NCBI GenBank assembly: GCA_047973385.1
Contig: JBKEBX010000022.1
Location: 11,521 to 75,520, forward strand
Source of the DNA: Lachnospirales bacterium
GTDB lineage: Bacteria; Bacillota; Clostridia; Lachnospirales; CAMZNU01
Direction of reading: 5' to 3'
Length of the DNA stretch: 64,000 nucleotides
Below are positions 1 to 64,000 of the stretch, piece after piece. The notes below the pieces were generated by a model. That model was not told where the DNA came from, made no database searches, and worked only from the letters and a program-made list of their open reading frames with translations. Within the stretch, counting starts at the first letter, position 1; the number at the start of each line of letters is the position of its first letter. A program made the translations under genes and the position numbers.

Positions 1-112
1 TGTTTCCGTCTGTCATAAGGACAAAACTCTAGGTAAGGGTTCCGGAAAGAGCAAAAAAGAAGCTGAGCAAAATTCAGCTAAAGAAGCCCTTATATCTATG
101 GATAAGATATAA
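1..112 (+). CDS. rnc: Ribonuclease III, C-terminal dsRNA-binding domain (partial, window edge)
   Basis: Frame from nt 2 reads VSVCHKDKTLGKGSGKSKKEAEQNSAKEALISMDKI*, the RNase III dsRBD motif GxGxSKKxAEQxAA. Confidence 0.88.
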   Translation, partial: VSVCHKDKTLGKGSGKSKKEAEQNSAKEALISMDKI

Positions 113-143
113 GATAATACATAAAGCTTATTACAAAATATAG

Positions 144-179
144 AAAAAAGGACTATTAAAATTTAATAGTCCTTTTTTT
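144..179. terminator. Bidirectional intrinsic terminator
   Basis: AAAAAAGGACTATTAAA-A-TTTAATAGTCCTTTTTTT inverted repeat with A and T tails. Confidence 0.85.
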
Positions 180-282
180 CATTTATGTTATAGCTTAACT
201 CCCTGCTATCAAAGATTTGATAGCTTTTTATATTAGATGCAAACACAATAATATTGTATTTTCTGCATAAATTATAAACATT

Positions 283-453
283 TTAATTTTCTTCAATTTC
301 AAGTGATTTTTTTATTTCTTCTTGCTCTCTATAATCATTTAGAGTTACAAAACTTGCAAACACAGCAGTCATAATAATTAAAATAATCACAGCAATAAAA
401 ATCATAAATCTAGCTAAAATCTTATTGTAATCAGCTTTTCTATCTTCACTCAA
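283..453 (-). CDS. Small single-TM membrane protein, 56 aa (not in ORF track)
   Basis: TTG start 7 nt after GAGGTG SD; MSEDRKADYNKILARFMIFIAVIILIIMTAVFASFVTLNDYREQEEIKKSLEIEEN*. Confidence 0.7.
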   Translation of the reverse strand: MSEDRKADYNKILARFMIFIAVIILIIMTAVFASFVTLNDYREQEEIKKSLEIEEN

Positions 454-484
454 CTTAAATCACCTCTTAATTACTTATAAGATT

Positions 485-511
485 TTATCGGCTTATTTCA
501 CTAAAAAATTA
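485..511 (-). promoter_or_regulatory. Putative sigma28 (SigD/FliA) promoter
   Basis: TAAT-N15-GCCGATAA upstream of the 56-aa ORF; -10 box is consensus. Confidence 0.6.
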
Positions 512-572
512 ACACTTTTTAGCAAAAAATACTCATAGTTATTTCAACCTATATATAAATGTGCTTGTTTGC

Positions 573-1079
573 TCATATTTGTTCAGAAAAGTCTATAACT
601 CTCGCCTCCGACGGCTTAAACATTTTACCAAGAGCTACATATTGTGGTCTTCTTTGAATAAATAATTGACTTAAAAATAAACTTTCCACATTGGAACGCA
701 ATAACTCATATCTATCTATAACAAAGTTAAAATCTTTGTCAAATGCAAATTCTTCATAATTACTTTGTTCCATTAATTTACCCATAATCTTACTTACGAT
801 TGTAAAAACTGAATGTCTGTCAATATATTGGTTAAAAATTACACTCCCCTCGTACTCCAAAAAATCTAATTCACTATCAATATATGGCAAAAGGTCTTTA
901 TTCGTCTCACTAAGTAACATTTTATGAAAGTTTCCTTCATGGACAAAATCTCTATCATACTTTTTTTGCGTTTTTTTTGGTTGTTGTACATTTTGGGCTA
1001 CCTTAGTTTTTACATATTTCTCATCTGGTTTTAAAACTATATTTTGATTTATAAAATCTTTTTGAATAGCTCTTTGCAT
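573..1079 (-). CDS. Conserved clostridial hypothetical protein, probably sporulation-related
   Basis: 168-aa ORF with strong SD; segment LEYEGSVIFNQYID recalls a Lachnospirales hypothetical family; sigmaK-like promoter upstream. Confidence 0.65.
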   Translation of the reverse strand: MQRAIQKDFINQNIVLKPDEKYVKTKVAQNVQQPKKTQKKYDRDFVHEGNFHKMLLSETNKDLLPYIDSELDFLEYEGSVIFNQYIDRHSVFTIVSKIMGKLMEQSNYEEFAFDKDFNFVIDRYELLRSNVESLFLSQLFIQRRPQYVALGKMFKPSEARVIDFSEQI

Positions 1080-1080
1080 A

Positions 1081-1134
1081 AAAAACCCCTCCTTAATTTC
1101 ATATTTTAGTATATGAAACAGGAGGGGTTTTGTG
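1081..1134 (-). promoter_or_regulatory. Hairpin (glgP terminator / RBS sequestration) overlapping a sigmaK-like promoter
   Basis: Minus strand CACAAAACCCCTCCTGTTTCATAT-ACTAAA-ATATGAAATTAAGGAGGGGTTTTT; AC-N16-CATATACT. Confidence 0.6.
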
Positions 1135-1153
1135 ATTTATATTGATAAGTTTT

Positions 1154-3634
1154 TTATAAAACTAACTCAACATCTTCAATTTTTGTAGTTTGAAGTTTCC
1201 AAACTTCTTCACTATATTGTGCAATAGTACGGTCTGATGAAAACTTACCAGATTTAGCAACATTTGTAATAGTAGCTTTTGCCCAAGCTTTTTCATCACG
1301 ATATAACTTTTCAACTTCTTTTTGAGCATCTTTGTACGCTTCAAAATCTTTAAGCACAAAGTATTGGTCAGGAATTGAACCTTCATATCCATTTAATAAA
1401 GCTTCATAAATTTCTCTAAACAACTCTGTATCAGGGTCGAATGTACCATTTATAAGTTGAGTTAAAACTTTTCTTATATCACCATTTAAATTATACTCAT
1501 CCCAAGGCGAATAAGTTCTGTTTTGTTCTTGTTCAATAACTTCTTCTGACTTCATGCCAAAGATGAAACAGTTTTCTTCCCCTACTTCTTCAACGATTTC
1601 AACGTTTGCACCATCTAAAGTACCTAAAGTTATAGCACCGTTTAACATAAACTTCATATTACCTGTACCAGATGCCTCTTTACTCGCTGTTGAGATTTGT
1701 TCCGATATATCAGATGCTGGGAAAATATGCTCTGCAAGTGATACTCTATAATTTTCAAGGAATACAACTTTAATACGACCACGAACAACAGGGTCATTGT
1801 TAACTTTTTCTGCAACTGAATTTATTAATTTAATAATTAGCTTAGCTCTCTTATATGCCGCAGAAGCCTTTGCACCAAAAATAAATGTTCTTGGAACCAT
1901 ATCAATATTTGGATTTTCTCTAATCTCATTATATAGGTACATTATATGAAGTATATTCATAAGTTGTCGCTTATATTCATGTAAACGTTTAATTTGTACA
2001 TCATATATAGATTCAGGGTCAATATCAACTCCCATATTTGCTTTAACATAATCAGCAAAATCACGTTTATTGGCTTTTTTAATTTCTATAAACTCATTAA
2101 CAAATTTATCGTCATCAACAAAATCTAAAAGTTTTTCAAGTTCTGATAAATCCTTAGCATAGCCATTACCGATTTTTGAAGATATGAGTTTAGAAAGTCT
2201 AGGATTTGACTTTAACAGCCATCTTCTTTGAGTTATACCATTTGTTTTATTATTGAACTTTTCTGGGTATATTTCATAGAAATCTTTTAAAACTTTCGCT
2301 TTAAGTATTTCTGTATGAAGTCTTGCAACACCATTTACAGAAAAAGAACCTACTATTGCAAGGTGAGCCATACGGATTTCACCGTCAGCTACAATTGCCA
2401 TTTTACGAATTTTTTGAGGGTCATTACCAAATCTTTCGATTAGGTGACCACAAAAACGTTTATTGATTTCTTCCACTATCATATAAATTCTTGGTAGAAC
2501 TCTTGAGAATAGTTCGATTGGCCATTTTTCAAGAGCCTCAACCATAATAGTATGGTTTGTATATGCACAACACTTTTTAGTAACTTCCCAAGCTTCATCC
2601 CAAGTGAAATAATTTTCATCAATAAGAACACGCATAAGCTCAGCAACCGTAACTGCTGGGTGTGTATCATTTAGTTGGAACACTACATATTTATCTAACT
2701 CATGTAAATCTTTTCCTAACTCTTTAACTTTACCAATAGCACGTCCAATCGTAGCCGAGTTAAAAAAGTATTGTTGCTTCAAACGAAGTTCTTTACCTTT
2801 AACATGTTCATCAGCAGGATATAAAACTTCAACTAAAGTTTTTGCAAGTAGCTCATCAGCAACAGCTTTGTTGTAGTTACCTTCATTAAATGATTCAAGG
2901 TCAAAACGGTTAACAGCCTCCGCATCCCATAAACGTAATGTGTTAACTGTGTTGTTGTCATAACCTATAACAGGGTAATCAAAAGGTATTGCGTTAACAG
3001 CATCATAGTTTTCAAGTTCAAATCTATATCCGTTTATTTTTTCATCAAAAACAGATACTACATTTCCACCAAACTTAACTATTTGTTTATACTCAGGGCG
3101 TCTTACTCCCCAAGAATCCACATTTTTAAGCCAATTGTCAGGGTATTCAACTTGATAACCATTTTCAATTCTTTGTTCAAAAAGACCATTTTTATATCTT
3201 ATACCACAACCATAAGCAGGTAACTCTAAAGTTGCAAGTGAGTCTAAGAAACAAGCAGCAAGACGGCCAAGACCACCATTACCAAGCCCTGGATCACATT
3301 CAGCATCTTCAATTTCATTTAAGTTAAGCCCTAAATCATTTAATGCTTCAGAAATCTTTTCATCTAATGTAAGGTTAATTAGCGCATTTCCTAAAAAACG
3401 TCCCATTAAAAATTCCATAGAAAGATAATACAGAACTTTAGTGCTACTTTCAGTATACACATCGTGAGTTGCAATCCACTTATCCGAAACTATATCACGG
3501 ATTGTATAAGCTAACCCTTCGTAAATTTGTTGGTTACTTGCTTGTTCAATATTTTTTCTCGCAATATTTTTTACATTTTCAATAAGTCTTACTTTAAAAT
3601 CATCTTTTGTTATTCCTTGTAAAATATCCACCAT
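1154..3634 (-). CDS. glgP: Glycogen/alpha-glucan phosphorylase
   Basis: GLGNGGLGRLAACF, QIKRLHEYKRQ and PLP-site EASGTGNMKF motifs. Confidence 0.97.
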   Translation of the reverse strand: MVDILQGITKDDFKVRLIENVKNIARKNIEQASNQQIYEGLAYTIRDIVSDKWIATHDVYTESSTKVLYYLSMEFLMGRFLGNALINLTLDEKISEALNDLGLNLNEIEDAECDPGLGNGGLGRLAACFLDSLATLELPAYGCGIRYKNGLFEQRIENGYQVEYPDNWLKNVDSWGVRRPEYKQIVKFGGNVVSVFDEKINGYRFELENYDAVNAIPFDYPVIGYDNNTVNTLRLWDAEAVNRFDLESFNEGNYNKAVADELLAKTLVEVLYPADEHVKGKELRLKQQYFFNSATIGRAIGKVKELGKDLHELDKYVVFQLNDTHPAVTVAELMRVLIDENYFTWDEAWEVTKKCCAYTNHTIMVEALEKWPIELFSRVLPRIYMIVEEINKRFCGHLIERFGNDPQKIRKMAIVADGEIRMAHLAIVGSFSVNGVARLHTEILKAKVLKDFYEIYPEKFNNKTNGITQRRWLLKSNPRLSKLISSKIGNGYAKDLSELEKLLDFVDDDKFVNEFIEIKKANKRDFADYVKANMGVDIDPESIYDVQIKRLHEYKRQLMNILHIMYLYNEIRENPNIDMVPRTFIFGAKASAAYKRAKLIIKLINSVAEKVNNDPVVRGRIKVVFLENYRVSLAEHIFPASDISEQISTASKEASGTGNMKFMLNGAITLGTLDGANVEIVEEVGEENCFIFGMKSEEVIEQEQNRTYSPWDEYNLNGDIRKVLTQLINGTFDPDTELFREIYEALLNGYEGSIPDQYFVLKDFEAYKDAQKEVEKLYRDEKAWAKATITNVAKSGKFSSDRTIAQYSEEVWKLQTTKIEDVELVL

Positions 3635-3672
3635 TAAACCTCCTAAATATTTTTGTAATTTATGTTACATTC

Positions 3673-3700
3673 ATTATAACACCTATTTTCACAGTGTCAA
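3673..3700 (-). promoter_or_regulatory. SigA promoter of glgP
   Basis: TTGACA-N16-TATAAT with extended TG; TGTAA-N6-TTACA palindrome just downstream (3654-3669). Confidence 0.7.
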
Positions 3701-3757
3701 GTAAAAAGCCCCTAAAAATGTGTATAAATAATATTGGGAACGTTTCCAACACTTTTT

Positions 3758-4486
3758 CTAAAATGTAAATTTTATGTAAAAACTTGCTAAATATCCTATG
3801 CATATAAACAATATTGTTGCATTACCACGCCTATTTTCATTACTTTTAGGTATATGTTGACCAAAACTTTTTATTAGTAAATCTGCACATAAAATATAAA
3901 TAAAAACATAACTTATTTCTTGATTTATATGAATTATAAATATTCCTAAGTAAATAAATAAACTTTGTAGCACACTAACAGTCATAATAAAATAAGTTAA
4001 ATATGTATATCTTATATGATTACTAATTGGTTCTTTTAAAAAAATGCAAACATTTTCTATAAAAAGATGAATTAGTATACCAATCATAAAAGGTTCTATA
4101 TGCTTTTCAATTAAAATAATAGCACTTACTCCAAAAAATAAATGTATATTATGTAAACTATATATTATTGGATATAAGTATTTGTTTTTTACAATATTGT
4201 TAGCCTTACTATGCAATTGTAATCTATGAATAAATAACAGCAAAAATATTAAAAAGCATAAAATTATACAGCTTACAAAAGGTCTATTATGTTCTAAGGC
4301 AACAGGTATTAAATCGAAACTAACAAATGCAATAAAAATACCGCCTAAAAATCCTATAATTAAATTTTGTATTCCCTTTGTATTTTTTATTTTAGAAGAT
4401 AAGTAAAAAGACAGTATATATGTGATAGCTATCACAATTATAAAAACACTTAAATACTCTTGTGAAATGTAAAAATTCTTATACAT
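3758..4486 (-). CDS. Divergent ZIP/ZupT-family metal transporter-like membrane protein
   Basis: Multi-TM; GFLGGIFIAFVSFDLIPVALE and SLHN resemble ZupT, but the HNxPEG motifs are degenerate. Confidence 0.55.
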   Translation of the reverse strand: MYKNFYISQEYLSVFIIVIAITYILSFYLSSKIKNTKGIQNLIIGFLGGIFIAFVSFDLIPVALEHNRPFVSCIILCFLIFLLLFIHRLQLHSKANNIVKNKYLYPIIYSLHNIHLFFGVSAIILIEKHIEPFMIGILIHLFIENVCIFLKEPISNHIRYTYLTYFIMTVSVLQSLFIYLGIFIIHINQEISYVFIYILCADLLIKSFGQHIPKSNENRRGNATILFICIGYLASFYIKFTF

Positions 4487-4524
4487 CTAACCTCCAAAAA
4501 TTTAATTTATATTTATATCAAAAT

Positions 4525-4557
4525 GTGACAAATATTTCATATTAAATAGTTTATACT
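4525..4557 (+). promoter_or_regulatory. spoIIE-type Spo0A-activated SigA promoter with long spacer
   Basis: GTGACA-N21-TATACT; 21-22 bp spacing is characteristic of Bacillus spoIIE/spoIIG promoters. Confidence 0.55.
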
Positions 4558-4589
4558 TAAAGTAACTATTTAATATGACGAGGTATAAA

Positions 4590-6815
4590 ATGCAAAAAAA
4601 ATATAATAAAATCATAAATTATAACATGCTGAACCATTTAACTAATAACATTTCTCAAAACTACTTAACTTATTTTCTTTCAGTCATGTATGTTTATTTA
4701 TTTAGTAAGTCCTTTATTTTTATTTACATAAACCCTTTTATACTGCCGATTTTATTCGGTTTTATGACTATGAGTAAAAACATGAATATAGTAATTGGTA
4801 TATCATCATTTTTAGGTATTTTAACCTATTTTTATGATAATTCAAAAGGACAAGACTATATTCCCATAATTATAGGTTATTCATTATTAATCAAATATAT
4901 TACAACATTGTCTCTTTTTTACATTTGGTCCAGTTACATAAAAAATTATAAAAAAAAATTATACAAAAATTTATCAGAGCTAACTTGCACACTTGCTATA
5001 TTCCCTCTATGCCTATCGATAATTTCTCTTTTAGGTAGTTTGGTAGTTTTAGTTAACTATAAGTTTCAAGTGTATCATGTACTTTTAGCTTTAGTTGAAT
5101 GCTCTCTTGTGTATTTTTTAAGTTTTTATATATCTAATGCCCTATGTTTCTTTACACTTTCTAAACCAATACAAATTAAAAAACTAAAAGAAAATGAAAT
5201 GATATCCCTAATGATTTTTTTGTTTATTATAATATTTAGTATTAAGGATTTATCTGTTCTTAATATACAAATATCTATGGCTATATTTGTTCTCTCGATG
5301 CTTGTTATTGCAACATACTTTGATATATACAAAGCTTTTTTACTTAGTAGCCTTTCTACTTTTTTTTACGTTGCACCTATTAGTTTTACTTTTAATGAAC
5401 TTGGTTTAAATGTTTTTACAATGGGTTTTGCTACATGTTTAATGGCTTCTTTCCCATATAAAAATAAATACGCTTTATCCTTTATATTTCTATTTTTATA
5501 TCTCTTTATACATAAGATTTTGCTGTATAATTACAACAATATATTCACTTACTCAACTATTGTTTTTGCCATAATTTGTTATTTACTTATTGATTTTGAT
5601 TATCTTAGTAAAAAAGCTTTTAAATATCCATCACTTGCTTTAAAAGAAAATAAAAACAATATCTCCCTAGTTAAACTAAAAAGGAAGATTAATTTCACTA
5701 TATCTAATCAAAAAACAAACATAAACAACATAAATAAAATTATAGAAAGAGAAATAGAAAATATCGAACTTGATAATTCTTTAGAAAAAATAAACACCTT
5801 TAAAAAGCTTATTTTAACACAATCTAATTTATATAATAATAATATTGAGGCTTTAAAAACCACTTTAGAACAAGATTTTTCAAAATATATAGAACTAGAA
5901 AGTAAGCTTCTTTACTTATATTCAAAAAATAATTTTAATGTCAAAAGCACGTTTATACAAAATTTTAATAACAAATTAGAAGTTACTATTATACTTGGTA
6001 ATTATGTTGATACATATAGAAATAATAAAAATATTTGTAATCTAACATCTAGCTTAATAAAAGGAGAAGTTAAAAATAGTGATGATTTCTACATAACAAA
6101 ATCATATTATTATAGTAAAGATAATTCTTATATACTTATTTTAAGAGAAAAACAAAAACTGCAATATGATATAGAAATTTCTACACATTCAAAAAAACAA
6201 GAAGAAATTTCAGGAGATAGCTTTACAAAAATTTCTTTACCTAAAGGAATTGATGTTATAGCTCTTGCTGATGGTATGGGCAGTGGATATGACGCCTTTC
6301 TTAAAAGTAGCACAGCTTTAAACATACTTGACGATTTACTCTTATCGGATATTTCTATTGACGATTCAATATCACTCATAAACAACCTATCTCTTTTAAC
6401 TAACAACAATGATACTTTTACGACTTTAGACTTACTTTTAATTGACAAGAATAACTGCACTGCAACTTTTATAAAACTCGGTGCTTGTCCATCATATTTA
6501 CAAAGAAATGGGCTACTTCGCAAAATAGAAGATAAAACTTTACCTTTGGGTATTTTAGAGGAGATTACTTATAAAAAAACAACTATAAATTTAAACAAAA
6601 ATGATAAAATAGTATTTTATTCTGACGGTATATATGAGGCTAACAAAGATGTATATAACGGAGATGCATGGCTTCAAAGCCTTATAAAAAATAGTAATAA
6701 TAAAAGTTTAAAAAGCCTTTGTAATAGTATTGTTAGTAAAGCACTTTCTTTTTCCAATAATGTTCCTTGTGATGATATGCTACTTATTTGTGTAAACATA
6801 AAAGATGTAAATTAA
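4590..6815 (+). CDS. spoIIE: Stage II sporulation protein E (membrane PP2C phosphatase), divergent
   Basis: About 10 TM segments at N-terminus; SGDSF, LADGMGSG, TTLDL, SDG and DDM PP2C motifs; spoIIE-tilS-hpt-ftsH synteny. Confidence 0.85.
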   Translation: MQKKYNKIINYNMLNHLTNNISQNYLTYFLSVMYVYLFSKSFIFIYINPFILPILFGFMTMSKNMNIVIGISSFLGILTYFYDNSKGQDYIPIIIGYSLLIKYITTLSLFYIWSSYIKNYKKKLYKNLSELTCTLAIFPLCLSIISLLGSLVVLVNYKFQVYHVLLALVECSLVYFLSFYISNALCFFTLSKPIQIKKLKENEMISLMIFLFIIIFSIKDLSVLNIQISMAIFVLSMLVIATYFDIYKAFLLSSLSTFFYVAPISFTFNELGLNVFTMGFATCLMASFPYKNKYALSFIFLFLYLFIHKILLYNYNNIFTYSTIVFAIICYLLIDFDYLSKKAFKYPSLALKENKNNISLVKLKRKINFTISNQKTNINNINKIIEREIENIELDNSLEKINTFKKLILTQSNLYNNNIEALKTTLEQDFSKYIELESKLLYLYSKNNFNVKSTFIQNFNNKLEVTIILGNYVDTYRNNKNICNLTSSLIKGEVKNSDDFYITKSYYYSKDNSYILILREKQKLQYDIEISTHSKKQEEISGDSFTKISLPKGIDVIALADGMGSGYDAFLKSSTALNILDDLLLSDISIDDSISLINNLSLLTNNNDTFTTLDLLLIDKNNCTATFIKLGACPSYLQRNGLLRKIEDKTLPLGILEEITYKKTTINLNKNDKIVFYSDGIYEANKDVYNGDAWLQSLIKNSNNKSLKSLCNSIVSKALSFSNNVPCDDMLLICVNIKDVN

Positions 6816-6887
6816 ATACATCTTTTATGTTTAAAAAAACTCATTTGTCTTATAATTTATATGAAAGTCTTACATGAGGAGGCATTT

Positions 6888-7166
6888 ATGAAAAACTATA
6901 ATAATGATGAAAACTATCAACCTTTTTCAAAACGTGCAGAAAATATTTTATCACGAATGGAAAACATAGAAACAAATAAACTTATTGACAAATATAAATC
7001 TTATTCTAAGCCAAGTTCACAAAGTAGCAAAAACGCAATCTCCCTTACTGTTTCAAGGGAAACTTATAAAAAAAATGATAAATATATTAATATGCTTCTA
7101 TATTTTTCCTTTGCTTTAGCTATTTTTCTTTTTATTCTAATGGGTTTTGATATGTTTTTTAGATGA
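6888..7166 (+). CDS. Hypothetical protein with C-terminal TM anchor
   Basis: GAGGAGG SD, ATG at 6888, hydrophobic C-terminus. Confidence 0.65.
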   Translation: MKNYNNDENYQPFSKRAENILSRMENIETNKLIDKYKSYSKPSSQSSKNAISLTVSRETYKKNDKYINMLLYFSFALAIFLFILMGFDMFFR

Positions 7167-7191
7167 AAACTTGTTTTTTTAGTGTTCTTAC

Positions 7192-7220
7192 TTGATTTTA
7201 TCTCACTTTTTATTTATACT
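7192..7220 (+). promoter_or_regulatory. SigA promoter of tilS-hpt-ftsH
   Basis: TTGATT-N17-TATACT. Confidence 0.6.
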
Positions 7221-7225
7221 ATAAA

Positions 7226-7382
7226 GGTAATCTCTAAAAACTTATTTTTCGACCTTGAAAAATATAGAAAAATCCATTTTCCGCCTTTGTCAAAAGTATG
7301 AAAATTCTCTTTTTCTTTTGCAACGTTTACATTTATTTTAATTTTTCAAAAGTTAAAAATAAATGAAGTTTTAGAGGTGACC
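7226..7382. mobile_element. MITE-like element (outer), containing a nested copy
   Basis: Ends GGTAATCTCTAAAAACTT and AAGTTTTAGAGGTGACC; flanked by TAAA on both sides. Confidence 0.65.
7248..7330 (+). mobile_element. MITE-like repeat, internally deleted copy (nested)
   Basis: CGACCTTGAAAAATATAGAAAAATCCATTTTC...TTTTGCAACGTTTAC aligns to the 12843 and 56011 copies; flanked by ATTT/ATTT. Confidence 0.75.
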
Positions 7383-7408
7383 TAAAAAATTATATTATAG
7401 GTATTAAA

Positions 7409-8845
7409 ATGAAAAAAAATGGTAACTTAGACTTTGATGTATACTTAGAATTCAAAAAAAATATTGAAGAAAATAAAATGCTATTAGACAAAGATAGGCT
7501 TATTGTCGCCCTCTCTGGAGGGGTAGATTCTGTGTCTTTGCTATGTTTGCTTAAAAAATATATAGAAGAAAACAACTTAGATATTAAGATTGAAGCATGT
7601 CACATAAATCATCAAATACGTAGCGATGCTTTAAATGACGAAAATTTTTGCAAAAAATTATGCGATAGTCTAAGTGTAAAACTTCATATATGGTCTTTTA
7701 ATGCTGAAGAAAAATCAAAAAAAAATGGTCAATCTGTGGAAGATGCTAGTCGTACTTTTAGATATGAAACTTTTTCCAAAAACTTTAAAAATTATAAAAT
7801 TTTTATCGGTCATAACAAAGAGGATAAATGTGAAACTTTACTTTTAAACTTAGCTCGTGGTGCAGGACTTGACGGTCTTTGCTCAATGAATTTTATAAGC
7901 CTTAACAAGTACAACTCCCTACTTTATCGTCCACTACTTAGTATTAACAAAATTTATTTATATGAATATCTTAAAAGTATAAACTGTTCTCATAAAGAAG
8001 ATTATACAAACGCAGATTTAAATTATACTAGAAATTATGTAAGAATTAATATTTTACCTTTGTTCGAAAATGTAAATCAAAACTATATCGACAATATATA
8101 TAAAAGTTCTATGTTGCTAAAGTCTGATAAAGATTATTTTGATGAGATTGTAAAAGAAGTCTATAAAAAAGTTTATATTAATAAGTTTTCAATAAATTTA
8201 AAAGTTTTGTATTCCTATCATATTTCTATTCAACGTAAAGTCATACGTTATGCTATTAAATTATCTTTTACATTAACTGATATAACTTTAGAGCATATTG
8301 ATAATATTTTAGAATTAGGTGCAAAAAACGGAACAAAAGCTATAAGTCTACCAAGCAATATTACAGCTACCACATACAATTATGTCCTATTTTTAGAGAG
8401 TAATATCAAAAACACACAAAATGAGGCATTTTCTTACAATATTATTCCCGAAAAACTTATATATGTTAAAGAAATTAACCAATATTTTTTCTTAACAAGT
8501 AACTCTGACACTGAATTTTTAACTGATTGTTTGAAAAATCAAAGTAATTTTAATTTTGCAGTTGTAAAATCCTTTGAAATTATGTATAATTATTATTATG
8601 ATATCCTTTTACGGTATAGACAAAATGGAGATAAAATATATATTCCATCTTTAAGAGGTACAAAACAAATTAAGAAATATTTTATTGATGAGAAAATACC
8701 TATCCATTTTCGTGATAAAACACCTCTTATAACCAAAAAAGATAGTAATGAGGTTTTATGTATATTAGATAAAAAAGGTATTTGTTCTACACCTACTGAC
8801 ACAAAGGATAATAAGATTTATTTATATATATTGGAGGAAATATAA
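7409..8845 (+). CDS. tilS: tRNA(Ile)-lysidine synthase
   Basis: SGGVDS PP-loop, GHNKEDKCET, RPLL, TRNYVR; synteny. Confidence 0.95.
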   Translation: MKKNGNLDFDVYLEFKKNIEENKMLLDKDRLIVALSGGVDSVSLLCLLKKYIEENNLDIKIEACHINHQIRSDALNDENFCKKLCDSLSVKLHIWSFNAEEKSKKNGQSVEDASRTFRYETFSKNFKNYKIFIGHNKEDKCETLLLNLARGAGLDGLCSMNFISLNKYNSLLYRPLLSINKIYLYEYLKSINCSHKEDYTNADLNYTRNYVRINILPLFENVNQNYIDNIYKSSMLLKSDKDYFDEIVKEVYKKVYINKFSINLKVLYSYHISIQRKVIRYAIKLSFTLTDITLEHIDNILELGAKNGTKAISLPSNITATTYNYVLFLESNIKNTQNEAFSYNIIPEKLIYVKEINQYFFLTSNSDTEFLTDCLKNQSNFNFAVVKSFEIMYNYYYDILLRYRQNGDKIYIPSLRGTKQIKKYFIDEKIPIHFRDKTPLITKKDSNEVLCILDKKGICSTPTDTKDNKIYLYILEEI

Positions 8846-8847
8846 AA

Positions 8848-9378
8848 ATGACTGAGTACATTGATGTTTTAATCAGTAATGAAGATTTACACAAGAGAAT
8901 TAAAGAAGTAGCCGAAGAAATCAATAGAGATTACGCAGGTAAAGAAATAGTTTTAATCGGTGCTTTAAAGGGTGCTGTTATGTTTATGGTAGATTTATCT
9001 AAGGAGCTAACTTGTGATGTCAAGTTTGATTTTATAGATGTTTCTAGCTATCATGGAAGTACTGAAAGTTCAGGTAATGTTGTTTTAAACAAAGATATTG
9101 AACATGATATAACAGACGCTCATGTTCTTCTGGTTGAAGACATTGTTGATACTGGACATAGCCTTGTTGCTATTCGTAATACTTTAGAAAAAAAGAATCC
9201 TGCTTCTCTTAAAGTATGTGCTTTACTTAATAAACAAGAACGACGTGAAGTTGAAAATCTTGTTGTTGATTATCTAGGTTTCGAAATTCCTAATAAATTT
9301 GTTGTAGGATATGGTCTTGACTATGACCAAAGACTTCGTAATCTTGATTATATCGGCATTATGCGTTTCAAAGACTAA
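8848..9378 (+). CDS. hpt: Hypoxanthine phosphoribosyltransferase
   Basis: VEDIVDTG PRPP loop, FVVGYGLD. Confidence 0.97.
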   Translation: MTEYIDVLISNEDLHKRIKEVAEEINRDYAGKEIVLIGALKGAVMFMVDLSKELTCDVKFDFIDVSSYHGSTESSGNVVLNKDIEHDITDAHVLLVEDIVDTGHSLVAIRNTLEKKNPASLKVCALLNKQERREVENLVVDYLGFEIPNKFVVGYGLDYDQRLRNLDYIGIMRFKD

Positions 9379-9413
9379 ATAACTTAAACAAAAAAAATCA
9401 AAAGAGGTAATCC

Positions 9414-11669
9414 ATGGGAAAACACTTTAGAACAGTATTTATATACTTGCTAATTTTTGCAGGTATTTTGTTGGCCGTATATTTGTCTAATAACGGTAGA
9501 ATAGACTCACAAAGTCATAGTAACATATATTCATACTCGGACCTTGTACATGATCTTACTAATAAAGTTGAGGGTATAGACGATGTTACTATAATGACTA
9601 GCACTAATGTAGATAACTCTGCAACAGTTACTTTTACACACACAGATGATACTACTACATCAAATCACAGTATCTATGTACCAGATCTTGAAACTTTCTT
9701 GCCATTGTTACAAGACTATTCTGATACATTTGATATTCAATATAATACCCTTGAACCTACTCAACAAATTGATTACAGAAGTTTCTTGCTCCCTACTATA
9801 ATCTTTATATTTGTAATTTTTATGCTAATGTTAATTATGCGTCGTGCAAACGGTGGTGATGGTGGTGCTGCCAGTTCTATGAATTTCGGTAAATCACGTG
9901 CAAAAATGATTGTCGATGACTCTGCTTCTGTTACCTTTGATAGCGTAGCTGGACTAGATGAAGAGAAAAAAGAACTTGAGGAAGTTGTAGAATTTTTAAG
10001 CAACCCTACTTCATTTACAAATATAGGTGCAAGAGTTCCAAAAGGTTTCTTGCTCGTTGGCCCTCCTGGTACAGGTAAAACTTTACTTGCTAAAGCTGTT
10101 GCCGGAGAAGCTGGTGTACCTTTTTTCAGTCTATCAGGTTCAGACTTTGTAGAAATGTTTGTTGGTGTTGGTGCTTCAAGGGTTCGTGACTTGTTTGCTC
10201 AAGCAAAGAAAAATAAACCTTGTTTAATTTTTATAGATGAAATTGATGCTGTTGCTAGAAAACGTGGTGCAGGTCTTGGTGGTAGTCATGATGAACGTGA
10301 ACAAACACTTAACCAACTTCTTGTTGAAATGGACGGTTTCGCAACTGATGAAGGTATAATTATACTTGCTGCCACAAACAGAGTTGATATTTTAGACCCT
10401 GCAATTTTGCGACCAGGTCGTTTTGATAGACGTGTTACAATCAACCCACCTGACTTAAAAGGTCGACTTGAAATGTTATATTTACACTCAAACAACAAAA
10501 AAACTAGCGAAGATATTGACTATAAAACTGTAGCTCAACAAACTGTTGGTTTTACAGGTGCGGATATAGAAAACTTACTTAACGAAGCTGCTATTTTAGC
10601 TGTTCGTAAAAACCAAGAAAGTTTTGATATGAACTGTATACGTGAAGCTTACATCAAAGTTAGTGTAGGAATGGAGAAAAAAGAACGTCTTATTTCCGAT
10701 AAAGAAAAACGTATTACTGCATATCATGAAGTAGGCCATGCTATTTTACACGAAATGTTACCCGAACTTGACAGTGTTCAAATAGTATCTATTATCCCAA
10801 CTGGCTCGGCAGGCGGATATACTATGTATGCCCCATCAAATGATATGTCATACACATCTAAAACTAAAATGATTCAAGATATTATTTCGCTTCTAGGTGG
10901 TAGAGTGGCTGAAGACATTTTCTTTAGCGATATTACAACAGGTGCAAGTAACGATATTATGCGTGCTACAAAAATTGCTCGTGCTATGGTTACAAGATTT
11001 GGTATGTCAAATCTTGGTCCTATCCAATATGGCGAAGATGAACATGATGTATTTTTAGGTAGAGATATTTCATCAAGAAATACACTTAGTGAAAGTATTT
11101 CATCACAAATTGATGCAGAAGTTAAAAGTATTATTGATGACGCTTTAGCCACTGCCTACGAAGTAATTAATAAATACAAAGACTATTGTCATGATGCTGC
11201 TGAACTTTTACTTAAAAATGATAAAATTATTGGCAAGGAATTTAGAGCTGTGTTCCCTGAAGGTACTTTCCCTGCTAAAGAAGATATTTTAGATTTAAGC
11301 GACCAAATTGATGAGTATGATGCCGTAGCTAAAGAAAAGGCAAAACGTGCTAAAGAAAATCAAGAAAAGAAACGTTTAGCTAAAGAAAAAATTCGTAAAG
11401 AACGTGAAGAAGCTTTCTATAATAATATTATCAAAAGCAAGAACCAAAATTCAAAAAACAAAGATAATATGACTTATGAAGATTTCATCAAAAATCGTGA
11501 TGAGAAAATGAAAAATCTTGAAAATTTGAAAAAAGCTGATTCAGAGAAAAAAGTTGAATTAAATAATACTGAAAAATCAAAAAATGATGTTAATAAAGAT
11601 GACAAATCAGACGATAACATTGTAGATAGTAAAGATGACAATACCGATGATAACGGTACTGACAAGTAA
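9414..11669 (+). CDS. ftsH: ATP-dependent zinc metalloprotease FtsH
   Basis: 2 [21 protein letters not shown]; long charged C-terminal tail. Confidence 0.97.
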
Positions 11670-11676
11670 AATACTT

Positions 11677-11716
11677 TAAAGCCTGTATAAGCTAATATAA
11701 TACAGGCTTTATTTTT
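11677..11716 (+). terminator. Intrinsic terminator after ftsH
   Basis: TAAAGCCTGTAT...ATACAGGCTTTA then T run. Confidence 0.8.
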
Positions 11717-11810
11717 AAAAACGGTTAAAACTTTTGCTTTCTACTGGATTACACATTCCGATTAGTCTTCCCACCACCTACGTTACACCTATAGGTTTGT
11801 TACTTGACTT

Positions 11811-11886
11811 GGTATCATTGCAAAATGCAATTTATGCCAAAATTTCCAATGTAAATTCAAGACATTGCAAAATATAGAAACTTTCC
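11811..11886 (+). repeat. Degenerate composite of MITE-family ends
   Basis: GGTATCATTGCAAAA start and GACATTGCAAAATATAGAAACTTTCC (left end fused to right end). Confidence 0.5.
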
Positions 11887-11916
11887 TAATAAATATGAAA
11901 GATTGAGGTGATTATT

Positions 11917-12840
11917 TTGAATTTTATTGACAAAGTTAAAAAAAGTATTTTTTATGAATTTGTTATGAAAGTACAAGAAAATGAATTAACTTACTTAGCG
12001 TCTGAACTTACACTAAAGATTATTGTTGCTATGTTCCCTTTCCTTATGTTTCTTATAGCCGTTTTAGGTACTTTAGACCTTCAAGTAACATCGCTTATTA
12101 ACTTTTTTGGCGATTCATTTCCTGATAGTATAATAGACATTTTGAATATGTTTTTAAAATCTATTTCAAAAACAGGTTCTGCATCAAGTATTATGTCTGT
12201 TTCATTACTTGTTGCTATATTCTCTGCTGCAAGTGGTTTTAGTGCTGTAAATCGTGGTATAAATAAAACCTATGGTGTTACTGAAAATCGAAACTTTATA
12301 CATAAAAAAGTTATTTCCGTGTGTCAAGTTTTGCTTTTCACCTTCGCCATTGTTTTATCTATGTTTACTATGATATTTGGTGACGTGATTATCAACGCAC
12401 TTAGTGTATTTGAAGTAGTTAACTTTTTAGAATTTGACTTTCCCTATGAGAAAGTTCTTAGCATAATCGTATTTTCTATAATGACATTGCTTATTATGAT
12501 TATATATTCAATCGGTTCATCATATAAGGTTAAGTTTATAAGTACCCTACCTGGCTCAATTTTTACACTTATTTTTTGGGCTTTAAGTTCTAAAGTCTAT
12601 AATATTTATATAAACAACTTTTCTAAATATTCTGCTGTTTATGGTACTCTTGGAACTATACTTATTTTCATAGCTTGGCTTAATATTATTTCCATAGTTC
12701 TGCTTATAGGTAGCCAAATAAACGCAATGATATATTCATCAAATTTCTATAAAAATCTTTCTGTAAAAAATGTTGCTTCAGCAATAAAAGATAAGCTAGT
12801 TGCACTAAAAAATTTAGTGTTTGGTAAAGAAAAAATATAA
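11917..12840 (+). CDS. YihY/virulence factor BrkB family membrane protein
   Basis: Multi-TM; YSAVYGTLG...AWLNIISIVLLIGSQIN signature. Confidence 0.9.
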   Translation: MNFIDKVKKSIFYEFVMKVQENELTYLASELTLKIIVAMFPFLMFLIAVLGTLDLQVTSLINFFGDSFPDSIIDILNMFLKSISKTGSASSIMSVSLLVAIFSAASGFSAVNRGINKTYGVTENRNFIHKKVISVCQVLLFTFAIVLSMFTMIFGDVIINALSVFEVVNFLEFDFPYEKVLSIIVFSIMTLLIMIIYSIGSSYKVKFISTLPGSIFTLIFWALSSKVYNIYINNFSKYSAVYGTLGTILIFIAWLNIISIVLLIGSQINAMIYSSNFYKNLSVKNVASAIKDKLVALKNLVFGKEKI

Positions 12841-12842
12841 AT

Positions 12843-12968
12843 GGCGACCTTGCAAAATGTAGAAAAATCCATTTTCATAATAAATAATGGCTTTGTGAAG
12901 TTTGTCAAAAACATGAAAGTTTGGTTTTCTTTTGCAATGTGCCATTATTTCAATTTTCCAACGTTTCC
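12843..12968 (+). mobile_element. MITE-like repeat, full-length copy (126 bp)
   Basis: GGCGACCTTGCAAAA...CCAACGTTTCC; highly similar to reverse complement of 56011-56129; flanked by AAAT/AAAT. Confidence 0.8.
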
Positions 12969-12972
12969 AAAT

Positions 12973-13028
12973 AAAAAGGGGCTGTAAGAAAACTCACCAA
13001 TAATTCTAGTGAGATTTATTACAGCCCC
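12973..13028 (-). terminator. Terminator of the dnaG-sigA-ytvI unit
   Basis: GGGGCTGTAA...TTACAGCCCC stem with T tail on the minus strand. Confidence 0.75.
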
Positions 13029-13049
13029 AAACTATTTTTATTACATAAA

Positions 13050-14123
13050 CTATAAATCTGTTTTTTCAACATTACTTTTCATTTTTTCATTAACTGCAAA
13101 AAACTGTTTTGCCACAATAAGCATAAACGGACCTACAATTAGTCCAAAGAACCCTATTAGCCTTAAACCTATATACATAGACATAAGCAATAACAATGGA
13201 TGAATTTCAAGTTTCTCACCTAAAAATCTTGGTTCTAAAAACTGTCTAGTAAGCAAAATAATAACATAGGTTACAAATAGTGATACACCTATAAAATACT
13301 GTTGATTAATTAAATAGTATACACCCATTGGCCATAAGAAAAACCCCGAACCAAAAAATGGTAGCACATCAATAATCGCTATCCCTATTGCAATTAACAA
13401 TGAATATTTTATACCTAGAATTATTAAAGATATTAAGGCAATAGTAAAAGTAACGGACATCAGTTTAAGTTGTGTAGACACATAACCTGATATTACTGTT
13501 AATCCACTATTTTTAAAATGAAGCAAATATTCTTTTACTTTAACTGGGGTATACTTTCTTACAACTTTAGCTACAAGTTCCCTATCTCGCATAAAAAAGT
13601 AACTAGATATACAACCCATTATAATTATACTAACTGCACTCTTTGCAAACTCAAAAACATTTTGAGGTAACTCTTTAAAAGTCCCAACAAAATATGTAGA
13701 TATGCCTTTAAGCAAGTTTGAGAACATACTTATAGAAAACTCTTCAATAAAGTTTGGTAAAATATATATAAACTCATCAAGCCAATAAATAACCTTATCA
13801 TATGCAACTATAACATTTACGTATATCGTTTCATAATTAGCAATTAAATCTCTACTTTGGCTTACTATCGCTTGTATCAATAGGGCTATAAAAGAACCTA
13901 TTATTACAACAAAAAAAACTAAACTAAGGGCAGCTGAAAGCCCTTTATTCAGTTTAAATTTGTTCTCACATATGTTAAATATCGGACGTAACATCCATGA
14001 AATAATATATCCAACTATAAAAGGAGCAAACAAAAATAATACAAGTTTATAACCTAAAATAAGTATAATAATTGATGCGATAAAAATCCCTACTTTTTTT
14101 ACAAAGTCATTAACTTGTATCAT
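13050..14123 (-). CDS. ytvI: Sporulation integral membrane protein YtvI (AI-2E family)
   Basis: DVLPFFGSG, RQFLEPRFLGEKLEIHPL, GLIVGP motifs. Confidence 0.85.
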   Translation of the reverse strand: MIQVNDFVKKVGIFIASIIILILGYKLVLFLFAPFIVGYIISWMLRPIFNICENKFKLNKGLSAALSLVFFVVIIGSFIALLIQAIVSQSRDLIANYETIYVNVIVAYDKVIYWLDEFIYILPNFIEEFSISMFSNLLKGISTYFVGTFKELPQNVFEFAKSAVSIIIMGCISSYFFMRDRELVAKVVRKYTPVKVKEYLLHFKNSGLTVISGYVSTQLKLMSVTFTIALISLIILGIKYSLLIAIGIAIIDVLPFFGSGFFLWPMGVYYLINQQYFIGVSLFVTYVIILLTRQFLEPRFLGEKLEIHPLLLLMSMYIGLRLIGFFGLIVGPFMLIVAKQFFAVNEKMKSNVEKTDL

Positions 14124-14144
14124 ATTTGCCTCCCTAAAATTTTA

Positions 14145-15311
14145 CTACATATCTAAATAATCTCTTAATTTCTTACTTCTATTTGGATGTCTAAGCTTTC
14201 TAAGTGCCTTCGCCTCAATCTGTCTTATACGCTCACGTGTAACTTTAAACTCTCCACCAACTTCTTCTAATGTCCTAGCTCTACCGTCCTCAAGACCAAA
14301 TCTTAAAATTAAAACTTTTCTTTCTCTTTCTTGTAAATCATTCATCAAAACTTCTCTTATGTGTTCATTTAAAAGTATCGATGCTGCAGCCTCTGAAGGT
14401 TCTGGATTTAAGTTATCAGAGATAAAGTCGCCTAAATGTGAATCTTCTTCTTCGCCAATTGGTTTTTCTAAAGATGTTGGTTCTTGTGAAATTTTCATAA
14501 TTTCTCTAACTTTTTCAACAGGCAAATCCATTTCTACTGAAAGTTCTTCAACTGTTGCATCTCGTCCAAGTTCTTGTAATTTCTGTCTTTGACAACGCAG
14601 TAATTTGTTTATTGTTTCAACCATATGAACAGGTATACGGATTGTTCTAGCTTGGTCAGCAATTGATCTTGTTATAGCTTGACGTATCCACCAAGTAGCA
14701 TAAGTTGAAAATTTAAAGTTACGTTCATGGTCAAACTTCTCAACAGCCTTTATAAGACCAAGGTTACCCTCTTGAACTAAATCAAGGAAGTGCATACCTC
14801 TATTTGTATATTTTTTACCTATGGAAATAACAAGTCTAAGGTTAGCCTCAATAAGCTTTTGTCTAGCTTCTTCATCGCCTTCTTTCATACGTTTTGAAAG
14901 TTCTTTTTCCTCATCTGCAGTAAGCAGTGGAATTTTACCAATTTCTTTTAGGTACATTCTTACATGGTCATCAATATTAAAGTTTTTTTCAACAGCCTCA
15001 ATATCGTAGGTTACTTCTGGTTCTTCTTCGTCTTTAAGTTCTTCATCTGGTACGTCATCTATATCCTCTAAATCACTTAAAGGATCTGACGTTGAGATTA
15101 TATCAAGCATATCAACATTATCTGTTATGCTAATCCCCTCGTTATCAAGATACTCTGTTATATTTGAAAAAAGACTTACGCTTACATCTCTGTCACTAAA
15201 AAACTCTTTGATTTCCTTAGAGGATATACTATTATTGTTTTGAAACGCTTTAGCCTTAAGTTCCTCTAATTTTTTTAAAAATTCTTCTTGCTTTTTCTTA
15301 TTCATGTCCAA
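14145..15311 (-). CDS. sigA: Primary sigma factor SigA/RpoD
   Basis: [37 protein letters not shown]; follows dnaG. Confidence 0.98.
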
Positions 15312-15319
15312 CCTCTTTC

Positions 15320-17056
15320 CTAAATATATAACCTAACAACTTTATCCCGTAATTCACTAAGTTCAACAACTTCGTTAATATCAGTAACCTCAACACTCCT
15401 AACTTCTATGTAATACAAAACAATAACTTTTATAGCATCGTTTAAAACTTTTTGATTTTTATCAACGTCATAATCTCTATATGTCATAAAAACTTTTGAA
15501 ATCTTGTTTTTATCTTCAAGTTCTTCAAAATAATCTACTAAACTATTTACGGTATAATCTTTTTTTTGTTTATTTAAATCGCAAATAAGTTCATATAATT
15601 TTTTATATATATCATCTATAATATATTTACTATGGAAATTATTTATAACTTTTTCTGTATATTCTTTGCTATATACTAAAATATTACATAAGTCAATACA
15701 AGCTAGTTCAACGTTTTTAGGTGTTGCATTTTTAGTAGCAGAATTTCTAATATACATTTTTTGTTTACTCATTTCGCTATAACTATCATTAGATTTAAGC
15801 TGTTTTTTTATAAGCTCAACATCTATTTTAGCATAGTTTGAAAATCTTTCTAAATAAACTTCACGTTCAATATCATTGTTTAAAGCATTTAAGATTTTAA
15901 TAATTTCTTCAATAAATTCTAGTCTTTCTGTGGCATCATCTAAATCATATTCATCTTTTAGACATTCCATTTTAAATATAATATTATCAACAGAATTTTT
16001 AAGCAATTTATCAAATGCCTCTTTGCCAAACTTTTTTACATACTCATCAGGGTCTTTAGCGTCATTTAATCTAACAACCTTCACTTTAACCCCATTATCA
16101 ATTAAAAATGGAATAGCCCTATTTATAGCTTTGACACCTGCTTCATCATTATCAAAAAGCAAATTAACTTTATCGCAATATTTCTTTAAAGTTTTAACAT
16201 GATTGTCATTAAACGCAGTTCCAAGAGCTGCTACAACATTTTTAACCCCATATTGATACAACATAAGAGCATCCATGTATCCCTCAACTAAAATTAACTC
16301 ACGTCCTGATATATTTTTTGCATAATTCAGATTATACAAGATTTTACTTTTATTAAAAATCGGTGTTTCTGGTGAGTTTAAATATTTAGGCATACCATCG
16401 CCTAAAATTCTACCTCCAAAAGCCACAACTTTACCGTATACATCAAATATAGGAAACATGACTCTATTTATAAATTTATCATAAAACTTCCCGTTTTTAT
16501 TATTAACTAAACCACTTAATATTATTATATCGTCATCATATCCCTCTTTTTTTAAGAAATCATACAAATCATTAAAACTTTTTGTAGCATATCCTATTCC
16601 AAACTTTCGTTGTATACTAAGAGAAATACCTCTATCATTCACATAGTTTAAAGCTTCATGCCCATTAGAACTTTGTAAATTAAGGTAGAAAAATCTAGCT
16701 GCTTTGGTGTGTATCTCTATAAGTTTTTCTTTCTGAAGCTTTTTTTCTTCATAATCTTCTTTAGAAACTTCAAGATTTATACTGTTTAAATCAGCTAAAT
16801 GTTGTATAGCATCTAAAAAATCGTAATTTTCAATTTGCATAATAAATGTAATAGCATTTCCTGACGCACCACAACCAAAACAGTGATATAGTTGTTTGTC
16901 TGTTGACACATTAAAAGAAGGTGTAGATTCTTTATGAAAAGGACAAAGACCCATGTATCTGTTTCCGTTACCTTTTAAATCAACATATGATGAAACAAGA
17001 CTTAGCAAATCCGTACTTTCCCGAACGTTATCAATTGCTTCTTGACTTAACCTCAT
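15320..17056 (-). CDS. dnaG: DNA primase
   Basis: CPFH...CFGC zinc finger, [20 protein letters not shown]. Confidence 0.97.
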
Positions 17057-17103
17057 ATCACTCACCTTCTAAAACATTACCATTACAACTGCTCTACTAC
17101 TAT

Positions 17104-17130
17104 ATTAGACAAAAAACTTTAAAACCCTTT
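17104..17130 (-). promoter_or_regulatory. Putative SigH promoter upstream of dnaG
   Basis: AAAGGGTTT-N11-GTCTAAT versus SigH consensus RNAGGAWWW-N11/12-RNNGAAT. Confidence 0.4.
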
Positions 17131-17148
17131 TTCATAATAAAAATTTTG

Positions 17149-18420
17149 TTATATTTTAAATGATTTTAATTTATTCGACATTCTTTCATCACAATATAAG
17201 GATAATTTTATACCTGTTTCTATATATTCTTCCTCTAAAACTTCACAATTATCGTGTACTTCTGCTGTAAGCTTACCTTCTGTAAATGGCAAAATAACAT
17301 TTATACTTTTTCTAAAACTTTTAAGAACATTTTCAATTTCAGTTTTAAGCACTTCAAGATTTTCTCCTGTTTTAGCACTTATTTCAACAGTAGTAAAATA
17401 TTTATCTCTTTTAACAATAGGGTATTCAATTCCCCTATCTATTTTATTATATACTAAGATTACCGGTTTATCCTTAACTCCAATTTCTTCCAAAGTATTT
17501 TCTACTACCTTTATATGTTCTTCTCTCGATTTATCGCTACCATCAACAACATGGACTAAAACATCGGCAAACACAAGTTCCTCAAGTGTTGATTTAAAAG
17601 CTTTTATTAAAGTTGTAGGTAGCTTTTGAATGAATCCAACTGTATCCATAAGTATGATTTTACTGCCATTTACAAGTTCTACATTTCTTGCCGTAGTATC
17701 AAGTGTTGCAAAAAGCATATCTTCAGCTAAAATATCTGAATTAGATAAAGCATTTAAAATTGTTGATTTTCCTGCATTTGTATAACCAACAAGAGAAACA
17801 ATATAGTTATTATTTCTTTTTCTATTATACCTTAGCACTTCTCTATGTTTTTCAATTTCTTTTAATTCTTTGTTCAAATTTGCTATTTTGTCATTTATGT
17901 TACGTCTATCAAGCTCTAACTTCTTTTCACCAACTCCCTTAGTACCAATTCCACCACCTTGTCGTGACATCTCAATACCTTGACCTAAAAGTCTTGACTT
18001 CTTATACCTAAGCATAGCAAGTTCAACTTGTATTTTACCTTCGTTACTTGTTGCACGACCAGCAAAAATCTCAAGTATAATACCTGTTCTATCTAAAATC
18101 TTAACTCCTAAATCTGCAGCTAAGTTTTTACTTTGTACAGATGTAAGCTCATCATCGAAAACAACTAAATCAGCTTCATATCCTTCTATAAGTTCTTTTA
18201 TCTCTTCAACTTTACCTTTACCCACATAATGTTTAACATGAGGTTTGTCAAGTTTTTGAGTAACCGAGCAAACTACCTCACCACCAACAGTTACAACTAG
18301 CTCCTCAAGTTCTTCTAAAGATGTTTCTGTATCTAAAATACCACTATTAGAATCAATGGCAACTAAAATCGCTTTTTCTTTTATTACTTTATTTTCGTAT
18401 AAGTTTTCTTCAGATTTCAT
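17149..18420 (-). CDS. hflX: GTPase HflX
   Basis: GYTNAGKST, LFATLDTT, DTVGFI, NKID. Confidence 0.96.
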   Translation of the reverse strand: MKSEENLYENKVIKEKAILVAIDSNSGILDTETSLEELEELVVTVGGEVVCSVTQKLDKPHVKHYVGKGKVEEIKELIEGYEADLVVFDDELTSVQSKNLAADLGVKILDRTGIILEIFAGRATSNEGKIQVELAMLRYKKSRLLGQGIEMSRQGGGIGTKGVGEKKLELDRRNINDKIANLNKELKEIEKHREVLRYNRKRNNNYIVSLVGYTNAGKSTILNALSNSDILAEDMLFATLDTTARNVELVNGSKIILMDTVGFIQKLPTTLIKAFKSTLEELVFADVLVHVVDGSDKSREEHIKVVENTLEEIGVKDKPVILVYNKIDRGIEYPIVKRDKYFTTVEISAKTGENLEVLKTEIENVLKSFRKSINVILPFTEGKLTAEVHDNCEVLEEEYIETGIKLSLYCDERMSNKLKSFKI

Positions 18421-18451
18421 ATATCCTCCTACTATCTGCTTATTTTTCACT

Positions 18452-18483
18452 AAAAAAAGCCACCAACAAACAAGTTAGTGGCT
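18452..18483 (-). terminator. Terminator after yjfB-like gene
   Basis: AGCCAC...GTGGCT stem with T7 tail on the minus strand. Confidence 0.7.
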
Positions 18484-18500
18484 CTATTCAAACAATAATT

Positions 18501-18689
18501 TTACACGCTAACATCAAGCAACCCTGCTGAATTTGGATCAACTGGTGCTACTGGCACAGTATCCATCATTTTCATAAGAGCTGCAGATTGTTGTTCTGCA
18601 CTTTCCATAGATTGTTTGAGCATAGAAATGCTAACTTGTTGTCCTACTTTTGCACTTGACATCGCTATTGATAAAGCTGCTATATCCAT
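18501..18689 (-). CDS. YjfB-family putative motility protein
   Basis: MDIAALSIAMS...SMLKQSME...LDVSV pattern; sigma28-like promoter upstream. Confidence 0.8.
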   Translation of the reverse strand: MDIAALSIAMSSAKVGQQVSISMLKQSMESAEQQSAALMKMMDTVPVAPVDPNSAGLLDVSV

Positions 18690-18733
18690 TTTACTCACTC
18701 CCTCTATAAAATTATTCTTCACGCTATTAAGTT

Positions 18734-18761
18734 ATATCGACATAAACTTATAAAAACATTA
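18734..18761 (-). promoter_or_regulatory. Putative sigma28 promoter
   Basis: TAAT-N16-GTCGATAT. Confidence 0.6.
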
Positions 18762-18819
18762 GTAAAAAATCTTTTTTTATTTTATTATTTTTTTGTTGCT
18801 TAGATTTTATAACATTTTA

Positions 18820-19968
18820 TTATACATTATGTCTATTTTCATCAATATCATTACTATCTTTTTCTTTTTGTTCCTTATTTAACTTTTTTTCAGTGTCTTT
18901 CATACTTGCTCTAAGTTTTGCATTTTTAACTTTATATGAAATAGATATTGCAAATAAAACAAAAACACATAATATTAAAAGTAGAACGGCTCTATAATCT
19001 CTAACAGCAATTACAAGGGCAAGCATTGCACAAACAAAGGACACACAGTATAAAATTGCAACAGTTTGCTTTTCATTAAAACCTGCATCATAAATTCTAT
19101 GATGTAAGTGTCCTCTATCAGCCGTCATAATCGGTTTACCTGAAAGTAGTCGTCTAATCATAGCAAAACCAACATCAAATATAGGAAAAGCTAACACCAA
19201 AACACTTATAACAATAGATAAAAGTGCATAGCTTTTAAACAAACCTAAAATAGATGCAACTGATAAAACATATCCTAAAAACATTGCACCTGTATCACCC
19301 ATAAATATTTCAGACGGGTAAAAGTTTCTAGGCAAAAAACCCAAGCAACTACCAGCAAGCGACGCTGATAAAATAACAGATATAGGAGAACCACTTAGAA
19401 AGCACAAAACCGTCAAAAATAAAGAACTAATAGCAGATACTCCTGCAGCTAAGCCATCTATACCATCTATTATATTCATCGCATTTATAATACCTACAAT
19501 CCATATGAGTGTTATACCTTTATTAAGCCATTGTGCCTCAATGGGTACTGTTAAAGGATAGTCAATAAAGTCAACAGTTATACCAAAACTAATAACAACA
19601 ACTGCAACGACTATTTGGCAGAAAAGTTTAACTTTGGCTGGCATAGTGTATTTATCATCTAAAAGTCCTACTATAAAAATCAAAACACCACCTATTAGAA
19701 AACCTGTAAACTCTTTATAAAAAATTTCCCTTGGCATTCCTTGTAAATCTGGTGTATAAAAAAATAATAATAATACTCCTGCATAGAAACCTGCAAAAAT
19801 AGCAACTCCGCCTAAAAGACCTTTAGGTTCTTTATGCATTGAACGCTCATTCGGAGTAGCTAAAACATTAAGCTTTTTTGATAAAGTCTTTGTATATGGC
19901 GTAAGCAATAAAGATACACTAAAAGCTATAAAAAAAGCTAATAGGTAAAATGTAAAATCTTCTTGCAT
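18820..19968 (-). CDS. tagO: Undecaprenyl-phosphate GlcNAc-1-phosphate transferase (TagO/WecA)
   Basis: GLLDD, NAMNIIDGIDGLA, FMGDTG, DRGHLHH. Confidence 0.88.
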   Translation of the reverse strand: MQEDFTFYLLAFFIAFSVSLLLTPYTKTLSKKLNVLATPNERSMHKEPKGLLGGVAIFAGFYAGVLLLFFYTPDLQGMPREIFYKEFTGFLIGGVLIFIVGLLDDKYTMPAKVKLFCQIVVAVVVISFGITVDFIDYPLTVPIEAQWLNKGITLIWIVGIINAMNIIDGIDGLAAGVSAISSLFLTVLCFLSGSPISVILSASLAGSCLGFLPRNFYPSEIFMGDTGAMFLGYVLSVASILGLFKSYALLSIVISVLVLAFPIFDVGFAMIRRLLSGKPIMTADRGHLHHRIYDAGFNEKQTVAILYCVSFVCAMLALVIAVRDYRAVLLLILCVFVLFAISISYKVKNAKLRASMKDTEKKLNKEQKEKDSNDIDENRHNV

Positions 19969-19982
19969 ACTGTTTTTTCCTC

Positions 19983-20615
19983 CTACTTAGTTCCAAAAAG
20001 TCTATCTCCTGCATCACCAAGACCTGGGATAATATATCCATGCTCGTTTAAGTGACTATCATGAGATGCTGTGTATATTTCAACATCTGGATGAACTTCT
20101 TGTAATCTTTTCACACCCTCTGGGCATGAAATTAAACATAAAAATTTTATGTCTTTAACTCCACGTTTTTTAAGTGCATCAATAGACATAACTGCTGTAC
20201 CACCTGTTGCAAGCATTGGGTCAATTAGGAAAACTTTACGGTTTTCACAATCAACAGGTAACTTACAGTAATATTCTGTTGGCTCTAAAGTGTCTGGGTC
20301 ACGGTATAACCCAATATGTCCAACTTTAGCCGTTGGAAGAAGTGTATGCATACCATTTACCATACCAATACCAGCTCTTAAAACGGGAACTATTCCAAAA
20401 TTCACATCATCATCTAACATATCAACCTCAAATTCACCATTTGGAGTTGGGATAGTTCTTTTAGACAATTCTAAATCTCTTGTAGCTTCATAACAAAGTA
20501 AAGTTGCGATTTCTTCAACAACCTCCCTAAATTCTTTAAAACCTGTTTGACTGTTCCTTAGCATTGATACTTTGTGTTTAATTAATGGATGTTCAACTAT
20601 ATGAAGTGTAGACAT
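19983..20615 (-). CDS. upp: Uracil phosphoribosyltransferase
   Basis: DPMLATGG, YIIPGLGDAGDRLFGTK. Confidence 0.98.
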   Translation of the reverse strand: MSTLHIVEHPLIKHKVSMLRNSQTGFKEFREVVEEIATLLCYEATRDLELSKRTIPTPNGEFEVDMLDDDVNFGIVPVLRAGIGMVNGMHTLLPTAKVGHIGLYRDPDTLEPTEYYCKLPVDCENRKVFLIDPMLATGGTAVMSIDALKKRGVKDIKFLCLISCPEGVKRLQEVHPDVEIYTASHDSHLNEHGYIIPGLGDAGDRLFGTK

Positions 20616-20659
20616 TCACAATTCCTCCTTATGTTTGTTTTAATGGTTGCCTAATGTAA

Positions 20660-21721
20660 TTATTTTTTTATAACATTATATCCACTTGCTTTAACTAGTC
20701 TATTCATTATGGCAAGACCTTCTTCATTTTCAGAAAAGCCTTCACAGAAAGCTATATCTATATTATTTTTATCCATGTCACGAAGTCCATGAAATAACTT
20801 TTTTGTAATGGTGTTCAAATCTTCTCTTGTACCTAAAGAAAAAATCAAAACATCTAAATCCTTGTATAATCCTTCAGTTTCATCAGTACATATTATTGCT
20901 ATTTTCTTGTTGCTTTCACATTTTTTAACAAGTTTTATGATCTCACTTGGAATATCCTTAACATTGTCGCTTGTAACTAAAGTTATTTTAGCATTTGGTG
21001 CATAATGTTTATATTTCATTCCTGGTGCCATAGGTTTGTTAACTGGTGATTTTTCGGTAATAGATTTATCAACACTTATTTTGCCAATAACTTTTTCAAT
21101 CATAGAAATAGTAATACTACCTGGTCTGAGTAAAACAGGTATATCCTTTGTACAATCAATTATTGTACTTTCAACACCAAATTTACAATCCCCACCGTCA
21201 ACTATACAGGCAATTTTAGAAGATAAATCTTCAATAACATGTTCAGCCTTTGTAGGACTTGGTTTACCTGATATATTTGCTGAAGGTGCCGCAAGTGGCA
21301 ATCCACTAAGTTTTATAATTTCTAAAATTATCTCATTACTTGGCATTCTTACAGCAACCGTCTCAAGTCCACCTGTTGTTTCATAAGGTACACAGTCTTG
21401 TTTTTCTAAAATAATAGTCAACGCTCCTGGCCAAAAGGCATCTATTAACTTTTTAGCCTTATGAGGAACAGTTTTTGCAACATTTTCAAGCATTTCAAAA
21501 CTTGCAATATGTAATATTAAAGGATTATCAGAGGGTCGCCCCTTTGCCTCATATATCTTTTTTGTAGAATTTGAATCAAGTCCGTTTCCACAAAGTCCAT
21601 AAACCGTCTCCGTAGGACAAGCTACAAGGTCGCCTCTTTTAATAAAATAGGCAATTTCTTGTAGCTTGGATTTTTGACTATGCAAAGAACTATCATCAAT
21701 AGTAATGACCTTTGTTTGCAC
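20660..21721 (-). CDS. sua5: L-threonylcarbamoyladenylate synthase (Sua5/YwlC)
   Basis: PTETVYGL, KGRPSDNPLI, APSAN, PGMKYKHYAP. Confidence 0.95.
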   Translation of the reverse strand: MQTKVITIDDSSLHSQKSKLQEIAYFIKRGDLVACPTETVYGLCGNGLDSNSTKKIYEAKGRPSDNPLILHIASFEMLENVAKTVPHKAKKLIDAFWPGALTIILEKQDCVPYETTGGLETVAVRMPSNEIILEIIKLSGLPLAAPSANISGKPSPTKAEHVIEDLSSKIACIVDGGDCKFGVESTIIDCTKDIPVLLRPGSITISMIEKVIGKISVDKSITEKSPVNKPMAPGMKYKHYAPNAKITLVTSDNVKDIPSEIIKLVKKCESNKKIAIICTDETEGLYKDLDVLIFSLGTREDLNTITKKLFHGLRDMDKNNIDIAFCEGFSENEEGLAIMNRLVKASGYNVIKK

Positions 21722-21723
21722 AA

Positions 21724-22218
21724 TTACGCTCCACAACATTTCTTATACTTTTTACCACTACCACAAGTACAAGGGTCATTTCTTCCAACTTTAGTTTCTT
21801 TTTTTACTGTTCTAGAAATTTTTTGTTCTTTATAAAATTTAGAAAGTTCTTCTTTACCAAATACACTTTCCCATTCTGGCAACTTATATAAATGTTCTGC
21901 TTTATATTCAACCATTTTTTTAAAAAGGTCTTCAAATTCAAACTTAACATCTATTTCAGTTTCAGGTGTAACTTCAAGTAAATCAATTTCCTTATCTAAG
22001 CAATCTGAAATACCATCAATAAAACCACAATATTGTTCTGGTTTCATACGGTTTGCTTCTGCAAGTTCAGCAATTGTACCTTTTATTGTATTTGTTTTTG
22101 TATTAAGCATATTTTCGTATATTTTTTGTTCAAGAGGCATATAAATATTCCAATAAGCAGGGATACTATTCCCCTCTTTAGTGTATGCTTGCATTAACCA
22201 TTTTTCGTATAATTTCAT
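21724..22218 (-). CDS. SEC-C motif domain protein
   Basis: C-terminal [19 protein letters not shown]. Confidence 0.9.
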
Positions 22219-22338
22219 TTTAAAGTTTCCTCCAAATATATTTCTTTTTATTTACATATTATTATATTTTACAACAACTTTTGTTTTTTGTAAATATTTT
22301 AAGCAATTTTTTTTATTTTATGTATTAATTTAATATTT

Positions 22339-23574
22339 TTAGTCTGACGCACCTAAAACTATAATTACATCTTCTACTTGATTTTCATCAACAATAAATT
22401 CAGGTTCATTAAACAAATCAACTAAATCAAATCCATAACCTTCTTCTTTAATATATATACGTGTATTCGTAACATTTGTTTCATCATAGTTACCAATTTC
22501 TTGTACAGTATATCCTTGACTTTCTAAGTTTTCCTTTGTATTACTCGCTTTACCTGTAACATTTGTACCGTTTAACACTTTTATTGATAGCTCTTTTGCA
22601 GAAATTTCTTGAACTTCTGGAATTTCAGGTTCTTCTGGAACAATTTCATCACCAATATACAAAATATCTTCCATTGTATCTTCAAATTCATCATCAACAA
22701 CTTCTACATAACTTCTACCACCAATCATAACCGGTGTAACAGGCATAGCAAAACTACGCACATTATCAGGGTCAATATCATTTACATACTCACCGTACTT
22801 AGTTATATCCAAAATACCCACATTATTTTCTGTGTATTTAAGCGTTGTTTTCGCAAGAGTTGTAATCGTATCGAGTTTATTACTTGAATTTAGAAGTTGA
22901 CTAAGTAAAGCTTGCATAAAGTCTTGTTGTACTTCAATTCTTCCTAAGTCACCATTTGTATAGCCACTTCTAAAACGAATAACTTGTTCAGCTTCATCAC
23001 CATCTAAGTTTTGCATACCTTCTTTAAGGTTAATCGTAAGGTTCTGTGTTGGATCATTATAGTACATGTCCATAGGAACATAGAAGTCCACACCACCCAT
23101 TTCATCGACTAAATATTTAAAGGCATCTAGGTCAATTTTTAACCAAAATTCAATATCAGTGCCTAGATAATCTGACAAAACTTCTCTAATCATTTCCATA
23201 GCCTTATCAGAACCTGCATAGGCATATAGTTCCGTAAGTTTTATTGTTCTTGGCGCATTAGGTAGTTCCTCTAACATTTCATCAGTTAAAGTAACTTTCA
23301 AATCTCTTGGTATACTCATAAGATCAATATTATAATCCCTAGTATCAAAGTTTGCAAAAATTACTGTATCAGTGTGTATATTAAGCTCATCTACACCGAC
23401 TATAACAGCATTTATATTTTTATATTCTTCCGTTTCATTAGATGATGCTTGTTCATCTTTTGACACTTCATTGTCAGTACTTGCAAACATTTTATCATAT
23501 GCATTAAGTCCAATACCTATGGAAGCAAAAATGATAATCAACGTTATTATAGCAGTATAAAGAAACTTAAACAT
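22339..23574 (-). CDS. LCP (LytR-CpsA-Psr) family protein with LytR_C domain
   Basis: TDT, SIPRD, RFRS..DLGRIEVQQ; C-terminal VLNGTNVTGKA. Confidence 0.92.
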   Translation of the reverse strand: MFKFLYTAIITLIIIFASIGIGLNAYDKMFASTDNEVSKDEQASSNETEEYKNINAVIVGVDELNIHTDTVIFANFDTRDYNIDLMSIPRDLKVTLTDEMLEELPNAPRTIKLTELYAYAGSDKAMEMIREVLSDYLGTDIEFWLKIDLDAFKYLVDEMGGVDFYVPMDMYYNDPTQNLTINLKEGMQNLDGDEAEQVIRFRSGYTNGDLGRIEVQQDFMQALLSQLLNSSNKLDTITTLAKTTLKYTENNVGILDITKYGEYVNDIDPDNVRSFAMPVTPVMIGGRSYVEVVDDEFEDTMEDILYIGDEIVPEEPEIPEVQEISAKELSIKVLNGTNVTGKASNTKENLESQGYTVQEIGNYDETNVTNTRIYIKEEGYGFDLVDLFNEPEFIVDENQVEDVIIVLGASD

Positions 23575-23775
23575 TTTTATCCTCCATTACTATTTTTTAT
23601 TATTTTATGTTCGTATTATAGCACATTATGTCGATTATTTCCACTATATTTATAATTTTTTAATTATTATTGTTTTTTTTACATTTATTTTAACTATTTT
23701 TTTAAAACTCTCTTTTAAAATTATTTATTTTTTGGTATAATATTACTTGAGAATATGTTAGTACAAGGAGCAAAT

Positions 23776-24927
23776 ATGAAAAAAATTAAAGTTATGTCAG
23801 TTTTTGGAACTAGACCTGAGGCAACAAAAATGATTCCTATTATTAAAGAGCTTGATAAGTTTCCTGAGCTAGTTGAAAATATTGTTTGTGTTACAGCACA
23901 ACATCGTGAAATGCTAGACCAAATTATCGATCCATTAAATATTAAAGCTGATTATGATTTAAATATAATGAAAAAAGGGCAAACCCTTACAGATATAACT
24001 ACAAGCGTCTTAGAAGGACTAAATAAAGTTATTGATGAAGTTAAACCTGATTTAGTTTTAGTACATGGAGATACATCTACGTCTTTTGCCGGTGCACTTG
24101 CTTGTTTCTATAATAAAATATCCATTGGTCATGTAGAGGCTGGGCTTAGAACCTACGAAATGTACGAGCCGTTTCCTGAGGAAATGAATAGAGTTTTAAC
24201 AGGACATATGGCAACTCTACATTTCTCACCTACAAGACAATCCAAAGAAAACTTACTTAAAGAAAACATATCGAAAAATATTTTTATAACAGGTAATACA
24301 AGTTTAGACTTCTTAAAAGAAACAATTAAAGACAATTATGTTTTCAGTGTAGATACCCTTAACCATCTTGATTATAAAAATCACAAAGTAATTGTTATGA
24401 CTGCACATAGACGTGAAAATTTAGGTGAACCTCTTGAAAATATTTGTAAGGCTATGCTTAGAGTTGTTGAAGAAAATCCTGATACAATTTTAATTTATGC
24501 AGTGCATCTAAACCCGTTGGTACAAGAAACAGCTAAAAAGTTTTTAGGAAATCATTCAAGAATTTACCTTGTAGACCCTCTTGATGTTTTCGATATGCAT
24601 AATCTTATGAACAAAGCCTACATAATGGCAACGGATAGTGGTGGGCTTCAAGAAGAAGTTACAGGAGTGAATATACCTGCTCTTGTACTTAGAAATGTTA
24701 CGGAACGCCCTGAAGGAGTTGAGGCAGGTCGCTTAAAACTTGTTGGCTCTGATGTTGAAAAAATTGTATCATCTATGAATGAGTTACTTCAAAATAAATC
24801 TTCATATCAAGCTATGCTTAAAGGAAAAAGCCCTTTTGGTGACGGTAACGCAAGTGAACGTATAGTTAATGTAATTTTATATAATTACGGCTTAACAACA
24901 GAAAAACCAGTAGATTATTTCATTTAA
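23776..24927 (+). CDS. wecB: UDP-GlcNAc 2-epimerase (non-hydrolysing)
   Basis: FGTRPEA, HGDT, HVEAGLRT, TDSGGLQEE. Confidence 0.96.
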   Translation: MKKIKVMSVFGTRPEATKMIPIIKELDKFPELVENIVCVTAQHREMLDQIIDPLNIKADYDLNIMKKGQTLTDITTSVLEGLNKVIDEVKPDLVLVHGDTSTSFAGALACFYNKISIGHVEAGLRTYEMYEPFPEEMNRVLTGHMATLHFSPTRQSKENLLKENISKNIFITGNTSLDFLKETIKDNYVFSVDTLNHLDYKNHKVIVMTAHRRENLGEPLENICKAMLRVVEENPDTILIYAVHLNPLVQETAKKFLGNHSRIYLVDPLDVFDMHNLMNKAYIMATDSGGLQEEVTGVNIPALVLRNVTERPEGVEAGRLKLVGSDVEKIVSSMNELLQNKSSYQAMLKGKSPFGDGNASERIVNVILYNYGLTTEKPVDYFI

Positions 24928-24950
24928 TTTAATTTTAGTGTAAAACTATA

Positions 24951-24979
24951 TAGACTTTTTATTAAAATAAATGTATAAT
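24951..24979 (+). promoter_or_regulatory. SigA promoter of atp operon
   Basis: TAGACT-N17-TATAAT. Confidence 0.65.
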
Positions 24980-25017
24980 AGATATATGTTGTTTTGTTAC
25001 TTATTAAAGGAGCAATT

Positions 25018-25329
25018 ATGTCTAAAGATGATAATGATTCTGAATTCAGTTTAAAAAAAGTATCTAAAAAACATAATAAAAATCCACTATCAGCTTTTTA
25101 CCTTGTAACTCAACTTGGTATCTACGTTATAGTTTGTATTTTTATGTGTTTTTACTTAGGTGTTTTCATAGATAATTTTTTTGACACTGGTAATCTTTTT
25201 AAAGTAATATTTCTTGTAATTGGTATATTGTCAAGCTTTATAGGAGTATATAAACTTGTTATGAAAGAAATGCGATATACAAAAAGTGACAGTGATTACT
25301 TAAATAATTATAAAAATAATAAAAAATAA
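25018..25329 (+). CDS. AtpZ/AtpQ-like ATP synthase gene-1 protein
   Basis: Two TM with LGVFIDNFFDT pattern; first gene of atp operon. Confidence 0.8.
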   Translation: MSKDDNDSEFSLKKVSKKHNKNPLSAFYLVTQLGIYVIVCIFMCFYLGVFIDNFFDTGNLFKVIFLVIGILSSFIGVYKLVMKEMRYTKSDSDYLNNYKNNKK

Positions 25330-25353
25330 TTTTAGCTTTAGGAGAAATTTATT

Positions 25354-25767
25354 TTGTTTAAACTTTCCATAACTTCTAAAAAAATGATGCAAATTTTACT
25401 TGGCATTGGTCTTATAATCTTCGGTCTATCCTATGCATTTATAGGTAAAACTTTTGCTCTTGGTATAGCCTTTGGCGTTTTCACTTCAGTTGTTCGTATA
25501 TTTTTACTTAATCATACGACAGATAGAATGTTAGATATGGAAGTTAGAAAAGCTAAAGTTTACATGGCAACAAACTATTTCTTTAGAATGTTTTTTGTTA
25601 TTTTTGCGTTTATAATCGCTGCAAAAAGCTCAGATATAGATATCATAGGCGTCTTTCTTGGGGTTATAATTATGCAACCTTCTGCCTATTTAACAGGGTT
25701 TCTTTTAAAAGACAAAGATTTGCCCTACGATAAAGATAAAATCGTAAAATTCGATGATGATTTTTAA
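25354..25767 (+). CDS. atpI: ATP synthase subunit I
   Basis: Four TM, NYFFRM, directly upstream of atpB. Confidence 0.8.
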   Translation: MFKLSITSKKMMQILLGIGLIIFGLSYAFIGKTFALGIAFGVFTSVVRIFLLNHTTDRMLDMEVRKAKVYMATNYFFRMFFVIFAFIIAAKSSDIDIIGVFLGVIIMQPSAYLTGFLLKDKDLPYDKDKIVKFDDDF

Positions 25768-25843
25768 TAGCCACTTTTAGTTTTAATACTTTAATATATA
25801 TGTAAAAACTTAAAGAATTTTTAAGAAAGGAGTTATTTAGCTG

Positions 25844-26533
25844 ATGGACATTGATTTTAATAACAAAGTCTTGTGGGTTTGGAATATTTTCGGGGAAGAT
25901 TTATACATAACAGAATCTATCCGCAACACTTGGCTAATTGGTCTTGCTTTAATAATTTTTGCAATAATTGTAAGAGTGAAAATCAAAAATTTTGAAGCTG
26001 TACCAAATAGTAAGTTCCAAAACATAGTTGAACTTATAGTCGAAACTTTCCATAATTTTTCGCTTGAAACTATGGACGAAAGATTTGCCAATTACGGCTT
26101 CTGGTTTTTCGGAGTTATTTGTTTTATAGCTATATCTAACATATCGGGTTTGATAGGTCTTAGACCCCCAACATCCGACTTAGCTGTAACATTAACTTTC
26201 GCATTATGTACTTTTGTAATAATGCATGTATCAGGGATTTTGATTAGTAAATCTCAGTATTTCAAAGATTATGTTTCGCCTATGTTTATATTTTTACCCC
26301 TTAACATCATAAGCGAGATTGCCACACCTGTATCTCTTGGTTTCCGTTTGTTCGGTAATATTTTAAGTGGTACAATTATTATGGCTCTTATCTATGGCAT
26401 GTTACCAACAGTTTTAACGATTGGATTACCTGCATTTTTGCATATGTACTTTGATATTTTTGCAGGTCTTTTACAGTCATATATTTTTGTTATACTTAGT
26501 ATGACATTTATACGTCAAAAACTACCAGAATAG
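25844..26533 (+). CDS. atpB: F0 subunit a
   Basis: SLGFRLFGNI, LQSYIF. Confidence 0.96.
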   Translation: MDIDFNNKVLWVWNIFGEDLYITESIRNTWLIGLALIIFAIIVRVKIKNFEAVPNSKFQNIVELIVETFHNFSLETMDERFANYGFWFFGVICFIAISNISGLIGLRPPTSDLAVTLTFALCTFVIMHVSGILISKSQYFKDYVSPMFIFLPLNIISEIATPVSLGFRLFGNILSGTIIMALIYGMLPTVLTIGLPAFLHMYFDIFAGLLQSYIFVILSMTFIRQKLPE

Positions 26534-26550
26534 TTTTGGCATTTATCTAA

Positions 26551-26856
<306 letters not shown>

Positions 26857-26920
26857 TTTCTACTATTATCTGTATTGGTTCAAAACCAAAAAATATTTGT
26901 AAAGGAGGTAATTATAGCTA

Positions 26921-27484
26921 ATGAATACTATGAATTTGGTAACTTTCGCAACTAACGCTAGTGAAGTAACTGGTAATATCGTAAATTTTGACATGATGAT
27001 GGTTAAGCAAATGGTTCTCTTGCTTATCTCTGATTTAGTTATTATCTTTATACTTGGAAAGTTATTATATAATCCTGTAAAAGACTTTTTAAGAAAGCGT
27101 ACAGAACGAATTGCAAACGATATTGATAAATCTGAAAAAGCTTTATCCGATGCAAACGCTTTAAAGGCTGAATATGAAGCAAAACTTAAAGATATTGATA
27201 AGGAAAAAGCTGATATTCTTGAAAAGGCTCGTAAACTAGCTTCCGACAAAGAGAAAGATATTATCGATCTCGCTAAAGACGAGGCAAATGTAATAAAAAA
27301 TCGTGCAATGCTTGACATTAAACGTGAAGAAGATAAAGCTCGTGATGATATGAAATCTAGCATAATTGAAATTTCTACACTTATGGCTAGTCGTTATGTA
27401 GCTACAAATCTGACGGAAGATAACCAAAATAAATTACTCGATGAAGTGATTGACAGTTTGGGGGAAGTTAAATGGCAGAATTAG
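26921..27484 (+). CDS. atpF: F0 subunit b
   Basis: TM followed by coiled coil; operon position. Confidence 0.93.
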   Translation: MNTMNLVTFATNASEVTGNIVNFDMMMVKQMVLLLISDLVIIFILGKLLYNPVKDFLRKRTERIANDIDKSEKALSDANALKAEYEAKLKDIDKEKADILEKARKLASDKEKDIIDLAKDEANVIKNRAMLDIKREEDKARDDMKSSIIEISTLMASRYVATNLTEDNQNKLLDEVIDSLGEVKWQN

Positions 27485-28005
27485 TTGCAAAACGATATAG
27501 TAACGCTTTATTTTCCATTGCAATAGATGAAAATAAAGTTGATAGCTTACTTGAAGATGTAACTGGTATTTTAGAAGTTTTCAATAGCAATCAAGATTTC
27601 ACTGCTATTATGAACCACCCTCAAATTACTAGTCACGAAAAAAGTGAGTTACTCAAAAATACTTTTGAAAATCATGTAGATTCTGATATTATCGGCTTAT
27701 TTGAAATTGTTTTGAAAAAAAATAGAGCAACTGAACTTGTTTCTATTTTAGAAAATTTTATTGATTTAGCAAAAAAACATCAAAATATTTCTAAAGCCGT
27801 AATAACTACTGCTACCCCACTTTCAGAAGTTCAAGCAAATAAAATTGTTACAATATTATCTGAAAAACTAGGTAAAACAATAAACTATGAAGTAGAAATC
27901 GATGAAAATTTAATCGGTGGCTTAAAAGTAGCAATTGACGGTAAAGTTTTTGAAAACACAGTTCAAAAAACTCTTACGGACCTAAAGAAAGATTTTTACA
28001 AATAA
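27472..28005 (+). CDS. atpH: F1 subunit delta
   Basis: VAKRYSNAL, DENLIGG. Confidence 0.95.
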   Translation: MAELVAKRYSNALFSIAIDENKVDSLLEDVTGILEVFNSNQDFTAIMNHPQITSHEKSELLKNTFENHVDSDIIGLFEIVLKKNRATELVSILENFIDLAKKHQNISKAVITTATPLSEVQANKIVTILSEKLGKTINYEVEIDENLIGGLKVAIDGKVFENTVQKTLTDLKKDFYK

Positions 28006-29556
<1,551 letters not shown>

Positions 29557-29568
29557 AGAGGTGATTGT

Positions 29569-30435
29569 ATGGCTTCAGTACGCGACATAAAAAATAGAAT
29601 AAGAAGTGTCAGCAGTACTCAAAAAATTACTAAGGCTATGAACCTAGTTGCAACTAGTAAGCTACAAGGTGCTAAGAGAAGACAAAAAAGTACAAAACCT
29701 TTTTTCGACACAACTCAGCGTGTTATAGCTAGTGTAGTTAAAAATTCTAAAGGCATAAATCACCCTTTCCTTATCCAAAGAGAAGGCAGTAGAGTTGCTG
29801 TTTTGTCTATTTCTGGTGATAGAGGTTTATGTGGTGCGTATAACACTAACATTTCTAAAGAAGTTCTAGCTCTTATTGACGGTAAAGAAGAAAAACTTGT
29901 TACCGTTGGTACTAAGGCAAGAGATTATTTTACTAGACGTGATAAAAATATTATTAACACTTTTTCAGGAATTTCTGAAAATCCAAGTTACGAGTCAGCT
30001 AAAGAAATCAGCGAAATTCTTTTAAAGCTGTATCTTGACGGAGAAGTAGATGAAGTTTATATTGGTTATACTGAGTTTGTTACAACTTTAGAGCAAATAC
30101 CTAGAGTTAAGAAACTTTTACCAGTTGATGTATCTGCTTTTGAAAGCGATGAAACTGAAGAAGAAAAAGAAGATAATTCTCTTATGCAGTATGACCCTGA
30201 TGAAGAAACAGTTTTGGCATATCTTGTGCCAAAGTATATAACTACTTTTATATATGGTTCTTTAGTAGAGTCAGCAGCTTGTGAACTTGCAAGTCGTATG
30301 ACTTCAATGGATAGTGCAACAGAAAACGCAACTACTATGATAGACACTTTAACCTTGAAGATGAACCGAGCTAGACAATCGGCTATCACACAAGAAATTA
30401 CAGAAATAGTTAGTGGTGCAAACGCTTTAGAATAA
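29569..30435 (+). CDS. atpG: F1 subunit gamma
   Basis: KITKAM, DRGLCG, RQSAITQEITEI. Confidence 0.98.
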   Translation: MASVRDIKNRIRSVSSTQKITKAMNLVATSKLQGAKRRQKSTKPFFDTTQRVIASVVKNSKGINHPFLIQREGSRVAVLSISGDRGLCGAYNTNISKEVLALIDGKEEKLVTVGTKARDYFTRRDKNIINTFSGISENPSYESAKEISEILLKLYLDGEVDEVYIGYTEFVTTLEQIPRVKKLLPVDVSAFESDETEEEKEDNSLMQYDPDEETVLAYLVPKYITTFIYGSLVESAACELASRMTSMDSATENATTMIDTLTLKMNRARQSAITQEITEIVSGANALE

Positions 30436-30489
30436 AATAGTTTTAGTTAATATATTCAAAATAATCAAGTAATTATACTTGTGAAATAA

Positions 30490-31899
<1,410 letters not shown>

Positions 31900-31920
31900 A
31901 TCATAGGAAATGGTGATTAA

Positions 31921-32334
31921 ATGGCTGATAAAAAAATTCATCTACGTTTAGTTTCACCAACAAGGCTTGTTTACTCTGCTGATGTAGATATGGTAATTTT
32001 GCGTGCTGTTTCTGGTGATATAGGTATACTTTATGGTCACGAAAACCTAACAACAATTTTAGGTATGGGGCTATTACGTATTATCACTGGTGAAACAGAA
32101 GAAGTTATCTCTGTTCTTGGTGGCTTTTGTGAAGTAACAAAGGATAGCGTAACGATTTTATCTGATGCAGCTGAACTTCCATCTGAAATAGATGAAGAAA
32201 GAGCTGAACACGCTAAGGAACGTGCTGAAAAGAGATTAAGTGACGCAAATGGTGACTTAGATGTCCAACGAGCTGAACTTGCTCTACGACGTGCTTTAGT
32301 ACGTCTTGAGGCAGTTGCTAGACGTAAAGTATAA
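31921..32334 (+). CDS. atpC: F1 subunit epsilon
   Basis: GDIGILYGH, C-terminal helices. Confidence 0.95.
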   Translation: MADKKIHLRLVSPTRLVYSADVDMVILRAVSGDIGILYGHENLTTILGMGLLRIITGETEEVISVLGGFCEVTKDSVTILSDAAELPSEIDEERAEHAKERAEKRLSDANGDLDVQRAELALRRALVRLEAVARRKV

Positions 32335-32335
32335 T

Positions 32336-32373
32336 AAAAAAAGAGTGTGGATATATTTTCTACACTCTTTTTT
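32336..32373 (+). terminator. atp operon terminator
   Basis: AAAAAGAGTGTGGA...TCTACACTCTTTTTT. Confidence 0.85.
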
Positions 32374-32392
32374 GTTATAAAAAAGATTATAG

Positions 32393-32421
32393 TTGATAAT
32401 TATGATTATAAATAATATAAT
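32393..32421 (+). promoter_or_regulatory. SigA promoter of TRIC-family gene (long leader)
   Basis: TTGATA-N17-TATAAT about 240 nt upstream of the ATG. Confidence 0.6.
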
Positions 32422-32456
32422 TATACTTAGAATGTAATTTTATAGCTGAATACATA

Positions 32457-32632
32457 GGACTTTATTGTAAGATGCAATTATGCCAAGTTTTGTGTAACAA
32501 ATCTAAGACACCTAAAAAATGTGCCAATTTACAGGAATAGCTGGAAATTACGATTTGACCTAAACTTAAAGAACACTATAAAGTTAATGTGTTGATAATT
32601 ACAAACAAAACAGTTTGCTTTTAGATGTTGCC
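32457..32632. repeat. Degenerate MITE-family-related composite in the leader
   Basis: TTGTAAGATGCAATTATGCCAA resembles 11818-11840; AATGTGCCA module; right end TTTTAGATGTTGCC. Confidence 0.4.
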
Positions 32633-32661
32633 ATAAGATAATAAATAAAGGAGTTATATAA

Positions 32662-33315
32662 ATGAGCGTTAACCCAATTGTATATTTTATATTTTCAATA
32701 GTAGGTACAATCGCCTTTGCGATTTCAGGTGCAATAGTTGGCATAAGGCGTAATATGGATGTTTTTGGTGTATGTGTCCTAGGTGCAACTACTGCTTGTG
32801 GTGGTGGTATAATCCGTGATATTATAATAGGTATTGTACCTACTTCACTGATTAACCCTATTTACGTTGGTGTATCCATAGTTATATCTCTTATAGTTTT
32901 TTTTATAATGTATTTCTTTCATGATTCTATTTCAAAAAGCAAATACACGAACATCTATGATAACATAATTATGGCAATGGATTCCGTTGGTCTTGGCGTC
33001 TTTACAGTTATGGGTGTACAAACAGGTATAGCTGCCGGCTTTATAGAAAACACATTTTTATTAGTGTTTTTAGGAACAATAACTGGCGTATGTGGTGGTT
33101 TGCTTCGTGACATGATGGCAAGTAAAACCCCATATATTTTCTCTGAAGACATATATGCAGGAGCATCAATACTAGGAGCAATTTCATGTGTATATCTCCA
33201 CAAATATTTTGGTGAAGTTGTAGCATTACTACTTGCTACAACAGTTGTAGTATTCATACGATACTTGGCAAAACGCTTAAACCTTAACTTGTTACGTATA
33301 AAGATAAGTAGTTGA
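32662..33315 (+). CDS. TRIC channel family (UPF0126/YadS-like) membrane protein
   Basis: GTIAFAISGA, GGGIIRD, GGLLRD duplicated motif. Confidence 0.93.
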   Translation: MSVNPIVYFIFSIVGTIAFAISGAIVGIRRNMDVFGVCVLGATTACGGGIIRDIIIGIVPTSLINPIYVGVSIVISLIVFFIMYFFHDSISKSKYTNIYDNIIMAMDSVGLGVFTVMGVQTGIAAGFIENTFLLVFLGTITGVCGGLLRDMMASKTPYIFSEDIYAGASILGAISCVYLHKYFGEVVALLLATTVVVFIRYLAKRLNLNLLRIKISS

Positions 33316-33345
33316 TACTAAGATTTAATTTGTTTTCATTTATAT

Positions 33346-33389
33346 GGAAACGTTGCAAAATTAAAATGATAGCATATTGCAACGTTTCT
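33346..33389. mobile_element. Mini-MITE (44 bp)
   Basis: GGAAACGTTGCAAAATTAAAATGATAGCATATTGCAACGTTTCT matches 56011-56047; flanked by ATAT/ATAT. Confidence 0.7.
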
Positions 33390-33400
33390 ATATAAAATAT

Positions 33401-33442
33401 CATCGCAAGTTGCATTTTTGTATTATTATGCAACTTGCGATG
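33401..33442. terminator. Hairpin terminator between convergent TRIC gene and gltX
   Basis: CATCGCAAGTTGCAT...ATGCAACTTGCGATG perfect 15-bp stem. Confidence 0.75.
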
Positions 33443-33458
33443 ATTAATTTTATAACAT

Positions 33459-34883
33459 TTATAATTTTTCTATTGCTACTTTAATACGTCTTATACTTTC
33501 TTCTTTACCTAAAATAACAAATAAATCTATTCCACCACATGGTGATGTGGGTTTACCTGAAAGTGCCGTTCTTATAGGCCATAGCATTTGACCGTTCTTG
33601 ATGCCCATTTCAGCGATTTTCTCAAAAACAAGTTCATGAATATTGTCAAGGGTAAAATCTTCAACACTTTCGATAATCGGTAAAATAGCCTCTAGAGAAG
33701 TTTTAGCGACTTCTTCATTTGTTTTCATTTTTTTATGAATAAATAACTCAGTGCTATAATCATCTAAAGTGTCTACAAAGTCAACGAGTGGAACTACATC
33801 TTTAAATAAAGTTACACGACTTTGTAAAAACGATGCTAAGAACTTCAAGTCTATATCACTTTTAACATTTTCTTTTAAAAGACTTTCAACATTGCTAAAA
33901 AACTCATCTTTGTCCATTTTTTTGATATATTCAGCATTTACCCAATTAAGTTTAGCTGTATCAAATGCAGACGGACTTTTAGATATATGTTTTGCATCAA
34001 ATATTTTCACAAGTTCTTCTAAAGAAAATATTTCTTCATTACTTCCCGGAGAACAACCAAGTAAAGAAATGTAATTCACAATAGCCTCTGGTAAGTAACC
34101 CTCGTTAATCAAGTCTTCAAAAGAAGCATCACCACGTCTTTTTGATAACTTATCTCCACTTTGATTTAAAATAAGTGGTAAATGAACATATATAGGTATT
34201 TCCCAACCAAAAGCTTCATATAATAAATTATATTTTGGTGTTGATGATAAATATTCAGAGCCACGCACAACATGAGTAATTTTCATTAAATGGTCATCTA
34301 TAACGTTAGCAAAGTTATAAGTAGGAAGTCCATCAGACTTTATAAGTATTTGGTCATCAAGCTCCTCTGTATTAACTGTAACTTTACCATAAACTTCATC
34401 ATCAAAACTAATCTCACCTTTTCGAATTTTTTGACGTATAACAAAAGGAATATTGTTTTTTAAATTTTCTTCAACTTCTTCTTTAGAAAGTTTTTCACAA
34501 TGTCTATCATATTTCATTATATCTTTTTCTGTATCAACTAAAGTTTCAAGGCGTTCTTTTGTACAAAAACAATAATACGCCTCACCTTTTTCGATTAATT
34601 CTTTTGCATAATCTATATAATTACTTTTTCTCTCAGACTGTACATAAGGGCCATAATCACCACCTACATCAGGTCCTTCATCGTGTTGTAAACCTGTAAG
34701 CTTCAAAGTGTTGTAAATCGCCTCAACAGCACCTTCTACATATCTATTTTGGTCCGTATCTTCTATACGAAGTATAAAAGTACCACCATCTTTTTTAGCA
34801 ATAAGATATTCATACAAAGCCGTTCGTAAATTCCCAAGATGCATATACCCTGTTGGACTGGGAGCAAATCTTGTTCTTATCAT
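33459..34883 (-). CDS. gltX: Glutamate-tRNA ligase
   Basis: [18 protein letters not shown]. Confidence 0.97.
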
Positions 34884-34894
34884 AATATACTCCT

Positions 34895-35125
34895 TTAAAC
34901 TAAATAATCAGACAATTTTTCTTTAACTTCCTCTACATAATCTTCATTATGAACAACAAGTTCAAGTTCATTACTCAAATCTAAAGAAAATATGCCCATA
35001 ATAGACTTTGCATCAACAATGTATCTTTTTGAAACTAAATCAAAATCTCCATCGTAAAAACTAATCGTATTTACAAAAGTTTTAACCTTATCAATAGAGT
35101 CTAATTTTAATTTAATACTGTTCAT
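34895..35125 (-). CDS. HPr-family protein lacking His15
   Basis: [12 protein letters not shown] Ser46 motif present; no GLHARP motif. Confidence 0.85.
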
Positions 35126-35160
35126 TTTCAATTCCTCCTAAAAGTTTAATCACTATATTA

Positions 35161-35189
35161 AGTTTATTACAATAACAAAGTTTTGTCAA
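35161..35189 (-). promoter_or_regulatory. SigA promoter of HPr-like gene and gltX
   Basis: TTGACA-N17-TAAACT. Confidence 0.6.
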
Positions 35190-35215
35190 TGCACACATTA
35201 ACCAAAATCCTTATT

Positions 35216-36748
35216 TTAAAGCCAATATTTTCTATCTAACATTCTATATGAAATCGCCATACTTATATGTTTACTGTTTATATTTTCATAACCGTCAATA
35301 TCAGCTAAAGTTCTTGATATTTTTAATATTTTAGCATAGGCACGTCCACTCATTCCATAATGAGAAAAAGCCATTTCTAAAATAGATTTTTCTTCTTCTC
35401 CAAGATAGCAATATTTCTCAAGAAGTTCTTCTGTAAGTTCGCTATTATAATTTATTTTTTCATCTTTATAACGTTTTCTTTGTATTTTTGTAACTCTTTC
35501 AATGATTTCACGCATATCCTTTGTAGATAAACATTTATTATTTTCTGATTTATTCGCAATATCCTCAAAATTTATATTATTTGCCTCAACTTGAATATCT
35601 ATTCTATCAAGCATAGGCCCTGAAACTTTACCTAAATATTTTTTTATTTCATTACTATTACAAGTACATTTGTTTGGTACACCATAATATCCACAAGGAC
35701 AAGGATTCATAGCTGCAACTAGCATAAAGTTACAAGGATATTTTACACTTTGATTAACTCTATCTAAAGAAACAACCTTGTTTTCTAAAGGTTGTCGCAT
35801 ATTCTCAAGAGCATTTTTATTAAATTCTGTGAACTCATCTAAAAACAAAACACCACAATGAGCAAGTGAAATCTCCCCTGGCTTTGGAAACTTTCCACCA
35901 CCGATTAAAGCCGTATCACTTATTGTATTATGAGGCGAACGAAAAGGAACTTTCGCTATCAACTCGTTATTATATCCTATATTTGCCACGCTATAAATCT
36001 TCGTTACTTCTAATTTTTCATCAAAAGTTAAACTTGGTAAAACTGTTGGGATACGACTTGCCATCATAGTTTTACCTGTACCTGGCGGCCCTACTATAAG
36101 CATATTATGTCTACCACTACACGCTACTATAACTGCATTTTTAACTATCTCCTGTCCCTTTACATAAAAAAAATCTTCTTCATCTTCTCTTGTACATGGT
36201 TCTATATCTTCTCTAGAATATAATTTTTTTGAATTGCTTTCAAGCATTTCAACTATGTCTTTTAAATTATTTACTTCATATATTTTTAAATCCTTAAGTA
36301 TAGACGCTTCTTTAATATTGTCGCTAGGTATAAAAAAATCTAAGTTTCTTCCATGGCTTTTATATAAACTATGTATAATCGGCAAAACACCTTTTATCCC
36401 ACGCACTTCGCCATTTAAGGACAACTCACCAATAAAAAAACTATTATCTATACTCTTTTGAGTTATAACGCCACTAGCTACTAAAATTCCAATAGCAATA
36501 GGCAAATCATAAACACTACCTTCTTTTCTTAAACTTGCAGGAGCAAGGTTTACAACAACTCTACCTAAAGGAAAATTCAGACCACTGTTTTTAAAAGCAC
36601 TTTTTATACGTTCTCTAGATTCTTTAATTGCACTACCAGGAAGTCCTACAATTTCAAAAAAAGGCATACCATTACTTAAGTCCACCTCCACATCAATTTT
36701 TATTCCTTCAATACCTTGGGTTGTTCCACACAAAATTTTAGCAAACAT
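35216..36748 (-). CDS. comM: YifB/ComM Mg-chelatase-like AAA+ ATPase
   Basis: [50 protein letters not shown]. Confidence 0.93.
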   Translation of the reverse strand: MFAKILCGTTQGIEGIKIDVEVDLSNGMPFFEIVGLPGSAIKESRERIKSAFKNSGLNFPLGRVVVNLAPASLRKEGSVYDLPIAIGILVASGVITQKSIDNSFFIGELSLNGEVRGIKGVLPIIHSLYKSHGRNLDFFIPSDNIKEASILKDLKIYEVNNLKDIVEMLESNSKKLYSREDIEPCTREDEEDFFYVKGQEIVKNAVIVACSGRHNMLIVGPPGTGKTMMASRIPTVLPSLTFDEKLEVTKIYSVANIGYNNELIAKVPFRSPHNTISDTALIGGGKFPKPGEISLAHCGVLFLDEFTEFNKNALENMRQPLENKVVSLDRVNQSVKYPCNFMLVAAMNPCPCGYYGVPNKCTCNSNEIKKYLGKVSGPMLDRIDIQVEANNINFEDIANKSENNKCLSTKDMREIIERVTKIQRKRYKDEKINYNSELTEELLEKYCYLGEEEKSILEMAFSHYGMSGRAYAKILKISRTLADIDGYENINSKHISMAISYRMLDRKYWL

Positions 36749-36824
36749 AATTACACCTCATATTTCATTCTAAATATAATTATACATTATTTAAGTCAAA
36801 AAAGCTATATTAATCAGCATTCCG

Positions 36825-36924
36825 TAAATTTATGTTCGTATATTAAAATTTTTTTTGATTATTTCATAAAAAAGTATTTACAAACGAATTATATTTTGCT
36901 ATAATAAGAATGAACATTTATTCT
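36825..36924 (+). promoter_or_regulatory. SigA promoter of dinB with degenerate LexA (GAAC-N4-GTTC) boxes
   Basis: TTTACA-N17-TATAAT (36877-36905); boxes TAAATTTATGTTCG (36825), CGAATTATATTTTG (36885), TGAACATTTATTCT (36911). Confidence 0.6.
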
Positions 36925-36948
36925 ATCATTTTAAAGGAGATGCAAACT

Positions 36949-38193
36949 ATGTTTGACAAAAGAAAACTTATATTTCATATCGATGTTAATAGTGCTTATT
37001 TAAGTTGGGAAGCTATATATAGATTGTATCATGGAGAAAACCTAGATATACGTACAGTTCCTTCAGTTATAGGTGGTAGCGAAAAAGATAGACACGGTAT
37101 TATCTTAGCTGCAAGTTATCCTGCAAAAAAATATGGAATAAAAACAGGCGAAACTATTTTCACTGCTAAAAAGAAATACCCTGACCTTCTAGTCCTTCCA
37201 ACACGTGGAGAAATATACGAACAAGCTAGTCAATCTCTAATGGACTTATTATCAGAATACTCTGATAATGTTCAAAAATATTCTATTGATGAAGCTTTTA
37301 TAGATTTTAGTGATAATCAAAAAATTTTAGATAATCCATATGCTGCTGGTGAGGAAATACGAACACGTATTGAACAAGAATTAGGTTTTACAGTATGTGT
37401 AGGCATAGGCGAAAATAAAGTAATGGCAAAAATGGCTGGGGAACTTAAAAAACCTAACTATACAAACACACTTTTTGATAATGAAATTTACAAACTATGG
37501 AATTTACCTGTTGGTGAGCTTTTTATGGTAGGTAAAAGCACCGAAGAAAAATTACTTAAATACGGTATTGATACTGTTGGAAAACTTGCTAAAACTGATA
37601 TAAGTTTTTTACAACAACTTTTTCATTCTCATGGAAATGTAATTTGGAACTATGCAAATGGTGTTGATACAAGTAATGTAAAAAAAGAACGTGCAAGTGC
37701 AAAGAGTTGTGGACATTCAACAACTTTACCCTTTGATTTAAGTGATGTAGAAGAAGCAAAAATTATATTTATGGGACTTATCGAAAAAGTTTGTACAAGA
37801 CTTAGAAAAAGCAAACAAGTAGGCAGTGTAGTTACTGTTTCCGTAAAAGACACTAATCGTAAAAGTACTACACATCAGAAGAAACTTACTTTTAAAACAA
37901 ATGATAGTCGCCAGATTTTTAAGGTAGTTATGGATATTTTTACAGAAGTTTGGAAGCGTGAACCCCTACGTGCAATCGGTGTCAGTCTAGGACACCTTGA
38001 GCCATGTTTTGATAGCCAAATAAGTTTATTTGATGTTAACTATGATAAGAAGAATATCCTAAATAAAACTATCGATGATATTCGCTTAAAATATGGCAAA
38101 AATAAAGTTGTTTTTGCAAACCAGTTAAATAGCCACTACTACAGAAATAAAACTTCTAAAGACTTCTTGCAAAATTTAAATATAAATTTTTAA
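36949..38193 (+). CDS. dinB: Y-family DNA polymerase (DinB/UmuC-like)
   Basis: HIDVNSAY, SYPAKKYGIKTG, YSIDEAF, clamp-binding QISLF. Confidence 0.92.
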   Translation: MFDKRKLIFHIDVNSAYLSWEAIYRLYHGENLDIRTVPSVIGGSEKDRHGIILAASYPAKKYGIKTGETIFTAKKKYPDLLVLPTRGEIYEQASQSLMDLLSEYSDNVQKYSIDEAFIDFSDNQKILDNPYAAGEEIRTRIEQELGFTVCVGIGENKVMAKMAGELKKPNYTNTLFDNEIYKLWNLPVGELFMVGKSTEEKLLKYGIDTVGKLAKTDISFLQQLFHSHGNVIWNYANGVDTSNVKKERASAKSCGHSTTLPFDLSDVEEAKIIFMGLIEKVCTRLRKSKQVGSVVTVSVKDTNRKSTTHQKKLTFKTNDSRQIFKVVMDIFTEVWKREPLRAIGVSLGHLEPCFDSQISLFDVNYDKKNILNKTIDDIRLKYGKNKVVFANQLNSHYYRNKTSKDFLQNLNINF

Positions 38194-38211
38194 ATATATT
38201 GAGGTGATTTT

Positions 38212-38478
38212 ATGAAAGTAGTTTACAAAAAAATTTCGGTCATTTGTTGGTTTGATGAATATGGAAAAATTAAACCTATTAAATTTCGTATTATAGAAGA
38301 AAATCTAGAAGAATATATATTCAAAATTGACAAGATTATACAAACTACTGAAGAAAAATTCATCGGAATAGACACTCTATGTTTTTTATGTGAAACTACT
38401 AAGGCAGAAAAAATCTATTTATTTGAACTTAAGTATGAAATCAAAAATCATTTATGGATTTTATACAAAATTCAATAA
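38212..38478 (+). CDS. Small hypothetical protein co-transcribed with the Y-family polymerase
   Basis: GAGGTG SD 18 nt after dinB stop; predicted beta-rich 88 aa. Confidence 0.75.
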   Translation: MKVVYKKISVICWFDEYGKIKPIKFRIIEENLEEYIFKIDKIIQTTEEKFIGIDTLCFLCETTKAEKIYLFELKYEIKNHLWILYKIQ

Positions 38479-38545
38479 AAATATCTTTAAAAATTACACA
38501 TAATCCCAAAATTTTATAAATTACAATAAATATATCTATTGCATA

Positions 38546-38574
38546 TTGACTTATTAGCGAAAACATTATAAAAT
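38546..38574 (+). promoter_or_regulatory. SigA promoter of rny
   Basis: TTGACT-N17-TAAAAT about 310 nt upstream of rny. Confidence 0.65.
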
Positions 38575-38580
38575 ATAAGT

Positions 38581-38842
38581 GGTGTGGTATACATTACATT
38601 AATTTTACTTTGTGAAAAACCACTAACTTTTTATAATATTTATAATATATCATTTATATAAGATTTTATCTTATTTATATATAACGAAAGATACCCTTTT
38701 ATTCTATTATTTATAGAGGAGATTATTTGAACTATATACAACTAAATATTATATAACTATTAAACTTTTATAGTGAAAGATAGTGGAGAAAATGCAAAGT
38801 AAAATATTAATTTTATAAAATGTATGATCTTTTAGACATACC
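38581..38842 (+). ncRNA. Candidate long structured leader or ncRNA upstream of rny
   Basis: Nested inverted repeats including ATTTTACTTTG/CAAAGTAAAAT, CCACTA/TAGTGG and GGTGTG/CATACC. Confidence 0.45.
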
Positions 38843-38888
38843 TTAAATATGACTTTAAGCATAAAAATTAATAAGGAGGTGCATTTTC

Positions 38889-40427
38889 TTGGAGATGATA
38901 ACTATTATAGTTAGTATTGTAACACTGGTTGTCGGTATGATAATCGGTATTCTATATAGAAAAAAAGTCGCAGAAGCAATGATTGGAAGTGCTGAAAAAC
39001 AAGCTAAAACTGTTCTCGAAACAGCAGAGCGTGACGCAGAATCTCGAAAGAAAGAAATTTTAATCGAAGCAAAAGAAGAAAGTATTAAAATTAAAAACGA
39101 AATTGAAAAAGAAGTCAAAGAACTACGCTCAGAGGTTCAAAAGAAAGAAAAAAGACTTCAACAAAAAGAAGAAAATCTTGATAAGAAAACTGATCAACTT
39201 GAAAAGAAAGATTCAAAATTACAGTCAAAAATTGACCGATTTGAGCAAAAAACAAAAACTTTAGACGAAAAAATCCTTGAGCAAACAACGGAACTTGAAC
39301 GTATTTCAGGTTATACTGCTGTTGAAGCTAAAGAACAACTTCTATCTACATTACAAAGTGATATAGATAAAGAAACTGCTGTATATCTTAAGAAAAACGA
39401 ACAATATATCAAAGAAGAGTCTGACAAAAAGGCTCGTGATATTATTATTTCAGCTATTCAAAGAACAGCTGTTGACCATGTAGCTGAAACTACTGTAAGT
39501 GTTGTTTCACTACCTAGTGACGATATGAAAGGACGTATTATTGGTCGTGAGGGTAGAAACATCCGTACTCTTGAATCTTTAACAGGAATCGACCTTATTA
39601 TTGATGATACACCTGAAGCTGTTATACTATCAGGCTTTGACCCTATGCGACGTGAAATCGCTAAAATTGCTTTAGAAAAGCTTATTTTAGATGCTCGTAT
39701 ACACCCTGCTCGTATTGAGGAAATGGTTAACAAAGCTAAAAAAGAAGTTAACGAAATGATTAAAAATGACGGTGAAGCAGCTGTTTTTGAACTCGGCTTA
39801 CATGGTATAAACCAAGAACTTGTTAAATTAATTGGTAAAATGCGTTTCAGAACAAGTTATGGACAAAACATTTTAAAACATTCTATTGAAGTTGCACACT
39901 TAACTGGTATGATGGCTTCTGAACTTGGCTTAAATGTTAATCTTGCTAAACGTGCAGGACTTCTTCATGATATAGGTAAATCTATTGACCTTGAAGTTGA
40001 AGGCTCTCATGTACAAGTTGGTATAAATATACTTAAAAAATATAAAGAAAATCCTGTTGTCATAAACGCCTGTGCATCACATCACGGCGACGAAGAACCA
40101 ACACATTTAATTTCTTTACTTGTACAAGCTTCTGATGCTATTTCTGCTGCAAGACCTGGTGCAAGACGTGAAACTATTGAAAGTTATATTAAGCGTTTGC
40201 AAAACCTTGAGGAAATCGCTGATAGTTACAAAGGTGTCGAGAAATCCTTTGCTATACAAGCTGGGCGTGAACTTCGTGTTACGATTATACCAGAAAATCT
40301 TGATGAAGCTAGCATGGCAAACCTTGCTCGTGATATAGCTACAAGAATAGAAAATGAGCTTTCTTATCCAGGACAAATAAAAGTTAGTTTAATACGTGAA
40401 ACACGTGTTGTTGAATACGCTAAATAA
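38889..40427 (+). CDS. rny: Ribonuclease Y
   Basis: N-terminal TM, coiled coil, KH ([13 protein letters not shown]), HD (LLHDIGK). Confidence 0.98.
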
Positions 40428-40442
40428 AACAAAATTCACATT

Positions 40443-40486
40443 GGACTGCAAAATATTAATTTTTACAAATATTTTGCAGTCCTTTT
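40443..40486 (+). terminator. rny terminator
   Basis: GGACTGCAAAATATT...AATATTTTGCAGTCC-TTTT. Confidence 0.85.
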
Positions 40487-40641
40487 AAATCTTCATAACA
40501 TCAGAAAATATTATGTTGACTTTAATATTTTTTATACTTAAATAGTAAAGGTCATAGTTTCAAAGCAAGTCAAAAGGTTTCCAAAGTGTTTTATAGAAAA
40601 ATACTTTATTTTAAGACTAAAGTTTAAAATTTGGAGGAATT

Positions 40642-41334
40642 ATGGAAAGCACTAAAAAAACACTTAACTACAAAAAAATCGCCTTTATAATTATTATTTT
40701 TATATTGGCACTTATAATAGCAAGAGCAACGGGACTTATGGACTTTTTAAGTAACATAGATGCAATGCAATCTTACTTTCAAAGTCTTGGCTTTGTTGGA
40801 TATGGTATATACATATTACTTTATATAGTTGTAGCCGTTTTTATGTTACCTGCCTCTTTAGTTACTATTGTTGCAGGGATTGTTTTTGGACCTATACTTG
40901 GAGCTGTTTTAGCTCTTACAGGTTCAACAATTGGTGCAACCATGGCTTTTATTATCGCAAAGTATATTGCTCGTGATTTTATAGTTGAAAAATTTCAAGG
41001 CAATTCCATTTTTGATAAAGTAGATAAAGGGTTTAAAGAAAATGGTGCAAGTTTTCTAATCTTAACTAGATTAGTACCTATTTTCCCTTATAATATACAA
41101 AATTACGCCTACGGTATAACAAGTATGAAAGTGCTACCCTTTGCCTTAATATCCTTTATATGCATGGCTCCTGGTGCTTTTATTTATGCATTTATGGCAG
41201 GTGAAATTGTTACAAATGGTGTTTCATTTAAACTCCTTGTCCAATTCGCCATTGCCGGTTTAATTTTATTCTTCGTTTCACTTATACCAAAGCAAATAGC
41301 TAAAAAGAAAGGCATAACTTTAAGTAATCTCTAA
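40642..41334 (+). CDS. TVP38/TMEM64 (DedA/VTT) family membrane protein, YdjX/YdjZ-like
   Basis: RLVPIFPYNIQNYAYG signature. Confidence 0.92.
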   Translation: MESTKKTLNYKKIAFIIIIFILALIIARATGLMDFLSNIDAMQSYFQSLGFVGYGIYILLYIVVAVFMLPASLVTIVAGIVFGPILGAVLALTGSTIGATMAFIIAKYIARDFIVEKFQGNSIFDKVDKGFKENGASFLILTRLVPIFPYNIQNYAYGITSMKVLPFALISFICMAPGAFIYAFMAGEIVTNGVSFKLLVQFAIAGLILFFVSLIPKQIAKKKGITLSNL

Positions 41335-41349
41335 AAGTTAAATGACAAT

Positions 41350-42294
41350 ATGAAAAATTTTAAAAATGTACAATTGGCAAAAATAAACAATTTTAGTAAA
41401 CCTAAGCATTACATAACTGCTTATGAGTTACATGAAAAACTTAACAAAAACTTAAACATAAAAATAATTGGTGTTATAAGTCCTGATAACTCAACAGAAA
41501 ATATCGATGGAGCATATCTTGTGTGGCGAAATGATTATAGTGGCAAAAATTCTTTAGAGGCTAAAAGTAAGGATTTAGACGGCTTTAGACATACTAAGGA
41601 ACAAATGGAAGAACTATTATCCAAGGCTGATATTACATCAGATAGCGAAATTATTATATATTCTTCGAATGCTCATCATGATGCTTCACGACTTTTTTGG
41701 CAAATTAAAACTTTAGGACACAAAAATGTTAAAATTCTAGACGGTGGTATCAACAAATGGATAATCGAGAACTTTCCTTTAGGCTCTAGTAAACGATTAG
41801 TCCAAGAAAATTTAAAATCAAAATATATATCACCTGATTATAAGCCAAAACTAAACTACGCAAATATAGAAATGGTCACTTTTGCAATAGAAAACCCTAA
41901 TGATTGGGTAATTATAGACGCCAGGTCTGAAGCCGAGTCAAATGGAACTGCGTACATATCAGGAGCATACGGTAAAGGTGGAATAAAAAATTCTATACAT
42001 ATTGAATGGTCAAAAACTTTAGATAGTGATACCCTACTTTTAGATAGAGAAACTTTAGAAAACATATATAGTCAAACAAAGAATAAAAAAGTAATTGCTT
42101 TTTGTCAATCTGGAGTACGTTCGGCACATACAATTGTAGTTTTAGAAAATGTTTTAGGGCTAAATGACGTATACAACTACGATGGTTCTTGGATAGAATG
42201 GTCATATGTAGCCTCTAATGCAAGTATAAATGTAGTTTCAAAGGACTTACGTCAAAAAGTTATAGGCTATACTACCAACTGGAGCGAAGTATAA
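41350..42294 (+). CDS. Tandem-domain rhodanese/sulfurtransferase (YnjE/SseA-like)
   Basis: RLFW..GH..ILDGG, active site FCQSGVRS, YDGSWIEW. Confidence 0.9.
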   Translation: MKNFKNVQLAKINNFSKPKHYITAYELHEKLNKNLNIKIIGVISPDNSTENIDGAYLVWRNDYSGKNSLEAKSKDLDGFRHTKEQMEELLSKADITSDSEIIIYSSNAHHDASRLFWQIKTLGHKNVKILDGGINKWIIENFPLGSSKRLVQENLKSKYISPDYKPKLNYANIEMVTFAIENPNDWVIIDARSEAESNGTAYISGAYGKGGIKNSIHIEWSKTLDSDTLLLDRETLENIYSQTKNKKVIAFCQSGVRSAHTIVVLENVLGLNDVYNYDGSWIEWSYVASNASINVVSKDLRQKVIGYTTNWSEV

Positions 42295-42312
42295 AAAACA
42301 ACGGAGAATTTT

Positions 42313-42897
42313 ATGTTAGACACAAACGCAAGAAAATTTATTCAACCTATTTTTGATAAAAATTCAAACTTTTTTATAAAGAAAAAAATAACAGCTACTC
42401 AAGTAACTTTTTTAGCTTTAATACTTGGCTTAATTTCAGCTTTCTTTCTATTGTTAAATTTAAAGTTCATAGCCTTAGCTTTATTGTGGTTATCTGGTTA
42501 CTTTGATGCTTTAGATGGCACAATTGCACGTAAAACTAATACAAAATCTGCTCTTGGTGGTTTTTTAGATATAATCTTTGATAGAATTGTTGAAATCAGT
42601 ATAATTTTTGTACTATGTATAAATAATCATAGCCTAGCATTTTACTGTGTCTTTTTACTAGGTGCTATTATAATGTCTATGACTATTTTTTTAACATCAG
42701 GTGCTTTAATTGAAAAATCAAGTAAAAAAGCTTTTTACTATCAGGCAGGTCTTGCAGAACGAACAGAAGGTTTTGTTATGCTTTCTCTTGCTATGTGCTT
42801 TACAAAATATTCACATATATTTTTAATAATATTTGCAGTTATCGTTGCAATTACAGCAATACAAAGATTTACTGAAACAGTAAATTTTTTAAAATAA
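42313..42897 (+). CDS. CDP-alcohol phosphatidyltransferase family (YnjF-like)
   Basis: DALDGTIAR...GGFLDIIFD motif; YYQAGLAERTE. Confidence 0.9.
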   Translation: MLDTNARKFIQPIFDKNSNFFIKKKITATQVTFLALILGLISAFFLLLNLKFIALALLWLSGYFDALDGTIARKTNTKSALGGFLDIIFDRIVEISIIFVLCINNHSLAFYCVFLLGAIIMSMTIFLTSGALIEKSSKKAFYYQAGLAERTEGFVMLSLAMCFTKYSHIFLIIFAVIVAITAIQRFTETVNFLK

Positions 42898-42916
42898 TTT
42901 AGCGAGGGAATTAAAA

Positions 42917-44152
42917 ATGAAAAAAAATTTAAAAATAGCTAAAGCTATAGCTATATCTAGTGTTTTATTACTAACAGGTTGCTCATCAAGTGCTAATGCA
43001 ACTACTGAAAACGAAGAACCTAAAGAAGAAGTCCTTGAAGCAGAAAACAACCTAACTGACGTATATTGGTACGGTTGGGGTGGCGATGAAGTCACAAACA
43101 AGTGGTTTGACGAAGAAGTTACTAACCAAGTTTTAGAAAATACAGGACTAAATTTCCACAGAGTTGGTATGGATATTGGTGATATTTTATTAAAACTTAA
43201 TGATGAAAAAATTGCAGATGATGAAGTTGGTGATATAGATATTGTATGGATAAATGGCGAAAACTTTGCCTATGCAAAAGAAAATGGTTTGTTACTTGAA
43301 AATATTGCACCTGAAATAGAAAATTTCAATACATATTATGATACAAGTGCCGATTTATACTTGAAAGATTTTAATACTGAAATAAACGGTGACGAAGTTC
43401 CTCTTGGCGTTGCTCAATTTGTTATGATTGCAAATACAAATACCGTTGAAAACCTACCTACTTCATCAGATGATTTACTTATCTATGCTATGGAAAACCC
43501 TGGCAAATTCACATACCCAAGTTTACCTGACTTTTCTGGTAGTGCCTTTGTTAGAAGTATTGTATATGATATAGTGGAATATGATGCAGTTGTAGAAACT
43601 GGTGGCGATAAGGAACTACTTAGAGCAACCCTTATGCCTGTTTTTGATTATTTTAACGAACTTGAACCATATATGTGGCAAGAAGGCACAAGTTATCCAA
43701 CAAGTGAAGCTTCTTTACATCAAATGTATCAAGATGGAGTTGTTGATTTTTCTATGTCATATACAACTTTAATCGACCAAAGAAATGTGTTAAATGGTAC
43801 TTTTCCTAAAGGGAGCAAAAGTTTTGTTTTCGATAGTGGTTCACCTGAAAACGCTCATTATTTAGCCATTCCTTTTAATGCACCAAATAAAGAGGGTGCT
43901 ATAAAGGCAATAAACGAAATTTTATCACCAGAGCTTCAGCTTTCAAAATATCAAATTGATAATTGGGGTGATTTACCTGGTGTTGACATGGGTAAGCTTG
44001 ATGAAGAAATGCAAAGTAAATATGATGAAGTAAACGGTCAAGTCGTGAATGAAAACCTTATGGAAATCAGAAGCAAGGGTGTACCAGAATTTGATGCACA
44101 AACTATAGTTATGATTGAGGAGTTATGGGAAGAAGAAGTTCTAAACAAGTAA
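42917..44152 (+). CDS. ABC transporter substrate-binding lipoprotein (YnjB-like)
   Basis: Lipobox LTGC; WGGD, DIVWINGENF, PGKFTYPSLPDFSGSAF, HYLAIPFNA. Confidence 0.88.
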   Translation: MKKNLKIAKAIAISSVLLLTGCSSSANATTENEEPKEEVLEAENNLTDVYWYGWGGDEVTNKWFDEEVTNQVLENTGLNFHRVGMDIGDILLKLNDEKIADDEVGDIDIVWINGENFAYAKENGLLLENIAPEIENFNTYYDTSADLYLKDFNTEINGDEVPLGVAQFVMIANTNTVENLPTSSDDLLIYAMENPGKFTYPSLPDFSGSAFVRSIVYDIVEYDAVVETGGDKELLRATLMPVFDYFNELEPYMWQEGTSYPTSEASLHQMYQDGVVDFSMSYTTLIDQRNVLNGTFPKGSKSFVFDSGSPENAHYLAIPFNAPNKEGAIKAINEILSPELQLSKYQIDNWGDLPGVDMGKLDEEMQSKYDEVNGQVVNENLMEIRSKGVPEFDAQTIVMIEELWEEEVLNK

Positions 44153-45021
44153 ATAATTTGTTACAATTATTAAATAAAGCTATACCTTTTTTACTATTAA
44201 TTCCATTTTTGGTTTTATTTTATAATACAATTTTTCTTAGTGCTTTTATGATGATTAAACAAAGTCTAGGTTTCATTAATATAAGTGATATCTCAAATAT
44301 AACTTTTGAATATTATTTACAAGTTTTTTCTGACCCACTATTTATGAAAGCTCTCCGATACACCTTTTATATTTCTATTGTATCAAGCTTTTTATGTGTA
44401 TTTATAGCAACTATTTTAGTTTTTTTAGTATACTTTAGTAAAGATTTAAGTAATAAAAATAGTTTTTTGTTTAGATTGCCGATTTTTATACCTCACTGTG
44501 TTTATGCATTGTTGTTTATACAATTTTTATCCCAAACAGGCGTTATTTCAAGGTTTCTAGTAAGCTTTGGAGTAATGTCTTCTTTTGATTTTTTCCCACT
44601 TTTAGTTAATGACAAAGCTGGATTTAGTGTAATTTTCTTATATATTGTTAAGCAAGTTCCCTTTGTTTTTATGTTAATTACTTTAATGATAAACAAAATT
44701 GATAAAAAAATTATTTATACAAGTTTTGCTCTTGGAGCAACAAAAACTACAACCATAAGAAAAATATTGTTACCACTTATATCCCCTGTTATAATCTCCT
44801 TGTTTTTACTTTGTTTCGCCTTTGCCTTTGCAGGTTTTGAAATACCTATGTTACTTGGTAATACAGCAAATGAAACTATATCCCTTAGGGCTTATGAATT
44901 TTTCACAAAACCCCTTTCAGAAAGCAAAAACTATGCAATGGTTTTAAACAGTATTTTAACTATAATATCTTTCACCTCCCTTTTTTTATATTCATACGGT
45001 ATGAAAAAAGTCAAATTTTAA
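44125..45021 (+). CDS. ABC transporter permease (YnjC N-half-like)
   Basis: Multi-TM; EAA-loop ALGA..TIRKILLP. Confidence 0.88.
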   Translation: MGRRSSKQVNNLLQLLNKAIPFLLLIPFLVLFYNTIFLSAFMMIKQSLGFINISDISNITFEYYLQVFSDPLFMKALRYTFYISIVSSFLCVFIATILVFLVYFSKDLSNKNSFLFRLPIFIPHCVYALLFIQFLSQTGVISRFLVSFGVMSSFDFFPLLVNDKAGFSVIFLYIVKQVPFVFMLITLMINKIDKKIIYTSFALGATKTTTIRKILLPLISPVIISLFLLCFAFAFAGFEIPMLLGNTANETISLRAYEFFTKPLSESKNYAMVLNSILTIISFTSLFLYSYGMKKVKF

Positions 45022-45034
45022 CAGGAGTGTATTA

Positions 45035-45802
45035 ATGACAAATAAACTTTTCAAATTACTTATTTTTCTAAATTTATTCATGTTAATATATTTACCTATT
45101 ATGGCTGTTGCAAAAACTTGGGAATATCCTAGTATTTTACCTACAAAATACACTTTAGAATTTGTAGAACAGTGTTTTTCAAACAAGTATTTTATAGGTA
45201 CACTTATAAACACAATAACGATAGGTGTTTTATCAACAACTATTGCTGTTGTTGTAGGTTATTTAACGGCAGAAGCACTTTATTCCTATGATATAAAAGG
45301 TAAAAGCCTTATCAAATTTATAGCTTTGTCACCTATTGTTATACCTACTTTTTCTCTAGTAAGTGGTATGCATATTTCTATGATACGAAGCAACCTTGCA
45401 GGTACAATTTTGGGCGTATCTATTGTACATTCTATATTTGCTATTCCCTATTGCCTTTGGATTTTTTTAGATACTTTTAAAATTATTGGCAAAGCTTATG
45501 AAATTCAGTCTAAGAGTTTAGGAGCAAATTTTTTCCAAACTTTCATTTATGTAAAGTTACCTATGTTAAAATCAAGTTTTTATTCTTGTGCCATACTTAG
45601 TTTTTCAATTTCCCTAAGTCAATATATAGTTACTTTCTTTGTTGGAAATGGAAAAACAGAAACCTTTACAACTATACTTGTTCCATATATCCAAAATCAT
45701 AGATACCAAATAGCAAGTGTATACAGTATAGTTATTATACTACTTGGTTGTAGTTTTGCAGGAATTATAAGATTTATAACAAAATGGAGGTGTTTTAAGT
45801 AA
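45035..45802 (+). CDS. ABC transporter permease (YnjC C-half-like)
   Basis: Multi-TM; SLGANFFQTFIYVKLP. Confidence 0.88.
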   Translation: MTNKLFKLLIFLNLFMLIYLPIMAVAKTWEYPSILPTKYTLEFVEQCFSNKYFIGTLINTITIGVLSTTIAVVVGYLTAEALYSYDIKGKSLIKFIALSPIVIPTFSLVSGMHISMIRSNLAGTILGVSIVHSIFAIPYCLWIFLDTFKIIGKAYEIQSKSLGANFFQTFIYVKLPMLKSSFYSCAILSFSISLSQYIVTFFVGNGKTETFTTILVPYIQNHRYQIASVYSIVIILLGCSFAGIIRFITKWRCFK

Positions 45803-46803
45803 TGTCGAAAATAACTATTAAAAATTTACATAAAAGTTTTGAAGATAAAAAAGTTTTAGACAATATTAACTTGATTATTGAAGACGGCAAAACTTTGGCA
45901 CTACTTGGTGCCTCAGGTTGTGGTAAAACTACACTTTTAAACTGTATTTTAGGGCTTTTGAATGTGGATAGTGGGGATATTTACTTTAATGAAAATAGAG
46001 TAAACCATATACCTATGAATAAACGCCTAGTTTCTATTGTTTTTCAAGAAAACACACTATTCCCTCATATGAATGTATATGATAATATTGCCTACGGCTT
46101 AAAAATACGAAAAGTAAGTAAGACTGATATAGATAGAAAAGTAAAAGAAATGCTTGAGTTAACTAACCTAACTGGATACGAAAAAAAATATCCTTCTTCT
46201 CTATCAGGTGGTGAGAAACAAAGAGTTGCCATATCTCGTGCTTTAGTTGTAAACCCTAATATATTGTTACTAGATGAAGCCTTTAACGGTCTTGATGTGA
46301 ACATAAAAAATGTTATGATAAACTTTATAGTAGATTTACAAAAAAAGCTAAAATTTACTATGATTTTGGTTACTCACAAAAAAGAAGAAGCCTTTTCAGT
46401 TGCCCATAAAGTTGCCCTAATTATAGATGGCAAAATCGCTCAAATAGATAGCCCGAAGAATATATACGAAAATCCAAAAACTAAAGAAACAGCTATGTTT
46501 TTCGAGGATTTTAACATATTTTCAGGAAGAAATATATCTGGAATATTCTCAAATGGGTTTATAGAAATAAAAAATAGCTATAAAAATTATGAAAATTGCC
46601 ATTGCATTGTGAATTTTAAAGATGTAATCTTTTCAACAAAAGGTATAAAAGGAACTATATCAGATATACAATATCTAGGTATTAACACTATATATTTTGT
46701 TGTAGTTAAAAGCATCACAATCAAAGTGGCACGTCAAAATGATTTTTATTCAATTGGAGATGAAGTTTTCTTGCAGTTTAACAAATGTAGTATTGTACTT
46801 TAG
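45802..46803 (+). CDS. ABC transporter ATP-binding protein (PotA/YnjD-like)
   Basis: GASGCGKT, LSGGEKQR, LLLDE. Confidence 0.93.
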   Translation: MSKITIKNLHKSFEDKKVLDNINLIIEDGKTLALLGASGCGKTTLLNCILGLLNVDSGDIYFNENRVNHIPMNKRLVSIVFQENTLFPHMNVYDNIAYGLKIRKVSKTDIDRKVKEMLELTNLTGYEKKYPSSLSGGEKQRVAISRALVVNPNILLLDEAFNGLDVNIKNVMINFIVDLQKKLKFTMILVTHKKEEAFSVAHKVALIIDGKIAQIDSPKNIYENPKTKETAMFFEDFNIFSGRNISGIFSNGFIEIKNSYKNYENCHCIVNFKDVIFSTKGIKGTISDIQYLGINTIYFVVVKSITIKVARQNDFYSIGDEVFLQFNKCSIVL

Positions 46804-46818
46804 TTATATTTAGCGTAA

Positions 46819-46857
46819 AAAAACTATAAAGTTCTTGTTTTGAACTTTATAGTTTTT
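46819..46857. terminator. Bidirectional terminator
   Basis: AAAAACTATAAAGTTC...GAACTTTATAGTTTTT. Confidence 0.85.
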
Positions 46858-46863
46858 GATTTA

Positions 46864-47088
46864 CTAATCTATTTTCTTCTTAACAGATTTTAAAAATTTA
46901 TCACGCTTTAACATAACAATATGTCCACAGCCTCTGCATTTTATCTTAAAATCTATTCCAACTCTAATAATCTCCCAAGAATTCTCGCCACAAGGGTGCT
47001 GTTTTTTTGTAACAACATAATCTCCTACCTTATATCCCGAAACACTTTTAGATACTTTTTCCTCATTTCCATAATTTTTTATATCCAT
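46864..47088 (-). CDS. DUF951 (YyzM-like) protein
   Basis: KKQHPCG..WEIIRVGIDFKIKCRGCGH. Confidence 0.88.
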   Translation of the reverse strand: MDIKNYGNEEKVSKSVSGYKVGDYVVTKKQHPCGENSWEIIRVGIDFKIKCRGCGHIVMLKRDKFLKSVKKKID

Positions 47089-47108
47089 AAAATCACCCTC
47101 AAGTAAAA

Positions 47109-48197
47109 TTAGTCTTCTCGATTTATAGTAACAACTCTTTGTGGATATGGTATACATATACCTTCTGCATCAAATCTATTTTTAATACGTCTTAACATTT
47201 CACGTTGTAACGTCCATTGTTGGCCTGGAACACAATCGCAAACAACTTTAATATCAACAGATGATGCACCAAGCTCATCAACACCTAAAACTGTTGGTAG
47301 ACCTATAACTTCTTTTTCATTATCTTTTTCAAACAAAATCATTTCATCTTTTAAAACTTCAATAACTCTGTCAATGTTTTCTTCATAAGCAACTCCAACT
47401 GTAACAGCTGCACGAGAAAAAGTTCTTGTAAGGTTTGTAAGAACTGATACTGTACCATTTGGTATAACGTGTAAATGTCCATCTACTGCACGAAGAACTA
47501 GAGTTCTTAGGTTAATCTCTACAACTTGACCTGTAATCCCGTTTATTTCTATAACATCACCTAAGTGAAATTGGTCTTCTATGATAAAGATAGCACCTGA
47601 AATAAAGTCATTCACAAAGTCTTTTGCTGCAAGACCAAAGGCAACAGATAAAGCACCTGTAACAGTTACAATAGTAGCCGTATCCATACCTAAGATTATA
47701 AGGATTTGCATAATAATAATCGCTATTATAAATATCCCTAAAAGCCTAGTGAACACTTGTTGTAAAGTTTCTTTTTTACTTTCTGATGCTTTGTTTAAAA
47801 AAGATAAACATTTAGCTACAATTTTACTTCTAAAACCATAGAGTAATGTTCCTATGATTAATAAAACTACTATATTGCCAAAGGACTTACTAAGTGTAAA
47901 CATTAGTGTACCAAATATAGAGTATAATATACCTTTATTTATTGTAAAAATAGCTAAATAACACGTTACAAATACTATAATACAACCAAGTAGTATAGAA
48001 AACATTCTCTTTGTAGCTTCAAGTTCTCTTTCAACAAAATCCTTTTGAATTGGTTTTGTAACTAGATCAATAAACTTATCTCTAGCTTTAAATAATACAA
48101 TTCCTACTATAAATACAACAACTAAAGTAATAATTTTACTAAGTGATATTTCGCCAAAATAATATGAAAAATTTGGCATTGCAATTAAATTTGACAT
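47109..48197 (-). CDS. Small-conductance mechanosensitive channel (MscS/YkuT-like)
   Basis: GLAAKDFVNDFISG, GDVIEI, IPNG, IPYPQR. Confidence 0.93.
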   Translation of the reverse strand: MSNLIAMPNFSYYFGEISLSKIITLVVVFIVGIVLFKARDKFIDLVTKPIQKDFVERELEATKRMFSILLGCIIVFVTCYLAIFTINKGILYSIFGTLMFTLSKSFGNIVVLLIIGTLLYGFRSKIVAKCLSFLNKASESKKETLQQVFTRLLGIFIIAIIIMQILIILGMDTATIVTVTGALSVAFGLAAKDFVNDFISGAIFIIEDQFHLGDVIEINGITGQVVEINLRTLVLRAVDGHLHVIPNGTVSVLTNLTRTFSRAAVTVGVAYEENIDRVIEVLKDEMILFEKDNEKEVIGLPTVLGVDELGASSVDIKVVCDCVPGQQWTLQREMLRRIKNRFDAEGICIPYPQRVVTINRED

Positions 48198-48214
48198 TCT
48201 TTCCTCCAAAAATT

Positions 48215-48310
48215 AGTCATAATGACTTTTCCTTCAAGTGAAGCTTTTAGCATTCACTTACGGTAGACTAGCTCATTGCTCTATAAAGCGTCATAGAGCT
48301 AATCTGTACC
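48215..48310 (-). ncRNA. Candidate structured cis-regulatory RNA upstream of mscS
   Basis: Three consecutive stems; more GC than other intergenic regions; no U tail. Confidence 0.45.
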
Positions 48311-48311
48311 A

Positions 48312-49196
48312 TTAATCTATTTTATTATCCATAACATTATCAATCTCTCTTTCAAATTTTTCAAGAAAGTTATGATATATCCCATCTTTTTTATATCCCA
48401 AAACAGCATCAAGGTGAACATTAAATGCCGACCTCATAATTGATTTTGGTGCATTCGGATTGAACATAGATAAGTATTTTATTGTTTGTTTTATTTCATC
48501 TCTTTTAGTTGAAGTTTTTGAAGCAACTACCATACAACCACAATTCATAAAATTCAGCTTTGTATTTTTCGCCCACTTCTTTATTGCACTTTCATGTATA
48601 TAAAACATAGGTCTTGTAAGTTCCATATCTTCAAAGTTATCGGCCATAATTCTTGGCATCATGGTTTTAAAGTTACCTGCATAAAGAATGTTTAGCATAG
48701 TTGTTTCTATAACATCATCAAAATGGTGACCAAGAGCTATTTTATTACAACCATTTTCCTTTGCATAGTTATATAAAAAGCCTCTACGCATTCTCGCACA
48801 CATATAACAAGGATTATCCCCTGCTATTTTTTCAGCAACAGAAAAAACATCACTATTTTTTATATTCAGAGGTATATTTAAATACTCTGCATTTTCAATT
48901 AATGTATTTCTATTTATCTCGTTGAAACCTGGATCCATGGACATAAAAAAAAGTTCAAACTTTTTCTTACCATGTCTTTGTATTTCCTGAAAAAGTTTAG
49001 CTGTTAAAAAACTATCTTTACCCCCACTTATACAAATGCCAATTTTGTCACCATCTTCAATTAGGTTAAATTCATTTATAGCATCTATAAAGGGTTTCCA
49101 AATTTCTTTTCTATAAGTTTTTATAATACTTCTTTCAATATCTCTATTAGATATACGTTCAGACTTATCATATTGTTCCTGTAATGTACAATTCAT
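48312..49196 (-). CDS. TtcA-family tRNA thiolation PP-loop ATPase
   Basis: SGGKDS, PCYMCARMRRG, GHHFDD. Confidence 0.88.
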   Translation of the reverse strand: MNCTLQEQYDKSERISNRDIERSIIKTYRKEIWKPFIDAINEFNLIEDGDKIGICISGGKDSFLTAKLFQEIQRHGKKKFELFFMSMDPGFNEINRNTLIENAEYLNIPLNIKNSDVFSVAEKIAGDNPCYMCARMRRGFLYNYAKENGCNKIALGHHFDDVIETTMLNILYAGNFKTMMPRIMADNFEDMELTRPMFYIHESAIKKWAKNTKLNFMNCGCMVVASKTSTKRDEIKQTIKYLSMFNPNAPKSIMRSAFNVHLDAVLGYKKDGIYHNFLEKFEREIDNVMDNKID

Positions 49197-49303
49197 TTTT
49201 TGCTCCATTTTTAAAAATCATAACTCTAGCCCATTAATTATACATGATAATAACATAAATTTCAACTAAAAAAGTCAAAAAAATTAATTTTCGACTTTTT
49301 TTA

Positions 49304-49960
49304 TTATATGTTTTTAATAAAATAATTTAAAAAACCATATTGCTCACTTAATCTTTCCATATGCCACTGAATACCAACTATTTTTTTGTCTTCGCTTTCA
49401 AAAGCTTCTATATAATTATCTTCATCAGAAACTGCCGTTGCTATAAGTCCTTTACCAAGTTTGTTTACAACTTGATGATGAACAGAATTAACCTCAATTT
49501 TACTTTGATTAAAATAAGAAGATAATATACTATCTTCACGAAGCTTAGCCCTATGAACCGTATCCAAATGATTTTCAATATGTTGATTTATATTACCTCC
49601 AAGAGCCACATTAATTACTTGCATACCACGACAAATGCCAAAAATCTTTTTGTTTTGTCGTATGGCTTCTTTTACTAATCTAATTTCAAACAAATCTCGT
49701 TTAATTGGTACTAAATCTATAAAACTTTCATATTCTTTTTTTATAGTATCCTTAAATAAGTCAGGGTTAATATCTCCACCACCTGTAAGTAAAACTGCAT
49801 CACACATACTTACATATTTTTCAATATTATCAAGATTTGTATTTGTTGTCGTAATTGGTAAAAGATTACTCGCTTCTACAAACCTAATATAATTTACACT
49901 AAGTGTATAATTTTCTTCAGTCAGGTTACTTGCAACTAAAATAATAGGATTTAAACTCAC
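49304..49960 (-). CDS. Gamma-glutamyl-gamma-aminobutyrate hydrolase family (peptidase C26)
   Basis: GGGDINP, GICRGMQ, VNSVHHQ, QWHME. Confidence 0.9.
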   Translation of the reverse strand: MSLNPIILVASNLTEENYTLSVNYIRFVEASNLLPITTTNTNLDNIEKYVSMCDAVLLTGGGDINPDLFKDTIKKEYESFIDLVPIKRDLFEIRLVKEAIRQNKKIFGICRGMQVINVALGGNINQHIENHLDTVHRAKLREDSILSSYFNQSKIEVNSVHHQVVNKLGKGLIATAVSDEDNYIEAFESEDKKIVGIQWHMERLSEQYGFLNYFIKNI

Positions 49961-50159
49961 ACCTATACCTCCCAGTTAGTTTATAATATATTATATTAAT
50001 CAAAAAGCTTTTTGTTCCTTTTTAAAAATCTCATATTTTAAAAAGTATCATAAAGTTAAACAAACTCTTATATACTATAAAAGAGATTTCTACAAACTAA
50101 AAGACCTTTAGCTCCCTAAAAGTCCAATTAGTTTATAAGAATGTACTAGATTGCACGAA

Positions 50160-50405
50160 TTATAGTAACTTCGACAATTCTTTTATAGTGGATTTGGATA
50201 CAAGTTTACCGTTATACTCTACCAAATCGTCTTTAACCCCTGTAAATATATCACATGGATCATGCTTCTTTAAGATGATTTTATCACCTTCAACATAAAT
50301 CTCAATAGCATCACTTTCATTTACATTAAGGTTGCGACGTAGTTCGATAGGTAATACAACACGACCGAGTTTGTCGATTTTTCTTACGATTCCTGTTGAT
50401 TTCAT
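50160..50405 (-). CDS. abrB: AbrB-family transition-state regulator
   Basis: MKSTGIVRKIDKLGRVVLPIELRR. Confidence 0.93.
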   Translation of the reverse strand: MKSTGIVRKIDKLGRVVLPIELRRNLNVNESDAIEIYVEGDKIILKKHDPCDIFTGVKDDLVEYNGKLVSKSTIKELSKLL

Positions 50406-50527
50406 AGTATGACCTCCTATCCAACACAAGACATCACCTTTGTATGGATAATTATAGCATATTTTTTTACAAAAGTAAACATTAAATTATAAAAAAGTAA
50501 TATTTTATTAAGAAAGGACGTGTTAAA

Positions 50528-51109
50528 TTGTTAAATTATATTTGGGGATTAATGTTAATTATATCTCTTGTATATTCTTTTATTTTTGGTAGCACAAGCG
50601 AAATCGTAAACGAAATTCTAAACTCAGGAAAAGATACTGTAAATCTAGTTATAAACATTGTGGGGATTATGGGTATTTGGTCTGGAATAATTAAAATCGC
50701 TGAAAAGTCCGGTATGGTAGATGTGCTTTGCATTGCCCTCTCTCCTTTACTTCAATTTTTATTCCCTAAAATACCAAAAAACAGTAAAGCTATGAAATAT
50801 ATATCTGTAAATTTTGTCGCAAATTTACTAGGTCTATCTTATGTGGCAACTCCTGCAGGTATAAATGCAATGATAGAGCTTAACAAACTCAACAAAACCC
50901 CTGGTCGTGCAACAAAAGAAATGTGTAACTTCCTTATAATCAATATGTCAAGCCTACAAATTATTTCTATAAATATCATTGCATATAGAAGTCAGTATAA
51001 CTCTGTAAACCCACAGGAAATTATTGGTGCTGGGCTTATTGCTACCTTTATAACAACAGTCTTTGCAATAATGTTTACAAAAGCTGCTGATTATTTTGTA
51101 AAGGAGTAA
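50528..51109 (+). CDS. spmA: Spore maturation protein A
   Basis: MLNYIW, ANLLGL..ATPAG, INMSSLQ. Confidence 0.92.
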   Translation: MLNYIWGLMLIISLVYSFIFGSTSEIVNEILNSGKDTVNLVINIVGIMGIWSGIIKIAEKSGMVDVLCIALSPLLQFLFPKIPKNSKAMKYISVNFVANLLGLSYVATPAGINAMIELNKLNKTPGRATKEMCNFLIINMSSLQIISINIIAYRSQYNSVNPQEIIGAGLIATFITTVFAIMFTKAADYFVKE

Positions 51110-51112
51110 ACT

Positions 51113-51655
51113 ATGAACTATTTTAATTATTTAATTACATATTTTTCAAATGGTATAATACCACTATTTATTTTTGTTGTCATTTTACATAGTCTATACA
51201 AAAAAGTTGATATATTTGAGGTTTTTAAAGAAGGTGTATTCGAGGGTGTAAAAACAGTTTACCTGATTTTCCCAACTATTTTAGGGCTTATGATGGCTGT
51301 ATCACTACTTCGTAGTTCAGGTTTTTTAGAACTTTTAAGCTACCTATTTTCATATATTGTACCTCAGAGCTTTCCCGCCCACACTATACCTTTATGTTTA
51401 ATGCGTCTAGTGTCGAGTTCTGCTGCAACAGGTATTTTATTAGACCTTTTTGACACCTATGGTGCTGATTCATTTACAGGTAGATTTATAAGTGTAATGA
51501 TGAGTAGTACTGAAACTGTTTTTTACACTATGAGTGTATATTTTTTAAGTATTAAAATTACAAAAACAAGATATACATTATTAGGTGCATTGCTTTCCAA
51601 TTTAATTGGTATTGTAGTTGCCTACTTCACAACTATAAGTATATTTGGATTTTAA
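51113..51655 (+). CDS. spmB: Spore maturation protein B
   Basis: SSTETVFYTMSVYF, KTRYTL. Confidence 0.92.
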   Translation: MNYFNYLITYFSNGIIPLFIFVVILHSLYKKVDIFEVFKEGVFEGVKTVYLIFPTILGLMMAVSLLRSSGFLELLSYLFSYIVPQSFPAHTIPLCLMRLVSSSAATGILLDLFDTYGADSFTGRFISVMMSSTETVFYTMSVYFLSIKITKTRYTLLGALLSNLIGIVVAYFTTISIFGF

Positions 51656-51663
51656 ATTTTTTA

Positions 51664-51692
51664 TTGACCTTATGGCTAATTTATATTATTAT
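51664..51692 (+). promoter_or_regulatory. SigA promoter of SBP gene
   Basis: TTGACC-N17-TATTAT. Confidence 0.55.
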
Positions 51693-51702
51693 TAAGTATA
51701 TA

Positions 51703-51749
51703 GGCACATTGTAAAGAAAATCAAATTTTCACACTTTGCAAGGTCGCCC
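51703..51749 (-). mobile_element. Mini-MITE (internal deletion derivative)
   Basis: Reverse complement GGCGACCTTGCAAAGTGTGAAAATTTGATTTTCTTTACAATGTGCC matches both parts of the 12843/56011 copies; TATA/TATA flanks if the end is 51749. Confidence 0.7.
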
Positions 51750-51794
51750 TATACTGTTTTACTTAAAATAAACTTCACGTTTGGAGATATACAT

Positions 51795-53051
51795 ATGATT
51801 AAAAAAATAATTTTTGTAACATTAATAAGCATTTTTATAGTAATGTTTCTAGGAAGTTGTGAACGCACAACTGAAGCTCCTGATGAAATCGTTATTATGA
51901 CTATGTTCGGTAAAAATACATATACTTGGAATGAATATAATAAAATTTTAGATTCTTTTCGTGAAAAGTACCCTGAAGTTAATTTCGTAGATTATTCTGA
52001 AACATCTTCAGAAAAATGGAAAGAATCTATGGTAACTAATTTTAAACAAAACAAAGAACCTGATATTCTTTTTTATTTTGTTGGAGAACAAGCTTCATAT
52101 ATGACAGAAAATAATTTAGTCGTTTCTGTTGATGAAATAAGAAATTTTTATCCTAATTACGCTTCAAACATTTCCTATGTTGCAAACAATTATATGCAAG
52201 ACGAAAGCGGCATACAATACGCCGTTCCTATACGAGGTTTTTGGGAAGGAATGTATATAAACAAAGATATGTTTGATAAATATGATTTACCTGTACCTAA
52301 TACATGGGAACGACTTAGTCAAGCCTTTTATGTATTCCATTCTAACGGAGTTACACCTATTGCCGCTTCTCTTGGTGAAGTTCCACATTATTGGATAGAA
52401 AATACTATTTTATCAGTTGGAGGCATTGACTCTCACGAAATAAATATAAGTCCAACAACTGGCACTCCTAGAAGTTGGTTAGACTCTCTTGATGTTATAA
52501 AAAATCTATATATAAATGGTGCTTTTCCTGAAAACACTTTAACTATGACAAATTCAGAAGCCATAGAAATGTTTAAAAATAAAGAAGCCGCCATTTTAGT
52601 CGATGGTTCTTGGGTTGTTGAAGAGCTAACAGACTATGAAAACATTATGGTGTTAGACTTTCCTAGCTATACAAATGGTCTAAAAAAAGAAGGTGAAGTT
52701 ATTGGTGGTTTTACAAGTGGTTTTTATATAACTAACCGTGCATGGACTGATGCAGAAAAACGTAATATCGTTGTTGAACTTGTATCAGAACTTACTTCTA
52801 ACGAATCAATATATAACTTTTCTAAACATAGTTACGCCCCTGCTGCCGATATAGATATTGTACTTGACAATAATCCTCTTGGTGTTAGCTCCTACAACCT
52901 ATTTAATAAAATAAATAATGTATGCAGTCCTATTGATTCAAGTATGAAGCCTGAAGCCTGGTCATATTTAACAAATAATTTTACAGCTTATTTAAAAGAT
53001 GAAATAACTGCTGAATCTCTTTTGACCAATACTGCTGAGTTAAACAAATAG
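51795..53051 (+). CDS. Orphan extracellular solute-binding lipoprotein (carbohydrate SBP family 1-like)
   Basis: Lipobox LGSC; YAVP, YINKDMFDKY..PNTWE, DGSW. Confidence 0.85.
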   Translation: MIKKIIFVTLISIFIVMFLGSCERTTEAPDEIVIMTMFGKNTYTWNEYNKILDSFREKYPEVNFVDYSETSSEKWKESMVTNFKQNKEPDILFYFVGEQASYMTENNLVVSVDEIRNFYPNYASNISYVANNYMQDESGIQYAVPIRGFWEGMYINKDMFDKYDLPVPNTWERLSQAFYVFHSNGVTPIAASLGEVPHYWIENTILSVGGIDSHEINISPTTGTPRSWLDSLDVIKNLYINGAFPENTLTMTNSEAIEMFKNKEAAILVDGSWVVEELTDYENIMVLDFPSYTNGLKKEGEVIGGFTSGFYITNRAWTDAEKRNIVVELVSELTSNESIYNFSKHSYAPAADIDIVLDNNPLGVSSYNLFNKINNVCSPIDSSMKPEAWSYLTNNFTAYLKDEITAESLLTNTAELNK

Positions 53052-53198
53052 TTGTGTTAAAAAGTTTTTTAAATAAATGATGAAGTTTTGAAAAAGTTAA
53101 AAAATAAGTCTTTTTGTGTATATTAAAATATACAAAAATATTTATTTTTTTGTTAATAGAAAAATTTACGTTAATTTAAAGGTTACTTTTTAATATAT

Positions 53199-53294
53199 GG
53201 TTTTATTGCAACCATAAAAGCTCCATTTTCATAACAAAACAATAGCTTTGTGTTTTTGACAAAAATTGCGAAATGGCTTTTTTGCAATAAAAAA
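53199..53294 (+). repeat. Degenerate/rearranged MITE-family copy
   Basis: GGTTTTATTGCAA start; CCATTTTCATAACAAAACAATAGCTTTGT core; TTGCAATAAAA end merging into the terminator. Confidence 0.6.
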
Positions 53295-53325
53295 GGTTGT
53301 AAAATTATTTACAACCTTTTTTATT
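53286..53325. terminator. Bidirectional terminator
   Basis: AATAAAAAAGGTTGTAAA...TTTACAACCTTTTTTATT. Confidence 0.85.
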
Positions 53326-53331
53326 AAAGTT

Positions 53332-55881
53332 TTATTCCTTAACGCCTATGGATTTTGCCATATTTTCATCAGCGTCCCAAAAAGTATACATATTTATTAC
53401 CTCAGTAATATATCTAAAGGGTACCATAAGTCTATCATTTACTATAACAGAGTTCAATGGTTGATTATTGACATTGTACATTTCAAAATATTCTCCATTT
53501 AATGTATAAACATTACTGTCTTTATAAAATTCAATAACTGTACCGTCTAAAAGTATAACTGTTGCCTTACCTTCCTCTTGGTTCCAATAAAGTGGTATCT
53601 CACCCTCTTTTATCTCTGCCATTGCTCGAAGCATTACCATTGTTGAATCTGTTTCATCATCAATATATGATGGAACTTCGCAAATATAAACTAATGTTTC
53701 ATTAAAGGTTCTTATGTATATATTTTTAGTATCAATCTCAACTTCGTACATTTTTAGATTTTTTACTATATCTGCTAACTCTTCATCAAAATTACCATTT
53801 TCAAACCAATCTTCAACTTTATCATTATCTAAGCCACCATTTTCAATCATATCAGCAATTTCATCGTCAATATTGTTATCAAAATCAGTATCCGTTTCTG
53901 TTTCATCATCGTCGTCATTGTCATTATTATCTGTGTCTGTATCAGTGTCTGTATCAGTATCTGTATTCGTATCTATTTCACTTTCAGTTTTTTCATATAC
54001 TGCTACTGCATTTACATCTTCTGTAACTACTGTTGGAGCCGTGTCTGCTATTCCATCATTGTCATAGTCGAAACCTAAAAACTCGTATCCCTCATTCGCC
54101 ACTACATTTGGCTCACTTGGAAAATCCGAACCAATTGTTAAATTTTCGAAATCAGATATATCTGAAATACTACCATGCTCTCCATTAGTAAAGATAACAT
54201 CTACAGATTTCAAAGGTATAGATTGCTTATCCGTAAAAGATTCTTTTTCATCAGTCCCAAAATAATAAACAGTACTATAATCTAAATCTACATTAAGATC
54301 ATCAGCTGTGTATTCTAAAGTATTTTCGTCTTTTAGTATAACATCAAATTTAATAGTAGCCGATTCCCCTGGTTCCATAATTATTTCTGAAAAATGCATA
54401 GTCACAACGCCCTCTACTTCATCATGAGATACATCAAAACTACCTTCATTTTCTATATTTTCAACTTCACCAGTTAGATATGCATCTTTAACATCAACTG
54501 TTATATCAATTTCATAAATATTAACATTTGTATCATTAGTAATTGTAGTTGTTGATGTCAACACTTCTTCAAAATCAGCTTCTTCATCATCAGTATCAGT
54601 TAACTCATGACGTACATTAACTTCACCCTCACGTTCACCTGTAACAACAACAGTAGCTGTACCAGTAACAGGAACTATTTTCCCATCTATTACTGTATCA
54701 TAACTATATGTAAAAATATATTCACCCATGCCTGAAGTTTCTGGGTCATATCCTCCTGTTGAAACTCTTTCCGTATTTTCCCCCTTTTTAGTTACCACAT
54801 AATTAATTATTTCATTGTATGTAGGTTTTAACAACATTTCAATAGTTTCGAGCGTAGTTCCTTTTTCCACTTCTATACGGTCATTTTCAAAGTTTAAATC
54901 TAATATACCACTTGGAGTACCAACGATTGATAAAGTGTTGTAAACCTCTTGCTTAATATGGTCAGGTGCTTTAAATGCTAGTCCTGCATATTGATATTTT
55001 AGTAAAGATTGAGGTAAATTTGCCTTTGTAAAATAAACTTCTGGAAATTCCTCTACACTTATAGGACTATCATTACTCGTAACTTCCAACTTATCTTCTT
55101 TGACTAGATTTACAAACTCCATAGCAATATCTCCTGGATTTTCAGGGTCATCTACAGTTGTAGAAACCATCCATATATTTGGATTTTCCACTTCATCAGT
55201 TGTATCTAAATCATCTGACCCCTCAACAGTTGGATCTACGCCTACGATGTATGCATTGTAAGAAGGTGCTATATAGTCGGATATCCATGTAGTGTTTATT
55301 ATAGCCTCAGAATTATTATCTGTTTTTGCTTTATGTCCAAAAGCTTTTGTGTCTTCATAAGTATTATTGTAAAAATAAACTTCATTTGCTGCACTACCTG
55401 GATTGTTACTACTTAAAGCTAATCCTTCACTTATAAAAAAGCCTGTACGCTGTTGTGCAACTGAACTTGAATATGTTGTAAACATTGCATATCTTTTAGA
55501 AGTGTCAAGTAAATACTTACTTCTTAAAAACAGTGTTTTACCAGGATCAACTACATATGAATCATTTATTGGATTGTACACAAATCCTGAATTATCCATT
55601 TCATTACCATCAGAAGTTATAATATAGTCACTCCAATCTAGTATTAACGTTTCCGAACTCGTTACTACGTCATCAACTTCAAGATTACCCCAATTTATAT
55701 GAGCAATATCTCCTTCTTTTACAGATGAACCTTTTACAGATGAACCTTTTACAGATGAACCACTAGTATTGTTTGTACTTGTTTCATATTTCTCTGTATA
55801 ACTAGAAGTCGCATATACTGGCACTGTATTAAGCACCATTACACCGACTAACCCTGTTAATAAACTTTTTCTATTTAACAT
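53332..55881 (-). CDS. Secreted acidic surface protein with InlB-B-like repeat and C-terminal copper amine oxidase N-terminal (stalk) domain
   Basis: Signal peptide (VYA), NEGYEFLGF repeat motif, DT linker, TMVMLR and DRLMVPFRYITE..WD motifs. Confidence 0.75.
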   Translation of the reverse strand: MLNRKSLLTGLVGVMVLNTVPVYATSSYTEKYETSTNNTSGSSVKGSSVKGSSVKEGDIAHINWGNLEVDDVVTSSETLILDWSDYIITSDGNEMDNSGFVYNPINDSYVVDPGKTLFLRSKYLLDTSKRYAMFTTYSSSVAQQRTGFFISEGLALSSNNPGSAANEVYFYNNTYEDTKAFGHKAKTDNNSEAIINTTWISDYIAPSYNAYIVGVDPTVEGSDDLDTTDEVENPNIWMVSTTVDDPENPGDIAMEFVNLVKEDKLEVTSNDSPISVEEFPEVYFTKANLPQSLLKYQYAGLAFKAPDHIKQEVYNTLSIVGTPSGILDLNFENDRIEVEKGTTLETIEMLLKPTYNEIINYVVTKKGENTERVSTGGYDPETSGMGEYIFTYSYDTVIDGKIVPVTGTATVVVTGEREGEVNVRHELTDTDDEEADFEEVLTSTTTITNDTNVNIYEIDITVDVKDAYLTGEVENIENEGSFDVSHDEVEGVVTMHFSEIIMEPGESATIKFDVILKDENTLEYTADDLNVDLDYSTVYYFGTDEKESFTDKQSIPLKSVDVIFTNGEHGSISDISDFENLTIGSDFPSEPNVVANEGYEFLGFDYDNDGIADTAPTVVTEDVNAVAVYEKTESEIDTNTDTDTDTDTDTDNNDNDDDDETETDTDFDNNIDDEIADMIENGGLDNDKVEDWFENGNFDEELADIVKNLKMYEVEIDTKNIYIRTFNETLVYICEVPSYIDDETDSTMVMLRAMAEIKEGEIPLYWNQEEGKATVILLDGTVIEFYKDSNVYTLNGEYFEMYNVNNQPLNSVIVNDRLMVPFRYITEVINMYTFWDADENMAKSIGVKE
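55716..55760. repeat. Perfect 15-bp tandem repeat x3 (encodes GSSVK)
   Basis: (CTTTTACAGATGAAC)3. Confidence 0.95.
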
Positions 55882-55951
55882 AAATTTCCCCTTACTATTT
55901 AATACTCTAATTCACCACCACATGCCCTTAAAATATAAATAATAGGGTTAT

Positions 55952-55980
55952 ATTATAGCAATAATAATTATTATTGTCAA
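55952..55980 (-). promoter_or_regulatory. Consensus SigA promoter of the surface protein
   Basis: TTGACA-N17-TATAAT with extended TG. Confidence 0.8.
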
Positions 55981-56010
55981 TAGTTAGCCATATTGCTTCA
56001 TTTTTCATTA

Positions 56011-56129
56011 GGAAACGTTGCAAAATTGAAATAATGGCACATTGCAAAAGAAAAAGCAAATTTTCATACTTTCGACAAAGCCGTTGTTTTGCTATGAAAA
56101 TGGATTTTTCTATATTTTGCAAGGTTGCC
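56011..56129 (-). mobile_element. MITE-like repeat, full-length copy (119 bp)
   Basis: Reverse complement GGCAACCTTGCAAAA...TTGCAACGTTTCC; flanked by ATTA/ATTA; contains TTTGTCGAA. Confidence 0.8.
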
Positions 56130-56144
56130 ATTAATAAATTTTTT

Positions 56145-56855
56145 TTAATTATCAACATTATAATTTTCGTATATTTTTCTTGCTAAATATATAAAAGGTG
56201 TATCTGCAATTGATGTAATTAAAAAAATTATGTAACTTGATGCCATTATACTTATAAGTGTACTACTATCGTAACCTTCTGTATAAGCAAATGCACCAAG
56301 TGTAAACAACACAGCGTTAAACAATTGTGTTATCAAAGTTGAACCGTTATTTCTAACCCATAAATATGCTTTTCTATCATTATACTTCTTCTCTGTATAT
56401 GCCCATATTTTATGATATAACCATACATCAAAGTTTTGACATATAAACATAACTATTAAACTCGCTAATGTAATTCTTGGTACTGCTCTAAAAAGTGATT
56501 CTACATGAGTAAATGCCCAATCATTTGATGACGGCGTATACAATAACCAAAACTGTGATATAATAACAAAAGTAATTACTACGAATATACCAAGATACAC
56601 TATTTTCTTAGCTTCTTTCTTACCATAAATCTCGCTTGTTATATCAGTAATCAAAAAAGTTGTAGCAAAGATTACATTCCCTAAAGTTTGTTCAATCCCA
56701 AAAGCATCAACTAATATAAGCACCTCAATATTAGATACAATAATCGCTAGTACCATTGTTGCAACTAGACCCATTTTGCCAAAGCTTTTATATGCAGCAA
56801 TTACAATCAAAAAACTAAAGACAAGACTTAAAATCAATAAAATTTCATTTCCCAT
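56145..56855 (-). CDS. Queuosine precursor transporter (YhhQ/DUF165)
   Basis: FLITDITSEIYGKK, WVRNNGSTLITQ, DTPFIY; preQ1 riboswitch upstream. Confidence 0.93.
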   Translation of the reverse strand: MGNEILLILSLVFSFLIVIAAYKSFGKMGLVATMVLAIIVSNIEVLILVDAFGIEQTLGNVIFATTFLITDITSEIYGKKEAKKIVYLGIFVVITFVIISQFWLLYTPSSNDWAFTHVESLFRAVPRITLASLIVMFICQNFDVWLYHKIWAYTEKKYNDRKAYLWVRNNGSTLITQLFNAVLFTLGAFAYTEGYDSSTLISIMASSYIIFLITSIADTPFIYLARKIYENYNVDN

Positions 56856-56904
56856 AACATTCTCCCATATTCTTTTTTTACACATTCACCATTTTTCAAG
56901 CCAC

Positions 56905-56927
56905 AAAAAAAAGAGGTTATCCTCTTT
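56905..56927 (-). terminator. Riboswitch-controlled terminator
   Basis: AAAGAGG-ATAA-CCTCTTT followed by T run. Confidence 0.7.
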
Positions 56928-57024
56928 AACTAGACTACTATATAAATTACCCTAAAATTAAACGTCATAAAACAGACCAGTTATATAAATATAAAGGGTC
57001 TATATGGATAAAATTGTATGTAAG

Positions 57025-57063
57025 CCTAGTTTTATTTAGTGACAGGAGGTTTGCGAACTGTCA
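57025..57063 (-). ncRNA. PreQ1-I riboswitch aptamer
   Basis: TGACAG-TTCGCAAACCTC-CTGTCA-CTAAATAAAACTAGG; SigA promoter TTGATT-N17-TATAAT at 57091-57119; upstream of yhhQ. Confidence 0.9.
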
Positions 57064-57216
57064 TAGCCATGTTGGTTTCAACACTATAACATTATATACC
57101 CTAAATGTTTAAAAATCAAGAGTTTTTCAAAATATATTGCTAATTTTGCAAAAAAGTGTTATTATAATATAGTTAATATTTAAATTAATAATTTTCAAGA
57201 GAGGTTGGTAATACTT

Positions 57217-58974
57217 ATGTTAATATCAAAACTAATAGGCGAAAGATACAAAGAAAAGCCTAACGATGCTCAAATTCCAAGTCATATATTTACTCTTAGA
57301 GGTGGATATATTAGACAAGTAGGAGGTGGAATTTTTACACTTCTTACACCCGGCAAACGTATTTCAGATAAAATAAGTAATATAATACGAGAAGAAATGG
57401 ATATGGCCGATGGTCAAGAAGTACTTTTCCCCGTGGTTATACCAGCTGATTTATGGAGAGAAAGTGGTAGATATGACTCTGTTGGAAACGAACTTGCTCG
57501 TTTTAAAGATAGAACAGGACGTGATATGGTTCTTGGAATGACTCATGAAGAACCTGCTGTTCATCTTGCAAGAAGCGAAGCTAAAAGCTATCAAAACTAC
57601 CCTTTTATGATATATCAAATACAAACTAAATTCCGTGATGAGCCACGTTCTCGTGGTGGTTTAATTCGTGTGCGTGAATTTATTATGAAAGATGCATACT
57701 CATACCATACAAATCAAGAATGCCTTGAAGATTACTACAAAGTTATGCATCAGTCATATATAAATGTTTTTAAAAGATGTGGACTTGGTAATTTTATTTC
57801 TGTAAAATCTGATTCTGGCATGATGGGCGGAAAAGTTGCCCATGAATTTATGTACATTACAGATATAGGTGAAGATAATCTTATTGTCTGCGAACACTGT
57901 GATTACCGTTCAAATGCTGAAGTTGCAAGTTCAACTTTATTCCCTGCTGAAGCAGAGGACGCACCAATTGAGGAAGTTTATACACCAGACTTGAAAGATA
58001 TTGCTTCTGTTTCAGAATTTTTCAATCTTCCTCCTACTCGCTCTATAAAAACCACTGTTTTTGCAAGCGAAACTGACAACAAGCCTGTTATTGTATTTAT
58101 CCGAGGCGATTTAACTGTTAGTGAAACAAAATTGACTAAAGTTATTCATGATGGTATAGTTCCTATGCTTGAGAATTACGATGATTATAACATTGTTCCT
58201 GGTTTCATCGGTCCTTTAGGGGCTGATTTCTCTGATGACGTTATTGTACTTTATGATAAATCACTTATAGGTGGTAAGGCAATGACATCAGGTGGAAATA
58301 AACCAGATTATCATATTATAAATGTAGGCGTTGAACGTGACCTTGACATAAAAGAGTTTGTAGATGTAGCTGAAGTAAATGAAGGTGAAGCATGTATAGA
58401 ATGTGGCAAACCTTTATCACATAAACGTGGCGTGGAGATAGGTAATATATTCCAATTAGGAAAAAGATATACTGAAAGTATGAACATGACATACACAGAT
58501 ACATCAGGAGATATAAAAGTTCCTACTATGGGTTGTTACGGTATTGGTGTTGGACGTCTTCTTGCTTGTGCTATTGAAGACCACCATGATGATTACGGCC
58601 CTATATGGCCAATTTCTATTGCTCCATGGCATATTCATATTTGTGTACTTAACGCAAATAAAGAAGAAGTCTTTAGCAAAGGACATGAAATTTACAATAA
58701 TCTTAATGGAAAATATGAAACTATATTAGACGATAGAAAAGTTTCACCAGGAGTTCAATTTGCAGATGCTGACCTTTTAGGTGTACCTGTAAGAGTTATT
58801 TTAAGTAAAAAGTCAATTGCTAAAAATATGGCTGAAATTGTTACTCGTGATAAATCAATAAAGAAAGAGGTTGCCCTTGAAGACTTGTATGTTGAAATCG
58901 ATTCAGTTGTACAAGCTATGTGGGATAAACTTATAATCACTGATGAAACAGAAAAGTATCAAGGATTAAACTAA
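57217..58974 (+). CDS. proS: Proline-tRNA ligase (bacterial type with editing domain)
   Basis: THEE, KFRDEPRSRGGLIRVREFIMKDAYS, GCYGIGVGR. Confidence 0.97.
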   Translation: MLISKLIGERYKEKPNDAQIPSHIFTLRGGYIRQVGGGIFTLLTPGKRISDKISNIIREEMDMADGQEVLFPVVIPADLWRESGRYDSVGNELARFKDRTGRDMVLGMTHEEPAVHLARSEAKSYQNYPFMIYQIQTKFRDEPRSRGGLIRVREFIMKDAYSYHTNQECLEDYYKVMHQSYINVFKRCGLGNFISVKSDSGMMGGKVAHEFMYITDIGEDNLIVCEHCDYRSNAEVASSTLFPAEAEDAPIEEVYTPDLKDIASVSEFFNLPPTRSIKTTVFASETDNKPVIVFIRGDLTVSETKLTKVIHDGIVPMLENYDDYNIVPGFIGPLGADFSDDVIVLYDKSLIGGKAMTSGGNKPDYHIINVGVERDLDIKEFVDVAEVNEGEACIECGKPLSHKRGVEIGNIFQLGKRYTESMNMTYTDTSGDIKVPTMGCYGIGVGRLLACAIEDHHDDYGPIWPISIAPWHIHICVLNANKEEVFSKGHEIYNNLNGKYETILDDRKVSPGVQFADADLLGVPVRVILSKKSIAKNMAEIVTRDKSIKKEVALEDLYVEIDSVVQAMWDKLIITDETEKYQGLN

Positions 58975-58991
58975 AGATAATTTCTAAACAT

Positions 58992-59052
58992 AAAATGCCT
59001 CAAAATTTTATAGTATACATTTAAAATGTATCTATTTAATTTTGAGGCATTT
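58992..59052. terminator. Long hairpin terminator between convergent genes
   Basis: AAAATGCCTCAAAATT...AATTTTGAGGCATTTT. Confidence 0.8.
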
Positions 59053-59106
59053 TGCATAATATTCAATTGTTCATTTGTTGGCGTTACCAAGTTAAATTAT
59101 GAAGTT

Positions 59107-60981
59107 TTAAGCAAAACTTTGTTGTTCTTTGAACTGGTTCATATAAAGATTATAATAATCGCCTTTTTTTGCTAACAGTTCATCATGGTTACCGTCTTCT
59201 AAAATCTTACCACCACTAATATAAATAATTCTATCAGCATTTTTTATAGTAGAAAGTCTATGGGCAACAATAAAACTCGTTCTACCCTTTAAGGCCTCAT
59301 CTATCGCCTTTTGAATTTTAGTTTCTGTTAACGTATCTATCGAACTTGTAGCCTCATCAAGTATAAACAAGCTTGGACTTCCGATTATAGCTCTAGCAAA
59401 GGAAACAAGTTGTTTTTGTCCTTGGGATAATCTATCTCCACCTTCACCAACATTTGTATCAAGTCCATCTTCAAAGGATTCTATGAAGTCATATGCTCCA
59501 ACCTTTTTACAAGCCTCAACTATTTCTTCTTCTGTTGCATCTTCTTTGCCATATAAAATATTATCTCGTATAGTACCTGAAAATAAAAATGGTGATTGTA
59601 ACACATAGCTAAGTTGAGAATGTAACCAACTTTGAGAACGTTCTCTATAATCTATACCGTCAAACAAAAGCTCACCTTCAACTGGCTCGTAAAATCTAGA
59701 AACAAGGTTAATTATGGTACTTTTACCACCACCTGTTTCACCAACAAGTGCGATTTTTTCACCTGCATTTATTTTAAGGTTAAAGTTCTCCAAAACAGTT
59801 TGCCCATTTTTATATTTAAAAGTAACATCTTTAAATTCTATATCTCCTGAATACTTATTAAAGTTTTCAGTTTTAGGATTAAAGAAATCTCCATATTTTT
59901 CTGTAACTTCTGGCTTCTCAACAATATCAGATTCTTCTTTTATAAGTGATATTATACGCTCCCCTGATGCCTGAGCAGACTGAAGTTCTGAAAACTTTGC
60001 CGCTATTTGGTTTATCGGTTCAGATATAAGCATCATATAGGATATAAAAGCTGATAAAGTACCAAGAGACACAGAACCTTCAACTACACTATTGCCTCCC
60101 ACAGTAAGAACCATCGCCGTACTCGCTATACCAGTAAAAATTATTATAGGTACGAAAAATGAGTTGACAATTTGTACTTTTATCGTACGACTTCTAAGTC
60201 TGTCCGTCATAACATCAAAGTCGCTAAGGTTTCCGTCTTCACGTACTAAAGTTTTACTTGTCTTAGCCCCTGCAATTCCCTCGCTGTATCCTGCTGTTAC
60301 AACAGAATTTGCACGGCTAACCTTACGTTGACCTTCAAGTATTTTCATCTGAAAGAAAACACCTGCTAAAATAATAAAGGGTATCAACGCAATACTCCAA
60401 AGTGCAAGTTTAACATTTAACATAAACATAGCTATAATTATACAGACAATAATAGCTGAACCCCAAAATATATCGACTAAACTCCAAGCAATCAAGTTGC
60501 CAAGTTTTTGTGCATCATTTGTAAGCCTTGCTATTATCCAACCTGCCTTTGTTTTGTCAAAATATGAAAAGGATAACTCTTGTAACTTTGTAAAAGCATC
60601 TTGCCTTAAATCACGTTGTATTGTAGCTTCTATAATACCTGCAAATTTTATAAACAAATATACTATAAAACTTTGTACCACTATTAGTGAAAAGTATAAG
60701 CCCACAAATATATATATGCTTTTCATAGCAAAATTTATATTTAAAAGTGGAATAGTAAACTCTATTATTTCCTCAGGTCTACCACCTACAACATAGTTGT
60801 CAATAGCATATTTTGAAAATAAGGGAGTTAGCGTATCAAACATGGCAAGTGCTATCATAACAACCAAGCACATCACCACAGTAACTTTACAGTTTTTTGT
60901 ATAACTAAATATATCTTTCCATACTTCAAAATCTATTTTTTTCGAAAATTCTTTCTCTTTGAAATCTTCCAAGTCTAACAC
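59107..60981 (-). CDS. ABC exporter, TMD-NBD subunit (heterodimer partner B)
   Basis: GETGGGKST, LSQGQKQL, ILDEATS. Confidence 0.93.
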   Translation of the reverse strand: MLDLEDFKEKEFSKKIDFEVWKDIFSYTKNCKVTVVMCLVVMIALAMFDTLTPLFSKYAIDNYVVGGRPEEIIEFTIPLLNINFAMKSIYIFVGLYFSLIVVQSFIVYLFIKFAGIIEATIQRDLRQDAFTKLQELSFSYFDKTKAGWIIARLTNDAQKLGNLIAWSLVDIFWGSAIIVCIIIAMFMLNVKLALWSIALIPFIILAGVFFQMKILEGQRKVSRANSVVTAGYSEGIAGAKTSKTLVREDGNLSDFDVMTDRLRSRTIKVQIVNSFFVPIIIFTGIASTAMVLTVGGNSVVEGSVSLGTLSAFISYMMLISEPINQIAAKFSELQSAQASGERIISLIKEESDIVEKPEVTEKYGDFFNPKTENFNKYSGDIEFKDVTFKYKNGQTVLENFNLKINAGEKIALVGETGGGKSTIINLVSRFYEPVEGELLFDGIDYRERSQSWLHSQLSYVLQSPFLFSGTIRDNILYGKEDATEEEIVEACKKVGAYDFIESFEDGLDTNVGEGGDRLSQGQKQLVSFARAIIGSPSLFILDEATSSIDTLTETKIQKAIDEALKGRTSFIVAHRLSTIKNADRIIYISGGKILEDGNHDELLAKKGDYYNLYMNQFKEQQSFA

Positions 60982-60988
60982 CTCCTAT

Positions 60989-62788
60989 CTATACAATGTC
61001 ACTTGTTTGGATTTCCCATATTTTTTTATATAGTCCCTCTTTTTCTATAAGTTCTTCATGGTTACCCATTTGCGTTATCTCACCGTTTTCCATGACAACA
61101 ATTCTGTCACATTCAACTAGTGTACTGATTCTTTGGGCAACAATAATTGTAGTTAGCTCTTTGTTATGGTCTTTAAGTCTTGAACGTATTCTATTATCAG
61201 TTTCTACATCAACAGCTGATAAACTATCGTCAAAAATAACTACTTTGCTATCTTTTATAAGTGTTCTAGCGATTGCAACCCTTTGCTTTTGTCCACCTGA
61301 TAAAGTCACACCTTTTTCACCTACTAAAGTTTCATAACCCTCATCAAATTTTTCGATAGTTCTATGTACACTTGCAATATTTGTAACTTTATATACATCA
61401 TTTTCTTGACTTGTAGGATTTGCAAGTTTAATATTGTCGAAAATACTTTTTGCATATAAAAAGTTATCTTGTAAAACAATACTAATGTTTTCACGCAAAT
61501 GCTTTTTGTTTATTTCCTTTACATCTACACCGTTTATCGTAATGCTACCATCTTCCACATCAAAAAGCCTTACTAAAAGATGCATAAGTGTAGACTTACC
61601 TGAACCTGTTGTTCCTAGAATACCAACACTTTCACCATTTTTTATAGATAAATCTATATGTTTTAAAACTTCTGTATTGGGATCGTCTTGGAAAGCAAAC
61701 GAAACATCTTTTATCTCGATATTTCCGTTTATTTCAGGGGTCAAACCTGTATCTAAACTATCTTCAAATTTAAGTTCTAAAATCTCATTTATTCTATCAA
61801 CAGCAACTTTTGTTTTACTAAACTCTCCTACCATTCTCGATAATTGTCTAAGTGGGTAGATATATCTATTTGCACATGAAACAAAAATAATATAGTCCCC
61901 AAGAGATAACACACCTTTATAACCTGCATAGGCACAAGTACCTATAACTATAATATATTGTGTTAAACATAACAAATCTGAAAAACTCCAAAACAGACCA
62001 TATCCTCTAAGTAACTTTTTGATATTTTCGGCTAAATCTTCGTTATATTTTGTAAACTTATCTATTTCATAATTTTGCTTATTAAATGCTTTTACAACCC
62101 TTATACCATTTGTGTTTTCTTGTATAGTAGTCGTAAGTGTAGCTTCTTTAAGCTCAACTTCTTCATGTAACTTATCTAGCTTACTTCTTATCAAAAAAGA
62201 AAAAGCAAAGATAAAAGGCAACATTACAATAGAGTATAGTGCCAGTTGTACATTTATTGTAAATAGTAAAATAATTGATGGTACCGCTAAACCAATAATT
62301 TTAACTACTTCAATAATTTGTACACCATAAAATGAATATACTTTATTTATGTCACTTGTACATCTTTGTATCAAATCCCCTGAGTTCATTAAACTATAAT
62401 GAAAATATTCCATTTTCATAAGCTTCTCAAAAACAATGTTACGAAGTTTGTAAGCCATATCGTTAGCACCGATTGCCACATACTTCACCCTTAGATGTGT
62501 AAACAAACCTATAAGTAAGCCAATCACAATCAAAACTAAGGACAACACCCATATACGTTCACTTAAATATTCACGACCACCAAGTATATTAACTAAAAAA
62601 TCCATAACAGCTGGTGCATCATAGGAACTTTCCACGCCACTGTATGCCCCTAGTAAATCTTCGACAACATACCCTGTTATAATCGACGGCATAAGAAACA
62701 ATGCCGATGAAATTAAAACGGATACTATTGCTATAATAAAAGGTTTTTTATTTTCCATAAGTAAACCTATTATAACTTTATTATTCAT
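60989..62788 (-). CDS. ABC exporter, TMD-NBD subunit (heterodimer partner A)
   Basis: GTTGSGKST, LSGGQKQR, degenerate Walker B FDDSLSAVD and Q in place of the H-switch. Confidence 0.93.
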   Translation of the reverse strand: MNNKVIIGLLMENKKPFIIAIVSVLISSALFLMPSIITGYVVEDLLGAYSGVESSYDAPAVMDFLVNILGGREYLSERIWVLSLVLIVIGLLIGLFTHLRVKYVAIGANDMAYKLRNIVFEKLMKMEYFHYSLMNSGDLIQRCTSDINKVYSFYGVQIIEVVKIIGLAVPSIILLFTINVQLALYSIVMLPFIFAFSFLIRSKLDKLHEEVELKEATLTTTIQENTNGIRVVKAFNKQNYEIDKFTKYNEDLAENIKKLLRGYGLFWSFSDLLCLTQYIIVIGTCAYAGYKGVLSLGDYIIFVSCANRYIYPLRQLSRMVGEFSKTKVAVDRINEILELKFEDSLDTGLTPEINGNIEIKDVSFAFQDDPNTEVLKHIDLSIKNGESVGILGTTGSGKSTLMHLLVRLFDVEDGSITINGVDVKEINKKHLRENISIVLQDNFLYAKSIFDNIKLANPTSQENDVYKVTNIASVHRTIEKFDEGYETLVGEKGVTLSGGQKQRVAIARTLIKDSKVVIFDDSLSAVDVETDNRIRSRLKDHNKELTTIIVAQRISTLVECDRIVVMENGEITQMGNHEELIEKEGLYKKIWEIQTSDIV

Positions 62789-62814
62789 AATTCTCTCCAT
62801 TTTTCTGAAATTAT

Positions 62815-62865
62815 TTAAATCAAAATCACATCACCTTTAAAACTTTTTTTAATTATATTATTCAT
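62815..62865 (-). CDS. Candidate leader peptide MNNIIKKSFKGDVILI
   Basis: AAAAGGAGGT SD 5 nt before ATG; located between promoter and ABC operon. Confidence 0.55.
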   Translation of the reverse strand: MNNIIKKSFKGDVILI

Positions 62866-63034
62866 ATTATACCTCCTTTTTTTATGAAATTTACACAGTC
62901 ACAAATTGCATCGCCTTTATTACATTAACAGACTTTACTGTAATTGTCAACTGATTTCCTGTAATGTAACAATAATTTAACACAAGGTGACGGTAAAACC
63001 AAAAACGACTGACTGTAACAAAAGAAAACACAAC

Positions 63035-63078
63035 AAAAGACTGTAAAGGACCTCAACAAACAAATTCCTTTACAGTCT
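63035..63078 (-). terminator. pyr operon terminator
   Basis: AGACTGTAAAGGA...TCCTTTACAGTCT then T-rich tail on the minus strand. Confidence 0.8.
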
Positions 63079-63104
63079 AAACTTCACAATACTTATTTTG
63101 TTGT

Positions 63105-63683
63105 TTACTTCAAGCCACGACTACCTGGTTTAACAGCTTCACTCTCGCCACTTTTACACATAGGGCATTCTTCTGGTTCAAAAGCCTCAACTTTTGCTTG
63201 ATAAACACTTTTAAAGTTTACTCCAAAATCTGCAGTTCCGTTACTTCTATCTACAAGAACACCAACGCCTATAACTTCTCCACCTTGTTCTCTTACAACT
63301 TCCATAACTTCTTTTACAGAGCCACCTGTTGTAACCACGTCTTCAACAACTAAAACTTTTTGACCTTTTCCTATTGCAAAACCACGTCTAAGTGTCATTT
63401 TGCCGTTCTCTCTTTCAGCAAACAAGTTTTTAACTTTTAGTTGTCTTGCAACTTCATAACCAAAAACAATACCACCAACTGCAGGAGCTATAACTATATC
63501 AATTTCTTGATTTTCAAATTCTTTTACTAAAAAACTTGCAAGTTCGCTGTTATACTCAGGATATTGACATATTTTTGCACATTGCATATATTGTTTACTA
63601 TGCTTACCACTTGTTAAAATGAAATGCCCATTTAACAAAACTTCTGATTTTTCTAAAATTGTTTCAATTTTTTCTCTTGACAT
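63105..63683 (-). CDS. pyrE: Orotate phosphoribosyltransferase
   Basis: GHFILTSGKHS, VEDVVTTGGS. Confidence 0.96.
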   Translation of the reverse strand: MSREKIETILEKSEVLLNGHFILTSGKHSKQYMQCAKICQYPEYNSELASFLVKEFENQEIDIVIAPAVGGIVFGYEVARQLKVKNLFAERENGKMTLRRGFAIGKGQKVLVVEDVVTTGGSVKEVMEVVREQGGEVIGVGVLVDRSNGTADFGVNFKSVYQAKVEAFEPEECPMCKSGESEAVKPGSRGLK

Positions 63684-63693
63684 ATTAATCTCC

Positions 63694-64000
63694 TTATATA
63701 ATTCCTCTTATCTCACTAAGATTATTTATTTTTTCTTTTTCCATAAATTCTTTAATTCCATTAACTGTTTCAATAGGCGTATATGGATTTATAAAATTCG
63801 CTGTGCCTATGGCAACAAGGGTTGCACCAGCCATAATAAACTCTATTGCATCATCAGAGTTTGACACACCACCCATTCCAATAATCGGTAAGTCTGTTGC
63901 CTTTGCAACTTGATTTACAAGTCTTATGGCAACAGGTTTTATAGCAGGTCCTGAAAGTCCACCTGTTCGGTTCGCCAAAACAGTTTTTCTTTTATAAATG
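63694..64000 (-). CDS. pyrD: Dihydroorotate dehydrogenase (class 1B), 3' part (window edge)
   Basis: GGLSGPAIKP, PIIGMGGV, AGATLVAIGTANF. Confidence 0.93.
   Translation of the reverse strand, partial: IYKRKTVLANRTGGLSGPAIKPVAIRLVNQVAKATDLPIIGMGGVSNSDDAIEFIMAGATLVAIGTANFINPYTPIETVNGIKEFMEKEKINNLSEIRGII

Follow-up and report, generated by a model that had tools for sequence, protein, structure and literature searches.

The window, i.e. the whole 64,000-nt stretch analyzed here, lies on contig C24 of a 2.48-Mb genome of an uncultured, gut-type member of the Lachnospirales (G000), and carries several copies of a MITE between its genes. All the copies listed in an earlier note on this DNA were found, at the same positions or within a few bases. 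Two are full copies of a short form and share 82% identity: one of 126 nt (12843–12968, + strand), with AAAT on both sides (12839–12842 and 12969–12972), and one of 119 nt (56011–56129, - strand), whose flanks read TAAT along the element (ATTA on the + strand). The left repeat of the former overlaps the TAA stop codon of a YihY-family gene (11908–12840). The latter is located between a queuosine-precursor transporter gene (56145–56885, - strand) and a promoter-like site (55980–55952, - strand), which has a 12/12 match and is upstream of the gene at 53332–55881.

The other copies are shorter or incomplete. An internally deleted copy of 83 nt (7248–7330, + strand), with mutated ends (TTCGACC... 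and ...GTTTAC) and ATTT on both sides, sits upstream of tilS. A mini-element of 44 nt (33346–33389, no strand assigned) consists of two right-type ends, inverted relative to each other (GGAAACGTTGCAAAAT...ATTGCAACGTTTCT), between two ATAT flanks, and at 53199–53294 (+ strand) there is the left part of a long form, with left end GGTTTTATTGCAA and left flank ATAT, its right side being truncated beside a hairpin. A 47-nt copy (51703–51749, - strand), which scores below the profile threshold, has the left end GGCGACCTTGCAAA and stops at an internal second end (...CAATGTGCC). Matching 4-bp flanks had been claimed for five copies; those at 12843 (AAAT), 56011 (ATTA), 7248 (ATTT) and 33346 (ATAT) were confirmed, whereas the 47-nt copy has TATA, not TAAA, on both sides with the earlier bounds, which are uncertain by one base, the site being ambiguous because the left end reads GGGCGACC. 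Two further sequences, at 11811–11886 (+ strand; end GGTATCATTGCAAAATGCAATTTATGCC...) and 32457–32632 (+ strand; 176 nt, GGACTTTATTGTAAGATGCAATTATGCC ... GATGTTGCC), had been taken for degenerate pieces of the same repeat, but are members of another family (family B), which is rarer and has the same type of end; used together as queries, they gave 34 BLAST matches in G000. No Rfam 15 covariance model matched the window at gathering scores.

The MITE family and its target sites

A profile search of G000 yielded 242 matches, which merged into 192 elements spread over many contigs and making up 0.86% of the genome. The average spacing is one element per 12.9 kb; the earlier estimate of one per 8–10 kb holds for the window (about one per 8 kb) but not genome-wide. 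Both ends are present in 106 elements, and for all of these the ends and flanks were tabulated. The left terminal inverted repeat is GGCGACCTTGCAAAAT and the right, reverse-complemented, is GGAAACGTTGCAAAAT. Two-ended copies range from 76 to 338 nt and fall mainly into size classes of 113–129 nt (n = 43) and 160–176 nt (n = 41), most copies measuring 44–176 nt, too short to encode a transposase, so that the element is non-autonomous, as had been proposed. Since the MITE is a long imperfect palindrome with a second, internal right end, it occurs in short, long, half and mini forms. The median pairwise identity among copies is about 80%. At least 60 matches were also found in G001, the sole other species genome of the genus, and among 301 genomes from the order the family was detected in only these 2, which belong to one genus; a DNA-level search of plasmid and phage collections gave no match. 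The repeats are therefore, as the earlier note had it, a real dispersed family with inverted ends, comprising about 190 small non-coding MITE relics between genes.

The genome-wide tabulation of flanks, which the earlier note had proposed, revealed 4-bp matches well above chance. Exact direct matches occur in 44 of the 106 two-ended copies, whereas 5000 partner shuffles gave 12.7 on average and never more than 24; after removal of two copies on duplicated contigs, 43 of 104 match, against 12.6 expected and at most 24 in any of 10000 shuffles. Exact repeats are thus present in only 41% of the G000 copies, and in G001 they flank 15 of 19 copies. Among the non-palindromic 5' flanks (n = 72), 23 match directly and 2 in the inverted register. 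The chance of a match at any one site had been put at about 2%; we found about 12%, since the flanks are biased to the consensus A-W-W-T, and the excess is still clear. The outermost flank position covaries as well: of the 12 copies that have T at -4, 6 are T/T. Since nearly all copies have T as their fourth flank base and a shared non-T base was seen in 0 cases, the duplication may also be of 3 bp plus a fixed T.

Comparison with the sister species showed that insertion sites common to both are no more frequent than expected by chance. For 26 gene ends that lie beside a G001 copy and have an ortholog in G000, a G000 element was present within 450 nt at 3, the background being about 9%. At two sites, the genes on either side have orthologs that are direct neighbors in G000, with no element there; as the species are far apart (48–86% protein identity for neighboring genes), these "empty" sites are not alignable base for base, and loss and gain are inseparable. 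The orthologous sites of two window copies in G001 are uninformative, because on one side conserved gene order stops precisely at the element, and the neighboring 849-aa gene was not found in G001, G002 or G003. No within-species empty site was seen: a metagenome scan with the transporter gene beside the 56011 copy returned 72 loci, the best being 57% identical and hence not from near strains, and no sequencing runs were listed for positions 50500–58500 of the window. Nested insertions are present. At G001 locus L118, a MITE copy lies inside a family B element at TTGCAAAAT, with AAAT on both sides where the target has a single AAAT, and on contig C3 of G000 an insertion-sequence end comes immediately after the TTGCAAAAT of a MITE end. 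A pattern search for more such cases in G000 gave 11 matches, of which 2 were relevant.

The partner insertion sequence and the origin of the copies

A search for a transposase gene bounded by the same ends, also proposed in the earlier note, led to a decayed IS5-family insertion sequence of about 1.1–1.2 kb on contigs C18/C41, C26, C68 and C3 of G000. Matches to PF01609 were found on C18, C41, C26 and C68 and none on the window contig, C24, in agreement with the earlier statement that the window holds no transposase, as far as this family with its genome-wide matches is concerned. Both ends of the insertion sequence are GGCAACGTTGCAAAATA, which agrees with each MITE end at 15 of 17 bases; in the aligned copies the left end is GGCAACGTTGCAAAATAAC, the right end is ...TATTTTGCAACGTTGCC and the inverted ends are 17 bp long. 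The flanks at these ends (AACT, ATAT, AAAT, ACTT and ATTT) follow the pattern A-N-N-T, as those of the MITE do, and a sixth end, on C5, has the flank CGAT outside this pattern. Every copy of the insertion sequence in G000 is broken, and so is the one examined in G001: they show in-frame stops or deletions, a contig break lies inside one, and none among them has both ends with matching flanks.

The local transposase fragments contain DUF772 and DDE_Tnp_1 domains (Pfam) and match NF033581, "IS5 family transposase", with E values of 6e-35 (121 bits) and 2e-17 (63.7 bits), scores that fall below the 140-bit whole-protein cut-off because the fragments are only pieces; an intact relative in genome G232, 58% identical, scores 244.9 bits. 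Among the families that the earlier note had named for 4-bp duplications, IS5 is thus the one that fits, by the NF033581 match and the near-identical ends. Among the genomes searched, the closest relatives of the transposase fragment were in the same two that carry the MITE. Intact 320-aa relatives with 89–92% identity exist in public data (including P0003), plasmid-borne IS5-family transposases share at most 41% identity with P0003, and a scan of a genome collection with the fragment gave one locus, apparently the G001 copy. Two other candidates were rejected: an insertion sequence suggested by solo ends 1.8 kb apart on C5, which proved to be two half-elements flanking serS, and an IS4-like element on C54 (422-aa open frame), whose ends (GTCGTCAACTTAAG) are unrelated to those of the MITE.

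These data make it very probable that the DDE transposase of the IS5-family insertion sequence moved the MITEs in trans, the terminal inverted repeats of the two being nearly the same. Mobilization in trans, as proposed earlier, is thereby supported, and the matching IS5-type ends suggest that the likely mobilizer resides elsewhere in G000. The transposase would bind the ends of about 17 bp (GG-N5-TTGCAAAAT), the element would be excised or copied and inserted at A-W-W-T with a staggered cut, and repair of the cut would leave the 4-bp direct flank repeat. The family in G000 looks old and is probably inactive, considering the identity of about 80% among its copies and the broken state of every local insertion-sequence copy.

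The earlier note had pointed to a likeness to IS26, an IS6-family element with a similar end (GGCACTGTTGCAAA). The likeness lies in the GG-N5-TTGCAAA spacing named there and goes no further: the IS6-type DDE domain (PF13610) had 0 matches in G000 while control genomes responded, direct 8-bp flank matches were found in 0 of 106 copies, and an IS5-family element with closer ends is present. We therefore rejected derivation from, and movement by, an IS6/IS26-family element, an origin we consider hardly credible. Only marginally less improbable is that the copies are palindromic intergenic repeats of the REP/BIME or another kind, which owe their spread to recombination or a Y1 (RAYT-type) transposase and not to a DDE transposase. 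Such an origin would suit the long palindrome, the intergenic location and the abundance of half and mini forms (34 elements are left-only and 48 right-only); REP elements, however, are not known to make flank duplications, whereas the MITEs here have them, and the MITE ends match a DDE-type insertion sequence in G000.

Nearly all surviving copies lie between genes, mainly on the downstream side of a gene: 169 of the 192 elements are intergenic although G000 is 85% coding. This raises the question of whether the mobile relics are also kept for host work as RNA or DNA hairpins, acting as terminators, transcript stabilizers or insulators downstream of genes. As RNA, the consensus is predicted to fold into a long hairpin (short form, -34 kcal/mol; long form, -58), several copies directly follow gene terminators, and regions between convergent genes have more than their share of copies (56 of 175 classified copies versus 183 of 1205 intergenic regions), but purging of harmful insertions would equally give enrichment downstream of genes. 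Moreover, there is no strand bias relative to neighboring genes (56 opposite, 42 same), neither of the full copies in the window has a terminator-like or a strong promoter-like site, with only weak 9/12 promoter-like matches inside, and the sites are not conserved between the two species. A host role thus appears unlikely, and transposition by the IS5-type enzyme, followed by survival between genes, is the reading we prefer.

Relation to known elements and wider meaning

Similar MITEs are the Neisseria ATR (parent ISNme1) and the Porphyromonas gingivalis MITE464/PgRS and BrickBuilt elements (ISPg1/ISPg4/ISPg9). All of these, like the MITE described here, are small, non-coding and intergenic, and are predicted to form long hairpins, and in each host an IS5-family insertion sequence matches their terminal inverted repeats. 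The ends of ISNme1 (GAGACCTTTGCAAAA) and ISPg4 (GAGACTGTTGCA), as given in Table 2 of PMC4596501, are of the same type as GGCGACCTTGCAAAA of the MITE; outside the end motif the sequences are not similar. The consulted part of that paper gives 19 copies each for ATR and BrickBuilt, far below the 192 found here. In contrast to this group, the MITE lacks an internal minisatellite, and its host is an uncultured Lachnospirales genus; its flank repeat is a regular A-W-W-T 4-mer, whereas those of BrickBuilt vary in length.

The partner insertion sequence resembles the IS5 group (E. coli IS5/InsH type) in having DUF772 and DDE_Tnp_1, a length of about 1.1–1.2 kb and ends that start with GG, but differs in that all the local copies contain a 20-codon insert with an in-frame stop. 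The target of IS5 is YTAR, unlike the A-W-W-T found here. A 4-bp target duplication is a trait of the IS5 group. No statement of this length was found in the consulted parts of the MITE and insertion-sequence literature searched. Correia elements (CREE) of Neisseria are likewise very abundant intergenic repeats of a small genome, with terminal inverted repeats and length variants arising by internal deletion. They duplicate TA, and to our knowledge no parent transposase has been identified for them, whereas the duplication made by the MITE is apparently of 4 bp and G000 contains an insertion sequence of the parent type. A 2024 review (PMC10969869), in the consulted part, puts the number of Correia elements at more than 120. 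Neither in the consulted part of that review nor in that of a 2024 census of 183,232 genomes, which took bacteria from RefSeq and excluded putatively contaminated MAGs (PMC11602168), did we find mention of Clostridia or Lachnospirales. The family is thus new but belongs, as an ordinary case, to a familiar class, that of MITEs with IS5-type ends, and leaves the general understanding of MITEs unchanged; with it, an uncultured genus of the Lachnospirales provides a MITE/IS5 pair that is clean and well bounded.

The insert mentioned above is a segment of about 57–60 nt (20 codons with an in-frame TAA) that interrupts the transposase gene in every local insertion-sequence copy and is absent from the intact 89–92% identical relatives. 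In the sister species it forms a module of the 229-nt MITE, and contig C82 has one further occurrence; at E values up to 0.1, Rfam gave no match for this module or for MITE loci, four loci with MITE or insertion-sequence copies being covered. It is conceivable, if rather doubtful, that the segment is an independent ultra-small mobile insertion, a parasite of a parasite, which may have killed this line of the insertion sequence before spreading within the MITE. In that case, the modular make-up of the family, with its inner and outer ends, half and mini forms and copies in each other's TTGCAAAAT ends, would record repeated self-targeting and not only deletion.

For work on these genomes, a single family that occupies about 0.9% of G000 breaks assemblies, many copies in G001 being near contig ends, and may mislead searches for regulatory RNAs. 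In annotation, it accounts for most of the long intergenic palindromes in these genomes, and its copies offer about 100 paralogous "empty sites" that expose insertions of other small repeats.

Size and anatomy of the repeat family

The two full-length copies that the earlier note had described, 12843–12968 (+) and 56011–56129 (−), were confirmed and are 82% identical, and a repeat search of the window related the pieces at 7248, 33346, 51703 and 53199 to them. The genome-wide search that it had proposed was run on the draft assembly (2.48 Mb, 82 contigs, G+C about 30%; the window is C24:11521–75520), by BLAST and then with a profile from 46 near-full-length copies (E ≤ 0.01). It gave 242 matches, which reduce to 192 elements once neighbours are merged; both ends are present in 106 of these, the left end alone in 34 and the right end alone in 48, and the other 4 are internal pieces. 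Together they occupy 21,439 nt (0.86% of the genome), at one element per 12.9 kb. Two-ended copies include a short form (113–129 nt, 43 copies) and a long form (160–176 nt, 41 copies), the latter distinguished by an additional hairpin module in its interior, GGAAATGG...CCATTTCC. Copies have a median pairwise identity of 80%. Two pairs on duplicated contigs are nearly identical and have flanks in common; apart from these, the closest pair has 94.8% identity and unrelated flanks.

At the left end, 32 copies have GGCGACCTTGCAAAAT and 16 a GGCTTCA variant; the right-hand terminus is ATTTTGCAACGTTTCC. The two termini thus form inverted repeats of the type GG-N5-TTGCAAAAT. The entire element is a long imperfect palindrome: its left arm base-pairs with a second right end in the interior (...TTTTGCAATGTGCC), and the true right end lies ~25 nt further on. 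This arrangement explains the variants previously called modular: 51703–51749 terminates at the internal end, 33346–33389 consists of two right ends back to back, and 7248–7330 lacks the middle. The pieces at 11811–11886 and 32457–32632, formerly taken for degenerate copies, belong instead to a rarer repeat family, B; as BLAST queries, these two pieces had 34 hits between them genome-wide. Family B has the same type of left end (GG-N5-TTGCAAAAT), differs in its interior (…TGCAATT(T)ATGCC…), and is also found in the sister-species genome G001, where one copy hosts a nested MITE.

A separate ~80-nt repeat, starting ATATAATG and containing two hairpins, is present outside the window at C37:19716–19795 and C37:71270–71350, at the same internal insertion point of two MITE copies (TTGCAATG^TGCC). 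Genome-wide it has 63 BLAST hits, and some of these form tandem arrays (e.g. C78:88011–88387). Since about 100 uninterrupted MITE copies represent empty sites, this repeat is suggested to be mobile itself.

Target-site duplication

Directly matching 4-bp flanks were found in 44 of the 106 two-ended copies, whereas 5000 shuffles of the flank partners gave 12.7 on average and never more than 24; with two duplicated-contig copies removed, the figures were 43 of 104 and 12.6 expected. At 5, 6, 7 and 8 bp, direct matches fell to 2, 1, 0 and 0 copies. The 72 copies with non-palindromic 5' flanks gave 23 direct matches versus 2 in the inverted register. The flanks follow the pattern A-W-W-T, with strong covariation at the two inner positions (76 and 77 matches versus 45 and 50 expected) and covariation at the first as well (of 12 copies with T there, 6 are T/T). 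The last base is nearly always T and never varies in step, so the duplication may be 3 bp beside a fixed T rather than 4 bp. Four of the five flank repeats reported earlier in the window stand as given; the fifth is TATA, not TAAA, with ambiguous bounds. The chance of a match, put at ~2% per site, was too low (about 12% here), but the excess remains plain.

A decayed IS5-family partner

The earlier note had pointed to a likeness with IS26 (IS6 family). This origin was rejected because the genome has no match to the IS6-type domain PF13610 and 8-bp flank repeats are absent. The search it had suggested, for a transposase bounded by matching ends, led to a decayed insertion sequence of the IS5 family. 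Six matches to DDE_Tnp_1 were found genome-wide. The one on C54 was rejected as a partner, being an unrelated, apparently intact IS4-like element (C54:~3130–4560; 422-aa open frame matching DDE_Tnp_1, ends GTCGTCAACTTAAG) in DNA of higher G+C and phage- or island-like appearance. The remaining matches are copies of one insertion sequence, on C18/C41 (split by a contig break), C26 and C68 (with an internal deletion); BLAST added another copy, truncated, on C3, and fragments of the right end on C6 and C5.

Aligned copies have the left end GGCAACGTTGCAAAATAAC and the right end ...TATTTTGCAACGTTGCC, forming a 17-bp inverted repeat identical to each MITE end at 15 of 17 positions. Five of the six ends seen are flanked by AACT, ATAT, AAAT, ACTT or ATTT (A-N-N-T), like the MITE copies, and the sixth (C5) by CGAT. 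The reading frame matches NCBIfam NF033581 (IS5 family transposase), Pfam DUF772 and DDE_Tnp_1. All local copies are broken: the N-terminal part of the transposase has stops, and between ...GLIHS and VKFTA... the frame has an insert of 20 codons that includes an in-frame TAA; public data hold intact 320-aa relatives (89–92% identity) without this insert. Plasmid-borne relatives reach at most 41% identity and are all annotated as IS5 family.

The frame of every local copy is interrupted by a segment of ~57–60 nt with an in-frame TAA, GGAATTT(T)CAC...GTGAAAAC...GGGTTCTTTAC (C41:~33–94, C26:~6131–6216, C68:~13077–13155); a further example of the segment lies at C82:9747–9804. It is absent from the intact relatives P0002 and P0003, has no Rfam match, and recurs as a module within the G001 MITE (loci L114–L131; about positions 50–106 of the 229-nt element). 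At C68:13315–13489, the right end of the deleted copy passes directly into an inverted MITE, with the palindromic core ACGTTGC common to both; this chimeric junction could have originated by recombination between ends.

Mobility, genomic context and known relatives

In a sample of the order (301 genomes), matches to the MITE came from two, both of this genus, and relatives of the transposase fragment from seven, the closest in this genus. G001, the sole other species genome of the genus compared, has at least 60 MITE matches and a broken copy of the partner insertion sequence. Its main form is ~229 nt, with copies that look much alike by eye in alignment, and exact 4-bp repeats flank 15 of 19 two-ended copies (ATAT, AAAT, ATTT, AATT). 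Where genes neighbouring G001 copies have an ortholog in the source genome, an element lies within 450 nt at only 3 of 26 gene ends there, close to the background of about 9%; in the two of these three cases that were examined closely, L137 and L118, subfamily, flanks or structure differ between the elements of the two genomes. At two G001 sites, the flanking orthologs are adjacent in the source genome with no element between. At one such empty site, ATAT just 5' of a conserved terminator hairpin corresponds to ATAT-element-ATAT in G001. The nested G001 copy lies directly after TTGCAAAAT of its family B host, with AAAT on both sides, whereas other B copies have a single AAAT; in the source genome, an insertion-sequence end likewise lies directly after TTGCAAAAT of a MITE end. 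The MITE therefore has its preferred target within its own end, and this goes some way towards explaining the compound forms. A metagenome scan for near strains gave a best relative of 57% identity; we infer movement within the species.

Although the genome is 85% coding, 169 of the 192 elements are intergenic (<10% overlap with crude ORF calls). By gene orientation, 56, 98 and 21 of 175 classed elements lie between convergent, tandem and divergent genes, compared with 183, 824 and 198 intergenic regions, respectively; the elements thus favour gene 3' sides. Their strand is not biased with respect to adjacent genes (opposite for 56, the same for 42). The consensus is predicted to form a strong hairpin on either strand. 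Rfam searches gave no match, and within the two full-length copies of the window there is no terminator-like site and the promoter-like matches are all weak. The elements may have a role in the host, but these data give no support to one. The sequence at 55952–55980 (−) is a perfect match to a sigma-70-type promoter (TTGACA, 17-nt spacer, TG-TATAAT, 12/12), just downstream of the MITE at 56011–56129 and upstream of an 849-aa gene (53332–55881) that has no NCBIfam match and was absent from G001–G003 in our search.

Our literature searches brought up no paper describing a Lachnospirales MITE; the searched text of the review PMC10969869 and of PMC11602168, a census of RefSeq bacteria leaving out putatively contaminated MAGs, mentions neither Clostridia nor Lachnospirales. 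The nearest described families are the IS5-family-linked Neisseria ATR (parent ISNme1) and Porphyromonas gingivalis MITE464/PgRS and BrickBuilt. Their parent insertion-sequence ends, quoted as GAGACCTTTGCAAAA and GAGAC(C/T)(A/G)TTGCA (PMC4596501), are of the same motif type as those here. Judged by the counts quoted for other bacterial MITEs, >120 Correia elements, up to 711 ERIC and 468 MITEs in one cyanobacterium (PMC10969869, PMC11602168), 192 copies is high but inside the known range. The observation first made in the window is confirmed and its interpretation supported, with IS5 rather than IS6 as the partner family: this is a typical IS-derived MITE.
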